Of a stretch of DNA of 64,000 nucleotides, positions 1 through 64,000 are shown one piece after another. A program made the position numbers and the translations under genes. Under the pieces are notes generated by a model. The model did no database searches. It saw nothing but the letters and a program-made list of their open reading frames with translations, and was not told the origin of the DNA. This DNA is from a virus: IMG/VR virus record IMGVR_UViG_3300020183_000009; one strand, given 5' to 3'. The first letter of the stretch is position 1, and every line of letters begins with the position of its first letter.

Positions 1-304
1 ATTTTATTTTATCCCCTTCGTATGTACCATTTTCAACATAAGATGTAAAATGAATATTAGGGTATTTTAATTTGGTACCATCATTAAACTCAATAAACGA
101 GTTTCCACTATCACAAGAGTTGTTTAACTTTGGGTTTTGAGAACAAAAACCGAGGCCGGGTTTCCCATATTTCTCTATATAAACTTTAGTTACTATAGGT
201 AATGTATCACCTGTTGATTGTTCCACGATTAATGGTTTTACATCACCGAACGTTGACTCAATTAATTGATAAAATCTTTTATTATATTCATTAATTGTTC
301 TCAT
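1..304 (-). pseudogene. Hypothetical gene (runs off window) with in-frame TAA at codon 7
   Basis: MRTINE*YKRFYQLIESTFGDVKPLIVEQ... frame open to base 1; N-terminus resembles 33385 (RFKELLESSLGNVKPLITEQ); TATTTAT upstream (321-327). Confidence 0.55.
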
Positions 305-696
305 AGTATTTTGTTTAATTATAAATATAAACAATCCGAAAAAAAGGGGGTTGGGGGGATATGTTAAAATTTAACATTTGTTTTAATTGATTCTAACCCT
401 TTACCTTTAGCCTCAATCCATTTGTTTTGATTTTTTAGACTATAATAATATTTTCCATTGTTGATTCTAGTAATTGTCTAAATCTATTCTTGTCCATAAT
501 TTTGTTTTATTATAAAAATACCGATATTCTATATTGGGAAATAGTTTCCAAATTTTTCCAGAAATTCTTTTTTGATATTTGGGTTCTTTTTAAAATCAGG
601 GTCCTGTTTCTGTGGAAAATAAAAAACCCCCTCTTTATTAGAGGAAGTATTGGCAACCCAAAGGGAAAATTTTTAGAAATAACCAAATAATATTAA

Positions 697-1134
697 TCAA
701 TCTTCATAATAACCGCCCATATCGGTGGGGTTATCTCGTTTATTCTTTTCACTTGCAATTTCATCCCTTACCCACTTTCTAGCTTGTTCCAAAGTGTCAT
801 GGATTTTTTTATCTAATCTTGTTAATTTATCCGGTGCTTTGTAATTAGTTGGGTTATCTTGGTAATAAACATAAAATTTAGCCTCTTGTTCAGTTTTACC
901 TTGTTTGTATACATAATAATTCCTTGCAGTATCTGCATCAAAGTAAAATTGAAATGGACCATCCACCATTTGATTTATAGTTGTTGTCTGAGTGGGAGCC
1001 GTGGTTGTCTGAGTGGTAGCCGTGGTTGTCTGAGTGGTAGCCGTGGTTGTTTGTTCCTTTAACAAAATTCTTCTTTGCTCCAAAAGAACATTCGATTGTT
1101 GCATGTGTCTTATTTTACTATAACTTCTGTTCAT
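697..1134 (-). CDS. Hypothetical Thr-rich protein with LLEQ/LKEQ leader
   Basis: 145 aa ORF; TATTTAT upstream (1151-1157); TTTATTQ repeats. Confidence 0.8.
   Translation of the reverse strand: MNRSYSKIRHMQQSNVLLEQRRILLKEQTTTATTQTTTATTQTTTAPTQTTTINQMVDGPFQFYFDADTARNYYVYKQGKTEQEAKFYVYYQDNPTNYKAPDKLTRLDKKIHDTLEQARKWVRDEIASEKNKRDNPTDMGGYYED
991..1050. repeat. 21-bp tandem repeat (~3 copies) encoding TTTA(T/P)TQ
   Basis: ggttgtctgagtgg(t/g)agccgt units. Confidence 0.85.
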
Positions 1135-1191
1135 GGTATTTCTTTTTAATATAAATATACAGAGTCCTTAAAAAGGGAGTGAACGGACGGT

Positions 1192-1692
1192 CTATACCAT
1201 ATTACTTTTTAAACGATTATCTTTTGCCCATAGAGGTTGGAGATTTTTATAATGACATAATTTAGTTACATCATCTTCACAAGTTGCGGTAGAAATGGGA
1301 ATGATATGGTCAATCTCCCATTCCCCATGATTATCCCAAGTCATACCTTCTTGAAACAATGATTCAAAGTATTCCTTAACAACAATCCAATCTTCCCCAA
1401 GTATAACATAGGATTTAGATTTCTTGGTATAACCTTTTCTCTTAAAAGATGTCCGTATAGATTGCCTCATAATTTGAATGAAATTGGTAAGGGGGTTTTC
1501 ACGTTCCTTCTTACGTTTTCTCATGACATCATACTTCTTGAGTTCCTTGTCATACTCGGGGTCGTTCTTCCTACGTTCCTGTTTCTGTATATAACGAATC
1601 TTATTCTCACAGGATTTACACTTAGGTCTTGTACCCCCCCTATAGTCCTTCAAAGGTTTTAACTCATTACAATGTTTACAGATTTTCTCCAT
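1192..1692 (-). CDS. HNH endonuclease with N-terminal Zn-finger
   Basis: CxxC...CxxC; WEIDHIIP...HYKNLQPLWAKDNRLKSN; TAACTTTG promoter at 1697-1704. Confidence 0.85.
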   Translation of the reverse strand: MEKICKHCNELKPLKDYRGGTRPKCKSCENKIRYIQKQERRKNDPEYDKELKKYDVMRKRKKERENPLTNFIQIMRQSIRTSFKRKGYTKKSKSYVILGEDWIVVKEYFESLFQEGMTWDNHGEWEIDHIIPISTATCEDDVTKLCHYKNLQPLWAKDNRLKSNMV

Positions 1693-1763
1693 ATAACAAA
1701 GTTACAAAAAAATATGGAAATAAAAAACCCCTCCGTTGAAGGAAGGGTTAATTATTTTTTTAC

Positions 1764-2114
1764 TTACCTTATTGTGGTTGTCTGAGTTGTGTTTGGTTGG
1801 TACTGAGTTTTAGGTGCGGTTGTGGTAGTTGTTGTATTAGGTGTGTTTATAACTTGAGCAAGTCCCAAACTTCTCCATAAACTATTAGTTAGTCTATCAT
1901 CAAAAGGTTGTAGATTATTTTGTGTTTTATATTTAATGATTGCTTGTTTTGTTGAGTCATTCATAATACCGTCAGGTGTTAGATTAAGTTTTTTCTGAAC
2001 GGCAACAATTGGGTTATTAGGATTCACAGTAGTTGTTGTAGTTGTACCACTAACTTGTTCATACAAACCCATGATATGTTTTTTTTCTTCTTCCGTTATA
2101 ATGAATTTTCCCAT
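1764..2114 (-). CDS. Peptidoglycan-binding-domain protein with IITEEE leader
   Basis: VAVQKKLNLTPDGIMNDSTKQAIIKYK resembles PG_binding_1. Confidence 0.65.
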   Translation of the reverse strand: MGKFIITEEEKKHIMGLYEQVSGTTTTTTVNPNNPIVAVQKKLNLTPDGIMNDSTKQAIIKYKTQNNLQPFDDRLTNSLWRSLGLAQVINTPNTTTTTTAPKTQYQPNTTQTTTIR

Positions 2115-2311
2115 AATATTATTTTAATATAAATACATTGTCATAAAACAAAAAACTCCATATCATAGGGGGTTAATTAATTTACCATTGGTAGAATTGA
2201 ACCTCACGGAAACAAACCAATCTATAAAATAATTGGAAGAAACATTGACTCATTGATACATTAGATTATTTTTTACTTACCCATAGAGGTATAAACAAAA
2301 AATAATTCACA

Positions 2312-2614
2312 ATGGAAATGTTTTATTTTACACTAGGTTTTCTTACGATTTTTGCTCTTATTTTAGTTGGGGTTCTGGTTGTGGGTATGATTAAGTTGTA
2401 TAGATTAAACCAAGAACTCCAAAACGAAAAAATAAATTTCAGAAGAGACATTGAAGGTATCTTTCGTCTTTTTGAAGAGAAGAATCGTGATTGGAGGGAA
2501 ACTGTTGATAGTATTCATAGAGAGATGGATAGAAGGATTGATTCCGTCACCCGCGAAACTATTAGTTACACAGACAAAAGGATTGACACACACTTAATCA
2601 GAAAAAAAGATTAA
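2312..2614 (+). CDS. Small membrane-anchored coiled-coil protein
   Basis: N-terminal hydrophobic helix then charged heptads. Confidence 0.7.
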   Translation: MEMFYFTLGFLTIFALILVGVLVVGMIKLYRLNQELQNEKINFRRDIEGIFRLFEEKNRDWRETVDSIHREMDRRIDSVTRETISYTDKRIDTHLIRKKD

Positions 2615-2648
2615 AAAGAAACCCACTTCAAAAGAGTGGGTTTTTTAA
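2615..2648. terminator. Bidirectional intrinsic terminator
   Basis: aacccactt-caaa-agagtgggtt-type hairpin flanked by A and T tracts. Confidence 0.75.
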
Positions 2649-2649
2649 T

Positions 2650-2666
2650 TGGTGGAGATGGGGGGA
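2650..2666 (-). other. tmRNA/tRNA-like 3'-end remnant (TCCCCCCATCTCCACCA)
   Basis: Acceptor-stem-like 3' end with CCA directly before the terminator; no intact T-loop or 5' end found. Confidence 0.35.
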
Positions 2667-3256
2667 AACAATAATCCTTCAAAAGGTTCTCACTTAAACG
2701 TGTAATCTCAACGTTTTTTATATTGTGATTCTGACAAAATTATTTTCATATTTAATTAATACCTCATGGGTGGTCCCACAATCTTTACACACCTCCTCAA
2801 CCAAGATATATTCTTCATCCATATTACATATGATATTATAACACTATGATTTTGTCAAAAATTTTCCAGAAATTTTTTTTTCGATTTTGACCTTTTTTAG
2901 GGACAAAAGGTTTTTAGGGGGGAACTTATATATAAGGGGAAATTTTCCAAAAAATTTTAGAAAGTATTTTTTTAAACGTATACATTAATTTTGGGATTAA
3001 CCCCCATTTTTGGGGTGACCCCTCCCCTATATAGAGGGGGGATACGTAGGGGGGAGGGGGTGTACCCCCCCATATACCCCCATAGAGGGGGATAGGAGGG
3101 ACCTATTACATGGGGACATGACGGGAGATGTAATATCCCTCCCCTCCGTCTAATGGTCTCTAATAAGGTCATGTCATTTCAGGGACATATACAAATAAAC
3201 TTATCAACATGTCAGGATGTCATGTTAATAACTAATCGAATAAACATGGGGGAAAG

Positions 3257-3288
3257 TTTGGTGGTCTCAGATATAATCCGTACCTTTG
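3257..3288 (+). promoter_or_regulatory. Bacteroidota-type sigma70 promoter (TTTG-N20-TACCTTTG)
   Basis: Matches the -33/-7 consensus; no ORF immediately downstream. Confidence 0.7.
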
Positions 3289-3294
3289 TATTGT

Positions 3295-3420
3295 CAGTGG
3301 TTAAGACCGAGACGGGTTCGACAGAGAGACAGGTCGCAGAGGGTGGACTCCAACCTGCCTTATAGTTTTTAAAAGTAGGGACGTGATGGAGTCTACTCGG
3401 TCCCCATCTTCTGAATGGTT
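3295..3420. ncRNA. Candidate structured small RNA(s) between convergent promoters
   Basis: GC-rich; 12-bp complementarity 3341-3352/3387-3398; hairpins CAGGT/ACCTG and GGGAC/GTCCC; opposing TACCTTTG at 3427-3434. Confidence 0.45.
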
Positions 3421-3493
3421 ACACTACAAAGGTACGAAAAAAAAAATACATTTACTAATAGTATTTTAAATATATTATCCGTATCTTTGTAGT

Positions 3494-3943
3494 ATGAGAT
3501 TCCTATCACGTATCATAGAGTATTGTAATGTCATGTCCAAGTATGGTCATTACTCTCGTGTCACCGACCTTAGTTGTAGTGAACGTAGAGACCTTGCTCA
3601 GTTCTGTCTTGATTATTGTATCGAGAACATCGGTCTACCTAAACGTAAGTCTACCCCCAAGTTTTCAATTGTAAAGGGGAAGTTAGTTGGTACCTATGGT
3701 CAATACCATGATAATAAAATCTATGTGTACTATAATGAGTGTAAGACTGTTGGTTATTTTATCTTTACCTTTATTCATGAGTATGCTCACCACACTCAGA
3801 ACTTAAAGAACTATGATAAGGTTCTTAGTCGTGTGGGATATGAGAATCACCCATTGGAGATTGAAGCCAATGAGGTTGCTAAAGAATATAAACAAGACTG
3901 TCTTGAACAGTTCCGTAAATACATAATGTCATATGATGAGTAG
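3494..3943 (+). CDS. Zincin-like metallopeptidase
   Basis: HEYAH (HExxH) plus downstream HPLEIEA; TATCTTTG promoter at 3482-3489. Confidence 0.75.
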   Translation: MRFLSRIIEYCNVMSKYGHYSRVTDLSCSERRDLAQFCLDYCIENIGLPKRKSTPKFSIVKGKLVGTYGQYHDNKIYVYYNECKTVGYFIFTFIHEYAHHTQNLKNYDKVLSRVGYENHPLEIEANEVAKEYKQDCLEQFRKYIMSYDE

Positions 3944-4068
3944 TTTAATAGTACTCGGGATTATATTCCTTAGTGGATTGGTCCTGTTGTTTTTAATTGT
4001 TGCACTTGAGGTTCTTACTTATAGTCTTGGGGAAGACCATTGGTTTACAAAATGGTTCAGAAAGAATA

Positions 4069-4371
4069 TCATCTCACATGAGGACCTTGAGCCTTGATGA
4101 ATTGAAAGGAGTCTTCCCTAATCATCATGTCCACCTCACTGAAGTCTTCACTTGATAGTGGGGACTTCTTATGAATGTATTCTATTACATCCCCCATGTC
4201 TGCTGACATCAGTAAGTATATGGTCTCACTCTGTAGTCTTGATAATGGTGGTCTCTCCATATAGAGACACTCTCCTTTGAACTCTCCGTTCACATATGTA
4301 ACCTTATATAGGTCTCCATCTTTAGTTACCTCCTTGGTAAACTCGTTTAGGTACAGTTTTTTTTCACTCAT
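4069..4371 (-). CDS. Hypothetical protein
   Basis: 100 aa ORF. Confidence 0.6.
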   Translation of the reverse strand: MSEKKLYLNEFTKEVTKDGDLYKVTYVNGEFKGECLYMERPPLSRLQSETIYLLMSADMGDVIEYIHKKSPLSSEDFSEVDMMIREDSFQFIKAQGPHVR

Positions 4372-5101
4372 AATTGTTAATAACTTTTTTAAAAAACCCT
4401 CATGACATACTGTCAGGGGGAATTGTTGATAACTTTTTTCTAAAAAAAAGTGTTAAAATATTTGGAATTGTCAAAATGTCAGTCACGCTTTGAGATGGGG
4501 ATAATCGCTTTACCACTATTTCCCCCACATTTTACCACCATTGTTCCCCACTATTTACCACCGATATTGTCGTTCTTGATACGACCAGCCTAAAAAAACC
4601 CCCTCTACTGATACTCTAAACACTAATTTTTTAACTATATATAAAACCCAGCAAATAATAATAGTAATGGTACAGTAAGCGGGGAAACACTTTAGTGTGT
4701 TAGAATAGTACTTCAACGACCACTTTAAGTGGGACTTTGTGGGACTCTTCTAACAATTCCCCTGACATTTAGACATACCATAACAATTATAATAAAGTTA
4801 CCTTAATAGTTAAATACTTGTTCATTAAATCTTTTTGTTCACGTACCGTGAACATCCTCTAAAAATGAACACCATAACTTACTACTTAGTAACTTACCAT
4901 ATGGTAACATTAGACTATAACCTTATAATCATTCATTATAAGGTCCTGACCTTATATTAAGATTACCTCATCTATACACTAAAATACCACCATAACAATT
5001 TACTTGTATGTCACCACTATATAGGGGGAAATGATATGACACAATTATGAACGTAGTTTTTTAGTGACACCACTGAAGGTGGGGGAACGATTACGAAGTA
5101 A

Positions 5102-5139
5102 AAAAAACGAGAGTGAGTGATTGGGTTATATTATTTCAC
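5102..5139 (+). repeat. 38-bp direct repeat, copy 1
   Basis: aaaaaacgagagtgagtgattgggttatattatttcac, identical to 6610-6647. Confidence 0.95.
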
Positions 5140-5847
5140 AGTGATGATATACCACTTACCATCATAATCCTCCACAAGACATGTAGAGTTTTCACAGAAG
5201 TCTCCTGAGTTCATATAGTCGTCATCTAACTTAGGTTGGTGTATATGTCCACATACCGCAACATCATATCCTTTTTGTTTTGTTAGACCTTTGGCGTTTT
5301 GTTCGAAATCAGATACGAAATTGATTGCCCCTTTTACAGATTGTTTTATATCATTTGCTAATGAGTGATATGGTAAATTAAACTTCTGTCTTATGTAGTT
5401 ATATACTGTGTTTAATCTTATAACAAAATCATATGACCATCCACCGATTACTGCCAACCATCTTACTTTCATGATTACAAAATCTAATACATCCCCATGG
5501 AAACAGAAATACTTTCGTCCGTCTAATCCTATATGAACATACTTCCTAACAATCTCTATGTTATTCATCTTAAATGGTACGAATGGTTTTAGAAAGTCAT
5601 CATGATTTCCTCTTAGGTATATAACCTTCGTTCCTTCTTCGCTTCTCTTCATAAACCTTCTAAATACTTTAGAACATTCTTTGGTCCACTTACCATTTGA
5701 CTTCATTGCCCATCCATCTATAATATCCCCATTAAGAATTAATATCTCTGATTCATTTTTTTCTAAAAATTTTAATATCTTCTTTGTTTGTGATTGTCTT
5801 GCTCCTAAATGTAAATCACTCATTATTATTGTTCTCCACTTTTTCAT
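5131..5847 (-). CDS. LpxH-like UDP-2,3-diacylglucosamine diphosphatase / calcineurin-like metallophosphoesterase
   Basis: SDLHLG, GDIID, GNHD, HGD, GHIH, NSGD motifs. Confidence 0.85.
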   Translation of the reverse strand: MKKWRTIIMSDLHLGARQSQTKKILKFLEKNESEILILNGDIIDGWAMKSNGKWTKECSKVFRRFMKRSEEGTKVIYLRGNHDDFLKPFVPFKMNNIEIVRKYVHIGLDGRKYFCFHGDVLDFVIMKVRWLAVIGGWSYDFVIRLNTVYNYIRQKFNLPYHSLANDIKQSVKGAINFVSDFEQNAKGLTKQKGYDVAVCGHIHQPKLDDDYMNSGDFCENSTCLVEDYDGKWYIITVK

Positions 5848-6548
5848 TTCCAGTATGTATTGTCGTTTGAAAAGAATTCTTTATTGTTCCTGTTGAAGAA
5901 TGATTTAATCATTAACTTCATCATATATAATATCCCCTTGTTATCAAACCTTCTTGGTAGTGTGAATATGGTTCTATTTAATATCTTAAATCTTTTTTGT
6001 TTTATCTGTTTGGATAGTAAGTAATCTTCTGATACTTGCACTTCTTCGTCAAACCCTCCTAATTTGTTAAATGTTTCGGTCCTGAATAACATGAACCCTC
6101 CTAAACAAAATGGCGATATTCTCTTTGATATTTTCTGTATCACGTCAAACGTTCTGAATACATAATTGTATTTCCCACTTGTTGTTCTTACCTTTGTGGT
6201 TAATAGGTCCGACTTGTGTAACCTCATCTCCCTTATTGCGTCCGTTAATAAACTTGAATCTAATAAGAACATGTCTGAATCCATGAATAATACATACGGT
6301 GTTTTTACCAACCGTGCTCCATTATTTCTTGCTTTGGCTGGTAAACCCCCATTGATTATCTTTAAGTTAAACCTGTCCTGATTTCTGACCTCTAATTGGT
6401 ATGTTGTCCCATCGTCTGAAGAGTCGGCGACTATTACTTCCACGTTTTCTATATTGTCTTGGAAGTTTAGTAAGGTTAAAGTCGCGTCTATCGTCTTTAA
6501 TTCATTCTTACATGGAATCACTATAGTTAAAAATTTTGATAGTTCCAT
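5844..6548 (-). CDS. Glycosyltransferase family 2
   Basis: TIVIPCKNE, VIVAD, ARNNG, FMDSD, GGFDE..SED motifs. Confidence 0.9.
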   Translation of the reverse strand: MELSKFLTIVIPCKNELKTIDATLTLLNFQDNIENVEVIVADSSDDGTTYQLEVRNQDRFNLKIINGGLPAKARNNGARLVKTPYVLFMDSDMFLLDSSLLTDAIREMRLHKSDLLTTKVRTTSGKYNYVFRTFDVIQKISKRISPFCLGGFMLFRTETFNKLGGFDEEVQVSEDYLLSKQIKQKRFKILNRTIFTLPRRFDNKGILYMMKLMIKSFFNRNNKEFFSNDNTYWK

Positions 6549-6609
6549 ACATATAATTATTTTGTTAATGTATGGAATGACGCTATTAAAAGGTTAAATC
6601 TATATGAAT

Positions 6610-6647
6610 AAAAAACGAGAGTGAGTGATTGGGTTATATTATTTCAC
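6610..6647 (+). repeat. 38-bp direct repeat, copy 2
   Basis: Identical to 5102-5139. Confidence 0.95.
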
Positions 6648-6662
6648 TATATTTATATTTAT

Positions 6663-6974
6663 ATGAAATCAGAATTAAAAGGTATTGTTAAGTATATTGA
6701 GAAAGTGTACAACCCATCTAAGATTAAAATTATTAATTATGTAGAATTTATCAATGAACCTCTTGTTAGTCTTTTCTTTGATGAAATTAGTGATGACTTT
6801 ATAACCAACCCTCAGTCAAATAACATTAAACGATTAAAAGAAAAAAATTTGGAAAGACAAATCAGGAAGGATATATATAACTACTTCGGTGTTATGACCT
6901 CGGGTTTAACTCTTGATGGGTCTTCTCCCTATACTTTCCATGGTTTGACTATTGATGTTCATTTAAGGGATTAG
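6663..6974 (+). CDS. Hypothetical protein
   Basis: Start moved to MKSELK directly after TATTTATATTTAT. Confidence 0.7.
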   Translation: MKSELKGIVKYIEKVYNPSKIKIINYVEFINEPLVSLFFDEISDDFITNPQSNNIKRLKEKNLERQIRKDIYNYFGVMTSGLTLDGSSPYTFHGLTIDVHLRD

Positions 6975-7441
6975 TTATTCTCTAAATTATCCATATAGTA
7001 ACCTAAAACCATATTAAAGATATCATCTAATATATCTTTTGGTAGTTCTTCATAGTGACGATATGTTTCCCCTAAATCTGTTTCATATTTATATCCCCCA
7101 TAATGGAATACTGCAACATCTTCTTTATATATCATTTCTATTTGTGAAAGTTTACCGTCTTCATCCCTAAGAACTATCGGGTTTTCATTCATATCCATTA
7201 GTGTGATATATTCATCTTCATCATCGTTAGTGTGAGCGGTTGTCTCTACTATCTCTTTGATAATCTTAATCTTATTGTTTGTTGACAGGAACTCATCCCC
7301 TAAAATACTTAGAAGGTCTTCTACACTTCCGACCATCTCTGCGGTCTTTAGAAATCCCAGCTTACTTGCCAGAATTAATAACTTCATTTGTTTTTCGGTT
7401 TCTTCCCTTAATATTCTTCTTATGGATTCTTGTAGGTTCAT
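6971..7441 (-). CDS. MNLQE-leader protein with short helical (HTH-like) module
   Basis: MNLQESIRRILREE; LGFLKTAEMVG. Confidence 0.85.
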   Translation of the reverse strand: MNLQESIRRILREETEKQMKLLILASKLGFLKTAEMVGSVEDLLSILGDEFLSTNNKIKIIKEIVETTAHTNDDEDEYITLMDMNENPIVLRDEDGKLSQIEMIYKEDVAVFHYGGYKYETDLGETYRHYEELPKDILDDIFNMVLGYYMDNLENN

Positions 7442-7947
7442 TATGATTGGTAATCAAAATCGTAGTTTATTATATGTTCTGGCGATATAATACCTTCATA
7501 CGCTATTGCTCCCCATATATCAATACTCTCAATTATTTTATCTTCATCAGTATTGGCTTTATTCCATTTATATTGATTCATAATATAATCATCGTCCCAC
7601 GTAATTTTATTAGGATTTAATTGAGTAACATCAATTGTTAATCTAACAATAGGTTTTTCATCTTCTTCGTTCTCATAGTAATCATCCATAATGTCCATTA
7701 AATCTTGTGGTAAGTTTGCCCCATATAAACTAGATTTATTTGTTAAAAACACACCCTGAATCCCTTTTTCATAAAAAGAGTTTGGGTATTTTCGGGGGAT
7801 TAAACCTTCTTCTTGTATTTCGTCCAAATTATGTGTTGGGGTATAATGATATAGATATTTACCCTTAATAAGGTATGGTTTTAATTTATCTATTAAACTA
7901 TTAAATTCTTCCCTTAATACTCTTCTTATGGTTTCTTGTAGGTTCAT
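7441..7947 (-). CDS. MNLQE-leader protein, Tpt1/ART-like fold
   Basis: LYHYTP..NLDEIQEEGLIP...VFLT...I.P pattern. Confidence 0.7.
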   Translation of the reverse strand: MNLQETIRRVLREEFNSLIDKLKPYLIKGKYLYHYTPTHNLDEIQEEGLIPRKYPNSFYEKGIQGVFLTNKSSLYGANLPQDLMDIMDDYYENEEDEKPIVRLTIDVTQLNPNKITWDDDYIMNQYKWNKANTDEDKIIESIDIWGAIAYEGIISPEHIINYDFDYQS

Positions 7948-7948
7948 A

Positions 7949-8359
7949 TTATTCAGTTCCTTTATGTATTAATGTTAGTGCCTGAGGAGGGATTCTATCA
8001 AATGTGACGATATGTTTGTCTTGTTTTTCAGAAAATAAATGAGTGTCTTCATACCACACCACATCGGGTATCATTGATGTATCTATCGCCCATACATCAC
8101 CATCCCATTTTGTTGCAAACCATTGTTTTGGGTTTTTACTATTTGTTGCAAATATCGCAGGTTTACATTTGGTTATACTCATAATTCCAACATATTCCTT
8201 ATAACAAAAACCAACTTTAGGTATTAAACCATTTTCCATAATTGATTTTCTATTTTTTTTATCTGACTTATGAATTATAGTTTTTTTTGGTTTAACAATA
8301 TCTCCTTCAGGTGAATAAAGTTCCCTTAATACTCTTCTTATGGTTTCTTGTAGGTTCAT
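7949..8359 (-). CDS. MNLQE-leader protein, Tpt1/ART-like fold (paralog of 12572 N-domain)
   Basis: IIHKS..NRKSIMENGLIP...AIFATNS...HIVTFDRIP. Confidence 0.75.
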   Translation of the reverse strand: MNLQETIRRVLRELYSPEGDIVKPKKTIIHKSDKKNRKSIMENGLIPKVGFCYKEYVGIMSITKCKPAIFATNSKNPKQWFATKWDGDVWAIDTSMIPDVVWYEDTHLFSEKQDKHIVTFDRIPPQALTLIHKGTE

Positions 8360-8428
8360 TTATAAATTTTTTATTGGTAGTTTATCTACACCAAGTAAAT
8401 TTAATAGATTAGCTCTATGGTTAAAAAT
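8360..8428 (-). pseudogene. C-terminal remnant of a ParB/Srx-like gene
   Basis: IFNHRANLLNLLGVDKLPIKNL* with no start, in frame after the upstream stop. Confidence 0.35.
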
Positions 8429-9223
8429 TTAGATAGTTCCATACATATAATTATTTTTCAATTTCATGTCTTTAATAAACTTATCATAAGACGCTTTATA
8501 TGATTTTTGTGTTTCATCGTTAGCGTTTTTGGTATATTGCCAGTTCCAATAAAGTTTGTCGTTAGGTTTGAATCCATAAAATCGATGAACTTCTTTTTGT
8601 ATTTCAGTGACGTTCTCACCATTCCAATTTTGTCCAACACAAATGAACCCTGTTTCAATATTTTTAACAAGGTTTGATTCACCAAGTGTTGTGTGTCTGT
8701 TTTCAATCCAATTTAATCTTTCCATTAAATTCTGATAGTACATGTTTGCTTGTCCCCACCTAATTGAAGAAAAGAATAACAAAGCATCTGATTCAAATAA
8801 CTCCTTTGATACTTTCCATAGTTGGTCTGACGGTTCGTTAATGTTTACCCAACATCTATGATGACCTGATGGGTTCTTTTTCTTATCTTTGAGCATTGCT
8901 TTTAACAACCCACAAGAGTTTCCATCGGCTCTTGATACATTACCTTCACAAGGAAGTATTTTAAGTTCTGTGATATCTATTAAAACCGCCTTATCACCAA
9001 GTTCTTCTTTGATGTGTAGTGCTAATAGTTTTGATTTCGGAATGTCGGGTTTTTTGGGGTCGAATTGGTATCTATTTGAACATGAAAGTAAAAGAACTTT
9101 ATCTTTCTTTTTTAAGATGTCTATGGTTTGTTTTAGTTTTTTATAACCATCACTTTGCACCATTTCTTCTGACAACATAAGTTGTCTTAATCTCACTAAT
9201 TCTTCTTCTAAAATAGACTTCAT
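8429..9223 (-). CDS. Flavodoxin-like / NADPH-dependent FMN reductase fold protein with ILEE..LSEE leader
   Basis: LLLSCSNR, ILPCEG, ESDALLFFSSIRWG..MERL pattern. Confidence 0.7.
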   Translation of the reverse strand: MKSILEEELVRLRQLMLSEEMVQSDGYKKLKQTIDILKKKDKVLLLSCSNRYQFDPKKPDIPKSKLLALHIKEELGDKAVLIDITELKILPCEGNVSRADGNSCGLLKAMLKDKKKNPSGHHRCWVNINEPSDQLWKVSKELFESDALLFFSSIRWGQANMYYQNLMERLNWIENRHTTLGESNLVKNIETGFICVGQNWNGENVTEIQKEVHRFYGFKPNDKLYWNWQYTKNANDETQKSYKASYDKFIKDMKLKNNYMYGTI

Positions 9224-9247
9224 AATAATAAATATCACCTAACTTGT

Positions 9248-9490
9248 TTGTTAGATAAAGAGTTTTCCTTATATTTGAATTATGAAACTATTGAAGTATC
9301 TTATCATATATCGAACAACCAAGAACCTGTATTGAAATACTCAGATAAACCTAATGTGGAAGTTCCTAAATCTATGTGTAAAAAAGAAGAACTAATGAAA
9401 TCATTAGATTATCTTAAAAGTAAAAAGAGCCCAACAAAACAAGACAAAGAGTCTATCTACACTATTGAAATGGTATTAAAGAATATGTGA
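9248..9490 (+). CDS. Small hypothetical protein (start uncertain, possibly 9374)
   Basis: ORF track. Confidence 0.4.
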   Translation: MLDKEFSLYLNYETIEVSYHISNNQEPVLKYSDKPNVEVPKSMCKKEELMKSLDYLKSKKSPTKQDKESIYTIEMVLKNM

Positions 9491-9493
9491 TTG

Positions 9494-10726
9494 TTATACA
9501 AAAACTTTGGGTAGTTCATCCCATGATGTTGTATATTTTTGTGTGATGTAATCCTGTCTCATTTCCCAATCGTGAGTTTCGTTGAAAGGTTTTTCAACCA
9601 TATCAAACACATCGTTAAACATTGATGCTTGAATAACTTTGTCAGATGTAAGTTCGTTAAATACAATACCACACTTTTTATACTTCTCTGACTTTTGACA
9701 CAACTTTTTATATTGTTCATAAATCTGTGACCATATTAAATCGGTATCTCGAGTTGGTGTTTGAAGTTTAATTGTTTTGGAATGGTGGTACTTATCTCCT
9801 TTGTGATAATTTCCTGATACGAATATGGTTGCTTTATTCGCAAACAATCCGTTTTCTTTTAGTTTCTTCACTCCGTTTTGTATATACGTATACATTGCTT
9901 CACCAAGTTGGTTAAAGTCCTCCACATCCTTTCCAAATGAACGAGTGGATGCGATATTTCTTTTTGGTTTAGATTGTTTTTGAATTGGGTGGCAGTATAA
10001 CCCCAACAACTCTAACTTTGTTTTTAGTCCATTTATATTCATTAACTTTCTTACCGTGTAGTCACTCATATTCATAAATTGACCCACAGAATTAACTTCA
10101 ATGTTTTTTAATTTTTTAGCCCATTTTCTACCAATCCCCCAAACCTCATCAACATCAATTTCATAACACATATTTCTAAAATTTGGTAAATCCCAAAATG
10201 AACATACCCCGTTATAGTTTATCTGTTGTTTAGCTAAAAAGGATGTTAGTTTAGCTAAAGTTTTATTTGGACCAACACCAATAGATACTGGTATTCCAAC
10301 TTTTTTTCTCACTTCTTCTTTAATTGCAAGAAGTGTTTCATTGAGCTCTTCTTGTGGTATGTTTGAAAAGTCCACAAATGCCTCGTCAATAGAATAAACC
10401 TCAATGTCATTTCCAAACTCACCAATCACTTTCATAACTCTATCTGACATATCACCATACAAGTTGTAGTTTGATGAATACACACAGAATCTATGTTCGT
10501 CCATAAACTCACGACTTTTAAAGAATGGTTCACCCATTTTAATTCCGAGAGCCTTTGCTTCTTGTGAACGAGCAATAACACACCCATCATTATTTGATAA
10601 TACAACGGTAGGTCTACCAATAGATTCAGGATTAAATAATCTTTCACAACTTACATAAAAGTTGTTACAATCAATAATTCCAATCTTTCTTACATTTTCT
10701 TCAGTACCCATGTTACTTTTCCCCAT
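9494..10726 (-). CDS. umuC: Y-family DNA polymerase V subunit UmuC
   Basis: [38 protein letters not shown]-terminal YTTSWDELP. Confidence 0.95.
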
Positions 10727-11007
10727 AAGTTTTTTTGTCCTTTGAACTCTCTAAGTTTGAAATATGTTTTGTCTGTTAAAATAACGAGGTCACCTTCTTT
10801 TGGTTCTTCATTTCGGTCAATAACAATTGTATCACCGTTATTTACACCAAAGACATTCGGACCTGAATACTTGAAGTAAAATGTTGTATAGTGGTCTTTT
10901 ACAATCAAATCATTCAAGTCAAGGCGTTTATCAACGTAGGTTTCAGCAGGTGATGCGAACCCTGTTGTTGTTGCGTTAATGTGAATTGGATTTTGGTGTC
11001 TTAACAT
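10690..11007 (-). CDS. umuD: UmuD-like S24 protein (catalytic residues apparently lost)
   Basis: [24 protein letters not shown]; directly upstream of umuC. Confidence 0.8.
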
Positions 11008-11045
11008 ATATTAAAAGATAAGAAAAGTAAACCATAAAAAAAAGA

Positions 11046-11073
11046 AAAATCCCCAACTTTTTTGTGGGGATTT
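11046..11073. terminator. Intrinsic terminator
   Basis: aaatcccca...tggggattt hairpin. Confidence 0.7.
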
Positions 11074-11076
11074 GTA

Positions 11077-11241
11077 TTATTTTTTAGACCATTCTTGATA
11101 CTCCCTTCTATCTTTTATAATAGTAGGAACAATAAATAATATTATGGACAACCAAAGATAAATCATTTTTTTAACCAAGTCCGTTTTTTTAGTACCAGTT
11201 TCTTCCCTTAATACTTTTCTTATGGATTCTTGTAGGTTCAT
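11077..11241 (-). CDS. 54-aa MNLQE-leader membrane peptide (not in ORF track)
   Basis: MNLQESIRKVLREETGTKKTDLVKKMIYLWLSIILFIVPTIIKDRREYQEWSKK*. Confidence 0.7.
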   Translation of the reverse strand: MNLQESIRKVLREETGTKKTDLVKKMIYLWLSIILFIVPTIIKDRREYQEWSKK

Positions 11242-11537
11242 AAATTAATATTTTCTTTATACCATTTATGTAATCTATTACCAAATACATCCATAATTTT
11301 TGAATGTAGTTTTGGGTCGTAATATCCATTTTCATCACCACAATTACTTCTTATATATGCCGTTAATATTATTTGGTAACTATACCAATCCAATTGTCTT
11401 CTTCTTACTGGTATAGTTTCTTCCCCATTCTCTAATTTTTTTATGTATTCATCAATACAATAATATCTTCTTCTGATATACAGTGGAATTTCTATTTCTT
11501 CCCTTAATATTCTTCTTATGGATTCTTGTAGGTTCAT
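11238..11537 (-). CDS. MNLQE-leader protein (IRRR family)
   Basis: Start moved to MNLQESIRRILREE; TATTTAT upstream. Confidence 0.8.
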   Translation of the reverse strand: MNLQESIRRILREEIEIPLYIRRRYYCIDEYIKKLENGEETIPVRRRQLDWYSYQIILTAYIRSNCGDENGYYDPKLHSKIMDVFGNRLHKWYKENINL

Positions 11538-11550
11538 ATTGATATAAATA

Positions 11551-11931
11551 TTAAATAAATGTATCTTTATACTCTTCAAAATATTTATCAAATTCAGAAT
11601 AATTTTCAAAAAGTTCTTGTCCTATTTCGATATCTTCAAGAGCTATTACTATTTCATTTAAAATTTTAAGATTAGGTTGACTACTATGATTAACAAAATT
11701 TGTTAAATCACAAGAAGAATAGTAATAATCACCATCTATCCAACCATATTTATCAAAATATTCTTGTTGGGCTTTAGACATCTGTTTTACACAATCAACA
11801 GAAACTTTAATATCGACACCATCCACAAATTCCCAAACGGTAGCACCTTTTGGTATAAATTCTAAAGCAAATAAACCTAACCCCATTATTGGATTTGTGG
11901 CTACTTTAACTTCTGTTCTAAATAAAAACAT
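11551..11931 (-). CDS. SET-domain lysine methyltransferase
   Basis: GLGLFA..FIPKG, FVNHSSQPN, ALEDIEIGQELFENY. Confidence 0.85.
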   Translation of the reverse strand: MFLFRTEVKVATNPIMGLGLFALEFIPKGATVWEFVDGVDIKVSVDCVKQMSKAQQEYFDKYGWIDGDYYYSSCDLTNFVNHSSQPNLKILNEIVIALEDIEIGQELFENYSEFDKYFEEYKDTFI

Positions 11932-11934
11932 TAT

Positions 11935-12570
11935 CTATTTTTCATTTTGTTTTTTAAAATCTGTAATATAACTTTCATCAGTAAAATATCCTCTAGTAGA
12001 ATCTACTGTGTAAATATTTCTGTCAATTATATATCCTGGATTTTTATTAATTCTACTGAAAGTATATGCTTTGTCTATCCATATTATTCTATTGTTTGGA
12101 TAAATAAAATAATTTCCATTATCCATTTTAAAAAAATGACCACATTTGTGTTCAGTTGTTTCAGAAAAATTAGTATCTAACATTACTTTATTTTCGTGTG
12201 ACCAATCTAAAGTAAACATATAAACCCCAAGTCTTTTAACACCTGTTATCGAAATTAATTCTGCACTCAAGGGATAAAGTCTTGCTCTTACTTGAACATC
12301 AATATAAGGACTAAAACAATCCCAATATACGTGTTCAGTTAAGGGTAAAACTTCTGCATCTTTTTTCCAAGCAAAAGCATGTATTGGTCTTCTAGTCCAA
12401 TTGACACCATTTTCTAATAAAGCTTCGAATAAAGGAACCATCCCTTCTACCGAAGCCACTGAATGGATATTTGCAGTTGTAAACTCACCGTGTCCTTTTT
12501 CGTGATTAAATAAAAATTCATTTCTAATAAAACAAGGAGTGATTGGTAAATTATGATTTAGGTACGACAT
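11935..12570 (-). CDS. Conserved phage hypothetical protein
   Basis: 211 aa ORF, typical composition. Confidence 0.75.
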   Translation of the reverse strand: MSYLNHNLPITPCFIRNEFLFNHEKGHGEFTTANIHSVASVEGMVPLFEALLENGVNWTRRPIHAFAWKKDAEVLPLTEHVYWDCFSPYIDVQVRARLYPLSAELISITGVKRLGVYMFTLDWSHENKVMLDTNFSETTEHKCGHFFKMDNGNYFIYPNNRIIWIDKAYTFSRINKNPGYIIDRNIYTVDSTRGYFTDESYITDFKKQNEK

Positions 12571-12571
12571 A

Positions 12572-13924
12572 TTATTTCTTTTTTATTTTTACACAATTAG
12601 GGTATCTCTTACCAAACATTGTTTTCATTCCTTTTTGAGTATAACCTGGCCAACACTTTTCAGTTAATTCTGCTTCAGTATGTTCTTGTTTCTGTAACCT
12701 AATGGTTTTCTCTTTTGACTTTTCTTTCACCGATTCAATATAATCATACGCTCTTTTTAACCTTTGTTTTGTTTCAGGGTCTTTTGCGTTTTGATAAGCC
12801 GCTCTTACTCTTTGATGGATAAGATTAATAATTTGTGATTGTCTTTTATGAGGTTTAGATTTAAAACTATCTTTGTTTAGTGTATCTACAATATCTTGTT
12901 TTGTTCTAAACTTTACAGATACTGTATCATTTGGATTTTCATCGGTATACAATCTTCTACCAGAACCTTCAGGTTTTTTTCCCGTTCCTGTCTTGGGGTC
13001 AGATTCATTCATTGTGTCTCTTGTATACTTTCTAAATCTTTGAGGGTTTGCTTTTATCGCTGACTTAGAAAATCTTAATCCATAACCTTGTCTTCTTGCA
13101 TTTTTTAGTGTTCTTGCGTATTCATCAAGTTCTTGTTCATCATTATCTATTATGTCTAATGTTTTGATGTTTGTTGAACTTTTAATCATTTTAGGAGCCA
13201 CTCCCTCATTATTTGCTTCTTCCCACCTTTTTGCACATAAACACCATTTGTCACCAGGTTCTAACATATGAAGATTGTTTCCCATTGATTTGGTAAACTC
13301 TAAAAACTCTTCTGTTACTCTTGCACACACCGTATGACTTCCTGTGTCGTCGTTTCCTGTTCTACAATACCCATCTCTATAATAACCTGTCATTGGTTTT
13401 TTTGAGCAGATTTTAAGTTTCTCACCATAGAGATTCTTATCTTCGGTAAATTCTTCCCTTAATATTTTTCTTATGGATTCATATAAGTTTGGTGAATTTT
13501 TATTCCATTTTTTTACATCACCACTTCCTGTTCCCTCATATTTTAGAGTTATCGCTTCTTTTGGTATGTCTTGGAATGTTACAATATGTTTTTTTGTTGA
13601 CTCAAAATGTCTATCTTTATACCACTTAACATCAGGAATCATTTCTGTATTAATTTCCCATATATCATCATCATATGTTGAATCAAACCATGCTCTTTTA
13701 TTTGTTGAGTTGGTTGCAAATATTGCGGGTTTACATTTAACTCCATAACCAACATATACTTTGTAACATTCTCCTGCCCTTACTTTAAGTCCGTGTTCCA
13801 TTATCTTATCTCTAAACATTGGATTTGATTTGTGAATAACAATATTATTTGGAATGATTTCTTTTCCTGCTGGTGAATAATCATCTTCCCTTAATATTCT
13901 TCTTATGGTTTCTTGTAGGTTCAT
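12572..13924 (-). CDS. MNLQE-leader multi-module protein: Tpt1/ART-like domain + DUF2237 + basic modules + CWxGY..PNCVK module
   Basis: Internal ESIRKILREE; PMTGYYRDGYC..HTVCA..GDKWCLCAKRW (DUF2237); C-terminal module shared with 22364. Confidence 0.8.
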   Translation of the reverse strand: MNLQETIRRILREDDYSPAGKEIIPNNIVIHKSNPMFRDKIMEHGLKVRAGECYKVYVGYGVKCKPAIFATNSTNKRAWFDSTYDDDIWEINTEMIPDVKWYKDRHFESTKKHIVTFQDIPKEAITLKYEGTGSGDVKKWNKNSPNLYESIRKILREEFTEDKNLYGEKLKICSKKPMTGYYRDGYCRTGNDDTGSHTVCARVTEEFLEFTKSMGNNLHMLEPGDKWCLCAKRWEEANNEGVAPKMIKSSTNIKTLDIIDNDEQELDEYARTLKNARRQGYGLRFSKSAIKANPQRFRKYTRDTMNESDPKTGTGKKPEGSGRRLYTDENPNDTVSVKFRTKQDIVDTLNKDSFKSKPHKRQSQIINLIHQRVRAAYQNAKDPETKQRLKRAYDYIESVKEKSKEKTIRLQKQEHTEAELTEKCWPGYTQKGMKTMFGKRYPNCVKIKKK

Positions 13925-14697
13925 TTTGTTAAATCAATATACCAAACTTTTATTGGTTCAACTCCCATCTGTAAAGCAATTGTACTTCTTTTATGTCCAC
14001 CAATTAAAATATACTCATTACCTTCTCTATCATTAGTATTAAGTTTTATAACAAATGGTGCTGGAAGTTCTCTTGGTTCATCTTTTTTTGCATAGTCTCT
14101 TTGTTGTTCTATATTTCCGATATATCCACCAAGCTGGTCTTTGTATTCTGAATCTTTATATTGTTTTGTAAACCCACCTGTTGTCGTATCTTTATATTCG
14201 GGGTCCCATTCCATAAACTTTCCAAGTTTACCCATATAGAAAGTTTTATCTGTATTATCAATATATTCTCCTGTTTGGGGGTCTGTACCTTTCCAAACTT
14301 TCATCACACCTTTGTTGAAGAAATTAAATGCCTCTTTTTGTGACTTAGTATCATTAATTAAAACATGTCTGAAATTACCCCAATCATCCATCAATTCATG
14401 TATTTCTTTATTCAATAATAAATTTTTGATTTCTTCATCACTTTCCAATTCTTCCCCTTTAGAATGTTCCGCAATCATTTTGAATGTATGAGGAAATAAA
14501 GAATACATTTGGTCAAAGTTATCAGGGTGAAAGAATTCCCCTTTTGAAAACCTCATCTCATTTCCCAACAATTCACTCAACTCTTGTCTAAAGTATTCTT
14601 GTGTTGGTTCTAACCATTCTACTTTGTATGGATTAGTCACTTCAGTAAGAAGTCCCATCATTTGTTTAATTCTTGATATGTTTTCTTGTAGGTTCAT
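13921..14697 (-). CDS. MNLQE-leader protein with C-terminal ParB/Srx-like domain
   Basis: YILIGGHKRSTIALQMGVEPIKV. Confidence 0.7.
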   Translation of the reverse strand: MNLQENISRIKQMMGLLTEVTNPYKVEWLEPTQEYFRQELSELLGNEMRFSKGEFFHPDNFDQMYSLFPHTFKMIAEHSKGEELESDEEIKNLLLNKEIHELMDDWGNFRHVLINDTKSQKEAFNFFNKGVMKVWKGTDPQTGEYIDNTDKTFYMGKLGKFMEWDPEYKDTTTGGFTKQYKDSEYKDQLGGYIGNIEQQRDYAKKDEPRELPAPFVIKLNTNDREGNEYILIGGHKRSTIALQMGVEPIKVWYIDLTK

Positions 14698-14708
14698 ACG
14701 TAATAAAT

Positions 14709-14900
14709 TTAATTATTATCTTGTCTTAATTCTTCTTCATCAATTAACCTATTGAGTTCTTTTTCAAGATATTCAAAATCCTCTTCAGAACGATAAATAT
14801 TTGTCCATCCTGGTTTTTCTTCTTTAAGTTCTTTAAGTAACTTTTCTTTACCTAATTCAGCATCTTTTCTATTCCATTTGTTATTTCCCCTTGAGTACAT
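14709..14900 (-). CDS. Small hypothetical protein
   Basis: 63 aa, fills the gap between co-oriented genes. Confidence 0.6.
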   Translation of the reverse strand: MYSRGNNKWNRKDAELGKEKLLKELKEEKPGWTNIYRSEEDFEYLEKELNRLIDEEELRQDNN

Positions 14901-14906
14901 ATAATT

Positions 14907-16085
14907 TTAGTTTTTTTCAAATTGTCTATTTATAACTTTGAACCTTGTAATTTCCTCAAATGGTAGTATCATTGCCCCAAAATCTTTGTTACTTAACTGA
15001 ATTACTTTTTTCATAGTACCATCTTTTTGTTTTTCTTCCCAACTTCCATTGAAAGTCCAAACCTTGTTTGTTTTTTCATCAAATACCTCATCACCCCCAT
15101 TTGGTTCCAAATTTTTATATTTTTCTATTTTTTGTTTTATTGTTTCTTCTGTTTCATTTTCTAAACTATCATACCAATCATAATATACTTGACCCAACCT
15201 ATCAATCAAACTTTGAGACGCCCTAACAGAATTTTTGTCTGTGTATTTTTTTTCAACAAAGTTTTTGAATATTTCTTCTACATTCAGATTAGTATTTTTA
15301 TCAAAAATTAAAATTTGTTTCTGAAGAAGTAATGTCATCAAATCCTTTTCATACTTTGGGTTTGTTACCAAATCTTGATACACCATTTTTATTGCCGCAC
15401 TGTTACCCATACTACTTGTTATGTAACCAAGTTTTTTTATCATTTCAAGATAAATTAAAGTACCAAGACCTTTGCCCCTCAACTTATCAGGAACACCTTT
15501 AGGAAAGTGTATTCTATTTTCTGTTGGTTCTAATGTTACATAAATATTTCTTTCTTCCATAGACAACTGTTCTCTACATTCATCGGGTAGTTTAATTTTG
15601 TAAACTTTTGCTCCAGGCTCTCTTACCCAATAACTTTCAAGTGATTTATCACCTTTGGCAACCATTGGGCCAAGTATTTCAAAATTTGTTGGGTCACAAT
15701 TTACCTTATCAGATACTTGATTTGGTTTTTGGTCGAGTAATTTTGTATTAAAATATTTCTCAAAAGCCCGTTTCAAGAAATTATTAAAGGCTCTTTTTCC
15801 ATCGGCTTTTAACGAATTTAAATATCTATTATCAATCTTTATATCATCTTGTAAAATTACCTCTCCATATTTACCATAGTCTTTAACAATAGAATTTTTG
15901 AATTTTACAAAATCTCCACCCGATTCTTTAAGTTTTGGTTCGAATATTATTATAAGTTCATCTGTGTATTTATCAAAATATTTTATATTCATAGTTAGAT
16001 AGGAATCGTCAGGTAAATCTGTTACCACTTCTTTCAGAAGTCCCATCATTTGTCTGATTCTCTGTATGTTTTCTTGTAGGTTCAT
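14907..16085 (-). CDS. MNLQE-leader protein with GNAT-like domain
   Basis: VPDKLRGKGLGTLIY acetyl-CoA-binding motif A. Confidence 0.7.
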   Translation of the reverse strand: MNLQENIQRIRQMMGLLKEVVTDLPDDSYLTMNIKYFDKYTDELIIIFEPKLKESGGDFVKFKNSIVKDYGKYGEVILQDDIKIDNRYLNSLKADGKRAFNNFLKRAFEKYFNTKLLDQKPNQVSDKVNCDPTNFEILGPMVAKGDKSLESYWVREPGAKVYKIKLPDECREQLSMEERNIYVTLEPTENRIHFPKGVPDKLRGKGLGTLIYLEMIKKLGYITSSMGNSAAIKMVYQDLVTNPKYEKDLMTLLLQKQILIFDKNTNLNVEEIFKNFVEKKYTDKNSVRASQSLIDRLGQVYYDWYDSLENETEETIKQKIEKYKNLEPNGGDEVFDEKTNKVWTFNGSWEEKQKDGTMKKVIQLSNKDFGAMILPFEEITRFKVINRQFEKN

Positions 16086-16100
16086 ATCCGTATTATTTTT

Positions 16101-16535
16101 TTACCATAAATTATCAGAAATATATTTCTTTACTATAATTTTCATAACATCCCCCAATTTGAAATCAACTACTTCTTTGACATATTTAGAATATTCTCTA
16201 CTCTGTTGAGTTTTCCCCAAATAAACACTTAAACAATATTCAGTAGAACACCAATATTTACCTTCACCTAAATTACTACCCAAAGTTATACCATCCTTGT
16301 ATAAAACTTTATGAAGTTTTTTATTATCAAAGTCAACGAATTTTTTATTGAATTCTTTACCACTTATTACATTTGATTTTTTAATTTCAAATTTAGAATA
16401 TACTTTTAACTTTTTTGGTTCTGTGAACAGTACAATCCCGTTTTCTTCATATATCGGGTCATACAAACCATCAATTAAAATATCTTTATTTAATTCTTCC
16501 CTTAATATTCTTCTTATGTTTTCTTGTAGGTTCAT
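16101..16535 (-). CDS. MNLQE-leader hypothetical protein
   Basis: MNLQENIRRILREE. Confidence 0.8.
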   Translation of the reverse strand: MNLQENIRRILREELNKDILIDGLYDPIYEENGIVLFTEPKKLKVYSKFEIKKSNVISGKEFNKKFVDFDNKKLHKVLYKDGITLGSNLGEGKYWCSTEYCLSVYLGKTQQSREYSKYVKEVVDFKLGDVMKIIVKKYISDNLW

Positions 16536-16558
16536 AATAATAAATATCATATATTTAT
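16533..16558. promoter_or_regulatory. Divergent TATTTAT promoter pair, copy 1
   Basis: cataataataaatatcatatatttat, identical to 18876-18901. Confidence 0.65.
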
Positions 16559-16564
16559 CTTTAT

Positions 16565-16876
16565 ATGGTAGAACAATTAGAAAGTTTAATACGTAAGATT
16601 ATCTTTAAGAAATATCCATTATTAACCAATGTTTCTATTGAGGATATGTATGGTGATTTTAGTCTTACTTCTATGTTGGGGAGTTCTTTTATGTGTAAAT
16701 TTAAATCAGAGGAGTGTTTATCTGAGAAAGAGCATATGGAGATTGATACAGAAGTTAAAACTCTATTTGAAATGCTATCCCCCGATTCGAGTGATTTTAG
16801 AATACCTAGTATTCGTTGTTTCTTCGATTGTGGCGACGGTTACGAATTTAAAATGTCATATGGTTATAAACATTAA
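16565..16876 (+). CDS. Hypothetical protein
   Basis: MVEQLESLIRKII (leader-like); TATTTAT upstream. Confidence 0.75.
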   Translation: MVEQLESLIRKIIFKKYPLLTNVSIEDMYGDFSLTSMLGSSFMCKFKSEECLSEKEHMEIDTEVKTLFEMLSPDSSDFRIPSIRCFFDCGDGYEFKMSYGYKH

Positions 16877-16898
16877 TAGAGTATTTATATAATGTAAT

Positions 16899-17324
16899 AT
16901 GAAATACTTAATTACCGAAAATAAAACCAAAAAACTATTACTTAACTTAATTAATAATGGTGAAGTTGATACCGCATCTGATTTAGTTGGTGGTGTTAAT
17001 AATTTAATTAAAATTGTTGGTAGGTCAAAAATTATGGATATTATCTTAAATAAATTTGATGATTTAAAAATTGAACATAGAGGAGGTGATGTAGTGTTAA
17101 TCAGTGGAGGTTTATCCTTAATGGAAACATCTTGGATAGGTTTAATTGTATATGATGATTATATCAAATATCGTATTGGGGATGAATTAGTAGATTTTTA
17201 TACTGATAATAGGAAATCTTTAATTGAGAAATTGGTTTCTAGTTTTCCTGAATTATATAGTGATGAAGTTAGAGTTTACAAAGACAGTGGTAGGTATTTT
17301 AAAATTACCGAGTTTACTTTTTAA
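16899..17324 (+). CDS. MKYLITE-leader protein
   Basis: Leader plus helical module like 6971. Confidence 0.8.
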   Translation: MKYLITENKTKKLLLNLINNGEVDTASDLVGGVNNLIKIVGRSKIMDIILNKFDDLKIEHRGGDVVLISGGLSLMETSWIGLIVYDDYIKYRIGDELVDFYTDNRKSLIEKLVSSFPELYSDEVRVYKDSGRYFKITEFTF

Positions 17325-17656
17325 TCCCCACAGTTAGTGTGGTAATATTTTTCTAATTCTGCACCGTATTTCAGTCTTAAATATTCTTCCATTAATCGGA
17401 ATAATTTTTCCCACTCTTTTGACGTATCATCAATATGGTCAAAATGAATATAATAGATGTAGTCATTAATTATATTATAAATTAGATATTCTATAAATTC
17501 ATCTGAATTACGGTATTTACAAATCTTATGAGGACCATAAGTATTTCTAACTAATTCAATCAACAAATTATCTAACTCATGAAAACGTCTTCTAATAAAC
17601 ATTTCATCTGACGTTTCTTCTTTTAATATTCTTCTTATAGATTTTCTTATATTCAT
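17321..17656 (-). CDS. Leader protein (MNIRKSIRRILKEE, IRRR family)
   Basis: Start moved to the leader. Confidence 0.8.
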   Translation of the reverse strand: MNIRKSIRRILKEETSDEMFIRRRFHELDNLLIELVRNTYGPHKICKYRNSDEFIEYLIYNIINDYIYYIHFDHIDDTSKEWEKLFRLMEEYLRLKYGAELEKYYHTNCGD

Positions 17657-17657
17657 C

Positions 17658-18878
17658 TTACCACTGTCTTTTTTCATTAGGGTATGTGTTAATAACATCT
17701 TCTACATCAACCGTAACATTACTAATCCATTTACGTAATCTATATTGTAATTCACTAATAAATGTTTCTTCGTCATGAAAGTGCATCATGGCTTCATATT
17801 TTATAACAACTAATATCCTTGGTATTCCATTAAGTTTATCTACGGCAGTTACTTTAACCTTTGGGTCTAATTCAAGAAAATCACAAGCGTCAAATGAAAT
17901 AAACTCTTCTTCATTTTCCGAATCCATATATTCGCAAATATTCTTCATTAAATCTATTTCATTGTCAATTAGTTTTTGTATCTTTTCTTTTCTATCAACT
18001 GTTAGTGTACTTTCCTTTATAATTTCATAACAATTATCTAATGAATCAAAAAAGAAATCTTCTATTTTTTTTTTATATCCTAAATCAATTAACATTTCAT
18101 ATATTTCTTCATAAGTGTCATGATAATTATCCGCATTTACACCTCTAATGGAAGTTAACATGATTCTTACTATATCAGACATTGTTTCGTTCACATAATT
18201 AACAACATCTATTCTCATTGGCCAATATATACAAACATCTTTAGGGTCCAAGTTTTGGATATAATCGTCAACAATAAAAAATCTTCTTCTGATTGATAAT
18301 AAATCAATCTCTTCTTTTAATATTCTTCTTATGGATTCTTGTAAATCAACACCACCACCATCTAATTTATCTGTAAACCCCATAAGTTTATCAAATGCTG
18401 GATGTGATTTAATTGGCTCTTTCTTCTTGTCTTTCATTTGGTCCCATGTTCTTGGTTTGACCTTCATATGATTCTTAACCAAATATTTAATTTCATCAAC
18501 ATCCGTTCCGTCAAACGAATCAATCCAATTTCTAAATTGTTCCACATAATCCGTTGATTTGTCTTCGTGACCATAAGCTGTTGGTTGATTTGTTTTTGGA
18601 TTAATTGAATAGGTATCCATCTTCCCTAAATCGTGAAACAATGCCGCCATAACCATATTTGGGTCGTCAGGATAGTGATGGTACGCTCTTTTTAATACAA
18701 CTAATATGTGTTTTAGTGTGTTCCCTTCTGGATGCCATTCAGGGTTTTGTTTTGCTCCCCATTGTTTGAATAACAATTTCTTTAATTCATCAGGTAAATT
18801 TTTAACTAACTGCTGAGGTGTTGCGTAAAGTTTGTCTTCCTCTTTTAATATTCTTCTTATTGATTGTTTTAGACTCAT
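17658..18878 (-). CDS. Leader-tagged multi-module protein: HD-domain phosphohydrolase + two further modules
   Basis: QNPEWHPEG..H, AALFHDLGK, HE, HM; internal LQESIRRILKEE. Confidence 0.8.
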   Translation of the reverse strand: MSLKQSIRRILKEEDKLYATPQQLVKNLPDELKKLLFKQWGAKQNPEWHPEGNTLKHILVVLKRAYHHYPDDPNMVMAALFHDLGKMDTYSINPKTNQPTAYGHEDKSTDYVEQFRNWIDSFDGTDVDEIKYLVKNHMKVKPRTWDQMKDKKKEPIKSHPAFDKLMGFTDKLDGGGVDLQESIRRILKEEIDLLSIRRRFFIVDDYIQNLDPKDVCIYWPMRIDVVNYVNETMSDIVRIMLTSIRGVNADNYHDTYEEIYEMLIDLGYKKKIEDFFFDSLDNCYEIIKESTLTVDRKEKIQKLIDNEIDLMKNICEYMDSENEEEFISFDACDFLELDPKVKVTAVDKLNGIPRILVVIKYEAMMHFHDEETFISELQYRLRKWISNVTVDVEDVINTYPNEKRQW

Positions 18879-18901
18879 AATAATAAATATCATATATTTA
18901 T
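18876..18901. promoter_or_regulatory. Divergent TATTTAT promoter pair, copy 2
   Basis: Identical 26 bp to 16533-16558. Confidence 0.65.
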
Positions 18902-18907
18902 GATTAT

Positions 18908-19342
18908 ATGAAATACTTAATCACAGAAAATCAGATGAAACCTATTCTTCATAAACTCCTTAATTCGGTTTTTAAGGGGTTTGATGATATCTATTATGAT
19001 TGGGCTAATTACAACTGTGGTATGGGTGTTTGTTGTGACCCATACGCTATAGGGTTTGTATTACCTAAAAATGATTACGATGATTATCTGTTTATGTTGG
19101 TCGACAATGAAAATTGGGAGCCTAACAGTAATTACCCTAAAGAATTAAGTGACGAATTACCTGAAATATGTTATGAATCGCCTGATATTAAAAATCCTGA
19201 CTTTAATTTGATTGTTTTTTATGAAGTCTTCTCCGAAGAGATTGAAAACTTTTTAGGTCCTCAAGACAATTGGAATTTTGAGTTAATTGATTTGATAAAC
19301 GAAATGTTTGGTTGTAATGCAACAAAAATAATCTTCATATGA
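18908..19342 (+). CDS. MKYLITE-leader acidic protein
   Basis: Leader; CGMGVCC cluster. Confidence 0.8.
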   Translation: MKYLITENQMKPILHKLLNSVFKGFDDIYYDWANYNCGMGVCCDPYAIGFVLPKNDYDDYLFMLVDNENWEPNSNYPKELSDELPEICYESPDIKNPDFNLIVFYEVFSEEIENFLGPQDNWNFELIDLINEMFGCNATKIIFI

Positions 19343-19650
19343 AGTATATCATAACTGAAAATCAACTACATAAACTGAATAAGGAAAATGTGAATCGCGG
19401 CAGATTCGGTCAACTTATAGAGGACATGGTTACTGAGTTCATTGGTCCTTCTAAAATTTGTGATATTGTAGCAATGTCATCCGAAATCAAAGGCGATAAA
19501 AAAAATTTTTATATAGTAGTTGTATTAACAAATAATTATGTTAGATATAATTTAAGTGGTGAAATTAGGAATTATGTTAAAACTTTTTTACCTGTCAACC
19601 TTTTTGTTAGTATCGATGAACGTACTTGTAATCCTCATGCTAGTTATTAA
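19339..19650 (+). CDS. MKYIITE-leader protein
   Basis: Leader; ATGA overlap. Confidence 0.8.
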   Translation: MKYIITENQLHKLNKENVNRGRFGQLIEDMVTEFIGPSKICDIVAMSSEIKGDKKNFYIVVVLTNNYVRYNLSGEIRNYVKTFLPVNLFVSIDERTCNPHASY

Positions 19651-19868
19651 GAATTAGAAATATCCTCAATATAAACTCTTCCCCCGAAATATTCTGATAT
19701 CACATATCTTCCGAGTGAATTCTCTCTGATTGTCATATAATGAAATCTATAGTCCTCACCAAATGTGTCAAGTCCGACCCATTTGATTTTGTTCTCTTTT
19801 ACTTCACAGTCAAGTGTTAAAGTTCTCTTGTTGTAGTATTTGTTGTTGATGTAAACTGTTGCTATCAT
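19647..19868 (-). CDS. Hypothetical early protein
   Basis: TATCTTTG promoter at 19886-19893; start MIATV. Confidence 0.65.
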   Translation of the reverse strand: MIATVYINNKYYNKRTLTLDCEVKENKIKWVGLDTFGEDYRFHYMTIRENSLGRYVISEYFGGRVYIEDISNS

Positions 19869-19981
19869 ATCTCTTATTGTTTCTACAAAGATACAACGCA
19901 AACAAAAAACCCACAACCTGTTAAAGTGTTGGTTTTATTTTACTAAATATAAAGTATTTATTGGTAGAGATATTTAATAGT

Positions 19982-20836
19982 ATGAAGTATTTTATTACAG
20001 AATCACATTTTAAAGAATATGTTCGTTTGTTATCTGAACAGGATGAACATGATTATTTAGATGATTATGATGATGAAGATTTTATTGAGGTTTTCTTCGA
20101 GTACTTCAGACCATGGGTAAAAACTAACCATGGTGAAGACGCTTCAAGATATCCAATGTCATACTTACTAAAAAAATACTTAGTGGAGTTTTGTAAATAT
20201 GTGGGAAGTGATGAAATTGATGATGATGATGATTATTGGTCATATACTCAATTAGAAAAAATTGGTAGGGAAATAGTTATTAGATTACAACATAAACTAC
20301 CTTCTCTATTACCGTCACATAAGTTTACTGAAAAATACACAAAACAAATAGATTTTATAATTAAAAATTTAAAGCTACCTTCTTGGTTGAATATATCGTT
20401 AACTGAGGAGAGACCTTATAATATCATAGTTAATTTTAAAATTGATTTTGATTTGTATTTAAAATCTGAAAATGATGATAGTGTTTATGATTATTTTGAG
20501 GAATTTAAATCTTATGTAAATCAATTTATGGGGTTTGAGGAAGGTAATCCTTCACATGGTCATATTAAGTTTGATAGTGATATAGAACTATTAAACAATC
20601 CTTTTAGTAATCCAAAGTTTGTTAAAGAGTTTAAATCCAAAATCAAATCTTTACCAGGTGGTGAAACAATACATATGATAAAAATATCTTACGACCAAAG
20701 TAGATTAAAAATCCATTTAAGTAGTAAAACTCGTCAATATATTAATTGGCCCGCAAGAGATAGATTCAGAAACATTGTTTATCAAATGTTAGAAAAAGAA
20801 GGTTATAATAAAGAAAAATTAAACATAACAATTTAA
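19982..20836 (+). CDS. MKYFITE-leader acidic protein
   Basis: Leader ...LLSEQ. Confidence 0.8.
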   Translation: MKYFITESHFKEYVRLLSEQDEHDYLDDYDDEDFIEVFFEYFRPWVKTNHGEDASRYPMSYLLKKYLVEFCKYVGSDEIDDDDDYWSYTQLEKIGREIVIRLQHKLPSLLPSHKFTEKYTKQIDFIIKNLKLPSWLNISLTEERPYNIIVNFKIDFDLYLKSENDDSVYDYFEEFKSYVNQFMGFEEGNPSHGHIKFDSDIELLNNPFSNPKFVKEFKSKIKSLPGGETIHMIKISYDQSRLKIHLSSKTRQYINWPARDRFRNIVYQMLEKEGYNKEKLNITI

Positions 20837-20842
20837 AATAAA

Positions 20843-21409
20843 ATGAAAAAGAATAAAATGTATTTAGCCAATTTACTTTCAGAACAAAGACATTTGTCAA
20901 GTAAATTAACATTAAGAGAACAAGATGAAAAAATTGTTGAGTCAAAGAAAAATGAAATAATTTCCACACTTGAGCAATTAAAATTAGCTCAAACAGGTAT
21001 GTTGGCGTCGATGAAAAAAGGTGAGATTGACAAACAAATAAAAGAGGTCCAATCTATCAACACTAAAAAAGTTTGTAATGGAAAAGAACTCGATGTTGAA
21101 ATATCTAAGAAGTTATCAGATGCCGAAAACAAACTTAAAGAATACGATAATCAGTTGGAGGATTGTAAAGAGGGTTGTAAATCAAAATTAAAAGCTCATA
21201 TTACATTTATTAGAGAGTTTTGTGGTAAACAAGGTTCTCAAGTCACTTCATCATCAACAACATTATCAAATAAAACAGGTAATGTTGCACCTCCACCTCA
21301 GATTGATAAGTCAACAACAGACACCTCAAAAAAATCTGATACAATTGTAAAAACTACAACGACAACCACAAGAAGTTATGGGGCAGGTTCTATTGAATCT
21401 TTTGTTTAA
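20843..21409 (+). CDS. Hypothetical protein (LSEQ/LREQ leader, Thr/Ser-rich tail)
   Basis: N-terminus resembles 697. Confidence 0.75.
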   Translation: MKKNKMYLANLLSEQRHLSSKLTLREQDEKIVESKKNEIISTLEQLKLAQTGMLASMKKGEIDKQIKEVQSINTKKVCNGKELDVEISKKLSDAENKLKEYDNQLEDCKEGCKSKLKAHITFIREFCGKQGSQVTSSSTTLSNKTGNVAPPPQIDKSTTDTSKKSDTIVKTTTTTTRSYGAGSIESFV

Positions 21410-21671
21410 CAACAATATAAGGAAGATTAATTTCTTTTTCAGATATGACAAACAACTCTTCAGGTATTAATTTTTTAAGTGTTGAGTTTAGATTATAAAT
21501 AATATATTGTTTATAGTTTTGTCTTATGAATTTATTCAGAGCGTAAAGTTTCTCACTATTTTTATAGTCAATTATGATTTCAATGTGGTATTTTTCACCA
21601 ACTTTTTCGATTGTAAAATTTTTTGTTTCGTAACCAACAATTGTTTTAATATTTTCTAATATTATACTCAT
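21390..21671 (-). CDS. Hypothetical protein
   Basis: TATATTTG promoter at 21676-21683. Confidence 0.6.
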   Translation of the reverse strand: MSIILENIKTIVGYETKNFTIEKVGEKYHIEIIIDYKNSEKLYALNKFIRQNYKQYIIYNLNSTLKKLIPEELFVISEKEINLPYIVVKQKIQ

Positions 21672-21730
21672 TTTGCAAATATATAACAAAAAATTGGATT
21701 TTAAAAACTATTTATAATAAAATAATAATC

Positions 21731-22339
21731 ATGTGTTATACTAAAGAACAAATAGAAAAGGCCGTTAAATCTAAAGGATATAAATGGTTTGAAGACACGT
21801 CAAACAAAAGTTATGATGTGAATATTGTAGGTGTGAGAAATACTTCACCTGCAGTTTATAAAAAAGTTACAAATGTTTTTGATGATTGTCTTACGATATC
21901 TTTCAAAGATGAAAAAGGTTTATGGCAATTTTATTGCTGGATGGCCACTTGTGACCCAGGTAAAAAAGGAGTTCAACAGTTTCATAATAAAAAAGGGGTG
22001 GCAAGATTAATTCCTGGTCAATACAGAACAACATACGCGGTTGATAAACACCAAGGTAAATACGAAGCCCTTTGCCAAAGACTTGGTAATGTTAATGTTT
22101 GGAGAGATGGTAATAGAGATTTAATTTTTGAAGAAACTGTGACAGATACTGGTATGTTTGGTATTAATATTCACAAGGCAGGTTTAGATTCAACTTGGGT
22201 TGAGAATTGGTCCGAAGGATGTCAGGTATTTAAACGTGTGAAAGACTTTGATGTATTTATGTCGATTTGTAGAAAAGCGGCTAAAATACATGGAAATAAG
22301 TTTTCATATACTTTATTAGAATCAACTGATATTAAATAA
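21731..22339 (+). CDS. L,D-transpeptidase (YkuD)-like cell-wall enzyme
   Basis: GINIH...WSEGCQV (H..SxGC). Confidence 0.6.
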   Translation: MCYTKEQIEKAVKSKGYKWFEDTSNKSYDVNIVGVRNTSPAVYKKVTNVFDDCLTISFKDEKGLWQFYCWMATCDPGKKGVQQFHNKKGVARLIPGQYRTTYAVDKHQGKYEALCQRLGNVNVWRDGNRDLIFEETVTDTGMFGINIHKAGLDSTWVENWSEGCQVFKRVKDFDVFMSICRKAAKIHGNKFSYTLLESTDIK

Positions 22340-22365
22340 AAAATGGGGGTTATAACCCCCATTTT
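22340..22365. terminator. Bidirectional terminator
   Basis: aaaatgggggt-tata-acccccatttt. Confidence 0.85.
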
Positions 22366-22855
22366 ATTTTACTTTTACACAGTTAGGATATCGTTTACCA
22401 AACATTGTTTTCATTCCTTTTTGAGTATAACCTTTCCAACATCGTTCATTGATTTCAATTCTGTCGTTATTTTCAGATTCGTTTTTTCTTGTGTTATTTT
22501 GATTATTGATTAAAACACGGATATTATTTCCAATAATTTGTTTTGTTTTCCATTGAAGTTGTATTTCAAAATCAGACAAGTCTTTATACTCCCTAATATA
22601 GTTGTAGTCAACATCAATTTTTATAAGTAAAAAAGAATCTTCTTTAGTTGTTTGTGTTTTTACAAAAACTTTTTGGACATCTACAACTTTTATTTTTTCT
22701 ATTACTTCAACTTCTTCACAAGTATAAGAATTAAGATAATAATTTTCACAATCTTCCTTCAAGTCTTCAAAAGCCATATCAATAAGACTTTGCATGGATT
22801 CAAAATTTGATTCCAATAACATTTTATACTGATTCTCTGTTATTATTATTTTCAC
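22364..22855 (-). CDS. IIITE-leader protein with C-terminal CWKGY..PNCVK module
   Basis: Probable GTG start overlapping the upstream TGA; body resembles the C-domain of 17658. Confidence 0.75.
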   Translation of the reverse strand: MKIIITENQYKMLLESNFESMQSLIDMAFEDLKEDCENYYLNSYTCEEVEVIEKIKVVDVQKVFVKTQTTKEDSFLLIKIDVDYNYIREYKDLSDFEIQLQWKTKQIIGNNIRVLINNQNNTRKNESENNDRIEINERCWKGYTQKGMKTMFGKRYPNCVKVK

Positions 22856-23181
22856 CAATTAAAGTTTTTTAATTCATTATACTTATCCCTTATTCTATCT
22901 ATATACATGTCCGTTAAATAATTTCTCACACCACCATAATCAAAATCTCTTGACCCCCAATTTGATAATTTACCATGGAGGTCGTCCATTAACACGTTCA
23001 TAACCAATTCCCTAAACTCTTTCATTTTAAGTAGTGGATATCTTTTAAAAAAATCTTTGCCGTAAATAAAACCTTCTTTTAACCCTTCTTCTATCTCTTC
23101 CTCAGTAACTCTTCGTCTAAGAAATAAACCTGCTTGGGTTTCTTCTTTTAATATTCTTCTTATTGATTCTTGTAAGTTCAT
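22852..23181 (-). CDS. MNLQE-leader protein (IRRR family)
   Basis: MNLQESIRRILKEE..FLRRR. Confidence 0.8.
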   Translation of the reverse strand: MNLQESIRRILKEETQAGLFLRRRVTEEEIEEGLKEGFIYGKDFFKRYPLLKMKEFRELVMNVLMDDLHGKLSNWGSRDFDYGGVRNYLTDMYIDRIRDKYNELKNFNW

Positions 23182-23597
23182 ATGTAATAAATGTCTATTA
23201 TTTCCACATTCTCAAAATTAGATATTGTAATCTCATATTCAAATGGATTCATCACTCTTGTTCTTATTGTTTGTTCAATATCTATTGAATCTTGGTTTAA
23301 GATTAAACCAACAAATATTTTATTACCAAACCCTTCCGCAACTCTTATATCTGTCGACCAATGTTCTCCACTGTAATCATCTTTTGGATTTTTAGTGTTA
23401 ATACCCCTATAAACTTTTATAGGGTACTTAATATTTTTAACATAATTAATTTGTTTTTGAATTAATATTAAAGCTTCTTCTTCATCATACATTTCATCCA
23501 TAAAATCCATAACATAAAAATCCTCTAAATAATAATTAGGGTCATACACATCTAACTCTTCCCTTAATATTCTTCTTATTGATTCTTGTAATTTCAT
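23178..23597 (-). CDS. MKLQE-leader protein, putative ADP-ribosyltransferase (R-S-ExE)
   Basis: VYRG...WSTD..VA..F...EYEI. Confidence 0.6.
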   Translation of the reverse strand: MKLQESIRRILREELDVYDPNYYLEDFYVMDFMDEMYDEEEALILIQKQINYVKNIKYPIKVYRGINTKNPKDDYSGEHWSTDIRVAEGFGNKIFVGLILNQDSIDIEQTIRTRVMNPFEYEITISNFENVEIIDIYYI

Positions 23598-23657
23598 AAT
23601 TATTTAATCGGTTTTTTTTCGATTATCCTATTAAAATTTATACACATAAATACAATC

Positions 23658-23705
23658 CAACATCAAAATATAATAATCGTACAACATCAAAATATAATAA
23701 TCGTA
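23658..23705. repeat. 24-bp tandem duplication
   Basis: caacatcaaaatataataatcgta x2. Confidence 0.9.
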
Positions 23706-23713
23706 CAATCACT

Positions 23714-24292
23714 TTATTTATAATTCCTTAAGACTTTTTTAATATTTTCTCTTAAATGATTTGTATCTTCATTTCCTTCAGTTTCGTATTTCTCACCTGT
23801 CTTAGCATCAACAATAATTGTTCTGCAAGGTAGTGTGTCAGCCCACTCTTTAAATCTAACCAAATGTTCATCTCTATCATCATACATTACATATAATTCA
23901 GGTCTTAATTCATCTATGAATCGAGTGAATAAATCTCTTTTAAAGTGAAAAGTATCGGTACCTGGGTTTAAATGAATTTCTTTAAACACTAAATCATTCG
24001 AAAGTAGAATATCCTCCACCTCAGCTCTAAGTGGTTCTATTCTACCTGTTGCCAATACAACATAATTCTTAGGGTCCGAAATGGCTTTCAAATATTGTTT
24101 ATAAATTGGTGGGTTTAGAGGGATATCGAATACCTCAGTATCTAAACTTTCTCTTTTTGACCACCATCCTCTATGTGGCCATTTTTCACCTGTTGACCTT
24201 TCCCATATTTCCTTACCTTCATTTGGTAATGGGGTTTTGAACAGGGTGTCGTCAAAATCAAATGTTATTAATCTTTTATATTTCATACTCAT
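23714..24292 (-). CDS. HAD-superfamily phosphatase
   Basis: FDFDDTLF, LATGR, FK, YDDR. Confidence 0.85.
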   Translation of the reverse strand: MSMKYKRLITFDFDDTLFKTPLPNEGKEIWERSTGEKWPHRGWWSKRESLDTEVFDIPLNPPIYKQYLKAISDPKNYVVLATGRIEPLRAEVEDILLSNDLVFKEIHLNPGTDTFHFKRDLFTRFIDELRPELYVMYDDRDEHLVRFKEWADTLPCRTIIVDAKTGEKYETEGNEDTNHLRENIKKVLRNYK

Positions 24293-24684
24293 TAATACGA
24301 TTTATTAAACATACAATCAATACCTACTTCTAACTCACCATCTTCAAAAATTGAGAAATGTAAGTCATGTAGTAATACTCCTCCTGTAAAACTTATGGTT
24401 TTATTATCGACAGGTCTAACCAATAAACCCTCTTCATTAAATGCCACTCTGTCCAAAATTTGGTGTATTTTTGTTTCAATATTGTCTAATAAAGATACCA
24501 TTGATGAAAAGTCATCATCAGCGTATACCGTAAGTGTTAAAGTTAATATTACAGTGGTCAATTTACTGTTATGCACTTCCGAATCCGCAAGTTCAACTTT
24601 AACATCATTATAAAAACCTGACTCAGAAATATAAATCAAGTTTTTTATTTTTGGTAGTTGGGTTTTTAAAGTTTCTTTTAACAT
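24292..24684 (-). CDS. Hypothetical protein
   Basis: 130 aa, coupled to the HAD gene. Confidence 0.7.
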   Translation of the reverse strand: MLKETLKTQLPKIKNLIYISESGFYNDVKVELADSEVHNSKLTTVILTLTLTVYADDDFSSMVSLLDNIETKIHQILDRVAFNEEGLLVRPVDNKTISFTGGVLLHDLHFSIFEDGELEVGIDCMFNKSY

Positions 24685-24732
24685 ATTTCTTTTATTTATC
24701 TCTTAATATTCGTTTAACTATTGGATAAGTTA

Positions 24733-25077
24733 TTAATTTTCCCCCATTATACCATCAATAAAATATTTTATTGTTCTGATAACTTTTTGTCTATCGGTAT
24801 TTAAGACATTTGGGTCATACCCTGCGAAATTAATTTGATTATTTTCTTCTAACATATTCATTATCCTAAATTTCATTTCTTTCTTTGACATGAATGAATT
24901 AATATTATACCAATCCCCGTCAATATTGAATGATGCGGTTTTAACAATTAAAGGTTTGTCATCACCAAAACTCAAATCTTTGGTTTCAAGATTAACCCTT
25001 CTTCTTAGATAATTGAGGAGTCCTTTATCTAAATCTTCAGTCTCTTCTTTTAAAATATTTTTTATTAAATTTCTCAT
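24733..25077 (-). CDS. Leader-variant protein (MRNLIKNILKEE, LRRR)
   Basis: Leader similarity. Confidence 0.75.
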   Translation of the reverse strand: MRNLIKNILKEETEDLDKGLLNYLRRRVNLETKDLSFGDDKPLIVKTASFNIDGDWYNINSFMSKKEMKFRIMNMLEENNQINFAGYDPNVLNTDRQKVIRTIKYFIDGIMGEN

Positions 25078-25084
25078 AATATTA

Positions 25085-25840
25085 TTATCCCCATTTTTTA
25101 TTAAACATTTTTTCCATACCTACTGTCATGTCTTCATAATCTTTAGGTTCAACCATTCCATGACTTACATTAACTAAATGTTTTGCTTTAGCGTTGGTTA
25201 CACAACCGTGTTTGATAAAATTCTTTTCAAGTTTTTTAGCGTAGTCCGCATCTTGGTATAGGAAAGTAAAATCTTCGTCAAATTTACCAATAATATCTAA
25301 CACTTTTTTATTTAATAATATCGACCACCCAACAAGTTGTTTCATTATTTCATAACCGTAATGAATATCTCTATCAAACCCCATATCAGTTTGGTATCCA
25401 CTGTCATCATCCATTGGTGACATAGATAATAATTGTGGGTCTTTTTGATGTGCCATCATCATATTATCAATAAAGTTTCTTTTATAGATTGTATCATTAT
25501 TAGTAATTAAAACCCAATCATTTTTACAAAAGTTCAAACCAATATTTAAAAATCTATTATAATTAAATTTTTCAAACGGTTGGATTACTGTTACATTTGG
25601 TTGAGGATATGTGTGTTTTTTTTCAGTATCTGTTTCAACCAATACAATATTAAATTTATAATCTTTGGAGCTATTATTTATACTTTCAATACAATTGATA
25701 TTCATTCCTCTTATTGAGGGGTCTTTGCAATATGAAAGTATTATCACATCAATCACAGGTTTTGGTTTGTAGATATTTTGAGAAACTCCCATAATATCTA
25801 ACATTCGTCTTATATCTTCCTTAATTACTCTTTCACTCAT
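25085..25840 (-). CDS. Glycosyltransferase family 2 with leader-like N-terminus
   Basis: IDVIILSY, NYNRFLNIG, ITNND, FDEDF..QDADY. Confidence 0.8.
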   Translation of the reverse strand: MSERVIKEDIRRMLDIMGVSQNIYKPKPVIDVIILSYCKDPSIRGMNINCIESINNSSKDYKFNIVLVETDTEKKHTYPQPNVTVIQPFEKFNYNRFLNIGLNFCKNDWVLITNNDTIYKRNFIDNMMMAHQKDPQLLSMSPMDDDSGYQTDMGFDRDIHYGYEIMKQLVGWSILLNKKVLDIIGKFDEDFTFLYQDADYAKKLEKNFIKHGCVTNAKAKHLVNVSHGMVEPKDYEDMTVGMEKMFNKKWG

Positions 25841-25983
25841 CTCTTACAAAATATGTCTTGGATATCATGAAAATATGTATCTAAAGTATCTAACTTTGTT
25901 GGTAATCGGTGCTCATCACTCTTTAATTTTTCAAGTACCTTATTAGATTCTTCTCTTGATGTTTTCCTGATTAAGTTTTTCAT
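25837..25983 (-). CDS. 48-aa leader-variant peptide (not in track)
   Basis: MKNLIRKTSREE...FCKR*; ATGA overlap; TATTTAT upstream. Confidence 0.55.
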   Translation of the reverse strand: MKNLIRKTSREESNKVLEKLKSDEHRLPTKLDTLDTYFHDIQDIFCKR

Positions 25984-26020
25984 ATTTAATAAATATCGTA
26001 TTCAATACAATATTCAAATA

Positions 26021-26050
26021 AAAAAAATACCCGAGTGGTGTTCTCGGGTT
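26021..26050 (-). terminator. Intrinsic terminator
   Basis: acccgag..ctcgggt stem followed by U-tract on the minus strand. Confidence 0.75.
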
Positions 26051-26057
26051 CAGGATA

Positions 26058-26210
26058 TTAATTCCAATCTTTTCTATGTTTAGTCTTTCTTGAGTAGACG
26101 TTTTTCGGAGTCTCAGTTCTAGACACGAATCTTCCATCGAAGAAACCAGCTTGTAGTTGGTCTTGTCTGATTTGAGTTCTTTTCATTTTGTGTTGGTCGT
26201 AAGTTTTCAT
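26058..26210 (-). CDS. 50-aa basic peptide, ArfA-like (not in track)
   Basis: MKTYDQHKMKRTQIRQDQLQAGFFDGRFVSRTETPKNVYSRKTKHRKDWN; own TATCTTTG promoter (26254-26261) and terminator. Confidence 0.6.
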   Translation of the reverse strand: MKTYDQHKMKRTQIRQDQLQAGFFDGRFVSRTETPKNVYSRKTKHRKDWN

Positions 26211-26309
26211 CGTCTAATATTTTAAAGGGTTTGTATCTATCGGTTTTGTTATACAAAGATAATGCGTTTCGAGTTATCTGCCAAATGTTTTTTAATATAT
26301 TTATTAAAT

Positions 26310-26900
26310 ATGGAACATTTAATCAAAAAGATTATAAAGGAATATAGTAAAGATGATATAATATTACGTAGAGTAGGTTCAGTGGACCCTCTATATTTTA
26401 AAATAGTAGAGGAGAATAAGAAAAAAACAAAAATACCTATACCACCTCAAGCTAAACCTATTTTAGACAGATATATTTCAAAAATCAATCCATTTTACGG
26501 TACTTATAAAGATATAAAAAACAATAAGGAAGGTCAAATCAAATTCAATATTAAGTACGATACCCACTATTTAGAGAGACTTTTTAGGTTATCTGACCCT
26601 GAGTATCAGGAAGGTGGTAAATTATTTAATAAACAGATTACAAACCCTCAGTATTATGAAGGTATTGATTTCGTTAGAAAAGCTGCGGATAAATTTGCAC
26701 AACAAATATTCTTAGGTAACCTTGGGGATGGTGATATTGTTGAGGGGACTGCAATGTCTGATGGTAAATTATATAGTGTGATTATAAAAATGAATGAGTT
26801 TAAAGATAAAGAACCAACTTACACTTTATACTTAAAGACTCAAATGAAAGGAGCTCCTTTCTTTGGTAAGAGATATCAGAAAAAAATTAGATTAAATTAA
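26310..26900 (+). CDS. Leader-variant protein (MEHLIKKIIKE)
   Basis: Start after TATTTAT. Confidence 0.75.
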   Translation: MEHLIKKIIKEYSKDDIILRRVGSVDPLYFKIVEENKKKTKIPIPPQAKPILDRYISKINPFYGTYKDIKNNKEGQIKFNIKYDTHYLERLFRLSDPEYQEGGKLFNKQITNPQYYEGIDFVRKAADKFAQQIFLGNLGDGDIVEGTAMSDGKLYSVIIKMNEFKDKEPTYTLYLKTQMKGAPFFGKRYQKKIRLN

Positions 26901-26904
26901 AAAC

Positions 26905-27072
26905 CCCCACTTTTCAGTGAGGGAATGGTTCACTACCCTATCGCGGTGTACCTCAGCGGTTGGTTAGGGTCATCCAACTTACCCACTTAACTACCGTCAT
27001 TTGACGTACTCACTGCTCTGTTCTAAGACTCGGCTCGTTTGTTTTCGGTTAAGATTTAACTCTCTCAATTCA
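26905..27072 (-). ncRNA. Candidate small structured RNA
   Basis: TTTG-N20-TATCTTTG promoter (27079-27110), no substantial ORF, GC-rich stems ACCCTA/TAGGGT and CGTCA/TGACG, terminal hairpin. Confidence 0.45.
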
Positions 27073-27150
27073 ACAATACAAAGATATGGTTTTGTTTCCA
27101 TTCTGCCAAACAATTTGAGTATGATGAAGTTATAACTATTAAAAATTAAA

Positions 27151-27324
27151 TTAATTAATTTCTTCATTTTCTAAAATTTTAATAAAATTTTCAGATACTA
27201 TACATGTGGTTCCATTTGGTAATTTGTACTTTACCTTTTTCCCACCTAAAAAATGTAGGTCTTCTTTTAATTCAGCATCAATTATTTCATTCTCAACTAA
27301 AATTTTTATCTTCGTGTTTTTCAT
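27151..27324 (-). CDS. 57-aa hypothetical protein (not in track)
   Basis: MKNTKIKILVENE...EEIN*. Confidence 0.5.
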   Translation of the reverse strand: MKNTKIKILVENEIIDAELKEDLHFLGGKKVKYKLPNGTTCIVSENFIKILENEEIN

Positions 27325-27502
27325 ATTCCATTATTTTATCAGTAAAAATATTATTCTGAATATTATGTGTTCCTAAATTATATGTTATAAATATACCATT
27401 TTCAAATGACAATTTCAACATCAAAAACCCTAATTCAGATAAATAAATTTTTTCTAACTTACCAACACCTTTTGGTGTTTCTATTAATGGACTTTTAGTC
27501 AT
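27293..27502 (-). CDS. Hypothetical protein
   Basis: ORF in a co-oriented run. Confidence 0.65.
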   Translation of the reverse strand: MTKSPLIETPKGVGKLEKIYLSELGFLMLKLSFENGIFITYNLGTHNIQNNIFTDKIMEYEKHEDKNFS

Positions 27503-27520
27503 GTTACTCTATTATTATTT

Positions 27521-27706
27521 TTATTTTTTTTCTTTTGGTTTGATTAGACCAAGTTCAACTCTGTATTGATTCATTAAAACTCTGTCGTCATTATATTCAT
27601 CCCCATCACTGGCTTTATGTCCTTTGAATATTGCTGAAAGAATTTTGATTTCGGTTTGAATTATGAAATCAACTTTTTCTTGTTTCGTTAATTCTTTATT
27701 TTCCAT
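27521..27706 (-). CDS. Hypothetical protein
   Basis: Start moved to MENKEL. Confidence 0.65.
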   Translation of the reverse strand: MENKELTKQEKVDFIIQTEIKILSAIFKGHKASDGDEYNDDRVLMNQYRVELGLIKPKEKK

Positions 27707-27707
27707 A

Positions 27708-27956
27708 TTAAATTTCAAACATGTCTTCACACCATATTGGTGTTTTTTCCCCGACGTAAGACCCTTTTGTGTTAAAATCAAAATATTCTATTGCTTCTTC
27801 AAGAGACATACCTTGTAAAACCAATATTTCAATACATTTTCTAACTGAATATATCAATCTCATTGTATTTTGGTCAATACCTATAACCGCGTCATCAAAA
27901 CCATCGGCTTTCAGGATTTCTTCATCGTAATAATATTCTACTATTTCATTAATCAT
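27708..27956 (-). CDS. Conserved small phage protein
   Basis: KADGFDDAVIG...EAIEYFDFN..GSYVGEKTP. Confidence 0.75.
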   Translation of the reverse strand: MINEIVEYYYDEEILKADGFDDAVIGIDQNTMRLIYSVRKCIEILVLQGMSLEEAIEYFDFNTKGSYVGEKTPIWCEDMFEI

Positions 27957-28068
27957 AACTAAGTATAATCACTTATTTAGTGATAATCAATAAAGACTTT
28001 CTTTTAATAATTCATATTGTTTTTGAGTAATAATAAACTTCATATTGTTAAATGTTATATTTATAAAT

Positions 28069-28578
28069 ATGATGTCGGAACAACAAATCGAGAAAGCTCT
28101 ACATAAGATATATCAAACCTTATTATTCAAGAATGATATTAAGTTTAGGGTTGAGGTTGACCCTCAAATGTATGATGAACAATACTTGGTCTATTCTATA
28201 ATAGTTTACTTTACTGTTGACCATGCAAAGTTTTGGTCTGAATCACCTGAATTTTCTCCTGATTATAATCGCATGATTAATTTTATTCGTGAGGATTTTG
28301 ATGAGAGGCTGGATGACGTTACAAAATACGTATTACCAACAGAATCTTACTCTATTTGGATTAGGTTTGAGCACTACAATACTGACGTTTACAAACCAAT
28401 ATTAGATTTTATAGGTGAGATTGGTGTTCCATTTATTAATGAGTTTACTGAAACTTCACCTAACATTGAAATTGTGTTGGATGAGAATAGTGAATCGGAT
28501 TATGATACTGTTTATAGACAGTTAGAAGAAAAATTTGACGTAGATGACATTTTAATTTACTGGGGTTATATCTCTTAA
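28069..28578 (+). CDS. Acidic hypothetical protein
   Basis: TATTTAT upstream. Confidence 0.75.
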   Translation: MMSEQQIEKALHKIYQTLLFKNDIKFRVEVDPQMYDEQYLVYSIIVYFTVDHAKFWSESPEFSPDYNRMINFIREDFDERLDDVTKYVLPTESYSIWIRFEHYNTDVYKPILDFIGEIGVPFINEFTETSPNIEIVLDENSESDYDTVYRQLEEKFDVDDILIYWGYIS

Positions 28579-30564
28579 TTACTTAATATAGTGATGTTCG
28601 GCTTCAGATAAATAATCCGATAACATTTCATTAAAGTATCCTGTATCAATATCAGGATGCCATCTATCGTCAACATTGAATTTTGGTTTGTCAATATCAC
28701 CTTCGGATAACATTTCATCAAAAATACATTCAACATCATCGTCACATCTTTCGGCATATTCTTCGTACCACGCATCATCCAAATCATTCAAATACGGTTC
28801 TACATTCACATGTAGAATAACGCCTTCATCATCCATTTTTTCAACTTGACCGTATTCCGCTAATTCACCTTTTAATTCATCATATAGATAGTTAACATAA
28901 CTATCAGATTCAGCATTAGAAGTTGCGTTTGATATTGCTCTTCGTATTTCATAGTCTTCATCCCAATCTTCAATTAACTCTTCAATATCCTCGTTATTAA
29001 ATGTCTCTTCGTTAAAATCTTCATTGTCTTTTTGAGCAAGATATCTCAATATATGGCGTATTTTTTCTTCGTTAGTGTTATCAACATCATATTGTAAAGA
29101 TGATTTCCAATCAACGTCATGATTTCCCCATAATTCCCAAGCATCGCCACTTAATATTGTTTCAAATAACCACGTCTCAACAGTTCTTTCATATGTTTGT
29201 CCAGCAGGTGTTGTTGTTTTAACTTTTCTCCTATTTAAAACCCAATCACCGTCCACATACTTACCAACATCATCAGGTTTAATATTTAATTTAATGTTAT
29301 AATCAATCACAGGTTTTTCAACAATGCCAAGGTCAACTAATTTTCTTTGTAAACTTCTCGTTTTAAATAAGTCAGGTCTGTTATGATATAGATTAACTAA
29401 AACCTCATTTGGTAAATCAGTTAGTTTAAAATCTCTGTCAGATGCGTATTCGGACCCAAAACTTTGGATAAGATATTCGTCATCATCAGTGATGAAAAAT
29501 AAAGGAAGGATATAATTGTGGAATTCCTCTTTTGGTTTTGAGTTCTTAGGTCCTTTTAATTGGTATAAGGTTCCATCTCTACCTATTGATGCGGTTAAGT
29601 GACTTTTGTTAATATTAAATTTACCACTAGGTAATTTTTTAACCTCTCTTAATGAATAAATATTATTAGCGTAAGCCGTTCTACCACAGTGGCCCATTCT
29701 TGAACATTCTTCAGGTGAATCGTTTGTTTCAAGGTCGGCCCAATAAAAACCTTCACCTTCTTCGTTTCGGAAATCTTTTATAACTGGGTGTTTTTCAACA
29801 TAGTTAATTTCTCCACCACCAATATCTAAAGAATCATGCCATTCTTTAGATTTTATTAATAACTCAGGTATTGATAGGGTTTTATATTGATTAACATTAC
29901 CATCTAACCCAACTCTAATCCAATCCATTATTTCGGTAATTTTTTGACCGTAATGATTTTTAATATTTCCTGAGTTTAATCTCTCTAAAGCACTTTCTTT
30001 GGTAAGTTCAGGTTCTAACCCTCTCCAACTTTTCATGTTATTGAGTTGTAGGTCAATTAGTTTGTTTGCCATCCATACTGATAATGAACCACATATTTTA
30101 TCTAAGTACTCAGCGTTCTCTTCGTTCAAACCAACTTTATCAATTAGGATTTTCTTTTTAGAAGCTTCATTGATAATTTCAGGGTCGTGGATTGAGTTAT
30201 AATCTCGTAACTCTTTTAGGATTGATTCTTGTAATCGTTCTTTTTTTAATTTTTCGTACCAAGGTTTGGTTGTTTTGTTATAGTTGTCTAATGTTGAAGT
30301 GGACGTTGAAATGTGGGCTCTATCACTTAATTCGGGTAGGAAGTCTTTGATGACACTAGCTAATTTAGCTCTTTGGCTATGTAATATATCGGAATCTCCT
30401 AATTTAAAAGGTTTTTTCATTAAAAAAGTTATATGGACATCATAACCTGAATAGTTATCAGGTACTGCGTCCACCGCAACTCCATAGTAATCATCAATGT
30501 CTATTTTTTTAAGAAACCCCTTTAATAATAATTCGGCGGACTTTTCCCACTTATTTACATTCAT
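28579..30564 (-). CDS. Large acidic multi-module protein with PcfJ-like domain
   Basis: Internal LQESILKE/INE; ECSRMGHC..IYSLR..HLT..QLKGPKN. Confidence 0.7.
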   Translation of the reverse strand: MNVNKWEKSAELLLKGFLKKIDIDDYYGVAVDAVPDNYSGYDVHITFLMKKPFKLGDSDILHSQRAKLASVIKDFLPELSDRAHISTSTSTLDNYNKTTKPWYEKLKKERLQESILKELRDYNSIHDPEIINEASKKKILIDKVGLNEENAEYLDKICGSLSVWMANKLIDLQLNNMKSWRGLEPELTKESALERLNSGNIKNHYGQKITEIMDWIRVGLDGNVNQYKTLSIPELLIKSKEWHDSLDIGGGEINYVEKHPVIKDFRNEEGEGFYWADLETNDSPEECSRMGHCGRTAYANNIYSLREVKKLPSGKFNINKSHLTASIGRDGTLYQLKGPKNSKPKEEFHNYILPLFFITDDDEYLIQSFGSEYASDRDFKLTDLPNEVLVNLYHNRPDLFKTRSLQRKLVDLGIVEKPVIDYNIKLNIKPDDVGKYVDGDWVLNRRKVKTTTPAGQTYERTVETWLFETILSGDAWELWGNHDVDWKSSLQYDVDNTNEEKIRHILRYLAQKDNEDFNEETFNNEDIEELIEDWDEDYEIRRAISNATSNAESDSYVNYLYDELKGELAEYGQVEKMDDEGVILHVNVEPYLNDLDDAWYEEYAERCDDDVECIFDEMLSEGDIDKPKFNVDDRWHPDIDTGYFNEMLSDYLSEAEHHYIK

Positions 30565-30576
30565 ATTAATAAATAT

Positions 30577-31275
30577 TTAATAATCAATAACAATTTTTTT
30601 TCCATTTTTATCATAAGGAATAAAATCATTAGTATAATAAGTTAATGAATTGTCAAATAAAAGTGGGTTATATACTATAGGTACCCAAAAATCCTTCATT
30701 AATATATGCTGATAATCAATAAAATCATCATCTCTAAAAACATTACCAATACATTCTTTCATTTCACTATCTTTTATTTTTTCTCCGTTTTTTGTTCCTG
30801 ATAAAAAAATAACATCAAATGCACAGTAGAAATCCTCACCATGAGTATTATCAACCTCATAATCATCAATTTCAATATCAAATATGTAATGATTACCTCC
30901 CCTTACTTTGAAATTTATTTGGTTAATTTTTTCTAATGATGCTGAAAGTTTTAATTTATCTTTTTGATTAAAAAAAACATTTCCGTTTGGAAAGCTAAAT
31001 GTAAGAGATAAATTAGTTGCTTTTTTATGTAGATTATCATACGTTTCCCTTTGTCCGTTTTTTCCTGATGAAACATACAAACAAAAATCATAAAATAAAT
31101 CATGGACAAAATCTAAAATTATTGATTTTGCTACTGATACTTTTTGTGGGTTATCTACCTCCCAATCAATTCTATTTTCTTCTCTATTAAGATAAGGGGT
31201 TAATATAATTCCATTAAAATCATATTCATCTTCCAAAACATTTTCATAATATATTTTGATTATTTTTTCATACAT
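30577..31275 (-). CDS. Hypothetical protein (paralog of 36050 and 38792)
   Basis: YDFNG..DNP..S; NPLLFDNS..YYTN..DKNGKK. Confidence 0.75.
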   Translation of the reverse strand: MYEKIIKIYYENVLEDEYDFNGIILTPYLNREENRIDWEVDNPQKVSVAKSIILDFVHDLFYDFCLYVSSGKNGQRETYDNLHKKATNLSLTFSFPNGNVFFNQKDKLKLSASLEKINQINFKVRGGNHYIFDIEIDDYEVDNTHGEDFYCAFDVIFLSGTKNGEKIKDSEMKECIGNVFRDDDFIDYQHILMKDFWVPIVYNPLLFDNSLTYYTNDFIPYDKNGKKIVIDY

Positions 31276-31289
31276 ATTAATAAATACCA

Positions 31290-31661
31290 CTAAGATTTTA
31301 AATCTTGTACCTTTATCATGTATTCAGTAACCTCTTCAGGTGTTAGATATCCAATAACATCTGAAGTAATATCGGTACCATATGTTAGATTACCCTCACT
31401 ATCTAAAATAGCCATTTCAAATAATCCTTTGTCACCACCATAAGAATATTTGTGTGAAACTACAGACACACCATAACGGTTGTCAAACATAATACTACCC
31501 GCAACTCCTCCTTCGAATGGTTTAAAATTGATGTCGTCTATTGTTTTAATATCTAGACCTAATTGATTAATTAACTCTATAGGTGAAATGGTTAACATTT
31601 CACTAGTTTTAATAATTCCTAGTTCATCAATTAATTTTAATATTTTGTCAGTGTTCTTCAT
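31290..31661 (-). CDS. Hypothetical phage protein
   Basis: FDNRYGVSVV..SYGG..LFEMA..DVIGYLT. Confidence 0.75.
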   Translation of the reverse strand: MKNTDKILKLIDELGIIKTSEMLTISPIELINQLGLDIKTIDDINFKPFEGGVAGSIMFDNRYGVSVVSHKYSYGGDKGLFEMAILDSEGNLTYGTDITSDVIGYLTPEEVTEYMIKVQDLKS

Positions 31662-31772
31662 TATCTAATTCTTCGGATAGTACGTGTAGTAAAAACCCTG
31701 GTATACTTAATACCAATGGGGTTATTAACAAAAGTACAGAAATTATTTTTAATACCCAATAAAAAACTTTTT

Positions 31773-32294
31773 TCATTTATTTAATATTTTTAAAAATTCT
31801 TCAATTTTGTCTGAACAAAGTATTGGTGTTATCTCATTTATTTCTTTATCCTCCATTTCCCACCATTTTAACTGAAGTAATTTTGTGATAATATCGTTAG
31901 TGAATCTATACTTAATTAATTTAGCTGGGTTACCTCCTACTATACTATAAGGTTCAACATCTTTAACAATATGTGAATTATTGGCAATTACCGCTCCATC
32001 GCCAATTTTAACACCACTCATTATTACACTATTCGCACCTATCCAAACATCATTACCAATTACAACATCACCATTAGTTTGAGGATGACCTTCCCCGTTA
32101 AACCTATCAAAAACATTTTGTTTTATGTGTCCAAATGGGTATGTTGTAACCCAATCAATTCTATGATTACCACCTAAATAAATAGATAAATTACCACCCA
32201 ACGAACAAAATGAACCAATTTTTAATTTGGCACCTTCTCCCCATTCAAAAACCTTTATGTTCTGATGACCATAAGTGTGTTTACCAACAATCAT
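31773..32294 (-). CDS. CatB/Vat-related hexapeptide O-acetyltransferase
   Basis: IGSFCS, TTYPF, IGNDVWIG, KDVEPYSIVGGNPA, LKWW. Confidence 0.9.
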   Translation of the reverse strand: MIVGKHTYGHQNIKVFEWGEGAKLKIGSFCSLGGNLSIYLGGNHRIDWVTTYPFGHIKQNVFDRFNGEGHPQTNGDVVIGNDVWIGANSVIMSGVKIGDGAVIANNSHIVKDVEPYSIVGGNPAKLIKYRFTNDIITKLLQLKWWEMEDKEINEITPILCSDKIEEFLKILNK

Positions 32295-32437
32295 TTTTCA
32301 GATTCAATTTCAATTTCTTTTTTTGGTCGTTTAACTTCCTTTGTTTCAGGATAAATAGGTATTTTAACATACTCAGGTGTTATTTGGTCCATACCAACAC
32401 CTATACAAACTTCAATGTATTTTATTTCGTTTTCCAT
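32291..32437 (-). CDS. 48-aa hypothetical protein (not in track)
   Basis: MENEIKYIEVC...ESEK*; ATGA overlap. Confidence 0.5.
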   Translation of the reverse strand: MENEIKYIEVCIGVGMDQITPEYVKIPIYPETKEVKRPKKEIEIESEK

Positions 32438-32438
32438 A

Positions 32439-32693
32439 TTATTTTTTAATTACAATTCCATTTTTTAAAATATCAATCAAGTCTTTCACATTGTTAAAAT
32501 TATGAAATCTTATTGTCGGGTCGGTATTAAATACTTCAACATACCACTCCTCATTTTTTACCTCATCATTAGTTGGGGTGATTAATGTTAACCCATCCAC
32601 AATATCAAGAGCGTAGTAATAAGTCTCATCTTCATCATATTCTTTTATTTCCTCGCTCTTAAACCCCAATAATATTAATTCTCTTTCTGTCAT
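32439..32693 (-). CDS. Hypothetical protein
   Basis: Coupled ORF. Confidence 0.7.
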   Translation of the reverse strand: MTERELILLGFKSEEIKEYDEDETYYYALDIVDGLTLITPTNDEVKNEEWYVEVFNTDPTIRFHNFNNVKDLIDILKNGIVIKK

Positions 32694-32938
32694 TTTACTA
32701 ACTTTATTTGTTTAACCATACCTTTCTTATCAGTCCTATATTTAACTCGAAAACTATCAACGAAAGTATATTCACCTTCTTCCATATTTAGACAAGACCA
32801 TTCACATGTTTCATGATAATAAAAATGAGCATGTATTGATTCTAAATATACACATCTTTCATATTCGACATCTTTATATTTCCAATTTGAGCAACTAACT
32901 AAGAATAGACTTAAAAAAAATAAAAATTTTGTTATCAT
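32690..32938 (-). CDS. Putative lipoprotein
   Basis: Signal peptide with LVSC lipobox. Confidence 0.6.
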   Translation of the reverse strand: MITKFLFFLSLFLVSCSNWKYKDVEYERCVYLESIHAHFYYHETCEWSCLNMEEGEYTFVDSFRVKYRTDKKGMVKQIKLVK

Positions 32939-32941
32939 AAA

Positions 32942-33217
32942 TCAATTATTTGAGTAAAAATCATTTCCCGACCCTTTAACATATTGAACTGATGTTCCTG
33001 ATGGCGTGTGTAGTTCGACAAACATTGGTTTACCACTATACAAACAAAGTTCAAACTCATATGTTCGTGGTTTCATCGAGAATAATAACGTCCTTTCGGG
33101 TCCTAAAATCTTTACAGTTGCATCATCTAAAGAAAGGTCCTCATTAATATTAATCATAATACAATACTCACCAGTTGCTTTTGCATTCAAGTCTTGTAAT
33201 ACAGGTTTTGTGTGCAT
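32942..33217 (-). CDS. Hypothetical protein (possibly truncated)
   Basis: 91 aa ORF. Confidence 0.45.
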   Translation of the reverse strand: MHTKPVLQDLNAKATGEYCIMININEDLSLDDATVKILGPERTLLFSMKPRTYEFELCLYSGKPMFVELHTPSGTSVQYVKGSGNDFYSNN

Positions 33218-33384
33218 GTTAGTTCTTTTTAATTAAATATACCGCAATTCTTCCCTCATATGTTTAACCGTAAGCTCCTGACCCTAACTCATCAAAACCT
33301 TATTTGATACAAGATAGGTTGGAGGATATAATCATAATTTAATTTTTTGTTTTTTTAAAAAGTATTTATTTATAAAATCAAAAA

Positions 33385-33783
33385 ATGGAAATAAGTAGGT
33401 TCAAAGAATTATTGGAGTCGTCATTGGGTAATGTAAAACCTCTGATAACTGAACAAATCGAGGCAAATGCCGGTGCAATTCAACAGTTTTTACAATTAAA
33501 CCAAGATAACTCTATTGTTGTTGACTATAAGTTTGGTAATAAAAGTGCCGCTGCGGCTGCTAATTATATTTTCAATGCTTACCCAGCCTCTACAAAATAT
33601 AGTAATGTTACCACTGTTCAACAACTTTGGCAAGCATTAAAAGATAACGGAAATGCAGTGGGTGAAACTCCGGGTTTTGGTCCTCTAATGGCTGGAGCTG
33701 TCGCTCGTGTTCTTACGGCGGCTAAAGCTCAAATCGATAAGAAAAACGCTGCTGCCAAAACTCCCGCAGCTCCCAAAACATAA
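33385..33783 (+). CDS. Leader-bearing (LLES..LITEQ) protein, PG-binding-like
   Basis: IQQFL..VDYKFGNKSAAA; TATTTAT upstream. Confidence 0.65.
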   Translation: MEISRFKELLESSLGNVKPLITEQIEANAGAIQQFLQLNQDNSIVVDYKFGNKSAAAAANYIFNAYPASTKYSNVTTVQQLWQALKDNGNAVGETPGFGPLMAGAVARVLTAAKAQIDKKNAAAKTPAAPKT

Positions 33784-33932
33784 ATAAACTCATTAAAACA
33801 AATTTAAGATTTTTTCTTTAATATTCCTAACAATACCATTTAAAATATGATTTAAGATTGTAGTTCTTTTATCATATGTATGAGGATATTTAAGTTCTCT
33901 AAACAAAATGTTTTCTGCTATTAATTCGGTTC

Positions 33933-34520
33933 TCATGGTATAAATAAAACTGTTGGGTTCTTTTTTTGTATATTAATATCAGGATATTTTTCACTAAATG
34001 TTTTAGCATCGAACTTACCTGTAATTAAATGATAACCATTCTTTGTTGGTAATACCGACTCAATTTTTGGTCCTTCAGGTTTTAATGTTTCAATAAATCT
34101 TGTTAGTTCATATACCGCATGGTAGTCTGTGGTATCAATATCAACAATCCATCTCTTTTCTTGCGTTTTAATTTGTCCAACAACTGAATTAAATAATCCT
34201 TTTTGATTTGTCGCACCGTCTCTAATACGTTCAGCAAGTGTTGCCAACATATTTAATGATACATCTTTATGGTTTTGTTTTTGGACATGGATATATGCGC
34301 GAGCGTTAAAGATTTCACAAAGTTGTTTAATCTCATCATATCTTTTTTCTAAATATGGAATGGAATCGACGCAATAAGTTTTAATTGTTCTTACTGATTG
34401 GTGATTATCTCTTTCACCTTCAGGTTGGTCCTTCTTTCTATTGAATACATATAACATGTAGAAATCCCCCCACTCTGAGAAATTCAATAAAGGTTTTATT
34501 AATTCTATGTTGTCTATCAT
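33933..34520 (-). CDS. Putative AEP/PrimPol-like protein
   Basis: WIVDID (motif I), PTKNGYHL (motif II); TATATTTG promoter at 34525-34532. Confidence 0.5.
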   Translation of the reverse strand: MIDNIELIKPLLNFSEWGDFYMLYVFNRKKDQPEGERDNHQSVRTIKTYCVDSIPYLEKRYDEIKQLCEIFNARAYIHVQKQNHKDVSLNMLATLAERIRDGATNQKGLFNSVVGQIKTQEKRWIVDIDTTDYHAVYELTRFIETLKPEGPKIESVLPTKNGYHLITGKFDAKTFSEKYPDINIQKKNPTVLFIP

Positions 34521-34576
34521 ACGGCAAATATATTAAATTATATCCAATTAACAAAACCATCTTATATTTATTATAA

Positions 34577-34963
34577 ATGAAATATCTAATCACAGAGTCT
34601 AAAATAAAAGAAACCATCTTTAATTACTTGGATGATTCTCAGTTATTTAAAGGAGTTGAGGAACATAGGTCAGATTATCCAGCTGCAGTAAAGGAGTATT
34701 TCCAAACTGTTAGTTGGGGTGATGATATGGACCCTGATTATGACCATGTGTTTACTATCTATAGGGACCCTGAAGCTTACGAATGGGTCGTAGGAGTTGA
34801 ATGTCCTTACCCTTCCGATTTTTTCCCTTTAATCGAGTTAGACACTAATTATATTTATAATCCTTTATCTAATTTGTTTACCGAGGATAACGTTAAACAA
34901 TATGTGAAAGATTGGATTAATAATAAATTTCGTTTAAACGCAAAACATTTAGAACCTAATTAA
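34577..34963 (+). CDS. MKYLITE-leader acidic protein
   Basis: Leader; TATTTAT; resembles 37129. Confidence 0.8.
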   Translation: MKYLITESKIKETIFNYLDDSQLFKGVEEHRSDYPAAVKEYFQTVSWGDDMDPDYDHVFTIYRDPEAYEWVVGVECPYPSDFFPLIELDTNYIYNPLSNLFTEDNVKQYVKDWINNKFRLNAKHLEPN

Positions 34964-34964
34964 T

Positions 34965-35480
34965 ATGACTGAAAAATCACAATTAGAAAATTTAAAAGAT
35001 GTGCAATTGTTTTACTTATTAAAAACGGTTGGTAACGAGCATCACCCTGGTATTCAAGATATTATTAATGACCGAGATATAATCGAGGACAGTGGGTTTT
35101 TAGACTCATGTGAAAGTGCAGGTACAATAATTGGTTTAAGTCTTGAGTACCCAATTGACCCTAACTATATTGCTGCGACTATCAGATTAAATGCCGATTA
35201 TGATTTTAATTCCGCTAAACCATCGGGTCCTTTAAAAAGACCTGAAGGTGCTATTTTTTCATTTGATATTGATGAATACAGGATTGAGCATGTTAGGAGA
35301 AGTTACACTCATAAAATTAGGTCTTATTCACGAGATTTAGTAAAGACTACTATTGGCTCTATGTTAAATGAAGGGTCTGTTGATATCTACGATGGGGCGG
35401 AATCAGATGCTGACTATTATGATGGTGAAACAACTGACATTAAAATAGATAAACATTCTATTAGATTTGTTGGAACTTAA
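34965..35480 (+). CDS. Hypothetical protein
   Basis: Coupled ORF. Confidence 0.75.
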   Translation: MTEKSQLENLKDVQLFYLLKTVGNEHHPGIQDIINDRDIIEDSGFLDSCESAGTIIGLSLEYPIDPNYIAATIRLNADYDFNSAKPSGPLKRPEGAIFSFDIDEYRIEHVRRSYTHKIRSYSRDLVKTTIGSMLNEGSVDIYDGAESDADYYDGETTDIKIDKHSIRFVGT

Positions 35481-36028
35481 TTAAGTTTACTTTCTTCTCT
35501 TATATCACGTAGAAAAAGTCTATTTAAGATATAATATACATTTGGTAAATAAAAGTCTCTATACCAAACCAATAAATGTTCTAAGTTACGAAATTCAGTT
35601 ATTGATTTAAGTTCTTGGAAATAATCTCCCATCATCTCCTTATCAATCATTGTTTTACCGTCTTTTGTAACGGTATAATATATCGCTTCAACAGGTGTAT
35701 AATCTGAACCGTCCCAAAAAGGAGTTGCATATCCTGCGAACGTTTCTTCATATTCAGCATCATCACCATAATAATCGGTTGGTGAATCCATTCTCCATTC
35801 AAAAGTCGCATTAAATCTATCAACAAATATTTCATATTCTCTATAGACTTCAGGTAATTTACCTAGTTGGTATAAATCAAACAGAACTTGGTTAGCCAAC
35901 TCATGGTTAATTGGTATATTAAGTTCAACTGCTAAATCAGCTTGATTCAATCCCAATATTTCAGCCGCACCACGTAATCCGTGTTCATCCACTAATTTTC
36001 TTAGTCGCTTTTTTCTATCCTCTTTCAT
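35477..36028 (-). CDS. Hypothetical protein with HTH-like N-module
   Basis: LVDEHGLRGAAEILG. Confidence 0.75.
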   Translation of the reverse strand: MKEDRKKRLRKLVDEHGLRGAAEILGLNQADLAVELNIPINHELANQVLFDLYQLGKLPEVYREYEIFVDRFNATFEWRMDSPTDYYGDDAEYEETFAGYATPFWDGSDYTPVEAIYYTVTKDGKTMIDKEMMGDYFQELKSITEFRNLEHLLVWYRDFYLPNVYYILNRLFLRDIREESKLN

Positions 36029-36049
36029 TAATGATAAATATAAGTATTT

Positions 36050-36721
36050 ATGGATATGAGACCTGAAATTAAATTCTATTTAACCAAATATTTAAAACCA
36101 AGATATGATTTTCACGGAGTTTATTTATACCCTGAACCAAATCTTGAGACGGGGCAACTTTGGTGGGATATTGGGAATCCTAATGGTCTATCGTATAGTA
36201 TAGAATGTTTAAAGTCTTACGTTTGGGATATTTTTGATGATTATTGTAAACTAACTGATGGTTCGAATACTTTATTTAGAGGATATGAACGACACATGGC
36301 TCATTTCAATAAATTAGATAATTACTATTATTTAAATCGTGAAGATGAGAAAGAATTATTTAATAGAATGAAATCGATTAATAAAATTGATTTTAAAAAT
36401 TTTTATGCGGATATACAATGTGATTGGTTTACTATAAAACCTCAAGAAGATTTTCATATTGAGATTGGGATGAGGTTTATGAAATGTATAGATAAAAAAA
36501 CAGGTCATGTTTATACTGAAGATGAATTAGGACCTGATGGAGGTGTATTAGATAGAGTATTTCAAGATGATAAGTTTTATGATGATTATGAATATACTCT
36601 ATTTAACCCAATGAATTCTTTCATTGTTAATAATCCTTTATTATTTGATAACTCGTATATGTATTATACTAACAGTATTTATCCTTTAGATAAAAACGGT
36701 AAAAAACTTAAGATTTGGTAG
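36050..36721 (+). CDS. Hypothetical protein (paralog of 30577)
   Basis: Shared motifs. Confidence 0.75.
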   Translation: MDMRPEIKFYLTKYLKPRYDFHGVYLYPEPNLETGQLWWDIGNPNGLSYSIECLKSYVWDIFDDYCKLTDGSNTLFRGYERHMAHFNKLDNYYYLNREDEKELFNRMKSINKIDFKNFYADIQCDWFTIKPQEDFHIEIGMRFMKCIDKKTGHVYTEDELGPDGGVLDRVFQDDKFYDDYEYTLFNPMNSFIVNNPLLFDNSYMYYTNSIYPLDKNGKKLKIW

Positions 36722-37106
36722 AATTAAGTTTCTTATAATCCCAACCATAATCAACACAAACGTGTGGTAATATTGTAATAACTTTATCAACAACAGTTTC
36801 CCCTAATTCATCCCAAATCCTCTCATAGATATCGTCTTGTTTGAATCCTTGTTCCCAATCATCATTAACACCTAATGATATTTGTATGGGTTCAATATAG
36901 ATGGTTCCCTCATACAAACATTCTTCATCACCAGTTGCGTCTTTCCATAAATACACTTTTTTAACTCGATATTTTATAATGTAATCGACTACATCTTCAT
37001 CACTATGAGAATATGGTAATGAATACCATCCTTCAAAAACATGGTCACCTTCCAATAGTTTATGAACCATGTCGAAGGTTTTCTTTGTATTCTTATCCAT
37101 TTCCAT
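36708..37106 (-). CDS. Acidic hypothetical protein
   Basis: Start moved to MEMDKN. Confidence 0.7.
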   Translation of the reverse strand: MEMDKNTKKTFDMVHKLLEGDHVFEGWYSLPYSHSDEDVVDYIIKYRVKKVYLWKDATGDEECLYEGTIYIEPIQISLGVNDDWEQGFKQDDIYERIWDELGETVVDKVITILPHVCVDYGWDYKKLNSTKS

Positions 37107-37128
37107 ATACAATAAGTATTTATTTAAT

Positions 37129-37506
37129 ATGAAATATATAATTACAGAGTCCAAACTAAAAGATATCGTATTTAAATTTTTAGACGATAGTTTTAATCTT
37201 GAAAATCTACATTGGGAAGAGGAGGAATTTTTTGATTGGGATTCTGGTCATAATATTGAAGCAATATATTTCGGTGATGCTGAAAAAATAAATGATATGG
37301 GAGTTATCTCTGTAATTGAATATTTCAAATATCCATCCAATGATGAGGGTTGGTCTGAAGATGACCTACAATACCTACCATCATTCAGGTTTGTCGATGA
37401 TAATGTAAATAAAATGTTAAGACATATGTTTGGTTCGAGTTATGAACCGATAGCAATGGAATGGTTTAAAGAAAGAACGGGTTTAGACGTTAAAAATATT
37501 TTTTAA
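37129..37506 (+). CDS. MKYIITE-leader acidic protein
   Basis: Start moved to the leader. Confidence 0.8.
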   Translation: MKYIITESKLKDIVFKFLDDSFNLENLHWEEEEFFDWDSGHNIEAIYFGDAEKINDMGVISVIEYFKYPSNDEGWSEDDLQYLPSFRFVDDNVNKMLRHMFGSSYEPIAMEWFKERTGLDVKNIF

Positions 37507-37530
37507 AATAAACAAATAATAAATAAAATT

Positions 37531-38409
37531 ATGGAAACACTAAAAAAAGGTAGTAAGGGAGAATCAGTTAGAACCTTACAAGAATTTTTAAAATTAACTG
37601 TAGATGGTGATTTTGGTTCAAAAACTGAAGCGGCGGTAAAAACTTATCAAAAGAAAAATGGTTTAATCGTTGATGGTGTTGTTGGTCCAAAAACTTGGGC
37701 TCATATGGGGATATTAACAACAGATAACGCTGAGAATACTGAAGTTCAATCCGCGTTACAAATTGTTAAACATTATATGCCAAAAGGTACTTACTTTGAG
37801 GGTCCTGTTAAAAAGCAATGGATATTCCTACACCACACGGCAGGATGGGAAAATCCATATCAAGTAGCTGATATGTGGGCTAGAGATAACAGAGGAAATG
37901 TTGCAACAGAATTTATCTTAGGGGGACAATCAGTTAAAAATGGTAACTCTAAATTTGATGGTGAATTAATCCAATGTTTTCCTGAAGGTGGTTATGGATG
38001 GCACACAGGAACAGGGAATTCAGTAATGCACAGAAATTCAGTGGCAATCGAAGTTTGTAATATGGGTCAAATTGTAAATGGTAAAACTTATGTAGGAACA
38101 ATTGCCGAACTTAGTCAAATTGTTAAACTTGCAAAACCATTTAGAGGTCACCAATTTTGGCATCGTTATTCTGACGAACAAATTAGAGTCTTAAGAAATT
38201 GGATTTTATATTGTGCTAACAAATATAATATCGACCCAAGAGTTGGTTTAGTAGAATGGGTGAAAGAAAAGGGTGCTGATGGATTTGACGTGTTAGATTT
38301 AAACAAAGCAAATTCAACACCTGGTATGTATTCACATACTAATGTTATAAGAGGAAAAGTTGATATGTTCCCTCAACAAGAATTAATCGATATGTTGTTA
38401 AGTTTGTAA
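37531..38409 (+). CDS. Endolysin: PG-binding domain + N-acetylmuramoyl-L-alanine amidase (amidase_2)
   Basis: LKKGSKGESV..VDGDFGSKT..VDGVVGPKTW; LHHTAG, WHTG, SVAIE, SHT. Confidence 0.85.
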   Translation: METLKKGSKGESVRTLQEFLKLTVDGDFGSKTEAAVKTYQKKNGLIVDGVVGPKTWAHMGILTTDNAENTEVQSALQIVKHYMPKGTYFEGPVKKQWIFLHHTAGWENPYQVADMWARDNRGNVATEFILGGQSVKNGNSKFDGELIQCFPEGGYGWHTGTGNSVMHRNSVAIEVCNMGQIVNGKTYVGTIAELSQIVKLAKPFRGHQFWHRYSDEQIRVLRNWILYCANKYNIDPRVGLVEWVKEKGADGFDVLDLNKANSTPGMYSHTNVIRGKVDMFPQQELIDMLLSL

Positions 38410-38795
38410 TGACTAAAGACCAAGAATTATTAGCATTAAATAAAATTATAAATTCATCTATACCCAGTCCTTCAATAGAATCAATTGATGTATCACTGAG
38501 TAAAGGTGAATCGTTCTTGGTTTATAAATTTTATATTAACGAACCAATTACTAAAGAAAATTTATATGATGAGTTCGATATTTTTTGGTTTGTCGACCAT
38601 CATGTAAGAGGATATTACACAAAGTTAATACCCTTCGAAAAAATTCCGATTCTAAATGGTGATTACCAAATCGAGGTTTATAATTCATATGGGATTAAAA
38701 TATTTGATTGGTTAGATGAGCTTAAAACTATGCACGGAAATAACCCTAACAGTACGGGTGGTTCTTCATGGTATAGAATGTCAAAGGAAGTTTAA
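38409..38795 (+). CDS. Hypothetical protein
   Basis: Coupled to the lysin. Confidence 0.7.
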   Translation: MTKDQELLALNKIINSSIPSPSIESIDVSLSKGESFLVYKFYINEPITKENLYDEFDIFWFVDHHVRGYYTKLIPFEKIPILNGDYQIEVYNSYGIKIFDWLDELKTMHGNNPNSTGGSSWYRMSKEV

Positions 38796-39412
38796 AATTC
38801 TTCAAATTTTGTTACAACATATTCAACCATCCATTCAAAGTCAACCAATGCTAACTCATTGTCTAATATAGTATCTATCTCTATATAATTAGTTTCAGTT
38901 TCATCATATTTACTGTGTCTTTGGGACTCTTTGTACAGTTCAATAGCGTTGTCTAAATTAATCTTTTTAAATTTACCATTACTTAATTTAATACTTGCTT
39001 TAATGGGTCTTATATAATTTTCAATCAAAAACGAATTGTCCCCAACAAAATTAAAAGATAAACCTAAATGTTCAACTTCAATATTATAATTGTAACAAGA
39101 TATTCTATTAACACTTTTAAAAAAATCATGTAATTCATTAGTTAAGGTATCATTTATATAAAACGACCTACCTAATATTTCAAACTTTGGTGTTCCTAAA
39201 TCAATCCCAATAAAATTATAAAATTTTTCTAAACTTTCAGTAATCCATCCTTTCAATGACATTTCACTATAAGATACATCATCAGGATTATCGATTTTAA
39301 AATACATTAAATTATCGGAATCCATTTTATATGGGACTATTTTAACACCATTAATATCCAAAGACCCTTTCAAGAATTTAATATAGAACTCAAAAATTTT
39401 TTCGTTTGTCAT
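38792..39412 (-). CDS. Hypothetical protein (distant paralog of 30577)
   Basis: DINGVKIVP..IDNPDDVSYS. Confidence 0.7.
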   Translation of the reverse strand: MTNEKIFEFYIKFLKGSLDINGVKIVPYKMDSDNLMYFKIDNPDDVSYSEMSLKGWITESLEKFYNFIGIDLGTPKFEILGRSFYINDTLTNELHDFFKSVNRISCYNYNIEVEHLGLSFNFVGDNSFLIENYIRPIKASIKLSNGKFKKINLDNAIELYKESQRHSKYDETETNYIEIDTILDNELALVDFEWMVEYVVTKFEEF

Positions 39413-39801
39413 TTTTCTTTAACTTGTTTATAATGGTCATCACAAAGAGTTAGGTACCAACCAATGTCATTTCTAAGTTTACCTGAATTACCACATTTTT
39501 CGCAAACCTCATAACTCTTTTTTTCCGCTTCTATTATTCTATTATGTATCTCATTACTTCCATCGTAGATATAAAATCTAAGTCCTCCGAATTTTTCTTT
39601 AACTTGACATAGTTGTTTGTCCCATCCAAGTTTAATTAAATCCTCAATAAGTTCCTTGATAATACCATTCCATCCTTCTTTAACTCCAAAGTACCTACAA
39701 TCTTTTATTGGTGGTCTATCATTATAGAATCCATTTTCTAACCCGTTGATAGATTCTAAAAATTGATTCATGTTTTCTTTGGTGATAAAATAATTTTCCA
39801 T
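39409..39801 (-). CDS. Conserved phage protein with C-terminal Zn-finger
   Basis: GW..I, QVKEKFGGLRFY, CEKCG..TLCDDH. Confidence 0.8.
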   Translation of the reverse strand: MENYFITKENMNQFLESINGLENGFYNDRPPIKDCRYFGVKEGWNGIIKELIEDLIKLGWDKQLCQVKEKFGGLRFYIYDGSNEIHNRIIEAEKKSYEVCEKCGNSGKLRNDIGWYLTLCDDHYKQVKEK

Positions 39802-39827
39802 GGGATAAAGATAATAAAAATTATTTT

Positions 39828-40358
39828 TTAAAGAAATGACCTATAATTAATTTTTTTAAAGACAAACATATAACCTGTTTTAATTTCTACATTCTCAACC
39901 ATATAATCCCAAATACAGTCTTCAATTTCATTTTCAATTTCCCAACCATATTCATCATTATCCATACCATCTCTTAATGTAACCGTTTCACCCCCAACCA
40001 TAATTAAACTAACTTCACCTTCAATATCATCAACAGTTAAACTAATTTCAATTTGATGGTTATCCTTTTCATATTCATCTATTGTAAAAGTGAAATCATA
40101 TCCACCACAGTTGTCAATTGTATGAACTTTTTTATTTAAGAATTCTTTTAAAGTTTCCTCAACATCAGTACCGAGATATTCTCTTAACCAACTATATACA
40201 ATATTTGTTGGTATAGCTCCTCGACTTAAACCAAACAATTTTAACATTTTCTCGTCAAATTTAGGTCCAAATTTGTCCCAATATTTAAAGAATCTTTTTT
40301 TATAACTTTCAAGTTCGACAACGTTATCAAATTGGTTTTCAGTTAACATTATTTTCAT
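39828..40358 (-). CDS. MKIMLTE-leader acidic protein
   Basis: Leader; TATTTAT. Confidence 0.8.
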   Translation of the reverse strand: MKIMLTENQFDNVVELESYKKRFFKYWDKFGPKFDEKMLKLFGLSRGAIPTNIVYSWLREYLGTDVEETLKEFLNKKVHTIDNCGGYDFTFTIDEYEKDNHQIEISLTVDDIEGEVSLIMVGGETVTLRDGMDNDEYGWEIENEIEDCIWDYMVENVEIKTGYMFVFKKINYRSFL

Positions 40359-40424
40359 AATAATAAATACTCAATAATTCTTGTTTAAGTATTATACTAT
40401 TCATTTATATTTAAATTAAAAATT

Positions 40425-40775
40425 ATGGCACATCCAATACAACATGCTAAAAGTTCAGCCAAAAAATTTGGTGGTAAATGGGAAGATTATATTCATATCC
40501 ATAATTGGTTTGACGAAACTAAAAGTTGGTATGGTACATCTACTCACAGAATGTTCAGACATCACTCAGAGGGTATTTTTGAATGTGAAAAAATATTTGG
40601 TCCCATGTTTATAAACAGTGATGATAAAACTGTATATACTAGATATGTTGGTGAGCAACATGTTAGAGAAGATTGTTTCAACCATATACCATGTGCGAAA
40701 GAATGGATTATGGCTTTAGAAGCAAAAGAAAAACCTATATGGATGATGCGGACAATGGACATTAATATAGATTAA
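40425..40775 (+). CDS. DUF6915-like protein
   Basis: MAHP..HA.SSAKKFGG..DY..IH.WFDETK..HR..RHH.EGIF..GEQHVRED. Confidence 0.7.
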   Translation: MAHPIQHAKSSAKKFGGKWEDYIHIHNWFDETKSWYGTSTHRMFRHHSEGIFECEKIFGPMFINSDDKTVYTRYVGEQHVREDCFNHIPCAKEWIMALEAKEKPIWMMRTMDINID

Positions 40776-40788
40776 TATATTTATTTAT

Positions 40789-41475
40789 ATGGAAATTCAA
40801 TTAACAGAGGAGGAAAAAAAGACATTAAAATTATTTGTCTATTATGTAAAATCATATGGTAAATCAAGTGTTTATAGTGAACATGTAGTTTATGATAACC
40901 AATTAGACTATTATAGTGGAGAATGGTATGGTCAAGGAAGTCCTGTACCTAGTTATAAAGAAATAGATGAATTAGTAGAATCTATTATTGATAGGTATGA
41001 TATTCTTGATGAGGTTGGTGGCGATAATGGTGATGGTAGAGTTATGTTTATTGTTGATTGTGATGATATGGAAATTGAGGTAGAGGTGGCTTCGTATATC
41101 TTAACAACTCGAGATTCAGGTGATACGGAAATAATTAGTGAAAAGTTTGGTGAATCAGGGACTGAATTAGTAGAGTTTATGAAATCTAAAGGTATCTCAG
41201 AAGGTAGAGTCGATTTCTCAGGTGGTGGTGACTCTGGAGAAATAATGGATTATATCCAATTTGGTAATAGTGGTGAACCGAATAAACCTTTATCTAGAGA
41301 TGTATTAGATACGTTATACACTTGGTTAGAAGACTTTTATGGCGGATGGGAAATAAATGAAGGTTCTCAAGGTTATTTTACTTTTTATAGTGGAGACAAT
41401 GAATGTGAATTATTTTTTCAAGAAAATTATGAAGAATCGGAATTAGATACCGTTTTATTCGCAAAAATACAATAA
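40789..41475 (+). CDS. DUF6878-like protein
   Basis: FSGGGDSG...GGWEINEGSQG; adjacent to the DUF6915-like gene. Confidence 0.6.
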   Translation: MEIQLTEEEKKTLKLFVYYVKSYGKSSVYSEHVVYDNQLDYYSGEWYGQGSPVPSYKEIDELVESIIDRYDILDEVGGDNGDGRVMFIVDCDDMEIEVEVASYILTTRDSGDTEIISEKFGESGTELVEFMKSKGISEGRVDFSGGGDSGEIMDYIQFGNSGEPNKPLSRDVLDTLYTWLEDFYGGWEINEGSQGYFTFYSGDNECELFFQENYEESELDTVLFAKIQ

Positions 41476-41480
41476 AATCA

Positions 41481-41507
41481 AAAACCCCTCCGAAAAGGGG
41501 TTTTTTT
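41481..41507. terminator. Bidirectional terminator
   Basis: aaaacccct..aggggtttt. Confidence 0.85.
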
Positions 41508-41511
41508 ATAT

Positions 41512-41666
41512 CTGTTCAAGTGAGGTCATAATGTCAGAATACAGAGTGTTAAGATTTGATTGATAACTGTTGAACGCTTGAATCTTGACTAAAGGACCGT
41601 ACTAAATCAACATCATAACATCGGTTCTGAACAATAGTTTGTAAACATCATCACTCAACTATCCCA
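41512..41666 (-). ncRNA. Candidate structured RNA 3' of the DIP1984-like gene
   Basis: Four nested stems (see findings). Confidence 0.55.
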
Positions 41667-41670
41667 CATA

Positions 41671-42108
41671 TTAAATTTGAGTTAGAGCATTGTGGGTATC
41701 CAACTCGTCTTGGATTGACTCAATCTCATCCTCCATAATTTTTACCACACTATCTCTTTCTACGATTGAAATTTCTGAGGTCATTACAGGTATATTTTCA
41801 CTACGTCTTGAGTAGTAATCTGTTGATGTACCTTCAGTACAGTTCAACATTTTGATTTTAGACACCAATGACTTCAATTCAGACAATCTGAAAATCTTGT
41901 CATACACTGGTGAATTCGCTTGGTGAATCTTTGTTTTCAATTCAACCAAATCATTGGTAAGTTTTTCAACTTTTTCCAACGACTCTGATGAAGAATATGG
42001 TCTTAGTGAACCTACCTCGACACTATTGTAGGATTGAGCTTTTTGTAGTTCTTCGGTAATTTCTTTAACCAATTTATTCTTCAACTTTAATGCTTGTTTT
42101 ACAGTCAT
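41671..42108 (-). CDS. DIP1984/DUF6847-like coiled-coil protein
   Basis: MTVKQALKLK..LKTKIHQAN..IQDELDTHNALTQI. Confidence 0.65.
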   Translation of the reverse strand: MTVKQALKLKNKLVKEITEELQKAQSYNSVEVGSLRPYSSSESLEKVEKLTNDLVELKTKIHQANSPVYDKIFRLSELKSLVSKIKMLNCTEGTSTDYYSRRSENIPVMTSEISIVERDSVVKIMEDEIESIQDELDTHNALTQI

Positions 42109-42162
42109 ATGTTGTTTTTTAATTTACTATTCAATGATAGGTGATAACCCCCAAAAGTCAAA

Positions 42163-42378
42163 TCATTTCTCGATAAACATGTTAGTGTTTGATACAGGGG
42201 TACGTAACACAGGAACAGGACTCTGCATTTCTTCGGTTCTATACATCACCTCATAATAACCCTCATGTACTTTAACTGTAGGTACGTTATTGTAACTCGC
42301 CAAAACTTGACTTTCTTCTTTTCTATCTGAGTAAAACTTAACAGTTTTTTCAGTCGTATTAAATACTAATGTTTGCAT
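42163..42378 (-). CDS. Hypothetical protein
   Basis: 71 aa ORF. Confidence 0.65.
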   Translation of the reverse strand: MQTLVFNTTEKTVKFYSDRKEESQVLASYNNVPTVKVHEGYYEVMYRTEEMQSPVPVLRTPVSNTNMFIEK

Positions 42379-42390
42379 ATTATTTTAATT

Positions 42391-42588
42391 TTAAATTTTA
42401 GTTTCAGTTACACATGTTCCCAATATGAATAGTTGGAATATCAGAAATATAATAATTAAAAATACATTATCAAATATTGACCATTGGGTTGGGTTTAAAT
42501 TATCTTCGAACCAAGATATTACCGAATACCATAACAATTGTTTAGATAGGTATTCTTTAACATTTAGTTCGTGTTTGTTGTCTTTCAT
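42391..42588 (-). CDS. Small membrane protein
   Basis: Hydrophobic C-terminal helix. Confidence 0.55.
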   Translation of the reverse strand: MKDNKHELNVKEYLSKQLLWYSVISWFEDNLNPTQWSIFDNVFLIIIFLIFQLFILGTCVTETKI

Positions 42589-42637
42589 ATAACAATAATA
42601 AATAAAAGGGGGTTAAACTAAACCCCCTTCTTGGGTA

Positions 42638-43372
42638 TTAAATCATTTTCAAAATGACTTCAGTTTTACCATCCCATTTGATGATACGGGATTTAGGAAC
42701 CCAAAACTCCATTTCACCGATTTCCTCAACTTTCGCTAAGTACTCGTTACGGAAACGTTCTGCTTGACTTGCGTCTGTGATATATTCAACACCCATGTGT
42801 TTAGCACATGTCTTACCCATTTTAGTTAACATTGAAAACTCATCAGTAAGTGTCTTAGCACAACACACACAAACATCTCCACGTTTAACCGTCATCTTAC
42901 CTGAGAACTTAACCGCCTTTGGTGATACTGCCAACACCTTAGTGATATCCAAAAGGATTGGGTTAAACTGTAGTCCGTATTGTTCTTTCATTTTTTGACC
43001 AACTGAACGTCCAACTTTAACTGTTTCACCAATAGTAGGTAGGTTCAATTTACGAGTATTTGCTTTGTTCTCGTCAGATTGGATTGTTCTGATTGCGGCG
43101 GAAACTTGTTTGTCAGAAAGTTTACCGTACTTCTCAAGTTTACTTTTCAACTCATTAACAAATGAGTTAGTACCTTGGTAGTCAGCAATAACTTTCAAGT
43201 CACCTGTCAATTCTACCTCTTTAGCTTCGGTAGGGTTAGATAAAATTTTCTCAACTGCTGATTTTTGATTTACGGTCAAAGAACCGTATTTTGTTAGAGC
43301 ATCCTTCATTTTAAGGATGAATGTGTTTTTTCCTTGATAATTTTTAACTTGTGTTGCGATGTCTGTTGTCAT
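42638..43372 (-). CDS. Early hypothetical protein with duplicated helical repeat and Zn-finger
   Basis: 2x Y.G.N.F...K..L.KYG.L...Q; CVCC..LTDE.S...MGKTCA; TATCTTTG at 43394-43401. Confidence 0.75.
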   Translation of the reverse strand: MTTDIATQVKNYQGKNTFILKMKDALTKYGSLTVNQKSAVEKILSNPTEAKEVELTGDLKVIADYQGTNSFVNELKSKLEKYGKLSDKQVSAAIRTIQSDENKANTRKLNLPTIGETVKVGRSVGQKMKEQYGLQFNPILLDITKVLAVSPKAVKFSGKMTVKRGDVCVCCAKTLTDEFSMLTKMGKTCAKHMGVEYITDASQAERFRNEYLAKVEEIGEMEFWVPKSRIIKWDGKTEVILKMI

Positions 43373-43430
43373 GGTATCTCTGTATTTGTTTTACAAAGAT
43401 AGTCATTTTTTAGAAACCTACAAATAAAAT

Positions 43431-44381
43431 TTAGTTTTTTGGGTGATAAAATTTAAATTCGGTATTATCATTTTTTAATACCTCACTAAAATCAGATATT
43501 AATCTTTGTTCAATACCATTTTCAATATCTTCTGAGAACGGACTAGGTACAACATAACCTTCAGGATTAACAATCATCCTATTTGTTCCTTCAACAGTGC
43601 CTGCCTTATCTATTCTGATGTCAAATAAAATTTTACCATTATGTTCTTTAACATCTTTAATTGTAAACTTAACTTTCTTTTTATCGTTACCCCAACCAAT
43701 TGTTATCATCTTAGAATATAACCCGTAATTTTTGAAGGTTGTAATAGCGTCTCGTATTCGTTTACTCTTAATGTCTTCCATGGATTTACCAATCATGATA
43801 TTGTTAATTTCTTCAGGAGTTACATATAGGATATCATCTTTAATATTTGGGTCATAAGTCCTTCTTCTGATTGGATTTGCCCCTGATAAGTGTTTTGATG
43901 TACTTGATGAATAAGAATTACTTACTCTATACCACTGATTATTAATATATAGGTAAATCGGATACCATCCATAAGATGTCACCACATAGTACCATTCATT
44001 ATTATCGTTAACATCCCAATAACCTTCCAAACTAGACCCTTTAAATGGTAATTTAACCGAACTATATTCGTACGCTGAGTTGTTAGGTGTTCTTCTTTGT
44101 TTAAACTCCCTATAATGTTTAAAAGTGGATTTATCTAAATTTTCATAATCCCCTTCAGGTCTATAATTTGCGGTATAGATTTCATAGTAAAATCTAGCGT
44201 CACTTTCTGGTCTACCAATGACGGGCATCATCGATTTGAATAACTTTAGTAAGTCTCCTTGTTTACTGTGTTTGTCTTTATTTTTGTTGATATATTTAAA
44301 GAATCTAATTTCTTTTTCTGACAACGGATTTTCTCCCTCACCTTCTAGTTGCTCAACAATTAATCTGATTAAATTTTTCAT
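43431..44381 (-). CDS. Leader-variant protein (MKNLIRLIVEQLE)
   Basis: TATTTAT upstream. Confidence 0.75.
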   Translation of the reverse strand: MKNLIRLIVEQLEGEGENPLSEKEIRFFKYINKNKDKHSKQGDLLKLFKSMMPVIGRPESDARFYYEIYTANYRPEGDYENLDKSTFKHYREFKQRRTPNNSAYEYSSVKLPFKGSSLEGYWDVNDNNEWYYVVTSYGWYPIYLYINNQWYRVSNSYSSSTSKHLSGANPIRRRTYDPNIKDDILYVTPEEINNIMIGKSMEDIKSKRIRDAITTFKNYGLYSKMITIGWGNDKKKVKFTIKDVKEHNGKILFDIRIDKAGTVEGTNRMIVNPEGYVVPSPFSEDIENGIEQRLISDFSEVLKNDNTEFKFYHPKN

Positions 44382-44526
44382 CAATAATAAATATCTTGGT
44401 AAGATATAAATTACCATAGTTCATAAAAACCTTAATCGTTTAGGGTTTACTGTCTCAGTCATAAATTAATTATAACAAAAAACCCCTACTAAAAACAGTG
44501 AGGGTCTCAAAAAAAATTCCATAGTT

Positions 44527-44970
44527 TTATTTTAAGAATCTTAATTTGTATAATGTAGAATTGATTAACTCACATACCGTATCAATCTGATTTTGTATGT
44601 AGGAATCTTTACAACAATCTCTAAGTTCCTCAACTTTACCACATAGGTCCTTAAGATAATTAATTGTGTTAGTATTATCTTTATAATCTTCAAGTTTATA
44701 ATTATGATATCCTTTCAAAATACTGTATTTGCCTTGGTAAGATTCTACTAAACCGTCTACTATATCCCCAATACCGTCATAGTACCCATTAAGAGCTATA
44801 TGTTCAGCATAAGATTTAGTTTGTAAATGAAATGTATGTATTTGTGTTCTTGAGTGTAGTAATAAAGAAATCATCTCAGTAAAATCTTTAGACCCTGTTT
44901 TTTGTTCCGTGATTAAACCTCTTTTTTTAACTTCTTCAAATAATCTTTCTTTTAATAAATCTTGTTTCAT
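44527..44970 (-). CDS. Ferritin/Dps-like protein (DUF5856-type) with LITEQ leader
   Basis: HTFHLQTKSYAEHIAL..YYD..D.LVESYQGKY..QNQID..TLYKL. Confidence 0.75.
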   Translation of the reverse strand: MKQDLLKERLFEEVKKRGLITEQKTGSKDFTEMISLLLHSRTQIHTFHLQTKSYAEHIALNGYYDGIGDIVDGLVESYQGKYSILKGYHNYKLEDYKDNTNTINYLKDLCGKVEELRDCCKDSYIQNQIDTVCELINSTLYKLRFLK

Positions 44971-44999
44971 TGTATTTGTTTTAATATAAATATTAGGTT

Positions 45000-45275
45000 T
45001 TATCTTAAACTTAATACAACTTCCCCTTCAATTGAAAATAACGATAGGTGTTGTTTTATTTCTTTATTTATGAAGAATTCAAACATACTTTCTGTAAAAT
45101 ATCTAAAGTCTTCTTTATTTATTACATTTATAGTAACCACTACAATATCATTACCCCATTCTTGGTCAACCCCATTTTCAATATTTAATATTTTAATCAG
45201 AACTTTTTTATTTTCATTATTAGGTATCTTTATTTCAAGATTGTTGTTCTGATAATATTTTAAAATGTGGTTCAT
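45000..45275 (-). CDS. Hypothetical protein
   Basis: 91 aa ORF. Confidence 0.55.
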   Translation of the reverse strand: MNHILKYYQNNNLEIKIPNNENKKVLIKILNIENGVDQEWGNDIVVVTINVINKEDFRYFTESMFEFFINKEIKQHLSLFSIEGEVVLSLR

Positions 45276-45400
45276 TTTCTTTAAAGATTTTTCTCAAGGT
45301 CTTACCTAATTCATAATCATTAGGATATTGTTTAATTAAACTTGTTATTAAACTAACCATAGTTTTTTCATCTAAGTTTTGGATTGGGTTTATCGTTTCT

Positions 45401-45919
45401 TTATTCATTGTTTAAATTTTTAGTTATTAAATCTTTATCTGAAATTATCATAGAATTTTCATATCTTTTTAAAATATTTTTAACCACATCAACCTCTTTC
45501 CAATAGATGGAACCTTCACTTTCAGGTGAATAATCATTATCAACCAAATATTGGACAATAGTGTTATCTTCTAATGTAATAAACCCATGAGCATATCCTC
45601 TTGGTACTATCAATTCATCATTTGGGTCCATCCCGAACGTTTGGACTGACATATATTCAGATGATTCAGGCCTGATGTCAACTATAAAGTCAATAATTGA
45701 CCCATTTATGACTTTAATTAATTTACATTGTGCTTTATCACCTATTTGAAAATGTAATCCCCTAAGAGTGTGTTTAACAGGATTAACACTTATATTACTT
45801 TGTACCCAATTTTTATTTAATTCTATGATTGGTGAATTTTCGTATTTTAATGATAATGGTGCAAAATTACCTCGATTATCTTTAAAAACCTTATTATTTA
45901 TTAGTTTAGCAAATTCCAT
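45401..45919 (-). CDS. rmlC: dTDP-4-dehydrorhamnose 3,5-epimerase
   Basis: FKDNRG.F, LRGLHFQ, VDIRPES, PRGYAHGF, ISDKD. Confidence 0.9.
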   Translation of the reverse strand: MEFAKLINNKVFKDNRGNFAPLSLKYENSPIIELNKNWVQSNISVNPVKHTLRGLHFQIGDKAQCKLIKVINGSIIDFIVDIRPESSEYMSVQTFGMDPNDELIVPRGYAHGFITLEDNTIVQYLVDNDYSPESEGSIYWKEVDVVKNILKRYENSMIISDKDLITKNLNNE

Positions 45920-45976
45920 AAAAAAACCTTTACCATAATGATATGATAAAGGTTCATAATAATCAAATATTGTAAT

Positions 45977-46279
45977 TTATTTTCCGATAATTAAATCGTC
46001 AAAGTCAAGTTTACCCATACCATCCATTTGTTTATTGTCAACAAATTCATCATACATAAATGATTTTACAACGGCAATAACGCTTTGTTCAGCTTGAGCA
46101 ACTTTACTAACCATCCAATCCTCAATTTCGTCTTTATCGTCCATCGATTCCCACATCTTATAGGCTAATGTGGCAATTGTAAATAATTGTTGTTTAGTCA
46201 TACTAGACCCTTTATGATTTTCTTTTAATGACCCGAATAAATTACCCAATTGTTTTTCTGAAATAACTATTTTTGTCAT
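45977..46279 (-). CDS. IVISE-leader protein
   Basis: MTKIVISEKQL..LKE. Confidence 0.75.
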   Translation of the reverse strand: MTKIVISEKQLGNLFGSLKENHKGSSMTKQQLFTIATLAYKMWESMDDKDEIEDWMVSKVAQAEQSVIAVVKSFMYDEFVDNKQMDGMGKLDFDDLIIGK

Positions 46280-47070
46280 CTTCTATTTGCGGTTTTTAAT
46301 TTTTCAAGTTGTTTATCATATTCATCTTTACTCAAGACATCTTTCAACGGTCTGTAATTTCCTGTAGGTTTACGAACTTCCCATTTTTTACTAGCAGTTA
46401 AATAATATATCGAGTCATCATCAGCTAATTTATATTCACCACTTATCCAATCTCTAAAATTTCTCTCATTGTCAATGTTAGGACTAATGTTTGTACTTAC
46501 TTCAGGTTGTCTAACATTAACCGTTTCTTTAGAGGTTTTAAAATTGTCAGGTTCTCTAACAGGTATTGATGTTGTCTGAGTTTTAGGTGTTGGGTTAACT
46601 AATGTTGTTGATTTATTTGATGTAGAACCTTTCTTCTCATCAGTTTTTTCAGAATCATAATAATTAGTTACTATGTTTTGTAAATTTTTAACTGAATATC
46701 TATAACTATCATAATTAGAAATAGCTCCCCTCAAATTAGATATTATACTTGATACTATAGGGTCTGTTGTTTCAAGTTCGGAAAATTCTACTTCAACATG
46801 TTTCAATTCTTTCATTACCGATAACATAGTTTTTTCACTACTACGTATTCTTTTTAAAGAATTTCTAATAATGTTCATATTCCTACTTAAACTATATCCT
46901 TTACCTGTGAAAGCACCTTTAATACCAGCAAAAATATTACCAAATTTTAAAGTACCTATATCCCGACCTAAATCACCTAAAAACCCCTCTTCAAGCTCTC
47001 CTTCTGAACTTTCTTTAATTGTTTTTACTAACTCTTCTAATTGTTTTTCTGTTATTATGATATTACCCAT
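46276..47070 (-). CDS. IIITE-leader protein
   Basis: MGNIIITEKQL..ELEEGFLG; TATTTAT. Confidence 0.75.
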   Translation of the reverse strand: MGNIIITEKQLEELVKTIKESSEGELEEGFLGDLGRDIGTLKFGNIFAGIKGAFTGKGYSLSRNMNIIRNSLKRIRSSEKTMLSVMKELKHVEVEFSELETTDPIVSSIISNLRGAISNYDSYRYSVKNLQNIVTNYYDSEKTDEKKGSTSNKSTTLVNPTPKTQTTSIPVREPDNFKTSKETVNVRQPEVSTNISPNIDNERNFRDWISGEYKLADDDSIYYLTASKKWEVRKPTGNYRPLKDVLSKDEYDKQLEKLKTANRR

Positions 47071-47169
47071 AACAATAAATATCATAAAAATAAAAAAAGG
47101 GAGATGTTACTCTCCCTTGGGGCCGATTAAGGCAATCCACCACTTTGTTTTACGAACAAAGAAACGTTA

Positions 47170-47235
47170 TTATTTAATATTAAGGAACATTCCTGAACTA
47201 CCCTCCATAGTTGTTGGTAGTTTACCATACCAATC
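47170..47235 (-). pseudogene. C-terminal remnant of an SPFH/prohibitin-like gene
   Basis: DWYGKLPTTMEGSSGMFLNIK* with an upstream in-frame stop. Confidence 0.5.
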
Positions 47236-47252
47236 AGAAGACTATATTAAAT

Positions 47253-47471
47253 TTATTCTACATAATCTATAACTTTATTCATAGTGTTATCATCCACAAT
47301 TTCAGTATTAGAATCTTGTGTTGTTACACCGTTAAAAGAATTTTTTATCTTCAGAACTAAAAATATAAACATAACAACAGTTCCAATCAATAACCATTTC
47401 AAAACTATTTTCCAAAATCTGTAGATGATATATAGGGTGATACCTATAGCAATTAACCATTCCATATTCAA
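47253..47471 (-). CDS. Small membrane protein
   Basis: Two hydrophobic segments. Confidence 0.65.
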   Translation of the reverse strand: MNMEWLIAIGITLYIIYRFWKIVLKWLLIGTVVMFIFLVLKIKNSFNGVTTQDSNTEIVDDNTMNKVIDYVE

Positions 47472-47473
47472 TA

Positions 47474-47749
47474 TTATTTAGTTACTAAAGCCTCAATTTT
47501 ACTTTTTGCGTGGTCCGCCAAGTCATACTTCTCAACTGAAGTTAGTACAACTGAATCTACTAAGTGTTTGTACGGTACGTGTACCAAGAAATCAACTCCG
47601 TTAAAGAACGTCAAGTCATTTTTAAGTTCAAGACACCCGTGAACCATTTTCAAGAAGATTTTGAATTGAGTTGCGTCAACAAATGTCTCGTTGATTAGTT
47701 TTCCAAACTTTTCGTTTTCGATTCTGATGTTATAAGTCGATGTGTTCAT
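47474..47749 (-). CDS. Hypothetical early protein
   Basis: TATATTTG at 47769-47776. Confidence 0.7.
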   Translation of the reverse strand: MNTSTYNIRIENEKFGKLINETFVDATQFKIFLKMVHGCLELKNDLTFFNGVDFLVHVPYKHLVDSVVLTSVEKYDLADHAKSKIEALVTK

Positions 47750-47782
47750 ACCAATTATTTTATTTAGACAAATATAGAAATA

Positions 47783-48559
47783 TTATTTCATTTTTCCTAA
47801 TGCTTCGATTATAGAATCTACACTGTTATTACCCATGTAAGTACGGTCAATATTGAAAACTACGTCTCCATTAACATCTTTATAAGAAAGGACAATAACA
47901 CTTCCGTTACTATGTTTAACTACTATTTGTTTATGGTTAGTACTGATTCCATTTTCAGTTCTTCCACCGAAATTAACTTCCGTATTATAACCCCAATATT
48001 TATTAAAGGCTAATTCAAAAGCTCTTGATTTAAGTTCAGCTTGTTTTTGTTTATGGTTATACGTATTCCAAAGACCATCAACGTATGCTTTAACCTTTTC
48101 AACCACAGGTCGTCCTGTTTTGAAGTATTTTTTATCATCTTCCCAATTACATGTTACTTTAAGTTTGTAACCGTGGTTAACAGTTCTCCATGAACCTCTT
48201 GGTTTTGTTTTATGCTCTTCAACATAAATTCTGATTCGGCAATTTTCACCTTCAGGTAGTTTACCTGTGTAAACAATCTCCATATCATTAAAATCAGAAG
48301 AAATCTCTCCAACTAACACTCTTTGTGAGTTATAATTATATTTACCTTCAGCGTCGACAATATAAGGTTGTACTTGCCATCTTTGGGTTCTAGGTGTTCT
48401 CTTTAATTCAAAGTCAGGAGAGTATTTAAGTAACTCGTTAAAGTACTTAACCCACTCAGACTCGTAGTTATTTCTATCAGCTTTAAATGTGTCCGCATTT
48501 CTTTGTACACTAGCAATGGTTTCTTTGATATGTTTCTGTTGTAGTTCTTTCTGTGTCAT
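47783..48559 (-). CDS. Hypothetical early protein
   Basis: TATCTTTG at 48593-48600; start MTQKE. Confidence 0.75.
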   Translation of the reverse strand: MTQKELQQKHIKETIASVQRNADTFKADRNNYESEWVKYFNELLKYSPDFELKRTPRTQRWQVQPYIVDAEGKYNYNSQRVLVGEISSDFNDMEIVYTGKLPEGENCRIRIYVEEHKTKPRGSWRTVNHGYKLKVTCNWEDDKKYFKTGRPVVEKVKAYVDGLWNTYNHKQKQAELKSRAFELAFNKYWGYNTEVNFGGRTENGISTNHKQIVVKHSNGSVIVLSYKDVNGDVVFNIDRTYMGNNSVDSIIEALGKMK

Positions 48560-48627
48560 GGCGTAAGGGTATTTGTATCTGTTTGTAGAATACAAAGATA
48601 GTAAAAAATATTACATCACCAAAATTA

Positions 48628-48864
48628 TTATTCAGTTTTATTAATAAAAGATTGTCTTTTATATATTACTAAATTTTCAAGTGGTAAAATAACGTCATAA
48701 TGATAATCTCTCCAATATTTGTCAGGAGTCCTTTTCATTAATTGATTTTTAAAATTTCTAACCAATTGGTTGGTGGCATGTGTCTGTTGGTATGTCTCAC
48801 AAGAGTCAATTACTTTTTCTATCCATTTTGATACGTCTCCGTAGTGCATACTTTTTTTTTCCAT
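48628..48864 (-). CDS. Hypothetical protein
   Basis: KVIDSCET..Q; last gene after the KSE array. Confidence 0.7.
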   Translation of the reverse strand: MEKKSMHYGDVSKWIEKVIDSCETYQQTHATNQLVRNFKNQLMKRTPDKYWRDYHYDVILPLENLVIYKRQSFINKTE

Positions 48865-48865
48865 C

Positions 48866-49054
48866 TTATTCTGATTTAAAGGTTAACTCATCTAATTTTA
48901 TCTGGTACTCTTTACCGTCTTTGAAGCCTTTTAGGTATTCCTCTGCCTTTTGAACTCTCTCTTTTGCTTTGGCTTGTTCAAATTTTACTACAAAATCATT
49001 TGGTATAATGTGTTTTATTTCATCATATAACCATTCTACTGCTGTCTGTTTCAT
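48866..49054 (-). CDS. AVEWL/KSE-array protein
   Basis: MKQTAVEWL...TFKSE*. Confidence 0.75.
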   Translation of the reverse strand: MKQTAVEWLYDEIKHIIPNDFVVKFEQAKAKERVQKAEEYLKGFKDGKEYQIKLDELTFKSE

Positions 49055-49055
49055 C

Positions 49056-49280
49056 TTATTCTGATTTAAATGTTTCTTTGTAGTATTGTTCTGCTCTTTC
49101 ATAATCATAAGCACAAATGTCAAATCCATAATTATTTGCAAACTCTATTATCTGCTCCTTTTCCATTTGCTTGGCTTGGTCAAATCTTTCAATAAAATCT
49201 GTATGAAGACCTCCAAAATCTTTACACATTTCTTTAAATTCATTTTCTAACCATTCTACGGCACTAATTTGTTTTTCCAT
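49056..49280 (-). CDS. AVEWL/KSE-array protein
   Basis: MEKQISAVEWL...TFKSE*. Confidence 0.75.
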   Translation of the reverse strand: MEKQISAVEWLENEFKEMCKDFGGLHTDFIERFDQAKQMEKEQIIEFANNYGFDICAYDYERAEQYYKETFKSE

Positions 49281-49281
49281 C

Positions 49282-49458
49282 TTATTCTGATTTAAAGGTT
49301 AATAATTTTCTTTTTGCTATTTCAATTTGTTTTTTAAAATAATAAGGTTTTAATTTATTTGATTTTCTATTGCATATTTCAATCATTTCTTTACAGTAGT
49401 CAATATGTTTTCCAAGTTTATTTTTACTTCGGTCTATAATTCTAAATGGGTTATTCAT
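49282..49458 (-). CDS. KSE-array basic protein, 58 aa (not in track)
   Basis: MNNPFRIIDR...LTFKSE*. Confidence 0.65.
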   Translation of the reverse strand: MNNPFRIIDRSKNKLGKHIDYCKEMIEICNRKSNKLKPYYFKKQIEIAKRKLLTFKSE

Positions 49459-49459
49459 C

Positions 49460-49678
49460 TTATTCTGATTTAATTGATTCTATTGGCTCTGCACCTTTTT
49501 GATACATAGGGGATGATACAATAACGTGTATTTGTTCTTTACCTAAATCACCTTTACAATGTGGGCAACACTTGTTTTCAATCATTTCAATAATGGCTTG
49601 TTCATTATATGCTTTGCCAATGATTTTTGCCAATCTTTTTTCCCATAATAAAAATTGACCTAATTCTGCTTTTTTCAT
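49460..49678 (-). CDS. KSE-array protein with CxxC
   Basis: CCPHC; ends SIKSE*. Confidence 0.7.
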   Translation of the reverse strand: MKKAELGQFLLWEKRLAKIIGKAYNEQAIIEMIENKCCPHCKGDLGKEQIHVIVSSPMYQKGAEPIESIKSE

Positions 49679-49981
49679 TTATTCTGATTTAAAGGTTAAA
49701 TTCATTTGTATTCTGTTTAATATTTTATTCAATTCTTCTTTGTCTTTATTGGTAATTGGAATATCTGTACTCATAATTTGTTTACTTGAACCAAAGGTTA
49801 ATTCATCTAATTTTATCTGATATTCTTTACCATCTTTGAATCCTTTTAGGTATTCCTCTGCCTTTTGAACTCTCTCTTTTGCTTTGGCTTGTTCAAATAC
49901 TTCAATATTGATATAGCGGGTGGATTTTGAAATATTTAGGTTAGCAAATAACCATTCTACGGCACTAATTTGTTTTTCCAT
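49679..49981 (-). CDS. AVEWL/KSE-array protein
   Basis: MEKQISAVEWL...TFKSE*; shares a 35-aa block with 48866. Confidence 0.75.
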   Translation of the reverse strand: MEKQISAVEWLFANLNISKSTRYINIEVFEQAKAKERVQKAEEYLKGFKDGKEYQIKLDELTFGSSKQIMSTDIPITNKDKEELNKILNRIQMNLTFKSE

Positions 49982-49982
49982 A

Positions 49983-50414
49983 TTAATATTCTTTTTTAAG
50001 TTCTCTATATATATCTCTTTCTTTAATTGTTTCTCTTTTATCGTATAGTTTTTTACCTCTACCTAACACTATTTCAACTTTAACCAAACCTTTATCATTC
50101 ATAAAAACTTTATATGGTAAAATAGTAAAACCTTTCACCAAATTATTACTCAATCGATTTAATTCTTTCTTTTTTAACAAAAGTTTTCTATCTCTTTTTG
50201 CATTGTGAGTAAAAGCATCTTTAGTTTCAGATATGAGGATATTTTTAACAAATAATTCCCCATTATTAAAATAACAGAATGAGTCGTTCATGGATATCTT
50301 ACCGTTTCTAATGGACTTTATCTCGGTCCCTTGTAGAACGATACCAGCAGTATAAGTTTCTAATATGTGATATTCAAATCTTACTTTCCTATTTTCAATA
50401 TAAACTTTACCCAT
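49983..50414 (-). CDS. smpB: SsrA-binding protein SmpB
   Basis: NRKVRFEY, AGIVLQGTEIKSIR, RKLLLKKKE, GKKLYDKRETIKERD. Confidence 0.95.
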   Translation of the reverse strand: MGKVYIENRKVRFEYHILETYTAGIVLQGTEIKSIRNGKISMNDSFCYFNNGELFVKNILISETKDAFTHNAKRDRKLLLKKKELNRLSNNLVKGFTILPYKVFMNDKGLVKVEIVLGRGKKLYDKRETIKERDIYRELKKEY

Positions 50415-50553
50415 AGGAGCAAATATACGAAATAAAAACAAAAAACCCTAACAAATGGCTAAATTTGTTAGGGTTAATTACTACCAACTTAAAGAAAGGG
50501 GTTGTTGGGGCTATGTAAGATATAAATATATCAATATTATTAAAAAATATAAT

Positions 50554-50970
50554 TTATTTTAAAATTTTTTCAATAATACCATGTAACTGGGTATTTGATT
50601 TGATTGGGAGTTTATCTAACTTGAAATACCCGTAATCGATGTGTTCGTCCCCATCTTGAGCATTTTCTAAATCAGGTATTAATTTTTTGTCAGAATTATA
50701 AAGAAAAACGTAAAATAACCCTTCAGAATCATTTTTACCTTTAGTCTTACCATTCATAAACCCAACAAGTTTGATTTTGTCTTTAAGTTTATGACCTGTC
50801 TCTTCAAAAAACTCTCTTTTAGCACCGACCATTGCATTTTCACTATCTTCAACATTCCCACAAGGTATAGACCATTGTCCTGACATATCACCTTCATAAT
50901 TACGTTGACACATGAGAACTTCGTCCCCGCATTTAACAATTATCCCTGCATATCTCTTAGGTTGATTCAT
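50554..50970 (-). CDS. NUDIX hydrolase
   Basis: WSIPCGNVEDSE....AKREFFEETG. Confidence 0.85.
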   Translation of the reverse strand: MNQPKRYAGIIVKCGDEVLMCQRNYEGDMSGQWSIPCGNVEDSENAMVGAKREFFEETGHKLKDKIKLVGFMNGKTKGKNDSEGLFYVFLYNSDKKLIPDLENAQDGDEHIDYGYFKLDKLPIKSNTQLHGIIEKILK

Positions 50971-50995
50971 TACAATAGTTGGTATATTTATAATT

Positions 50996-51337
50996 ATGAG
51001 ATTAAAGATAAAAAATAATACATTTAAAATCAAAACAGTCTTTTCACAAAAAGACACTCAAAAAGGGATGATGGGTCGTAAATTTAATTCAACATTTAAT
51101 GGTATGTTGTTCTTAATGAATGAAGGTCAACATTGTTTTTGGATGAAGAACTGTATTATACCTTTAGATATCATTTTTATTAATGGTAATAAAATAACCG
51201 AAATACATCATAATTGTCCTCCATGTAAAACTGAAGAATGTGATAATTTTTGTGGTGAGGGTGATACGATATTGGAGGTTAAGGGAGGTACTTGTAAAAG
51301 TCTATATATCAATATTGGTGATACTATCCATTTTTAA
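50996..51337 (+). CDS. DUF192 family protein
   Basis: GMMGR..GMLF..FWMKN..PLDIIFI..ILEV.GG. Confidence 0.85.
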   Translation: MRLKIKNNTFKIKTVFSQKDTQKGMMGRKFNSTFNGMLFLMNEGQHCFWMKNCIIPLDIIFINGNKITEIHHNCPPCKTEECDNFCGEGDTILEVKGGTCKSLYINIGDTIHF

Positions 51338-52730
51338 TTTTATCCTCCAAAACTCTAACAAATTCACTCTGAACCATTTTGGTAAATTTTACATATGGAG
51401 CGTCGTCAGAATCAGGGTTATATTTGTATTTGTTGGCAGGTGGTCTTTTACTTCTACCCATATAATTTAAACCTGAAATATTCGTAATACACTTGTGTCC
51501 TCCACTATTGGCCTGAATAACATCCCAAGCGGTTACAGTAATATTATCCAACATCTCTTTTTCTTCTTCACTTAAAGATGTAAATGGTTGGTTCATCATT
51601 TCTCCAATATCCTTTAATTTTTGTTTACCATTTTCCATGGTTTTAAAATCATTTCCGTAGATAGCAACAAAATCTTTAAAAGTAAAACCAACGGAATGTC
51701 CACCAAATTCTTTAGAAAATTCAGAAACCCATTTTATAGTTGATAATGGTATATCTCTTCTTTTAAGTTGTGACTCCCATTTAGATAAAACTTCTTGACC
51801 CATCTCACCTAAATTAACACCTTTCAATTCTCTATCTTCCTTAAATGGGTTGCAAGACGCTTGTACTAAACCTAAAGGCCAAGCGATAACTAAAAAATCA
51901 GCTTCAGGATTATTTTTAAATGGTGTGTACCTATCATAAGAACCTGGTACCATTGTACTACCACCACCGTATTGTACGATAACATTACCCATAACTTTAA
52001 CATTAGGGTGTGATTTCATCTGTTGGATATATCCTTCTTTGTTTTTTTGTAACTGTTCTTGCCCTACGTAACCCTTTTCAACCATAATTCTTTTTATGTT
52101 TTGAAGTAGGTTCATGATTGATGGTGTTGTGGTCATTACAAGTTCTTCAAGGAAACCTGGTTTGTTTTTAAACGCCAATAATAATTTATTTGCAACTAAC
52201 CCTAAAGCCATTTTATTTTTTTGTAATCCTTTTTCTTTATCTAATCTGAAAAGATAATTGATAACCTCGTCAACACTTATTTTATTAGCCGCATAATTTG
52301 CCGAATCCACAGTAGATATTAACAATAAGTCGTCACTTGAGAAGATTTCTTTTGGTGAAACTACTTGTGAAATGGTTTCAACATTTGACCTTGATTGTCT
52401 AAAAGATGTTGACTTGGTGTCTTCAGCACCTGCTTGTCTATCATGGTGGTCTGTATGTATAACAAACATTGGTTTACCATGGGCGAAATCCACTAAAACA
52501 GGCATCACATCACCAGTCGCATCATTTTTTTTTACGGCAAATTCTTTATCCCCATATTGGATTACGTGAGTATCAATAACATTAATACCATTACTTTCTA
52601 AGTAATGTTTCATAGCGATTGCCGTGGCAACTCCATCTAAATCTTGGTGAAAGTATATTTCGGCTTTAGGGTATCTTCTAGCTAATTTTCTAATGTCCCT
52701 TAAACCACTCTCTTTGATAAGTCTTTTCAC
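51324..52730 (-). CDS. DHH-family phosphoesterase with LIKES leader
   Basis: HQDLDG, LVDFA, TDHH, C-terminal GGH. Confidence 0.8.
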   Translation of the reverse strand: MKRLIKESGLRDIRKLARRYPKAEIYFHQDLDGVATAIAMKHYLESNGINVIDTHVIQYGDKEFAVKKNDATGDVMPVLVDFAHGKPMFVIHTDHHDRQAGAEDTKSTSFRQSRSNVETISQVVSPKEIFSSDDLLLISTVDSANYAANKISVDEVINYLFRLDKEKGLQKNKMALGLVANKLLLAFKNKPGFLEELVMTTTPSIMNLLQNIKRIMVEKGYVGQEQLQKNKEGYIQQMKSHPNVKVMGNVIVQYGGGSTMVPGSYDRYTPFKNNPEADFLVIAWPLGLVQASCNPFKEDRELKGVNLGEMGQEVLSKWESQLKRRDIPLSTIKWVSEFSKEFGGHSVGFTFKDFVAIYGNDFKTMENGKQKLKDIGEMMNQPFTSLSEEEKEMLDNITVTAWDVIQANSGGHKCITNISGLNYMGRSKRPPANKYKYNPDSDDAPYVKFTKMVQSEFVRVLEDKIKNG

Positions 52731-52737
52731 TATATAG

Positions 52738-53907
52738 TTAAATAAATAATTTTGTTAATATAGACACGGGGTCAATACCTCCTCCGCTTGATGATTGTGT
52801 TGGTGGTGACATGATAGTTGATGGTGGAGGAGCCACATTACCTCCCATATCATCAGCCCAAAGTCTTTGGGCTTGGGGTAATTGAGCGTATTCTGAATAT
52901 AATTTATTTGCTTCGTCAGCACCTCCCACGGCATTTTCAATTTCTTCAGGCCCTACAAAATTACCAACCCCTAACCAATCTAAAAAACCAGCATAAAACT
53001 TAGTTCTTCTCATAAGTGACCTGGTAGCGGGATTTCCTCCGAAAATTCTTGGTACTCCCGCTTGTAATTTAGACCATAAACTAGCATCAGATTTCATAAA
53101 CGATAACCAACTATTTTTACCCGTACCATAATCTCTGAATATTCTAACAGGGTTTTGTTTTGTTAAAACACCTAACTGTGCCTTTTCAGCTGCTGCCAAT
53201 GTTTTAGCCCCTGAAACTCCTTTTCCTATCTTACTAGCATCTTTAAATCCTTTACCAAGTTTTATCGCGTCCTTGCTAAATTCGACCGCACTTTTAACTT
53301 TTTGCTTGTTTTTCATTAACTTACCAGCGTCGTCAAAAACTTTAACGTAATCTGTGACTCCTTTCATCATTGAGCCCGACGCTTTCCCACTTGTACCAAG
53401 TTTACTTAATAAAGTAGTACCCCATTTAGGTGTTGAGGATACTAATTTTGATATTGGTCCTCCCGCAGCTTTTGCAGTTTCTGCAACTTTAGCCGCGTCT
53501 CCAACTGCTGACGCAGTTCTAAATGCTTTAACCGCATCACCCCCAAGTTTTAAAGAACCAACAACTGGTTTAGCTATTAAATCACCTAACACAGGTAAAA
53601 CCGATATCCAAGATAATATTGCGAATAATTTATCCCCTTGTCTCCAATAACTTATACCGTTTACAAGGTCCACTATACCTGTAGGGTCGAAAATACCGAC
53701 AATATCACCTACAGTGTTATACCATCTTGATTCTTTCAAAAGATATGATTTTTCAGGAAAAAGAGACTTTAAAGTTTCAATAACAAAAGTTCTATCTTTA
53801 CCTGATAATTTTTCCCATTTTTCATTAATATAGTTAAGTTGTTCCTCTTTATAAATTTGGACTAACTTCTCTCTAAATTCAGATTCATTTATATAAGCAT
53901 TATTCAT
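52738..53907 (-). CDS. Gly/Ala-rich protein with pre-toxin-TG-like segment (putative virion/ejected protein)
   Basis: DIVGIFDPTGIVDLVNGISYWRQGD..ISVLPVLGD; INE/LKE sites in the N-terminus. Confidence 0.6.
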   Translation of the reverse strand: MNNAYINESEFREKLVQIYKEEQLNYINEKWEKLSGKDRTFVIETLKSLFPEKSYLLKESRWYNTVGDIVGIFDPTGIVDLVNGISYWRQGDKLFAILSWISVLPVLGDLIAKPVVGSLKLGGDAVKAFRTASAVGDAAKVAETAKAAGGPISKLVSSTPKWGTTLLSKLGTSGKASGSMMKGVTDYVKVFDDAGKLMKNKQKVKSAVEFSKDAIKLGKGFKDASKIGKGVSGAKTLAAAEKAQLGVLTKQNPVRIFRDYGTGKNSWLSFMKSDASLWSKLQAGVPRIFGGNPATRSLMRRTKFYAGFLDWLGVGNFVGPEEIENAVGGADEANKLYSEYAQLPQAQRLWADDMGGNVAPPPSTIMSPPTQSSSGGGIDPVSILTKLFI

Positions 53908-53944
53908 TAGAAAATGTTTTTAATATAAATACCTACATAAATCA

Positions 53945-53972
53945 AAAATCCCACTTATAATTGTGGGATTTC
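53945..53972. terminator. Intrinsic terminator
   Basis: aaatcccac..gtgggattt. Confidence 0.75.
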
Positions 53973-54806
53973 TTTTATTTGTTCTAACGTCTTAAATAAA
54001 TTAACTCTTGATTCAGCTACTTTACAATAGTCGGGTGACAATTCAATACCTAACCATCTTCTATCAAGTATTTGAGCAGCTACTAAACTAGTTCCACTAC
54101 CAACAAACGGGTCCAAAACTATATCGTTCTTGTAGGACAATATTTTAATCGCTTTGGTTGGTATGTCCATGGAGAAAGTAGCCTTGGTGAGTGACCTAGT
54201 GTCAGCAAAATAATTCCACTGACCATACACAAGTTGAATAAATTCTTTTTTATCTGTTTCTTCATATATAACTTTCTTTTTTGTAGTTCCGTCAGGTTGT
54301 TCAACATCGGTTATTTGACCTTTCCATTGTGGTTCACCTTTAACTTTTTTAATGTGGTATTTTTTATAAGCTAAAATAACACATTCTTTTGGGTTATAAA
54401 TATAAGGACTTGATGGTGACATCCATGAACCCCATGCAGTGGTTTTACTTCTATGTGGGGACTCTTCTTCAAGGTCAACAATACCGAAGAAACCATATCC
54501 AATCTCTTTCATAATTTGCCACATCTCAGATACGAAAAATATTCTCCCACCTTTCTTTTGTCTGTTAATTTCGTAGGGAATGTTTAACGCAATTCTTCCA
54601 TCGTCTTTTAATACCCGATATACCTGAGATAACCAATCACGACTAAAGATTTTATAATCTTCAAATTCAACATCATCATTATGAACATCATAATCAATAC
54701 CAACACCATAAGGACAACTAGTAACAACAAGGTCGACTGATGATTCTGGTAATGTTTTCATAACCTCAACACAGTCACCATTTATTATTTTTTCAGTTTC
54801 TATCAT
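53955..54806 (-). CDS. Beta-class N4-C/N6-A DNA methyltransferase
   Basis: INGDC, VTSCPY, LDPFVGSGT, GIEL. Confidence 0.9.
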   Translation of the reverse strand: MIETEKIINGDCVEVMKTLPESSVDLVVTSCPYGVGIDYDVHNDDVEFEDYKIFSRDWLSQVYRVLKDDGRIALNIPYEINRQKKGGRIFFVSEMWQIMKEIGYGFFGIVDLEEESPHRSKTTAWGSWMSPSSPYIYNPKECVILAYKKYHIKKVKGEPQWKGQITDVEQPDGTTKKKVIYEETDKKEFIQLVYGQWNYFADTRSLTKATFSMDIPTKAIKILSYKNDIVLDPFVGSGTSLVAAQILDRRWLGIELSPDYCKVAESRVNLFKTLEQIKEIPQL

Positions 54807-54902
54807 ATTCTTAATTAAATCCCCGTCCGCAATGAACCATTGCATTAATTTTTTCTTTTCTTATATAAGAAAAATAATCATTAATTTTTTTTAATATTTT
54901 TT

Positions 54903-55553
54903 TCATTTATCTAAAGTTATACTGTTATTAAAAATTTTAGTATTATTAAAAACAATATCAGGGGTTACTTTTATCATTAAAGCGGTATTTGTCTTAGATT
55001 TTATACAATTTTTGTTTTCAAAATTATTAATAGTTGTATTAAATCTTGTTATAGAAGTATAACTACCTGTTTTTAATTTATCAATGTCTAACCCTATAAA
55101 ATCAGTTGTTATAACATCATAAAAATTAGGCAAATCCCTTACTAAAGTTTTATCTTTAAATGATATCCAATCGTGATTATATTGTTTGAACTCATACAAT
55201 TTATTAATTGATGTTTTCAATCCTTTTTCTAAATCCTCAACATTTTTAAAATCTATCAGTATTTTGAATATATAATTCTCATAATCTTCCGTTATTACCA
55301 CATTGGTTATTCCTTCTTGTTGTATTAACGACTTTTTAAAATTTAAGATTTTTTCTTGTATGTCTGTTTTACTTAAAACTTTTTTACCATTTAAACTATC
55401 TAAAGCTAATATCGAACTTACTTTAGTCTTACTTGAGCTTAGATTTAATGTATATTTAAAAGTCCCAGACCCATCTAAATTTATTTTTAAATCATCAATT
55501 AATTCAACACAAGAAGTTAAAAATAAGATTAATAAAAAATAAATAATTTTCAT
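54903..55553 (-). CDS. Putative lipoprotein
   Basis: LTSC lipobox; IN.DGSG. Confidence 0.7.
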   Translation of the reverse strand: MKIIYFLLILFLTSCVELIDDLKINLDGSGTFKYTLNLSSSKTKVSSILALDSLNGKKVLSKTDIQEKILNFKKSLIQQEGITNVVITEDYENYIFKILIDFKNVEDLEKGLKTSINKLYEFKQYNHDWISFKDKTLVRDLPNFYDVITTDFIGLDIDKLKTGSYTSITRFNTTINNFENKNCIKSKTNTALMIKVTPDIVFNNTKIFNNSITLDK

Positions 55554-55768
55554 TTATTTTCCAATGTTTCAATATGATGATTTAAATACCAAAGAGCTTT
55601 TTTAAGGTCCTGAAGTTCTTTATCAGAATCTTTTTTCCCCGCTCTTGAGATATACTTTACGGTATTTCCCAAACTGAACCCCAAGTCCCAAGCATCAATC
55701 ACTTTAATGGCTTCATATGGGTTTGATTCTCCTCCATAATGTTCTGGATGATTTACTTGTTCACTCAT
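55550..55768 (-). CDS. DUF3310 family protein
   Basis: VNHPEHY..GNTVKYISRAGKK..DLKKALWYL. Confidence 0.9.
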   Translation of the reverse strand: MSEQVNHPEHYGGESNPYEAIKVIDAWDLGFSLGNTVKYISRAGKKDSDKELQDLKKALWYLNHHIETLENK

Positions 55769-55769
55769 T

Positions 55770-56885
55770 TTAATCTTCTTTATATTCGTTCAATAATTCC
55801 TCACTTGTAAGAATACCATTATATTTCTTTGCAACCTCATCAAAATTTTTAACACTTACATTACTAAACATATTTTGAACTGTTTCATCAAGTTCATTTG
55901 CCATATCAATGGTGTCAGAAATAACTTTTATAATTTCGTAAGGATTTGCATTTGATGCAGGTCTTCTATCTTCAATATAACCTTTCCATTCTTTAGCGGT
56001 TGATAATGGTACTCGTATTGAGGCTCCTCTATCACTTACACCCCAACTAAATTTATTAATTGATTGTGTTTCATATTTACCTGTTAACCTTAAATCATTA
56101 TCGGAACCATAAACTTCAATGTGAGTATCTCTTCGTGATTCTAAAGCATTAAATAAAGAATTGAAATACTTTTCCCCACCCTCATTTCTCATTTTGTGTG
56201 TTGAAAAATTAGTGTGGAGCCCTGACCCGTTCCATTCTCCGATTCTCAATGGTTTAGGGTGATATTCAATCCAATAACCGTATTTTTCTGAAAGTTTTTC
56301 CATTAAATATCTTGACATCCATAGGTCGTCCCCAGCTTTTAATTTACCTTGTGAGAATACTTGGTATTCCCATTGACCTAAAGCAACTTCAGCATTTACA
56401 CCTGTTATATTTATACCCATACTTAAACATAAATCCATATGTTCTTCAACAATATTTCTACCTATTACATTATGTCCAACACCACAATAATATTTACCTT
56501 GTGGTTCAATAAAACCTTTAGTATGTCCTAATATTTGTCCTCCCAATTCTCGTATAAAGTACTCTTGTTCAAACCCAAACCACATGTCTCTATCTTCCTC
56601 ACCCAATTTAGCTCTTTGATTTGTTTCATGCGGTGTTCCGTCAGAATTCATTACTTCACATAATACATAAACCCTATCAACACAACCTACTTCACGATAC
56701 ATTCTCACAGGTTTTAGAATACAATCTGATTTATCACCTTCAGCCTGTAAGGTAGAAGAACCATCAAAATTCCATTCAGGGATTGATGTGAAATCTGTAA
56801 CGTCAATATTACTTACTTTAATTTTACTTCTCAAATTTGGTTCTGGTGTATAACCATCAAGCCAAATATACTCTATTTTTGTCAT
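55770..56885 (-). CDS. glnII: Glutamine synthetase type II
   Basis: EYIWLDG, WNFDGSST.QA, FGFEQEY, NAEVALGQWEYQ, WNGSGLHTNFS, GYIEDRRPASN. Confidence 0.92.
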   Translation of the reverse strand: MTKIEYIWLDGYTPEPNLRSKIKVSNIDVTDFTSIPEWNFDGSSTLQAEGDKSDCILKPVRMYREVGCVDRVYVLCEVMNSDGTPHETNQRAKLGEEDRDMWFGFEQEYFIRELGGQILGHTKGFIEPQGKYYCGVGHNVIGRNIVEEHMDLCLSMGINITGVNAEVALGQWEYQVFSQGKLKAGDDLWMSRYLMEKLSEKYGYWIEYHPKPLRIGEWNGSGLHTNFSTHKMRNEGGEKYFNSLFNALESRRDTHIEVYGSDNDLRLTGKYETQSINKFSWGVSDRGASIRVPLSTAKEWKGYIEDRRPASNANPYEIIKVISDTIDMANELDETVQNMFSNVSVKNFDEVAKKYNGILTSEELLNEYKED

Positions 56886-56887
56886 AT

Positions 56888-57079
56888 TTATAATTTTTTA
56901 CTTCCTTTTACTCGATATTCATTATCGACTTTAATTAATATATCGTCTTCAACTAATTCATCTAAAATATTTTTCGCCACATTCTCACTCACATTTAAAA
57001 GATTTTTGGATATATAATCAATACCCAATGGTTGTCTTAATTTAGACAACATTTTTTTAATTTTTGTCGAGTTCTCCAT
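56888..57079 (-). CDS. Small winged-helix-like protein
   Basis: IDYISK..SENVAKNILDELVED pattern. Confidence 0.5.
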   Translation of the reverse strand: MENSTKIKKMLSKLRQPLGIDYISKNLLNVSENVAKNILDELVEDDILIKVDNEYRVKGSKKL

Positions 57080-57260
57080 TTTTTATAATTTTTAATATAA
57101 TAGAATCTTCTACACCTTGATTGTGTAGGTCAAGTATTTTTTTAGATTTTTTGTCAGTTAAGAATAAAGCATCTGCGGAAAAGTAATTACTTAAAGGTTC
57201 GTTATTTTCTAACCTATTTAAAATATTTTCAAATTTTATAAACCTTTTATTAAACCCCAT
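57057..57260 (-). CDS. Hypothetical protein
   Basis: MGFNKR; coupled. Confidence 0.65.
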   Translation of the reverse strand: MGFNKRFIKFENILNRLENNEPLSNYFSADALFLTDKKSKKILDLHNQGVEDSIILKIIKNGELDKN

Positions 57261-58032
57261 TAGGTAATAATTTTTTTACTTTGTTACTTTCTTTTTTAAT
57301 TGTTTGGGTTATGTAACTCATTATTTTTCTTTTAAAGATTGGTATTAGAGTTTCTTCAAGAGGAAAAATTTCATTACATAACACTTCAAATACAGGATAC
57401 TTGTGACTTTTAACTTTAATATCTTTACTTAAAAAGTTAAGAATAATATCAGTAGGTGTCAAATCCGAATTGTCACTTTCATAGATTAATTTTAAAAATG
57501 TTTTTGGTTGGGTATCTTCTTTTTTTTGTTTTCTAATATTATATCTCCAAATATATAATTTTTCTTTAGCTTGATAATAAAAGAATCCCATTTTGGAATC
57601 TATATTAGATTTGTTTTTCTTTAAATTTACGGTGATGGAATCATAAACTATTGACCACACTGATTTTGTAATACCAAAATAGTCTTGTAGTCTTGGGTGA
57701 CTGAATTTAAGTATTTTTCGGTACTCATCGTATTCATCATCCGCAAGTACAGGTATGTCTTTTAATTTTAAATCAGATAAAATATATTCATCATCAAATG
57801 ATGATAACTTTTTTTCAGAGTATAAAATTTTATCTTGATTAATAAGTGTTTGGATGTTACCTAAATGTAATGAAAGTTCTGTAAACATCGGATAAACTTT
57901 CATTTGTTCTAAATCTTTATTTAACTTTTGAAAGTAATCCAATAAAATATATTGTTTTTGTTCTGAGTCTATAATTCCGTTGAACAACCAATCGGTATCC
58001 ATTACAAACTTTATTTTATTTTTCCTTGTCAT
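57250..58032 (-). CDS. Hypothetical protein
   Basis: IDSEQKQYILLDY..PLEETLIP. Confidence 0.75.
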   Translation of the reverse strand: MTRKNKIKFVMDTDWLFNGIIDSEQKQYILLDYFQKLNKDLEQMKVYPMFTELSLHLGNIQTLINQDKILYSEKKLSSFDDEYILSDLKLKDIPVLADDEYDEYRKILKFSHPRLQDYFGITKSVWSIVYDSITVNLKKNKSNIDSKMGFFYYQAKEKLYIWRYNIRKQKKEDTQPKTFLKLIYESDNSDLTPTDIILNFLSKDIKVKSHKYPVFEVLCNEIFPLEETLIPIFKRKIMSYITQTIKKESNKVKKLLPNGV

Positions 58033-58078
58033 AACTACTTAAAATATAGATAAAGTTTTTTTAAAAATGAATAGGTGG

Positions 58079-59470
58079 TTAACTCACTTTCATAATATAG
58101 TAAATTTCCCCATCAAATTCTACTTCATCATAAGTACCATCATTTCCATTCATAACTCCCCATCCATCCTCGTCAACCAATCCTTGAGCTAATTCATCCT
58201 CATCCACAAAATTTTCCAAATTTAAACTATGTACTTTAATAAAATTCATAGGGTCTCTCATGTATCTATTTACAATACCTTCCAATTTATCATCTACCAT
58301 ATCTTGACTTGGTTCATCATCTGGTTCAATACTATCTAACTCATCTTGAGCCTTATCCTTTTTTTCCTCAACTTCGTCAATCATTTTTTGGATTTCGTAA
58401 TACTTTTTGTCATATTCTTCAGGGTCCTCTAATTCATCGTAAGCCTCATTTTGTTTTTCTTCAAGGTCTGAAATATAATCCTCAAGTTCGGAAATATAAT
58501 TTTCAAGTTTACTAATTCTTCTTTCTTGTTCTGCAGTTAATTCAAAATCATCGTCATTAAAATAAACTTCAGGATTTTGCCAAATATCATCTTCATACCA
58601 TTCCCTTATATAATCTCTTAGATAATCCTCATCTATATAATTTTCAACAAAATGGTTTCTGAATCCATCCATTCCTACGTCATCAATATAATTTTTAGCA
58701 TATTTTAAAGCTGCGTCATCCATCTCTTCCGAAGTACCAACAGTGTATTCATTATTTTTAAACCCTGGTAATAAAACCTCAAAGGTTGTTAATCCATAAT
58801 GCGTCCATCTCATTGGATTTAAATCGTAAACATCTCCTTCATCTTCACCAAGGTCTGATATCTCATCTTCAATTTCAGATATTCTTTCCTCAATTTCCTC
58901 AGTATATTCTTCTTCGTTTTCAAGTCTTTCAAGTTCAGTATTCAACTCTTTTAATTTTTCCTTATCTTCATTATTCAAAACTTCAACATCTCCGTTATCA
59001 ACTAAAAATTTAAAAAGTGCGTTAGCTTTTATACCTTCATCGTCAGTATCTTCAGGGTCCCATATATTACCAAGTCGTCTACGATTACCCTCAGACCTTT
59101 TTTCTCTAAGTTCCGCCGCTAATCTTTTTGCTTCTATTGGGGAATCACTATCCCAAACATGTTTTCTAACTGTAATACCATCAATATTAGAGATTTTGGT
59201 CCTACTAATACTAAGACTACCATCAACATATTTTACATTACCCAATGAGTCCATGGGTGTATTTGAAACATCTAAATCTCCCGTTATCCATAATGGTTTA
59301 CCCTGAAACTTAGGTAATCTACTAATCCCTTGTCCATGGTAACCTGAAAGTTTTAAAAGTTCTTTATATTCTTCAGGGGATATTTTATAATATTCTTCCT
59401 CGGATTGTTCTCTTATCAACCCTAACAATCTATTCATTTTATTTTCCGATAAAAAAATTCTACGATTCAT
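58079..59470 (-). CDS. Very acidic coiled-coil protein with FLSE..IREQ leader
   Basis: 463 aa; TATTTAT upstream. Confidence 0.8.
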   Translation of the reverse strand: MNRRIFLSENKMNRLLGLIREQSEEEYYKISPEEYKELLKLSGYHGQGISRLPKFQGKPLWITGDLDVSNTPMDSLGNVKYVDGSLSISRTKISNIDGITVRKHVWDSDSPIEAKRLAAELREKRSEGNRRRLGNIWDPEDTDDEGIKANALFKFLVDNGDVEVLNNEDKEKLKELNTELERLENEEEYTEEIEERISEIEDEISDLGEDEGDVYDLNPMRWTHYGLTTFEVLLPGFKNNEYTVGTSEEMDDAALKYAKNYIDDVGMDGFRNHFVENYIDEDYLRDYIREWYEDDIWQNPEVYFNDDDFELTAEQERRISKLENYISELEDYISDLEEKQNEAYDELEDPEEYDKKYYEIQKMIDEVEEKKDKAQDELDSIEPDDEPSQDMVDDKLEGIVNRYMRDPMNFIKVHSLNLENFVDEDELAQGLVDEDGWGVMNGNDGTYDEVEFDGEIYYIMKVS

Positions 59471-59568
59471 AATTATAAATACCCTAAAAAATAAATAAGG
59501 TATTGTTTACTATTAAATCAATTTGGGTGATATTTATTGGTATAATAAACCTATTAAAAAACTTAAAT

Positions 59569-59712
59569 ATGGGATGCGGTTGTAAAAACAAAGGAAATCA
59601 GGCGGCACAACAACCATCACAAAGTGCTCAACCTGCTAAAGAACAAGTTAAATCACCAAACATTCAAGAATCTATTAAAAAGGTTGTTGAGAAGTATTAC
59701 AACAAGAAATAA
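59569..59712 (+). CDS. Small MGCGCK protein
   Basis: Start moved to MGCGCKNK; C-terminal NIQESIKKVVE. Confidence 0.7.
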   Translation: MGCGCKNKGNQAAQQPSQSAQPAKEQVKSPNIQESIKKVVEKYYNKK

Positions 59713-59742
59713 AAAAAGGGTTCAATTTGAGCCCTTTTTTTA
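59711..59742. terminator. Bidirectional terminator
   Basis: aaaaaaagggttc..gagccctttttt. Confidence 0.85.
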
Positions 59743-59743
59743 T

Positions 59744-60268
59744 TTATACTCTCTTAGAATGTGACACTATCTGATAAAAATCTTTTTCCCCGTCACAATA
59801 TTCGATTACCAATTCAAGTAATTTTTTAAACATAAAGGCCCCTTCAGTTTGTTTTTCACATTTTATGAATAATTCTAAAAGTGAACATAAAAACTCGATT
59901 TTTAGTGGACCTACATTAGTTATTGTTTCATACTTTTCTACAAAGTATTCATAATATAAAAAATTATAAGACTTCATTTCATCTTTAGTTTTAAACGGTT
60001 CTATTAAGTCATATAATTCAAACCATTCAGAAACAAAATTTTTAACTTCATAAGGAGCGTATTCAGATTTAATAATTAAATCAACAATCCAATGAGTATG
60101 TGATGGGGTTCTTAATCTATTCTTACCATTTTTATATTTAACAATGAAATCTAAATCAGGATTACCCCCTCTACTACCTTGATATATTGCAATTATAGTT
60201 CCATCAGGTAGTAACCAATTATTTATTGGTTCATGTCGTACTCCTTTTTTAGAAAAACTTAAATTCAT
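59744..60268 (-). CDS. Hypothetical protein
   Basis: RLRTPSHTHWIVDL. Confidence 0.7.
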   Translation of the reverse strand: MNLSFSKKGVRHEPINNWLLPDGTIIAIYQGSRGGNPDLDFIVKYKNGKNRLRTPSHTHWIVDLIIKSEYAPYEVKNFVSEWFELYDLIEPFKTKDEMKSYNFLYYEYFVEKYETITNVGPLKIEFLCSLLELFIKCEKQTEGAFMFKKLLELVIEYCDGEKDFYQIVSHSKRV

Positions 60269-60271
60269 TAT

Positions 60272-60559
60272 TTAAAGAATAAAATCCTTAATGATACCTA
60301 CACCTTCTTCTATATTTTCATAATTCACTTGTGGTGCATATAATTGCGGAACAGGTTCTTCATCTTCAGTATCTTCCACTAACATAAACGCAGGAACATA
60401 ATCACTACCAGTTATTTCAGCAAATAAATTAAATTCTTCTTCGTAGTCATCGATGTCTCTTTCGTGAAACTCCACATTACTTTCTTTTAATTGTGTTTTA
60501 AACACTTCACACCAAGGACAACCTTTCATGGTGTATACTACTACTAATTTATTATCCAT
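60272..60559 (-). CDS. Glutaredoxin-like protein
   Basis: YTMKGCPWC, YVPAF. Confidence 0.85.
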   Translation of the reverse strand: MDNKLVVVYTMKGCPWCEVFKTQLKESNVEFHERDIDDYEEEFNLFAEITGSDYVPAFMLVEDTEDEEPVPQLYAPQVNYENIEEGVGIIKDFIL

Positions 60560-60860
60560 TTGTTAATGTATTAATCAAATCTTTTAATTGAGACTCTTGT
60601 AACAGTCCTGCTTTACTTGACACTTCATTACCTTCATTAAAGGTCTTGATTGTTGGGATTGCTCTAACTCCTAACTCAATAGCTAGTTCTCTATTCTCAT
60701 CAACATTTATTGTATACATCGGTACATCTGATGTTTCAGCAACTCTTTCAAATATAGGTTTCATCATTTTACATGGTCCGCACCAAGGTGCCCAAAAATC
60801 AACAATCATTTTTTCACCGTTATCGATTTTTTCTCTTAATTCTTTTTGTGTAATTTCCAT
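60552..60860 (-). CDS. trxA: Thioredoxin
   Basis: DFWAPWCGPCK, IPT. Confidence 0.92.
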   Translation of the reverse strand: MEITQKELREKIDNGEKMIVDFWAPWCGPCKMMKPIFERVAETSDVPMYTINVDENRELAIELGVRAIPTIKTFNEGNEVSSKAGLLQESQLKDLINTLTNG

Positions 60861-60863
60861 AAT

Positions 60864-61202
60864 TTATTTTGTTTTTAAGATATTATTAACAGTAAATTCT
60901 GTAACATTTAATCTATTTACTGTCGTGAATATAAATATCTTAGTATTGTTATGAACATATAACATAATCCCAGATTTATCATACATAAGTAACTGAGTAA
61001 TATCATCGTTTATTTTATCCCCACCAAATACTGGAACTGCCTTATGGATGTGTGTCCAAATTAATTCTGATTTACCAATTAATTTATCGATATTTTTAAT
61101 AATACCTTCATTTTTTAATGGGATGGGTATCTCAATGACACTTGGATATTCATCAAAGGTTTTAACAAAAATATCAATACAATGTGTGGGTATTTTTTCC
61201 AT
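60864..61202 (-). CDS. Hypothetical protein
   Basis: Coupled ORF. Confidence 0.65.
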   Translation of the reverse strand: MEKIPTHCIDIFVKTFDEYPSVIEIPIPLKNEGIIKNIDKLIGKSELIWTHIHKAVPVFGGDKINDDITQLLMYDKSGIMLYVHNNTKIFIFTTVNRLNVTEFTVNNILKTK

Positions 61203-61203
61203 A

Positions 61204-62892
61204 TTAAAAATTTAATTCTTCACCAAATAATTGTAAAGGCTCAATAGTATTACGGGCACTTACGTTTGTAATTCGTTCATCGTCCCACTTTAAATAAGGT
61301 CCGTATTGGAAGTTCATCATCCCGATTTCCTCAGTGAATCTACTACCTGAGTTAAATGTTTTATAACCAACCTTTAACTCTACTTTGGGTAAATCAAATA
61401 GTTTTTCATTAACCAATTTTTCAATTCGGATATCCAATAATAATATCGGTCTATTCCATGATTCGTCAAGTTGGTGGTTAAATCTTCCGAGTGTTTGAAC
61501 TCTCTTCAATCTAACCTTTTCATTTTCTAACTTAATCTGATATTCAATTGTTGCTCTTTCTTTAGAATCGTCAGACCCATTTCTAAGTGAGATAATAAAT
61601 GAACCTGCTCTATTAATATACCCTTTAACACAATTTGACTGAAGATGGGATTCCACATTATATTCCCTTGACGTTGTTAAAACTACAGGGTAATAAGTTT
61701 CATCCACAACTTCTTGAACTTTATCAACAAATTCTTCATTATAAAACCTGGTAAAGTCTCCATTATTGTAAAACCCTAAACGTTCTGATACGTTGAAGTG
61801 TTCGTCCATAAATGTCTGATAATCATTTGATTCCCACCGAACACTTTCAAATCTTCTTAGATTACGAATCATACTTAAATGGTCATAAAATGTATGACTG
61901 TCAATCTCACCCTTTAACATTAATTTAAAGACTTCAAATGAGTTGTATTTTTCTTTTTTACTTTGGAATAAATCTTCCTTCCACCCACTATGGTGATAAT
62001 TACTTTCTAGAATACTAATAAGAATCTTTTCAGGTTGAGACATTATAAAGTCCTTACCAAATAAGTCGAAGGTACTATTTAAAAACCCTGGCCCATTAAA
62101 TTTTTCAACCCTGTGTAATACTTTTTTTATTTTATCTCCTTTGAGCCCATATAAACCCATGAAGGTATCTATAAACTTCATTTTATATTTAACAAAATCT
62201 TTCTTCTTCGGGTGAGGATGTGACAACATGAATACGCCCCAATTATTAGGTGTTTTAATGTCATTCTTATCCAAATACATTTTATATAAAATATATTCGT
62301 GTGACATATTAGAATAGTTCTCAAATTCCAGTGAAGAATTAAAGAAGGTACTGAAAATTTTTTGAACGGTTTCTCCCTTATTAATCAACAGTTCGGGATT
62401 TCTATTAAGAATGTTAGATAATTCAGAGTTAATTAATGACTTCATTCTATTAACAGGGTCAGTGTTAAATGAATTTCTACTTACTTTCTTTCTAAATTTA
62501 CGTTTTAAATGGTAATTGGTTATACCTCCATAATATAAAGAATTTGTTTTAAAATTATAGGTTAAGTACGTCACGTCAGTTTGTACCTTAAAATACTTTT
62601 TACCAACGTTTCTATTTCTATGATATCTAAATAATTTTATACACGTCTTATCATCTGTTTTAGTAACAATTACACTGACTCTAGTGTGGTAAACACTACA
62701 TAAAGGATTGGCGTAATTTTTAAGATATGACTCTTCATTACTATGTTCCGTCTTGAATTGGAAGTAGTTCTTGTAGGTACTTTTATCTATTTTAATACCT
62801 AAAATCTCATCGGTATCGTCCTCAAGTTTACAGTACGAATCATGTTCAGTTACAATATATCTGTCGTGTCTAAATTTAAATAATTCCTCCAT
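61204..62892 (-). CDS. PcfJ-domain protein
   Basis: ESHLQSNCVKGY..IISLR..RATIE..VQTLGRFN. Confidence 0.75.
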   Translation of the reverse strand: MEELFKFRHDRYIVTEHDSYCKLEDDTDEILGIKIDKSTYKNYFQFKTEHSNEESYLKNYANPLCSVYHTRVSVIVTKTDDKTCIKLFRYHRNRNVGKKYFKVQTDVTYLTYNFKTNSLYYGGITNYHLKRKFRKKVSRNSFNTDPVNRMKSLINSELSNILNRNPELLINKGETVQKIFSTFFNSSLEFENYSNMSHEYILYKMYLDKNDIKTPNNWGVFMLSHPHPKKKDFVKYKMKFIDTFMGLYGLKGDKIKKVLHRVEKFNGPGFLNSTFDLFGKDFIMSQPEKILISILESNYHHSGWKEDLFQSKKEKYNSFEVFKLMLKGEIDSHTFYDHLSMIRNLRRFESVRWESNDYQTFMDEHFNVSERLGFYNNGDFTRFYNEEFVDKVQEVVDETYYPVVLTTSREYNVESHLQSNCVKGYINRAGSFIISLRNGSDDSKERATIEYQIKLENEKVRLKRVQTLGRFNHQLDESWNRPILLLDIRIEKLVNEKLFDLPKVELKVGYKTFNSGSRFTEEIGMMNFQYGPYLKWDDERITNVSARNTIEPLQLFGEELNF

Positions 62893-62932
62893 AAATAATG
62901 TGAAATAGGGGGAAAATGATTCCCCCGTTATT

Positions 62933-63688
62933 TTAATATGAGTAAGTATCTGCGAGTTCCCAAAGTTTAGTATTAACTTGACTAACCGCCATAATACTTT
63001 TTAAACCTCTAAGTTCAGTTTTTCTACCTTTGTCAGTAGTATATTTCAAACCTCCTTTTACGAAGTTCTCTTGAATTACGTTGAACGTTGTCCAAACGTC
63101 TTTACCCATGTCTTCTTCACGTCTTGGGTGAACGATTGACATAACGTCAAGAGTTGTTGGTACGTGACCTGATTTCCATCTAAGATTTATTGCTTGTTTA
63201 ATAAAATCAATTCTTTCTTTATCAGATAATTCTTTACCCATCATTCGACCAACTGAATCCTGTATGATAGGTAATTTACCCGCGAAAGATTCTGTTAATC
63301 GTTTAACATCGTCCAAATCAAATCTTTGGTGTTTAACGTTAAATGATTCTGCTAAAGATGTTGGTACTGTCAATCCATTACTACATACCAATCTGTGTAG
63401 TCCAGCACTAACTGAAAGTGTTGCATAACCATTATGAGAGTTTCTGATGATTGCTTCAACTAATGAGTCACCAACTTTAGGTAGTTCACCATTTCTAAGT
63501 CTAAGTTCATGGACTGAGTGAATTCCTTTTCCTGTTTGTTTTGCGGAAGATACATTCCACCCTTCTCTTTGAAAATTATCAAGAATATCCAAAGTTGGTA
63601 CGAAAACGTACTTATTGGACATCTTGTTAGAAGGTGAGGTTGCGAATACTGAAGGGGTGTTTTGTTTAATCTGTTCTAATGTCATCAT
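62933..63688 (-). CDS. DUF932 family protein
   Basis: APSVF-like start, NSHNG, RLVCSNGL, RREED..WTTFNVIQEN; TATCTTTG at 63711-63718. Confidence 0.85.
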   Translation of the reverse strand: MMTLEQIKQNTPSVFATSPSNKMSNKYVFVPTLDILDNFQREGWNVSSAKQTGKGIHSVHELRLRNGELPKVGDSLVEAIIRNSHNGYATLSVSAGLHRLVCSNGLTVPTSLAESFNVKHQRFDLDDVKRLTESFAGKLPIIQDSVGRMMGKELSDKERIDFIKQAINLRWKSGHVPTTLDVMSIVHPRREEDMGKDVWTTFNVIQENFVKGGLKYTTDKGRKTELRGLKSIMAVSQVNTKLWELADTYSY

Positions 63689-63741
63689 AGTTATATCTTA
63701 TTTGTGTCTACAAAGATATAACAAAAAATCATTAAAACAAA

Positions 63742-64000
63742 TTAATTTAGAGAAAATGTTCCGTATTTTGTTTTTTGGAAGACCCCGATAACTTTAGATT
63801 CAATCTTTTCAAAAGATTCTTTATTTAATTCGACAACAATATCAATTATTTGTTTTTGAGTTAGAGAAACCTCATCACCGTTCTCAATGTTTTTATAACA
63901 AGTTTCTTCAACCTTTTTATAAAAATCCTCCTTTAATGAGTCACCAATTAAATCAATTAAGTCATTAGGATTTTTATCAAAAAAATTTACAAATTGATTA
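63742..64000 (-). CDS. Hypothetical protein, 3' part (start outside window)
   Basis: Open frame ending ...TKYGTFSLN*. Confidence 0.65.
   Translation of the reverse strand, partial: NQFVNFFDKNPNDLIDLIGDSLKEDFYKKVEETCYKNIENGDEVSLTQKQIIDIVVELNKESFEKIESKVIGVFQKTKYGTFSLN

Follow-up and report, generated by a model that had tools for sequence, protein, structure and literature searches.

The prohead protease of phage T4, gp21, cuts after L/I-x-E, and ten residues are enough for targeting (PMC9026906; PMC3012670). A review (PMC9026906) suggests this capsid-targeting sequence (CTS) as a route by which T4-like phages load various proteins into capsids, and characterizes the internal proteins of T4 as basic. 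Read from T4, the N-termini are MELITE (Alt), MEGLIE (gp67), MLLIPE (gp68), MLKEQLIAE (gp22) and MKTYQEFIAE (ipII and ipIII), with ipII and ipIII identical over their first 30 nt. In the phiKZ-like giant phages (phiKZ, 201phi2-1, and SPN3US), a gp21-related protease matures many different proteins of the large head, cleaving behind the Glu of a short motif (PMC9026906). Finally, the long polyvalent proteins known from phages and conjugative elements combine several effector-type domains; they are predicted to travel in the capsid, to be delivered alongside the DNA, and in some cases to undergo proteolytic processing, which is attributed to their own internal metallopeptidase (MPTase) domains (Iyer, Burroughs, Anand, de Souza, and Aravind 2017; PMC5512222).

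Here, we analyzed a 64-kb stretch of DNA (hereafter “the window”) from a lake-water jumbo phage that is a member of an uncultured freshwater T4-like clade (~100–310 kb), and whose promoter motifs suggest Bacteroidota hosts. Portable leader peptides begin ~30 genes in the 64 kb, and dozens per genome, and because they sit on mostly unrelated small proteins and carry the head protease's cutting motif at their end, they are probably a much enlarged version of the load-then-clip tag of T4. We give roughly even odds (probability ~0.5) to the reading that these leaders are portable, protease-clipped head-targeting tags resembling the T4 CTS, with the DNA of one of them, leader A, also acting as a shuffling handle. 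To our knowledge, this number of tagged genes is far above any known head cargo set, which counts against head loading. Overall, the original prediction of a head-loading tag is partly supported, all checks made from sequence alone pointing in the predicted direction.

Leader peptides at gene starts

An ORF with the predicted N-terminus was found at every start coordinate originally proposed: leader A of the MNLQE.IRR[IV]L[RK]EE type at 13 ORF starts, a looser A form at 5, and leader B or a variant at 12. On the minus strand, where ORFs start at their higher coordinate, MNLQE[STN]I[RSQ][RK][IV]L[RK]E[ED] opens 6971..7441 (156 aa, with an acidic body rich in helix; its homologues have A or A2 leaders), 7441..7947 (168 aa, no known family), 7949..8359 (136 aa, ADP-ribosyltransferase (ART)-superfamily body), 11077..11241 (a 54-aa ORF, possibly a remnant), 11238..11537 (99 aa, with an “RRR” domain), 12572..13924 (a 450-aa polyprotein), 16101..16535 (144 aa, with TATTTAT 11 nt 5' of the ATG), 22852..23181 (109 aa, RRR domain), and 23178..23597 (139 aa, acidic, starting MKLQES...). 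Diverged copies on the same strand precede an RRR domain in 17321..17656 (MNIRKSIRRILKEE, 111 aa), a homologue of which in contig L008 bears B and A leaders in tandem (one case), and an HD domain (Pfam) in 17658..18878 (MSLKQSIRRILKEE, 406 aa). A further minus-strand form, A' (MNLQENI.RI[KR]QMMGLL[TK]E), is the N-terminus of 13921..14697 (MNLQENISRIKQMMGLLTE, 258 aa) and 14907..16085 (MNLQENIQRIRQMMGLLKE, 392 aa).

Two internal leader A copies without Met lie within minus-strand genes. The first (~13450..13489, NLYESIRKILREE) marks a module junction at residue 151 of the 450-aa polyprotein, in which an ART-like module is followed by the internal leader, DUF2237 (Pfam), and more modules; the second (18309..18347, DLQESIRRILKEE) follows the HD domain of the 406-aa protein and precedes an RRR module. 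Loose A forms (M[KR]NLI[KR]..., MEHLIKKIIKE), termed A2, begin 24733..25077 (minus, MRNLIKNILKEE, 114 aa, RRR-like body), 25837..25983 (minus, MKNLIRKTSREE, 48 aa, without [IL]-x-E), 26310..26900 (plus, MEHLIKKIIKE, 196 aa), and 43431..44381 (minus, MKNLIRLIVEQ, 316 aa). The leader match of a 468-aa DHH-like protein with a GTG start (51324..52730, minus, VKRLIKES) is weak, and its membership is doubtful.

Leader B, MKY[LIF]ITE, opens the plus-strand ORFs 16899..17324 (141 aa), 18908..19342 (144 aa, novel fold), 19339..19650 (103 aa; homologues carry leader A), 19982..20836 (284 aa, acidic), 34577..34963 (128 aa), and 37129..37506 (125 aa). Its variants are all on the minus strand: 1764..2114 (MGKFIITEEEKK..., 116 aa), 22364..22855 (GTG start, VKIIITE, 163 aa, sharing a C-terminal module with 12572..13924), 39828..40358 (MKIMLTE, 176 aa), 45977..46279 (MTKIVISE, 100 aa), 46276..47070 (MGNIIITE, 264 aa), and 58079..59470 (a composite B-plus-A-like leader, MNRRIFLSENKMNRLLGLIRE, 463 aa).

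Chance is ruled out for both leaders: a degenerate leader A pattern had 6 exact matches in the window vs 0 in 100 shuffles, a 35-nt leader A core (≤3 mismatches) had 9 vs 0, and a strict leader B pattern occurred 4–17 times per 300-kb relative vs 0 for the reversed pattern. Nearly all leaders had been said to end in (I/L)-x-E, and this motif indeed closes the leader in 29 of 30 tagged window proteins. Within the first 16 residues, it was found in 42% of window proteins vs 17% of internal windows, and in 31% vs 14% for relative G001, its occurrence peaking sharply at residue 7. Since 14–17% of internal 16-residue windows contain the motif by chance, the motif by itself argues only weakly for a tag. 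All ten housekeeping proteins recognized by Pfam in the window were free of tags.

Unrelated bodies behind interchangeable leaders

Once leaders were removed, the 30 window proteins fell into 28 BLAST families (connected components), so that the bodies are unrelated at this level, as originally claimed, with a remote RRR domain common to several leader A bodies just after the leader. Among the folds proposed earlier, the ART fold (Tpt1/KptA type) and HD stood, the former through a Foldseek top match to Tpt1/KptA (E 3e-4) for the AlphaFold2 (AF2) model of 7949..8359, while DHH and GT2 matches stayed below Pfam cut-offs. Ordinary paralogy, i.e., one expanded family whose conserved N-terminal part merely resembles a tag, would fit this shared RRR domain and the extended ...YLDD... 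N-terminal region of several leader B proteins. We nevertheless consider it very improbable given the 28 families, the range of bodies (ART-like, HD, DUF2237, and novel folds), and the occurrence of one same body with leader A, with leader B, or internally without a leader. Shared N-terminal tags on unrelated phage proteins also recall RiPP leaders, and by this analogy a modifying enzyme might recognize the leader. This appears barely plausible: the radical-SAM domain PF04055 was absent from 5/5 complete relatives (the control being positive in 14/14 genomes), and no other maturase-like gene was seen beside the tagged clusters in the window.

Leader A is phage-specific. At the protein level, its pattern occurs at 113 sites in ~55 IMG/VR phage contigs, all in-frame ORF starts apart from a few at junctions, whereas 596 Gb of cellular genomes gave no match. 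On orthologous bodies, the 17-aa leader A and the 9-aa leader B replace one another at the same junction, e.g., for 18908..19342 (alignment A1), and at least three leader types (A, A2, and B) are interchangeable, in addition to tandem and internal copies. Some orthologues lack the Glu of the leader (MKYIIPNN, MKLIIPDT), which is a point against a cleaved tag. In AF2 models, the leaders are detached from the body fold: for 7949..8359, the leader is an isolated helix (residues 3–15, pLDDT < 50) beside a body at ~90, and for 18908..19342, the model has coil at residues 1–6 and a mean pLDDT of 62 over the first ten residues vs a confident body without a PDB fold match. Tagged bodies are mostly acidic (median pI 4.7–5.3), a point absent from the original prediction and one that speaks against a T4-CTS-like role, T4 internal proteins being described as basic.

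Conservation of leader A as DNA

The DNA of leader A is itself conserved, far more than codon usage explains, a feature the original prediction missed: across 94 distinct copies, AAC reaches 94% (26% genome-wide), CTA 83% (7%), ATA 98% (31%), and AGG 71% (9%). Part of its conservation thus need not reflect peptide function. The leaders could then be mainly a DNA recombination handle, with the 42 conserved nt of leader A kept uniform by gene conversion and used as the crossover point when cassettes are shuffled, the peptide being a tolerated N-terminal extension without any targeting role. Along with codon choice, several patterns fit: homology between the window and its relatives breaks at leaders, the 450-aa gene is a fusion at its internal leader, where the homology of 12572..13924 switches between different contigs, 17 proteins have two or three copies of the leader, placed where modules meet, and there is no conservation 5' of the leader A ATG. 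As the sole function, however, we judge this unlikely. The leader B peptide is conserved while its codons vary freely, and diverged A and A2 copies keep the peptide pattern while their DNA drifts. The original prediction had recognized that frame-broken copies would point to DNA; all 113 leader A copies proved to be in-frame peptides, with none in non-coding DNA, out of frame, or on the opposite strand, and the polyprotein joints described below retain only hydrophobic-x-E|S, which is no DNA handle. A recombination role is compatible with head targeting as a second function.

Proposed head protease sites in the capsid and in polyproteins

The window contains no head genes. A gp21-like protease, needed for the proposed cleavage, is nonetheless encoded in the lineage: the T4 gp21-type prohead protease (Pfam S77 above cut-off) was found in 10/10 leader-bearing relatives tested, including G006, the closest relative of the window. 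Portal, terminase, sheath, and capsid proteins of the relatives are T4 homologues, and their capsid propeptide aligns with that of T4 gp23, ending AS[FH]LINE|A in 6/6 genomes vs FLTE|A in T4. This conserved maturation site suggests that protease specificity was probably kept. One relative (G003) has a leader B gene immediately upstream of its prohead-core cluster.

Relatives also have these modules joined in polyproteins of 600–1057 aa, with the helix leader at the extreme N-terminus only. Module starts defined by homology come after [LIM]-[NMRQK]-E|[SN] in 11/11 cases, spaced ~100 aa apart, with P2 mostly N as at the capsid site, and every module is found as a stand-alone tagged gene as well. 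Pfam returned no significant domain for 7 polyproteins, with one weak sub-threshold match to DUF5820.

Among tagged genes with an upstream motif, 22 have TATTTAT vs 1 with the host-like TAnnTTTG, the corresponding counts for untagged genes being 97 and 45. TATTTAT also lies 5' of the protease, head-cluster neighbors, and large ORFs in the tail-gene region; since it precedes a helicase gene as well, a late-promoter role is not proven. It stands 11 nt from the ATG in tagged genes vs 20–25 nt in structural genes, and at such a short distance the mRNAs of many tagged genes may be leaderless, so that the first codons may matter for initiation.

This spacing bears on another alternative, in which the leaders are docking or regulatory peptides unrelated to the capsid, with the amphipathic helix or strand binding one phage or host hub (e.g., a chaperone, degradation adaptor, or replication/transcription factory) or the leaders setting translation efficiency on mRNAs that might lack a Shine-Dalgarno sequence or 5' leader. 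Leader A as a predicted free amphipathic helix and the small, acidic cargo would suit such a role, as would the internal full leader copies, which show that the sequence can persist without a free N-terminus. We see a modest chance that this is correct. It leaves unexplained why hydrophobic-x-E|[SN], matching the capsid site, is all that survives at joints, why peptides as unlike as a 9-aa strand-like and a 17-aa helical leader interchange on one body, and why leader B resembles the N-termini of T4 Alt and core proteins, and no candidate hub has emerged.

Under the favored head-targeting reading, a short peptide would bring its attached protein into the prohead core during head assembly, this peptide being leader B (MK-hydrophobic-hydrophobic-I-T-E), the amphipathic helix of leader A (MN-LQE-S-IRRI-LRE-E), or a tandem of the two. 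Cleavage after hydrophobic-x-Glu by the gp21-type protease would follow, and the mature proteins would stay inside the head until they enter the cell together with the DNA. The polyproteins of relatives carry a single N-terminal leader, and their bare [LIM]-x-E|[SN] joints would be cut by the same protease. Near-identical leader A DNA would in addition serve as a homologous crossover point, which would account for tag swapping, for genes fused at leaders, and for a repertoire that is large and changeable.

Comparison with known systems

Like phiKZ-like phages, this lineage would combine varied proteins of a large head with gp21-related cleavage after Glu (PMC9026906). Unlike here, phiKZ-like propeptides are longer and do not form a common portable tag, the motif there is S/A-x-E, their capsid gene order is not T4-like, and they have virion RNA polymerases. 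Polyvalent proteins are similarly long phage proteins of strung effector-type modules, but with other domains and processing attributed to their own MPTase domains, whereas the joints here fit the prohead protease motif and the modules also occur singly behind tags.

The T4 CTS differs from the present leaders in scale, with a handful of tagged genes in T4, and in form: tag sequences here depart from MKTYQEFIAE, come in several interchangeable, tandem, and internal versions, and head polyproteins with regular joints, and the candidate cargo is for the most part acidic, where that of T4 is basic. In both, nevertheless, otherwise unrelated proteins start with a short peptide that ends in (L/I)-x-E, the lineage encodes a gp21-type protease, the capsid maturation site is homologous, and tag DNA is identical between paralogues, as in T4 ipII/ipIII. 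Moreover, the packaged T4 protein Alt starts with MELITE, very near leader B, and is an ADP-ribosyltransferase, the fold found in one leader A body here.

Interchangeable leaders in a freshwater T4-like phage clade

Translation at every start listed in the original prediction reproduced the N-termini claimed there. Leader A (MNLQE.IRR[IV]L[RK]EE), at times slightly varied, opens 13 ORFs on the minus strand in the 6971-23597 region, the looser A2 form M[KR]NLI[KR]..[IL].E opens five further ORFs, and leader B (MKY[LIF]ITE) opens six plus-strand ORFs, its variants opening six others. A degenerate leader A pattern matched six sites in the window and the 35-nt leader A core nine, vs none in shuffles for either. 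The near-universal [IL]-x-E noted in the leaders was present in 29 of the 30 listed (ILRE, ILKE, VLRE, ITE, LTE, ISE or LSE), and the motif was enriched 2.2-2.5-fold at N-termini, with a peak at residue 7.

According to the original prediction, such leaders would load proteins into the phage head and then be clipped by a protease of the type of gp21, the T4 prohead protease. That [IL]-x-E is often met by chance counts against this reading. Two other roles for a short N-terminal leader were rejected. As judged by eye, a Sec, Tat or lipoprotein signal peptide, which would show a basic N-region and then a hydrophobic core of ~10-15 residues, does not fit leaders that are charged and amphipathic (MNLQESIRRILREE) or just seven residues long (MKYLITE); a RiPP-like leader with a radical-SAM/SPASM maturase was discarded since PF04055 was absent from 5/5 complete relatives, with a positive control in 14/14 genomes. 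We also observed a further leader type of ~20-30 aa (e.g., MK..FI[IT]EEEK..I..[LM][HY]... or ...GNVKPLITEQ), which ends in [VLI]-x-E-Q, i.e., again in hydrophobic-x-Glu. It was found in the window (1764-2114, 2-304, 33385-33783, and 44527-44970) and in the complete relative G001 (19457-19993, 30107-31043, and 287929-291326), and several copies adjoin G001 head and neck genes.

The observation is real and extends far wider than the window. The fully degenerate, protein-level leader A pattern was detected at 113 sites in 76 loci, spread over ~55 IMG/VR contigs that reach 308 kb. All but a few of these sites open an ORF and are preceded, at a distance of a few codons, by a stop in the same frame. 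A search of bacterial and archaeal genomes (596 Gb) gave no match to the pattern, and the leader strings were not found in the literature (8.4 million papers and preprints). Stretches of the window align with leader-bearing contigs at 70-95% identity, the closest relative being G006. G001 is 308,574 bp long with terminal repeats, and its portal, terminase, sheath, capsid, and protease genes are T4-like and in T4 order; when T4 replication proteins were compared with G001 by BLAST, only primase and helicase were found. The nearest cultured relative by capsid is Flavobacterium phage immuto (41% identity), from which strict leader B is absent. Three window proteins (two tagged and one untagged 562-aa ORF) had no tblastn match in 50,697 GenBank phages. 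Phage DNA was detected in at least 24 sequencing runs, each labelled lake water metagenome, and the runs listed were all DNA.

Two classes of upstream motif were seen in the window (e.g., 16536-16550, 18879-18893, 34563-34576, and 47071-47085) and throughout G001. TAnnTTTG, which we take to be the Bacteroidota sigma-A -7 element, precedes about 36 G001 genes, including the primase gene, which makes a host from the Bacteroidota probable. The phage-specific TATTTAT was the top enriched 7-mer 5' of G001 genes (78 genes, 17-fold). Its spacing is 20-25 nt at the protease gene, at the head-cluster neighbors of that gene, and at many large tail-region ORFs, and 11 nt at many tagged genes, the latter spacing to the ATG suggesting leaderless mRNAs. 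Among genes with one recognizable motif, TATTTAT and TAnnTTTG precede 22 vs 1 tagged and 97 vs 45 untagged genes. Since the helicase gene also carries TATTTAT, a "late" timing of this motif is not established. Separately, the T4 late promoter TATAAATA has TATTTATA as its reverse complement.

Leader exchange and the bodies behind the leaders

The leaders behaved as the portable tag that had been proposed: A and B replace each other at the same junction, and the bodies behind them are unrelated at BLAST level, BLASTP after leader removal joining just 3 of 30 proteins and leaving 28 families. In the clearest alignment (A1), the family of the 18908-19342 protein aligns from the first body residue on (...KP[IVA]L[HR]...), and this start is preceded either by MK[YIV][LIV]ITE[NS][QK] (9 aa) or by MNLKEQIKKVLREETN (17 aa); the family of the ORF starting at 19339 shows the same A/B swap. 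In one homologue of the RRR domain, a remote domain common to several leader A bodies, B and A stand in tandem (MKIIITESQNNSLKRLLKEE), and G001 encodes composite leaders of the form ...LTESDL..IVKRVLEE. Given these tandem and composite forms, A and B look like halves of one longer strand-plus-helix leader. AlphaFold2 models are consistent with leaders detached from their bodies: leader A forms a helix at residues 3-15 with pLDDT <50 next to a body near 90, and the leader B model has coil at residues 1-6 and a mean pLDDT of 62 over the first ten, before a confident body. The Glu is missing in some orthologues, which counts against head targeting.

Most bodies matched little. Across 20 tagged proteins, Pfam and PHROGs recognized no more than DUF2237, HD, and two PHROG families without a name; two further PHROG matches were weak (~1e-5 to 1e-6), one to tRNA nucleotidyltransferase over the HD protein and one to an integrase family. 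The fold of the leader A body at 7949-8359 is of the ART superfamily and comes nearest to Tpt1/KptA (TM about 0.5, Foldseek E 3e-4), and no PDB fold match was obtained for the leader B body at 18908-19342. Ten housekeeping proteins in the window, each with a clear Pfam match, carry no tag (UmuC, S24 peptidase, glutamine synthetase-like, SmpB, Nudix, DNA methylase, glutaredoxin, thioredoxin, metallophosphoesterase, and GT2). Tagged bodies are acidic, with a median pI of 4.7-5.3 vs 5.7-6.5 in untagged proteins, and this acidity also counts against head targeting.

An RNA-repair flavor was apparent among tagged proteins and their neighbors (7949-8359, 12572-13924, 17658-18878, and 23714-24292), i.e., the Tpt1/KptA-like ART fold, the HD domain with the weak tRNA nucleotidyltransferase match, and, in an untagged protein, a HAD domain assigned to the "Swiss Army Knife RNA repair" family. 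Such proteins may counter host defences that damage tRNA or RNA. Other genes in the window include a phage SmpB, the tmRNA partner protein (49983-50414, Pfam E 5e-49), a glutamine synthetase-like gene with Gln-synt_N and Gln-synt_C (55770-56885), and a gene for a UmuC-like Y-family polymerase (IMS, IMS_C). The polymerase gene overlaps one for a UmuD-like S24 peptidase, and this pair (9494-11007) is surrounded by the tagged cluster. A SET-domain protein (11551-11931, Pfam E 4e-12) lies between tagged genes, and neither its gene nor the neighboring 11935-12570 sits beside the homologous tagged genes in the compared stretch of the relative L036.

Conservation of leader A as DNA

Across 94 distinct copies, leader A departed strongly from genome codon usage (AAC 94% vs 26%, CTA 83% vs 7%, ATA 98% vs 31%, AGG 71% vs 9%), there was no conservation 5' of its ATG, and leader B codons varied freely. 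The frame-breaking changes that the original prediction had associated with a leader conserved only as DNA were not seen, all leader A core copies in the window being in frame on the coding strand. A free-standing DNA element was rejected because every copy is in frame on that strand; from the codon bias and the in-frame copies together, leader A is a peptide and a conserved DNA stretch alike. The simplest reading of this conservation is repeated recombination at the leader. T4 offers a likeness on a smaller scale, as IPII and IPIII both begin with MKTYQEFIAE and the first 30 nt of their genes are identical, which suggests recombination at the leader there too. HSP end-points fell at leaders in 24% of cases vs 7% expected, a clustering that is partly trivial since leaders sit at gene ends. 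Such a role as recombination handle would be an added function and not a competitor of head targeting.

Prohead protease and putative capsid cleavage site

A gp21-like protease, which the original prediction had proposed to look for, is encoded across the clade: Peptidase_S77 scored above cut-off in 10/10 leader-bearing IMG/VR contigs, including G006, a result that holds for the clade, as the window itself carries no head genes. The N-terminus of the G001 capsid protein aligns with the T4 gp23 propeptide (NKW...LEG, ...ENQ...), and the propeptide end reads ASFLINE/ATGEG vs GSFLTE/AEIGG in T4 (slashes mark cleavage sites or their putative counterparts). AS[FH]LINE/A was conserved in 6/6 genomes (G001 and five more, including G006), with the cut placed by alignment. 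This conserved site makes it very probable that cleavage in the clade still follows a hydrophobic-x-Glu rule; the capsid P2 position is Asn.

Several features of the head region were observed alongside. The 269-kb contig that carries locus L005 has two Peptidase_S77 genes (31291-31773 and 233494-233940). In G006, a scaffold-like protein with a long MEMDDED repeat run is encoded upstream of the capsid gene (L106:77-1471). In the relative G003, a leader B gene (L081:293-739; MKIIITENQ..., 148 aa) lies immediately upstream of, and on the same strand as, a prohead-core cluster made up of a 155-aa protein, the protease, a 71-aa protein, and the scaffold; in the other four genomes this position holds an untagged 93-aa gene. 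The S77 protease gene of this locus spans L081:1354-2079.

In T4, gp21 cleaves after L/I-x-E, and the propeptides shed by virion components range from 7 residues in Alt to 65 in gp23 (PMC9026906). T4 proteins themselves begin with comparable peptides, i.e., Alt with MELITE, gp67 with MEGLIE, gp68 with MLLIPE, gp22 with MLKEQLIAE, and gp21 with MNEPQLLIE, and IPI carries ...TITE/A. Leader B, M-K-[YI]-[LI]-I-T-E, is thus nearly the Alt N-terminus. For IPIII, the first 10 residues suffice for head targeting, with residues 4 and 7 of this capsid-targeting sequence (CTS) serving targeting and residues 8 and 10 processing (PMC9026906).

Polyproteins with regularly spaced joints

Relatives encode proteins of 600-1057 aa whose modules correspond to individual tagged genes of the window. 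These long proteins carry a helix leader, M[RK].LI[RK]H[IM]LKE, at the extreme N-terminus only. With module starts set by homology to the stand-alone genes, 11/11 starts directly followed [LIM]-[NMRQK]-E/[SN], far from chance given a motif background of about 0.35 per 100 residues. The 1057-aa protein has such sites at residues 286, 393, 487, 613, 717, 817, and 915, often in the context ..NE/S..KSE. As at the capsid site, P2 of the cargo joints is mostly Asn, whereas T4 has Thr at P2 in both kinds of site. Nearly all proteins with at least three sites open with a leader, the exceptions being the G001 scaffold protein, counterpart of the T4 gp22 that gp21 cuts many times, a G001 protein of 2308 aa in which site density does not exceed background, and one apparently truncated ORF. 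Leader A itself reads MN-LQE/S-IRRI-LRE/E, so that its start is a polyprotein joint preceded by Met.

Complete internal leaders lacking the Met were found in 17 proteins, two of them in the window, and these look like recent fusions. In the 450-aa window gene, an ART gene like that of L036 precedes the internal leader and a DUF2237 gene like that of the relative locus L061 follows it; only small modules of this protein match cyanophages and others. Single-linkage clustering of all bodies gave one giant component, joined through fusions, and was set aside. Pfam identified no significant domain in seven polyproteins, with one weak sub-threshold match to DUF5820.

Proposed head targeting and comparison with T4

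Overall, head targeting is the best available reading and passes every sequence-level test applied, and we put its probability at about 0.5. Tentatively, and with the odds somewhat against it, we can extend this reading to a plug-in cargo system run by a freshwater clade of T4-like jumbo phages. Interchangeable leaders would address to the head dozens of proteins that evolve fast and are mostly unknown, including an ART/Tpt1-like enzyme and an HD enzyme. Some of this cargo would be encoded by single genes, and some would be strung into polyproteins in which a protease joint recurs about every 100 residues. Leader DNA would serve as a recombination handle through which cargo genes are shuffled, fused, and split, and a single 42-nt element would then be both a protein address and a gene-cassette junction.

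If the tags truly target the head, they would mark which proteins of an uncultured phage enter the cell with the DNA, and the tagged proteins, almost all of which here belong to no known family, would be first-minute weapons against host defences. Leaders combined with hydrophobic-x-E joints would provide a sequence rule for finding injected effectors in metagenomes, and the T4 CTS would scale from a handful of cargo proteins to dozens, and to polyproteins. The T4 CTS has already been used to load foreign proteins into phage heads (PMC9026906), and portable 7-17-residue tags with a matching protease could be further parts for that purpose.

The CTS may be the route by which diverse proteins enter the heads of T4-like phages (PMC9026906), and the same is said of the polymorphic internal proteins (PMC3012670). 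In T4, a handful of proteins are known to carry the CTS; so large a set of tagged genes as here is unprecedented, which itself counts against head targeting. Polyvalent proteins combine several known conflict-related domains in one polypeptide (PMC5512222). The relatives have modular proteins of 600-1057 aa, in which Pfam recognized no significant domain, and one module is ART-like by fold. On the head-targeting reading, the system would be a variant of the known T4 CTS, and its scale and its use in polyproteins would be new.

Follow-up and report, generated by a model that had tools for sequence, protein, structure and literature searches.

A coding stretch of 42 bases, here called leader A, begins about 15 unrelated genes in the 64,000 nucleotides of a large T4-like phage (IMG/VR record IMGVR_UViG_3300020183_000009; this whole stretch of analysed DNA is referred to as the window). 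Its DNA is conserved beyond codon bias, it heads a diverse cargo, and crossovers between close relatives fell inside it. It is fairly probable (about 0.6) that the leader encodes a tag like a capsid-targeting sequence, and that the DNA coding for this tag doubles as a crossover site at which cargo is shuffled in frame. The DNA-level evidence is stronger than the capsid-loading evidence. The system is a variation on two known themes, the internal-protein loci of T4 and PeSL shuffling.

In the proposed mechanism, the tag would direct unrelated proteins, carrying ART/Tpt1-like, DUF2237, HD, or small basic modules, to the core of the prohead; it would then be removed by the S77 (gp21-type) protease, and the trimmed cargo could enter the host along with the DNA. 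Crossovers between close relatives do lie within the 42-nt leader, which heads tightly packed genes in a single orientation; through homologous recombination there, probably by the phage's own UvsX-type machinery, cargo has been exchanged, reordered, fused, and split. A crossover of this kind is in frame inside the tag, so each product keeps the tag, and fused products retain an internal tag together with its candidate cleavage sites.

Leader copies and gene packing in the array

As the original prediction had claimed, the 15-mer ATGAACCTACAAGAA is present in nine exact copies in the window, each of them minus-strand; they start at 7441, 7947, 8359, 11241, 11537, 13924, 14697, 16085, and 16535. 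Shuffled sequence averaged 0.36 occurrences and never exceeded 2. Near-exact copies of the 15-mer start at 23181 and 23597. The similarity had been said to extend to about 40 nt, and alignment bears this out for seven of the nine exact copies (near-identity over about 42 nt, or 14 codons), but not for those at 14697 and 16085, which have only the first 21 nt in common with leader A and then continue as a second tag type, of the I-Q-R-I-K-Q-M-M-G-L-L type. Diverged N-terminal copies number four (23181, 23597, 17656, and 18878), and two copies lie in frame within ORFs and lack an ATG, at 13492 (ORF 12572-13924) and 18350 (ORF 17658-18878/18893), which brings the window to 15 leader copies (Table 1). 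The copies at 17656, 18878, 13492, and 18350 had not been listed previously.

The tagged genes are tightly packed, with the predicted overlaps or gaps of 1–4 nt seen at five junctions (7441, 7947/7949, 11238/11241, 13921/13924, and 23178/23181). That gene remnants lie between them, as had been proposed, is only partly supported: the window contributes one candidate, the 54-aa ORF 11077-11241, and relatives contribute a truncated copy of 55 aa and a duplicate with a frameshift as possible further remnants. Some 25–35 of the 117 ORFs of the window bear a tag of one type or another, MKYLITE being a second tag found there besides leader A.

Table 1. Leader copies and associated genes in the array (positions refer to the window).
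Feature	Position	Strand	Remarks
Leader A copy	7400..7441	-	Starts 156-aa cargo gene 6971-7441; exact 15-mer and 42-nt alignment
Leader A copy	7906..7947	-	Starts 168-aa cargo gene 7441-7947; exact 15-mer and alignment
Leader A copy	8318..8359	-	Starts 136-aa ART/Tpt1-like cargo gene 7949-8359; homologous to module 1 of 13924
Leader A copy	11200..11241	-	Starts 54-aa ORF 11077-11241 (candidate remnant); site of a crossover when compared with G006
Leader A copy	11496..11537	-	Starts 99-aa cargo gene 11238-11537; ortholog L056:39-455 has the leader internal
Untagged insert between two tagged genes	11551..12570	-	SET-domain gene 11551-11931 and 211-aa gene 11935-12570; not found in any relative examined
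Internal in-frame leader, no ATG	13451..13492	-	Joins ART-like to DUF2237 module; chimera of two G006 leaders
Leader A copy	13883..13924	-	Starts 450-aa fused ORF 12572-13924 (modules: ART-like, DUF2237, basic DPK-GTGKKP, C-terminal CW-GY); exact 15-mer and alignment
Second tag type	14656..14697	-	Starts 258-aa gene 13921-14697; G006 homology block ends 3 nt away
Second tag type	16044..16085	-	Starts 392-aa gene 14907-16085; exact 15-mer and alignment
Leader A copy	16494..16535	-	Starts 144-aa gene 16101-16535; codon 6 as in second tag type; TATTTAT 4 nt upstream
Diverged leader A copy	17615..17656	-	Starts 111-aa gene 17321-17656
Internal in-frame leader copy	18309..18350	-	Within ORF 17658-18878
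Diverged leader A copy	18837..18878	-	Starts 406-aa HD-domain fused ORF 17658-18878; TATTTAT 4 nt upstream
Leader A copy, 1 mismatch in 15-mer	23140..23181	-	Starts 109-aa gene 22852-23181
Leader A copy, 2 mismatches	23556..23597	-	Starts 139-aa gene 23178-23597

Conservation of the leader DNA and crossovers between relatives

The minor codons AAC, CTA, TCC, ATA, and AGG recur in nearly all leader copies, with per-codon P values of 1e-5 to 4e-8 (usage is 27% for AAC, 10% for CTA, 6% for TCC, and 14% for AGG). Genome-wide codon bias, which had been raised as a possible source of the leader identity, is ruled out by this recurrence. The MKYLITE tag of the same window, by contrast, is conserved as protein only, and its synonymous sites vary freely. 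In diverged orthologs, synonymous identity reaches 77% in leader codons 10–14 against 58% in the gene bodies, and about one quarter of the comparable leader codons carry synonymous changes; in the proposed comparison of leader and body, the conservation of the leader is raised rather than absolute. Within-genome concerted evolution of the leaders was considered and rejected, as differences between leaders of non-homologous genes amount to 4.92 within a contig and 4.88 between contigs (permutation p = 0.59). Since leaders are equally alike within and between contigs, simple within-genome gene conversion fails to explain the consensus, and the private leader variants of neighbouring genes are anecdotes only. 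Recombination may be what keeps the DNA conservation up.

The closest relative, G006, is 93–95% identical in nucleotides to the window, and its cargo differs from that of the window by changes of gene order, by fusions, and by splits. In junction alignments, homology to this relative changes partner within the 42-nt leader. The DUF2237 gene, for example, stands alone in G006 (L056:3312-4232), whereas in the window it follows module 1 within a single fused ORF. Breakpoints had been expected to fall in the leaders, and 14 of the 21 informative ends of high-identity blocks do lie no more than 10 nt from one, with leaders making up about 5% of the region, an enrichment that is partly one of gene boundaries because leaders coincide with gene starts; the breakpoints at 12574 and 13002/13011, however, lie elsewhere. 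The G006 junctions and the chimeric internal leader support the idea that recombination between leader copies reorders and exchanges cargo. The array also agrees with its earlier description as integrase-free: a Pfam scan of the array ORFs gave no recombinase or integrase domain, and no match to the tyrosine integrase family PF00589 was obtained in five relatives. A RecA/UvsX-like ORF is carried by all four near-complete relatives. What needs amending is the claim that each new gene gains both the tag and a start codon, as the start codon is not always kept at the crossover because crossovers also yield in-frame fusions with internal leaders.

The tag peptide and its possible roles

The peptide encoded by leader A, MNLQESIRRILREE, is an N-terminal amphipathic helix of 13–14 residues in which [LI]-x-E occurs twice, as LQE (residue 5) and as LRE (residue 13). 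In an AlphaFold model, a low-confidence helix (residues 3–13) is followed by a disordered linker and then by a confident ART/Tpt1-like domain, so the tag is modelled as a detached helix outside the cargo fold. The propeptides of T4 (AF158101) end in ...IAE in IPII and IPIII, in ...LRE in gp24, and as MELITE in Alt, and cleavage by gp21 at T4 propeptide sites is documented (PMC5694885, PMC9026906). The tag has a loose pattern likeness only to the ipII/ipIII propeptide (hydrophobic-Q-E-x-I, and E at the end); it has no demonstrable homology to the T4 capsid-targeting sequence (CTS), its length being too short for alignment. The [LI]-x-E motif is short, and across the genome of the relative G002 its N-terminal enrichment is only weak (120 versus 101 proteins). 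Just before the DPK-GTGKKP module, an [LIVM]-x-E site is found in 40 of 49 distinct contexts; the tags ahead of the module are of at least five kinds, and long domains can also precede it, whereas an untagged pelagiphage copy has no such site before it. The C-terminal CW-GY module is also found in a protein of cyanophage S-SCSM1 that is annotated in the phage's record as a virion protein; the S-SCSM1 paper reports a virion proteome obtained by mass spectrometry.

T4-type head genes are present in the relatives. An S77 (gp21-type) prohead protease and a T4-type gp23 capsid protein are encoded by all four near-complete relatives, and the protease also by four of four further near-complete contigs with tagged cargo. 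In one relative, the protease gene lies at L075:17574-18290. Both genes are known from relatives only, because the window itself holds no structural or head gene. In G002, a promoter-like TATTTAT motif is common to the head protease, the scaffold, several other head-region genes, and the tagged genes; in the window, it precedes tagged genes, only ahead of the first gene in a run. A 317-aa ORF adjoining the G002 capsid gene begins with a leader-A-like peptide. By analogy with T4, we infer that the leader A tag acts like a CTS and loads the capsid; cleavage of the tag and injection of the cargo would presumably follow.

Several observations would also suit a tag that has nothing to do with the capsid, in which case recombination at the leader would be real but the peptide would serve for docking to a common partner or chaperone, for proteolytic timing, or for some other localisation. 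The window holds a very large number of tagged genes, several tag types exist, the leader A tag has no demonstrable homology to the T4 CTS, and packaging is inferred rather than directly evidenced. Such a role is nevertheless considered unlikely, given that every tag type ends in [LI]-x-E, that the same cargo is found behind interchangeable tags with the site at the junction, and that the clade encodes a T4-type protease of that specificity; the promoter-like motif shared by tagged and head genes and the cargo module in a T4-like cyanophage protein annotated as a virion protein point the same way.

The leader could alternatively be a cis-acting signal in the mRNA, either an unstructured purine-rich start for translation or re-initiation in the absence of a Shine-Dalgarno sequence or the operator of a regulator, with recombination as a by-product. 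Its internal, non-start copies retain the same DNA, however, the MKYLITE-tagged genes of the same genome are translated with no conservation at the DNA level, and the synonymous changes noted above also make a signal of this kind improbable. It would account for a consensus kept across genomes with diverged capsid genes and no genome-specific homogenisation, a pattern that fits purifying selection on nucleotides. It would also agree with the failure to find a Shine-Dalgarno sequence upstream of the leader copies, and with a start region that folds no better than shuffled sequence (z-scores of -1.3 to +0.9, no RNA structure); the leader matched no known RNA family. A search of the relatives for a RegA-type translational repressor gave no match, although it lacked a positive control and is uninformative. 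Still more improbable is an ordinary paralogous family that arose by tandem duplication and fast divergence of the gene bodies, its leader identity reflecting protein constraint and recent duplication. Real paralog groups do occur in the cargo, namely a 'hydrophobic-RRR' family of at least 15 members and the pair of ART-like copies that start at 8359 and 13924, but unrelated recognisable domains (DUF2237, HD, and ART/Tpt1-like) begin right behind the tag, protein constraint does not demand identical minor codons, and the junctions between close relatives reveal exchange instead of divergence in place.

Should the tag indeed load cargo into capsids, these uncultured phages would send in many more proteins along with their DNA than T4 does, enzymes with an ADP-ribosyltransferase fold or an HD domain among them, and the tagged genes would amount to a list of candidates for injected proteins that act in host takeover and anti-defence. 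An in-frame recombination handle would be a simple means for a virus to feed new genes into a delivery pathway, no recombinase being required, and would explain how single genes and polyproteins interconvert. The leader combined with an [LI]-x-E junction could serve as a metagenome search key for injected cargo, and the tag is a candidate for the packaging of foreign proteins in capsids of Bacteroidota phages, comparable to the use of the T4 CTS in E. coli.

Comparison with known systems and distribution

The closest parallel to the proposed packaging is the CTS of T4 and the variable ip genes of T-even phages (Mullaney and Black 1996, via PMC9026906; also PMC3012670, PMC12373910). In both systems, a short N-terminal propeptide ending in the gp21 motif [LI]-x-E precedes otherwise unrelated non-essential proteins; a T4-type protease and capsid are probably a further common feature, their genes being known here from relatives. 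The first 32 nt of T4 ipII and ipIII are exactly alike (AF158101), which recalls the DNA identity of the leader, and the cargo includes an ADP-ribosyltransferase-fold enzyme, as does that of T4 with Alt. Differences are that the leader A tag is distinct from the T4 CTS and longer, with two candidate sites; that each genome has dozens of tagged genes instead of the three internal proteins of T4; and that these form extended arrays on one strand, in which stop and start codons overlap, along with in-frame fusions containing internal tags. The host group also differs, and packaging is here a prediction.

The shuffling resembles that described for PeSL (PMC2839356, 2010; PMC4122927), in which the variable ORFs of a hyperplastic region are likewise flanked by a short conserved repeat, the differences found on comparing close relatives are located at that repeat, and no integrase is involved, the phage's own recombination being thought responsible with less than 50 bp of homology sufficing. 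Whereas PeSL consists of an intergenic promoter and a stem-loop terminator, the leader is coding, in frame, unstructured, and tag-bearing, so that recombinants inherit a tag and not a promoter. Integron cassettes similarly form a promoterless array in one orientation, its boundaries each marked by a repeated recombination site, but the leader array has neither an integrase nor a structured attC-like site, and its site lies within coding sequence. Polymorphic toxins swap modules at conserved junctions, and type III effectors undergo 'terminal reassortment' of secretion signals. These too combine a delivery module with interchangeable cargo, joined by recombination at a conserved junction; they depend on bacterial secretion, whereas the vehicle here would be a phage capsid and the junction lies at the extreme N-terminus.

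An exact 27-nt leader pattern was found in 42 IMG/VR loci, on contigs of up to 304 kb, and grouping at 60% coverage sorts the 118 distinct leader ORFs into about 69 cargo families. The exact leader is present in all four relatives whose capsid genes are 75–78% identical in DNA, and identity to any single relative swings between 69% and 95% from one gene to the next. When the first 40 residues of a single tagged gene served as the query in a protein-word search, only orthologs of that gene were returned, so the spread of the tag was not measured by that search. Pfam and PHROGs gave no family for most of the cargo. More tentatively, and with somewhat less than even confidence, these phages may constitute a clade of T4-like Bacteroidota phages of 150–300 kb with a large, fast-turning capsid-delivered arsenal of enzymes and basic proteins, in which the tag DNA is the recombination site. 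A gene landing behind the leader would be loaded, cleaved, and injected, single genes and polyproteins would interconvert, and acquisition would be integron-like, needing no dedicated recombinase and having the delivery address built in. A Bacteroidota bacterium is the probable host, as judged from promoters of the TAnnTTTG type, lipoprotein-like signal peptides, and missing Shine-Dalgarno sites. Among sequenced isolates, the array had no megablast match and the 109-aa tagged gene no protein match; the nearest isolate capsid protein is that of Flavobacterium phage immuto, at 41%.

Leader A in the window and its conservation as DNA

The 15-mer at the centre of the original prediction occurs in nine exact copies, as had been claimed, all on the minus strand and each beginning an ORF, against a mean of 0.36 matches in dinucleotide-preserving shuffles. 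The gene starts at 23181 and 23597 carry it with one and two base differences, respectively. The gene-start repeat, leader A, spans 42 nt, or 14 codons, and encodes the N-terminal tag MNLQESIRRILREE. When the starts are aligned, the similarity of about 40 nt attributed to the copies holds for seven of the nine, which are near-identical over 42 nt, but not for those at 14697 and 16085, which have only the first 21 nt in common with leader A and then encode a different tag. Diverged and internal copies are listed in the table. The tight packing described for the tagged genes is real, with neighbours separated or overlapping by 1-4 nt; strict patterns recognize 24 tagged ORFs among the 117 of the window, and inspection by eye about 35. 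In the relative contig G002, one gene (173195-173950, locus L071) opens with the leader's first 21 nt and passes directly into a "hydrophobic-RRR" cargo motif, which looks like the result of a deletion inside the tag or of a crossover there.

Codon bias, named beforehand as an explanation that would undo the idea of a DNA-level handle, does not account for the identity of the copies. Measured against 15,340 codons from the window's own ORFs, five leader positions carry minor codons (AAC, 27% of Asn; CTA, 10% of Leu; TCC, 6% of Ser; ATA, 35% of Ile; AGG, 14% of Arg), and these are kept in nearly all copies, far beyond window codon usage (AGG in 8/8, P ~2e-7; CTA in 9/11, P ~4e-8). A second window tag, MKYLITE followed by N, S or Q, provides an internal control: it is equally conserved as protein while its synonymous sites vary freely, so protein-level selection on a tag alone gives no DNA identity here. 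The exact leader is present in all four complete relatives (rated 99-100% complete by CheckV), whose capsid genes are 75-78% identical in DNA. The proposed comparison of leader and body also came out in favor of the leader: among identical-amino-acid codons of same-family cargo from different contigs, with bodies 50-70% identical, codon choice agrees in 77% of cases within leader codons 10-14 and in 58% within the bodies. Since codons 10-14 lie outside the search pattern, the 77% is unaffected by that ascertainment.

Simple within-genome gene conversion is ruled out as the source of the consensus, because leaders of non-homologous genes are no closer within a contig (4.92 differences) than between contigs (4.88; permutation p = 0.59). 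The leader RNA is unstructured and matched no Rfam family. Two explanations remain, namely a shared pool of leader-plus-cargo cassettes moving between co-infecting phages, and direct selection on the nucleotides.

Coordinates of leader copies, second-family tags, cargo modules and promoter-like motifs in the window
Feature	Position	Strand	Remarks
Diverged N-terminal leader copies	17656, 18878	-	six-frame protein search
Internal in-frame leader copy without start codon	13492, within 450-aa ORF 12572-13924	-	six-frame protein search
Internal in-frame leader copy without start codon	18350, within 411-aa ORF 17658-18893	-	six-frame protein search
M-K-Y-L/I-I-T-E tags	16899, 18908, 19339, 19982, 34577, 37129	+	
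M-K-Y-L/I-I-T-E tags	22858, 40358, 46264	-	
D-P-K-x-G-T-G-K-K-P module	12575-13009	-	loci L080-L159; about 230 IMG/VR contigs
C-W-x-G-Y ... N-C-V-K module	12572-12700, 22364-22460	-	also L160:1721-3274; L161:753-3737
[AG]TATTTAT upstream (examples)	16535, 18878, 9223, 25983, 1764, 33385, 58079		
TAnnTTTG upstream instead	genes 3494, 19647, 42638, 62933		
SET-domain and 211-aa genes	11551-12570	-	untagged
UmuC-like (Y-family polymerase) and UmuD-like genes	9494-11007	-	
Mini-gene run	48628-49981	-	

Cargo diversity and recombination at the leaders

Leader A starts or lies within 118 distinct ORFs of the window and its related loci, the bodies of which fall into about 69 families (60% mutual coverage). 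Some cargo groups are real paralog families, and other cargo consists of independently recognisable domains beginning a few residues past the tag. Tagged cargo includes a DUF2237 domain (E = 9e-39), an HD domain and module 1, the ART/Tpt1-like N-terminal module of the 450-aa ORF. The AlphaFold model of module 1 has KptA/Tpt1 as its top Foldseek match, followed by further ADP-ribosyltransferase-fold proteins, with a probability of 1.0 and a modest TM-score of about 0.45. In this model the tag is a helix (residues 3-13) with a pLDDT near 50, followed by a disordered linker and then a confident domain, an arrangement that marks the tag as a predicted add-on outside the cargo fold.

The closest relative, contig G006 (loci L035, L056 and L080), is 93-95% identical to the window over shared cargo, with a scrambled gene order, and three junctions between the two were read base by base. 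The leader that starts L056:452-1303 has DNA matching the window's 99-aa gene (11238-11537) upstream and DNA matching module 1 at 13924 downstream, and nothing but the 42-nt leader is shared by all three. G006 carries the DUF2237 body as a gene of its own with an ATG leader (L056:3312-4232), and the window has this body fused downstream of module 1 via the internal leader at 13492; in G006, module 1 runs into an internal leader of this kind and continues with another body. The internal leader of the window is chimeric: its 5' part, including AAA at codon 9, agrees with the internal leader of G006, and its 3' part, beginning with AGG (codon 12), agrees with the leader that opens the DUF2237 gene of G006, which places the crossover between codons 9 and 12. 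Recombination events are shown by the junctions, all three of which switch partner at or inside a leader, and the proposed reordering of cargo between leader copies is supported.

Blocks of at least 150 nt and at least 80% identity were also compared between the window and all loci, and a typical high-identity block runs from leader through body to next leader. Within the array, 14 of 21 informative block ends, which are not independent and represent about eight distinct boundaries at leaders and four elsewhere, lie at most 10 nt from a leader, although leaders and this margin together occupy about 5% of the array region; since leaders coincide with gene starts, gene boundaries account for some of this enrichment. 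The expectation that breakpoints fall in leaders held for the three junctions and for those 14 block ends, but not for two classes of boundary, one at the stop codon at 12574, which adjoins the untagged SET-domain insert, and one at a module boundary near 13002-13011. From one gene to the next, identity to any one relative varies abruptly between 69% and 95%, a signature of frequent exchange.

The SET-domain gene and its 211-aa neighbour stand between two tagged genes, have no counterpart among the relatives examined, and look like an insertion made without a leader. The UmuC-like and UmuD-like genes, in the middle of the tagged region, are 81% identical in DNA in G002 and G009 and missing from G006 at this position.

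Relatives, promoter-like motifs and the putative role of the tag

The array has no match among sequenced isolates. In IMG/VR, 42 loci on contigs of up to 304 kb contain the exact 27-nt leader pattern, and their homologous genes are 67-95% identical in DNA to the window. All four complete relatives encode a gp23-type major capsid protein, a gp21-type (Peptidase_S77) prohead protease and a RecA/UvsX-like ORF; a tyrosine integrase is absent from all four, in agreement with the description of the array as integrase-free. The T4-like head-gene region of G002 comprises large terminase, portal, protease and capsid genes (PHROG and Pfam matches), as well as a scaffold-like ORF assigned by position and sequence alone. 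The closest isolate capsid protein, at 41% identity, is that of a Flavobacterium phage. Prohead protease and gp23-type capsid genes occur twice in contig G003 (269 kb; loci L043, L047, L051, L052), once near 31-35 kb and once near 233-237 kb, and the two sets show no DNA similarity. The assembly may be chimeric, or the phage may possess two head modules.

TAnnTTTG, which we take to be a Bacteroidota-type promoter, lies upstream of several window genes; together with the absence of Shine-Dalgarno sequences and the frequent lipoprotein-like signal peptides, this points to a Bacteroidota host. Another motif, [AG]TATTTAT, lies 4-7 or 12-17 nt before the start codons of 23 of the 117 window ORFs, among them the first genes of tagged runs, and most M-K-Y-L/I-I-T-E tags have their own TATTTAT upstream. 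It precedes 78 of the 362 G002 genes, among them the head protease, the scaffold, several others of the head-gene region and many tagged genes. These upstream sequences suggest two promoter classes in this phage.

Several lines converge on the tag as a probable capsid-loading signal that would be removed by the protease. In T4, the internal proteins (IPs), Alt and gp24 are loaded into the prohead via N-terminal propeptides of 6-20 residues, and gp21 cuts after [LI]-x-E (PMC9026906, PMC5694885). The propeptides in the T4 record end in IAE (IPII, IPIII), LRE (gp24) and MELITE (Alt). The leader A peptide likewise has LRE at its end, with LQE at residue 5, all other tag types in G002 end in [LI]-x-E, and the second tag family, M-K-Y-L/I-I-T-E followed by N, S or Q, closely resembles the 6-residue Alt propeptide. 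A 317-aa ORF adjoining the G002 capsid gene also starts with a leader-A-like peptide. Independently of the leader search pattern, 80 viral loci were retrieved by cargo similarity alone. The basic D-P-K-x-G-T-G-K-K-P module occurs there in 49 distinct contexts, behind at least five unrelated short tags or behind long N-terminal domains, and [LIVM]-x-E forms the three residues before P1' in 40 of them; an S77 protease is encoded in all four near-complete contigs of this set. In Pelagibacter phage HTVC033P the module is a bare 96-aa protein with neither N-terminal extension nor [LIVM]-x-E site. Two window proteins share a C-terminal CW-GY...NCVK module, which recurs behind an x-E site in ORF29 of the T4-like cyanophage S-SCSM1, a virion protein by record annotation. 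A study of this phage reports a mass-spectrometry virion proteome (PMC9602691). Against capsid loading stand the absence of head genes from the 64-kb window itself, the failure of the tag to align with the T4 capsid-targeting sequence (CTS), and the very large number of tagged ORFs.

Across IMG/VR, the D-P-K-x-G-T-G-K-K-P module almost always directly follows [LIVM]-x-E plus one residue. The C-W-x-G-Y module is 85-90% identical in DNA with many relatives, and T4-like cyanophages also have it within long basic proteins of modular build.

A candidate mechanism and known systems

In the mechanism that we propose, TATTTAT promoters would drive transcription of tagged-gene runs, translation would be coupled, and the tag would carry each product into the prohead core and would then be cut off by the protease at one [LI]-x-E site or at both. 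Since internal tags retain the sites, cleavage of a fused ORF product, such as that of 12572-13924, would release its modules separately. The many direct 42-nt repeats in the same orientation would offer sufficient homology for the phage's homologous recombination, less than 50 bp being enough in T4 (PMC2839356), and crossovers, whether unequal or between genomes, would remove, duplicate, swap, fuse or split cargo with the frame always kept.

The functionally nearest system is the T4 CTS with its variable ip genes. Shuffling of the T4 ip locus is ascribed to promoter-plus-stem-loop elements, conceptually related to PeSLs, and not to the CTS coding sequence (PMC2839356). What is new relative to T4 is that the handle lies within coding sequence and carries the tag, that dozens of tagged genes form long arrays, and that single genes and polyproteins interconvert. 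An integron was rejected, because the array has neither integrase nor attC. Elsewhere in the window, every gene of a mini-gene run ends in T-F-K-S-E, with the next start codon directly after.

What the first reader, a model, noticed from the sequence alone, without database searches (positions are those of the whole stretch)
41512..42108. DIP1984-like gene followed by a ~150-nt nested-stem RNA: candidate protein-RNA module
Seen: between the gene's stop and a terminator lies an ORF-free stretch with four nested pairings: 41651-41656/41518-41523 (with a G-U on the minus strand), 41625-41630/41534-41539, 41616-41620/41547-41551 and 41605-41610/41556-41561. They enclose a loop with repeated TCAA units (TCAAGATTCAAGCGTTCAACA on the minus strand). 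Inference: a co-transcribed structured RNA, possibly bound by the coiled-coil protein through the repeated motifs. I know of no described function for this pairing.
Basis: partly seen in the sequence, partly recalled or inferred. Interest (0 to 1): 0.72.

Follow-up and report, generated by a model that had tools for sequence, protein, structure and literature searches.

The report
Phage heptad-repeat RNA with partner gene
Directly behind a small phage gene of unknown function lies a real, conserved, roughly 170-base folded RNA carrying seven evenly spaced short motifs; gene and RNA always travel together, so they are probably two halves of an undescribed protein-RNA particle.

Summary
The stretch between the stop codon (41673-41671) and the terminator (41505-41480) is a real, conserved non-coding RNA, window 41503-41676 on the minus strand.

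all 23 base pairs exist. The window's own sequence folds no better than shuffles, and the four exact stems show no covariation.
- **What relatives show:** the two ends form a long closing rod. In 75 distinct sequences 89.7% of cells pair, against 54.6% when shuffled, and all 25 pairs have compensatory changes.
- **Centre:** about 100 G-poor bases without conserved pairing, with three GAU units and then seven U(C/U)AA+NNN units spaced 7-8 bases apart.
- **Independent detection:** a covariance model built only from distant relatives finds the window's copy, and nothing else in 64 kb.
- **Linkage:** 94 of 94 homologous genes with enough downstream DNA carry the RNA, and 26 of 26 assessable RNAs found by an RNA-only pattern carry the gene. 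No other neighbouring gene is conserved.
- **Protein:** it has the DIP1984 fold (3KDQ, Z 13.2).
- **Databases and literature:** Rfam has no match. The closest published logic is VIPR (RAMP protein plus GGY/NN repeat RNA), which is a different family.
- **Function:** binding and function are untested.

This scan has noted DIP1984/DUF6847-plus-RNA pairs before on other DNA.

The parts
42134..42161 (-). Promoter-like site TTGACT-16-TATCAT directly upstream of the gene
   Evidence: Consensus scan, 10 of 12 matches. This is a consensus match only, and the host's promoter type is unknown.
41671..42108 (-). 145-aa DIP1984-fold gene, a distant DUF6847 relative
   Evidence: ORF. NCBIfam NF038048 gives E 2.9e-4 and 21 bits against a cut-off of 70. 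Pfam PF20935 gives 18.2 bits against 27. The AF2 model has pLDDT 83.5. Best PDB match is 3KDQ: TM 0.77, and Z 13.2 with rmsd 2.9 A over 140 residues.
41503..41676 (-). Whole conserved RNA element, as matched by the covariance models
   Evidence: R1, built from 11 distant relatives only, scores 34.2 bits, E 2.9e-4, a full-length match and the only hit in the window. R2 scores 103 bits, E 4.5e-15.
41644..41671 (-). 5' strand of the closing rod P1; it begins at the last base of the stop codon
   Evidence: Duplex prediction and hand check: 21 pairs with 41535-41508. Covariation of the homologous helices in 75 sequences.
41661..41664 (-). GGAU, 5' half of the 4x4 purine-rich internal loop in the rod
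   Evidence: GGAU/UGAA is the commonest loop pair (17 of 75); G15 is kept in 72% and A19 in 75% of sequences.
41606..41623 (-). Array of three GAU units (CGAUGUUAUGAUGUUGAU)
   Evidence: GAU columns are at least 80% conserved over 75 sequences, spaced 8 and 6 nt.
41589..41604 (-). UAGUACGGUCCUUUAG, a nearly invariant block in the window's own clade between the two arrays
   Evidence: Invariant or nearly invariant columns in alignments A1 and A6. Also present in group G.
41544..41588 (-). Heptad tract: UCAA-GAU, UCAA-GCGU, UCAA-CAG, UUAU-CAA, UCAA-AUC, UUAA-CAC, UC
   Evidence: Motif count and 7-8 nt spacing. Unit-by-unit alignment across the family. Within groups the fixed positions diverge by 0.05-0.24 per site and the variable positions by 0.15-0.47.
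41515..41518 (-). UGAA, 3' half of the internal loop
   Evidence: U282 is kept in 76% and A285 in 79% of sequences.
41508..41535 (-). 3' strand of the closing rod P1
41480..41505 (-). Intrinsic terminator; it reads as a terminator on both strands and also serves the convergent gene 40789-41475
   Evidence: 11-pair stem followed by a T run on the minus strand, 10 pairs on the plus strand. Relatives keep a terminator at this place, with compensatory changes.

Best explanation
The stretch is a phage non-coding RNA of about 170 nt, made as the tail of the DIP1984-fold gene's transcript (promoter-like site, gene, RNA, terminator).

Shown:
- Its two ends pair into a rod of about 21-30 bp that starts at the stop codon and ends just before the terminator.
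- The rod holds a purine-rich 4x4 internal loop, GGAU/UGAA.
- The rod encloses about 100 G-poor nucleotides with no conserved pairing. These carry three GAU units and then seven units of a fixed tetramer U(C/U)AA plus three or four variable bases.
- Gene and RNA form an obligate two-part module, while everything around them changes.

Inferred:
- The RNA is the partner of the protein. Several protomers bind the fixed tetramers in a 7-nt register and leave the variable bases exposed.
- The rod defines and protects the RNA's ends, or guides its excision from the messenger by a double-strand RNase.
- What the particle does is unknown.
For: - **Conservation:** the element follows the gene in 15 IMG/VR and 80 metagenome loci, down to 48% protein identity.
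- **Rod, complementarity test:** each 5' end pairs better with its own 3' end than with those of other groups. Mean z is -2.2 per sequence and -2.9 per group, and the own partner ranks best in 11 of 21 groups.
- **Rod, covariation in group B alone:** 93.9% paired, 11 pairs with compensatory changes.
- **Rod, covariation in 47 and 75 sequences:** 90.7% and 89.7% paired against 61.8% and 54.6% when shuffled; 316 and 568 double-change cells against 98 and 188; slid registers reach at most 51%.
- **Homology across groups:** model R1, built without the window's clade, finds the window copy at E 2.9e-4.
- **Linkage:** 94 of 94 genes with enough downstream DNA have the RNA, on the same strand. Of 27 RNAs found by an RNA-only pattern, 26 have the gene upstream and the 27th lies at a locus edge. 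No other gene is conserved.
- **Strand:** G-U pairs occur in the sense orientation only, and all hits are on the gene's strand.
- **Transcription:** RNA-library contigs from four studies cover the gene's end and the element, bridging the stop.
- **Tract:**
- **Protein fold:**
- **Published precedent** for a phage protein that polymerises on a fixed/variable short-repeat RNA: VIPR (10.64898/2026.04.26.720920 and 10.64898/2026.04.26.720927).
Against: - No binding data exist.
- The protein is mildly acidic (pI 5.3-6.8). Only its N-terminal helix is basic, with invariant K4, K8, K10 and K12.
- The window's own rod has a G-G mismatch and is not the MFE: -28.9 kcal/mol with the rod enforced against -30.8.
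- The CM-based alignments are fitted to the structure, which inflates pair counts. This is mitigated by the MAFFT-only group-B count and by the alignment-free duplex test.
- RNA-library contigs can contain DNA and show neither RNA ends nor strand.
- Two bona fide chromosomal DIP1984 genes of Bacteroidota lack this RNA, so the pairing is shown here only for this phage-borne branch.
Confidence: 0.55

Rival explanations
1. The element is purely cis-acting in the 3' untranslated region. The rod is a processing or stability signal (cut by a double-strand RNase, or a barrier to 3' exonucleases) that sets the level of the upstream messenger. The protein may feed back on it, but no particle acts in trans.
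For: The rod starts at the stop codon and ends at a terminator or at the next gene. The element is always on the gene's strand and directly downstream. Long imperfect stems with internal loops are classic RNase III substrates in phage messengers (established knowledge: T7 early messengers, lambda sib).
Against: A stability element needs no 100-nt centre with motif positions more conserved than second codon positions (fixed positions 0.05-0.24 against codon position 2 at 0.07-0.24). In L014/L015 the unit sits inside a 24-tRNA array and ends 10 nt before tRNA-Glu, like a stable RNA gene. In L038, L068 and three IMG/VR loci a small ORF separates gene and RNA, yet the RNA is kept intact.
Confidence: 0.18
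2. The RNA works with a host factor rather than with the neighbouring protein. It could be a sponge or decoy whose G-poor, evenly spaced UCAA units soak up a host single-strand RNA-binding protein or ribonuclease. The gene is linked only because the two are expressed together or act in the same pathway.
For: The centre is G-poor (11% G) and unpaired, with regularly spaced pyrimidine-C motifs. The neighbouring protein is acidic. In some relatives the unit lies in tRNA arrays.
Against: Perfect two-way linkage with one gene, while all other neighbours change, is hard to explain without direct cooperation. No candidate host factor is identified.
Confidence: 0.12
3. The conserved thing is a DNA element rather than an RNA: spaced TTGA/TCAA sites for a DNA-binding protein, an origin, or a recombination site.
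For: Short spaced repeats resemble iterons. The follow-up reports quoted in two earlier notes of this scan describe conserved DNA junctions that shuffle genes in this same phage.
Against: The long-range complementarity keeps G-U pairs that would be A-C mismatches on the other strand. Orientation relative to the gene never changes. The 7-nt spacing does not match the DNA helical repeat. RNA-library contigs cover the element.
Confidence: 0.03

Closest known systems
VIPR systems (Vipr protein plus vrRNA; bioRxiv 10.64898/2026.04.26.720920 and 10.64898/2026.04.26.720927)
   Same: - Mostly virus-encoded.
- A minimal locus of a small protein gene with an adjacent non-coding RNA of about 100-170 nt.
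- The RNA holds a tract of short tandem units, each with fixed and variable positions, next to a conserved structured part.
- In VIPR the protomers polymerise along the repeats and expose the variable bases.
   Different: - Vipr is a RAMP (RRM) protein; this partner has the helical DIP1984 fold.
- VIPR units are 5 nt (GGY/NN), 9-16 per RNA; here they are 7-8 nt, U(C/U)AA/NNN, about 7 per RNA.
- VIPR's NN are described as hypervariable. Here the variable bases change at about the synonymous rate, and more slowly in the window's clade.
- Here the tract is enclosed by a rod formed by the RNA's two ends, and each locus has one RNA.
- No target was found.
DIP1984 family / Pfam DUF6847 (PF20935, NCBIfam NF038048; PDB 3KDQ, function unknown)
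   Same: Same fold over the whole protein: Z 13.2, rmsd 2.9 A over 140 of 145 residues, TM 0.77. A weak full-length profile match. Relatives at about 60% identity carry PF20935.
   Different: The score is below both curated cut-offs. A profile of the phage clade does not find 3KDQ by sequence. Two bona fide chromosomal members lack this RNA. No function is published for the family.
Orphan 7- and 8-nt fixed/variable arrays reported by a genomic language-model survey (bioRxiv 10.64898/2026.10.21.760802, clusters 156,623 and 8,581)
   Same: Fixed tetramers or pentamers alternate with variable trimers at a period of 7 or 8 nt, in intergenic DNA between co-directional genes.
   Different: - Those arrays are followed by a reverse-complement copy of equal size (a predicted beads-on-a-string fold), have no partner protein, and come from Patescibacteriota and Chloroflexota.
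- Here only three GAU/UGA units face seven UCA units, no conserved pairing between them was detected, and a partner gene is always present.
- Whether the families are related was not tested.
TRAP with the trp leader and HutP with the hut leader (Bacillus)
   Same: An oligomeric protein reads evenly spaced short motifs in an otherwise unstructured RNA. For HutP the period is about 7 nt (established knowledge, recalled, not tested here).
   Different: Those are cis-regulatory leaders upstream of operons, bound by beta-rich rings with triplet motifs (U/GAG, UAG). Here the RNA lies downstream of the gene, is closed by a rod, and the partner is helical.

Membership tests
DIP1984 family / DUF6847 | Sequence score above the curated cut-off of the family model | tested here: not met
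   NF038048 scores 21 bits against a cut-off of 70. PF20935 scores 18.2 bits against 27.
DIP1984 family / DUF6847 | Fold of the solved member 3KDQ over the whole length | tested here: met
   Foldseek TM 0.77/0.73, probability 1.0. VIA-align Z 13.2, rmsd 2.9 A, 140 residues aligned; the next match has Z 8.9 over 64 residues.
DIP1984 family / DUF6847 | Linked to recognised members through intermediate sequences | tested here: met
   Many homologues at 58-66% identity carry a precomputed PF20935 hit.
VIPR | The RNA's partner is a Vipr RAMP protein (RRM core, G-loop, thumb) | tested here: not met
   The only conserved neighbour is the helical DIP1984-fold protein.
VIPR | vrRNA made of 9-16 five-nt units GGY/NN | tested here: not met
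   The units are U(C/U)AA plus 3-4 variable bases, spaced 7-8 nt, about 7 per RNA.
VIPR | Variable positions are hypervariable between close relatives | tested here: inconclusive
   Variable positions diverge by 0.15-0.47 per site against 0.31-0.40 at synonymous sites. They are slower in the window's clade and about equal in three other groups.
VIPR | Protein and RNA form a filament that recognises DNA by a gapped code | not testable with these tools
   This needs biochemistry. A gapped search with the window's six variable triplets found nothing above the null inside the window.
Any Rfam 15 family | Covariance-model score at the gathering threshold | tested here: not met
   No hit in the whole window. 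With E up to 10, the best-scoring weak matches overlap the terminator and the rest are weak chance matches such as C/D-box snoRNAs; none is near its gathering score.
Type III toxin-antitoxin (ToxIN-like) | Tandem RNA repeats of about 36-45 nt upstream of an endoribonuclease toxin gene | tested here: not met
   The units are 7-8 nt and lie downstream of the gene. The protein has a helical fold with no match to such toxins.
Beads-on-a-string arrays (10.64898/2026.10.21.760802) | An array of fixed n-mers followed by an equal reverse-complement array | tested here: inconclusive
   Three GAU/UGA units precede seven UCA units. UGA and UCA could pair, but the columns are invariant, so covariation says nothing, and the scan found only weak 3-pair stacks.

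The most novel reading that the evidence does not exclude
The module is a second, independently evolved system of the VIPR kind. DIP1984-fold protomers polymerise on the seven fixed U(C/U)AA tetramers, and the exposed variable triplets together specify a nucleic-acid target by a gapped code. On this reading the large DUF6847 family would be a programmable RNA-guided recognition system in phages, and perhaps beyond them.
Probability: 0.12. Interest if true: 0.95.

Novelty: categorically new. Interest (0 to 1): 0.8.

Why it matters
- It assigns a first functional context, an obligate RNA partner, to a protein family with a solved structure but no known role. That family has at least 1,630 sequence clusters at 50% identity.
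- It adds an uncatalogued RNA family that is widespread in large freshwater phages.
- The tract of fixed tetramers and variable triplets has the same formal layout as the recently described VIPR guide RNAs, but on an unrelated protein fold. That raises a directly testable question: has the repeat-tract, protein-polymer mode of RNA use evolved more than once?
- The locus is small, about 680 bp from promoter-like site to terminator, and could be expressed and pulled down as it stands.

Tried and rejected
- **Single-sequence folding:** no signal (z +0.10 and -1.6).
- **RNAalifold:** on MAFFT alignments of the window's clade it found only the terminator and a weak hairpin.
no covariation.
- **Rfam:** no match at the gathering threshold; at E up to 10 only weak matches, the best of which overlap the terminator.
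- **tRNA or tmRNA reading:** ARAGORN finds none in the window. There is no T-arm or CCA end, although the phage is said to carry smpB.
- **Small ORF in the element:** none of 40 aa or more, and relatives have indels not divisible by three.
- **PHROGs and PADLOC:** no PHROGs family, and only one weak PADLOC match (type II restriction enzyme, E 0.0013) for the gene.
- **INPHARED phages, blastn:** no match.
- **Core pattern in IMG/VR:** it found only contigs already held.
- **Genome collection:** only two MAG contigs, both carrying the RNA.
- **Conserved pairing inside the centre, including GAU/UCA:** none detectable.
- **Gapped target search** with the six variable triplets, skips of 0-5, both strands, within the window: best 12-14 of 18 matches, the same as permuted controls. 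Public collections were not scanned, because about three chance matches per pattern are expected.
- **Profile search of PDB by sequence:** only chance hits (uL29 at E 0.16).
- **Literature on DIP1984, DUF6847, PF20935, 3KDQ:** nothing on function.
- **More distant relatives:** P0150 (38% identity) is not in IMG/VR.
- **Flanks in RNA contigs:** the RNA-library contigs laid do not cover the flanking genes. Relatives have different neighbours, so this says nothing about transcription limits.

Full report
**Setting.** The window has about 30% G+C and no tRNA or Rfam hit. Earlier notes of this scan call it a large T4-like phage. The exact protein of the finding occurs on 21 contigs, the longest 154,657 bp, and 18 lake-water DNA runs hold the stretch.

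The gene 41671-42108 (minus strand, 145 aa) is preceded by a promoter-like TTGACT-16-TATCAT at 42161-42134. It is followed by 165 ORF-free bases and a terminator at 41505-41480 that reads as a terminator on both strands. That terminator also ends the convergent DUF6878 gene 40789-41475.

**Checking the observation.**
- They are not more than chance would give in this sequence alone. The 159 bases without the terminator fold at -30.8 kcal/mol against a shuffle mean of -31.2 (z +0.10).
- On 15 close relatives the four stems are 81% paired but show no covariation. 425 of 500 shuffles do as well, and stem 3 is broken in 9 of 15 sequences.

**What relatives show.** Fifteen IMG/VR loci and 80 metagenome loci encode relatives of the protein at 48-94% identity. 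Nearly all have a similar non-coding stretch directly after the stop codon. Its anatomy is as follows.
- **Rod (P1).** A G-rich segment right after the stop pairs with a segment 150-200 nt downstream. The sequences differ between clades but stay complementary: GGUUGGG/CCCAACC, GGAUUGGG/CCCAAUCC, GGAAGGUC/GACCUUCC, and AUAUCUG/CAGAUAU in the window's clade.
- **Internal loop.** A 4x4 loop, most often GGAU/UGAA, interrupts the rod.
- **Hairpin P2.** Many clades have an extra covarying hairpin; the window's clade lacks it.
- **Centre.** About 100 nt with only 11% G, holding three GAU units and then a tract of U(C/U)AA units.

**Statistics for the rod.**
- An alignment-free test compared each 5' end with its own 3' region and with those of unrelated groups. 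The own partner is better by 2.2 SD on average (2.9 SD per group) and ranks best in 11 of 21 groups.
- On a MAFFT alignment of one clade (11 sequences) a hand-drawn structure is 93.9% paired, with 11 compensated pairs, against at most 51% in slid registers.
- Model R1, built from that clade alone, finds the window's copy at 41503-41676 on the minus strand: full length, 34.2 bits, E 2.9e-4, the only hit in 64 kb.
- On model-based alignments of 47 and 75 distinct sequences, 90.7% and 89.7% of cells pair against 61.8% and 54.6% in shuffles. Every pair has compensatory changes, and double-change cells number 316 and 568 against 98 and 188. These alignments lean towards the model, but they agree with the two tests above, which do not.
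- An unbiased scan of all column pairs recovers only the rod helices. The centre has no conserved pairing.
- In the window the rod has 21 pairs (41671-41644 with 41535-41508) and one G-G mismatch. Enforcing it costs 1.9 kcal/mol relative to the MFE.

**Linkage.**
- Model R2 finds one RNA in each of the 94 loci that hold enough DNA after the gene, always on the gene's strand and directly downstream. The four loci without a hit end less than 115 nt after the stop.
- In the other direction, an RNA-only pattern pulled loci out of IMG/VR. Of the 100 that were scanned, 27 hold a model-verified RNA. Of these, 26 have the gene upstream, at 0-23 nt in most and 187 nt in three. The 27th starts at the edge of its locus.
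- No other gene is shared by the loci. The next commonest real gene occurs in 25 of 96.
- In L014/L015 the unit sits inside an array of 24 tRNA genes and ends 10 nt before tRNA-Glu. tRNA genes also flank it in L013, L042, L046, L075 and L093.
- Two bona fide chromosomal DIP1984 genes of Bacteroidota (168 and 137 bits) have no such RNA.

**Transcription.**
- The gap of 0-23 nt in most loci leaves no room for a promoter. In the five loci with an inserted ORF (L038, L068 and three IMG/VR loci) the gap is about 190-450 nt.
- Contigs from four metatranscriptome studies, all from relatives, cover the end of the gene and the element in one piece. One of them runs from 41791 to 41510 and stops at the terminator.
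- Contigs cannot show strand, ends or level, and DNA carry-over cannot be excluded.

**The tract.**
- U(C/U)AA occurs 6.3 times per element against 2.5 in shuffles. Spacings are 7 nt (107 cases) or 8 nt (31 cases).
- Seven units align across the family, ending in UUAAAACUC.
- The window's units are UCAA-GAU, UCAA-GCGU, UCAA-CAG, UUAU-CAA, UCAA-AUC, UUAA-CAC, then UC.
- Within clades the fixed positions diverge by 0.05-0.24 per site, at or below second codon positions of the gene.
- The variable positions diverge by 0.15-0.47 per site, against 0.31-0.40 at synonymous sites. They are close to the synonymous rate in three clades and constrained in the window's own.

**The protein.**
- Sequence models place it below the cut-offs for DIP1984 and DUF6847.
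- The AlphaFold model (pLDDT 83.5) matches 3KDQ over 140 of 145 residues (Z 13.2, rmsd 2.9 A), far above all other chains.
- Relatives at about 60% identity carry PF20935.
- The wider family has 1,630 clusters at E up to 0.001.
- The protein is mildly acidic, with a basic, invariant N-terminal helix.
- I found no published function.

**Interpretation.** That this is a real, conserved, structured RNA genetically tied to the gene I hold at about 0.95.
- **Main reading (0.55):** it is the protein's physical partner, with protomers reading the fixed tetramers in a 7-nt register. This rests on the exclusive linkage and on the fixed-plus-variable layout.
- **Precedent:** VIPR, where a RAMP protein polymerises on GGY/NN repeats and the NN bases read DNA. 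This module fails VIPR's defining features (fold, unit, period), so it is not a member; it may work in a similar way.
- **Rivals:** a purely cis-acting processing or stability element (0.18), a decoy for a host factor (0.12), and a DNA element (0.03).
- **Guide reading:** a search for a gapped target of the variable triplets inside the window found nothing above the null.

**Prior sightings.** This scan's notebook holds many earlier notes of DIP1984/DUF6847 genes next to uncatalogued RNAs in phages, bacteria and archaea, some with 7-8-nt units. One of them led me to the VIPR preprints. I did not test those notes on their own DNA. A language-model survey reports orphan 7- and 8-nt fixed/variable arrays without a partner protein; their relation to this family is open.

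Noticed in passing
L014 1072-5820 (and the identical L015): An array of 24 tRNA genes in a 160-kb viral contig. The DIP1984-like gene (3001-3429) and its RNA (3442-3632) are embedded between tRNA-Ser and tRNA-Glu. One gene is called with a two-base anticodon by ARAGORN.
   Followed up: partly
L038 1936-2121; L068; L124, L173, L205: In a few relatives a small ORF is inserted between the gene and the RNA: about 187 nt in L038, L124, L173 and L205, and about 450 nt in L068. The RNA itself stays intact.
   Followed up: partly
homologues P0189, P0205, P0209, P0218: JGI names several homologues 'Asp-tRNA(Asn)/Glu-tRNA(Gln) amidotransferase C subunit'. Their only Pfam hit on record is PF20935, so the name is probably a chance similarity between helical proteins.
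   Followed up: no
window 41480-41505: One hairpin reads as an intrinsic terminator on both strands. It closes both the RNA unit and the convergent DUF6878 gene 40789-41475.
   Followed up: partly
window 42604-42631 (minus strand): A second strong terminator follows gene 42638-43372. The two small ORFs 42391-42588 and 42163-42378 may therefore form their own short unit just ahead of the DIP1984-like gene.
   Followed up: no
RNA run X19, record 2: A 555-nt metatranscriptome contig matches only the conserved centre (41568-41622) and differs on both sides. It is probably the same RNA family from a more distant phage.
   Followed up: no
window 41644-41657: GUGAUGA followed downstream by CUGA (41533-41536) mimics C and D boxes, which explains the weak snoRNA matches in the permissive Rfam search. 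The motif is not conserved in relatives.
   Followed up: yes
L107 (Polynucleobacter MAG) and L108 (Bacteroidetes MAG): The only two hits in the species-genome collection are short MAG contigs that carry both gene and RNA. They are probably phage contigs binned with bacteria, so they are weak clues to the host.
   Followed up: partly
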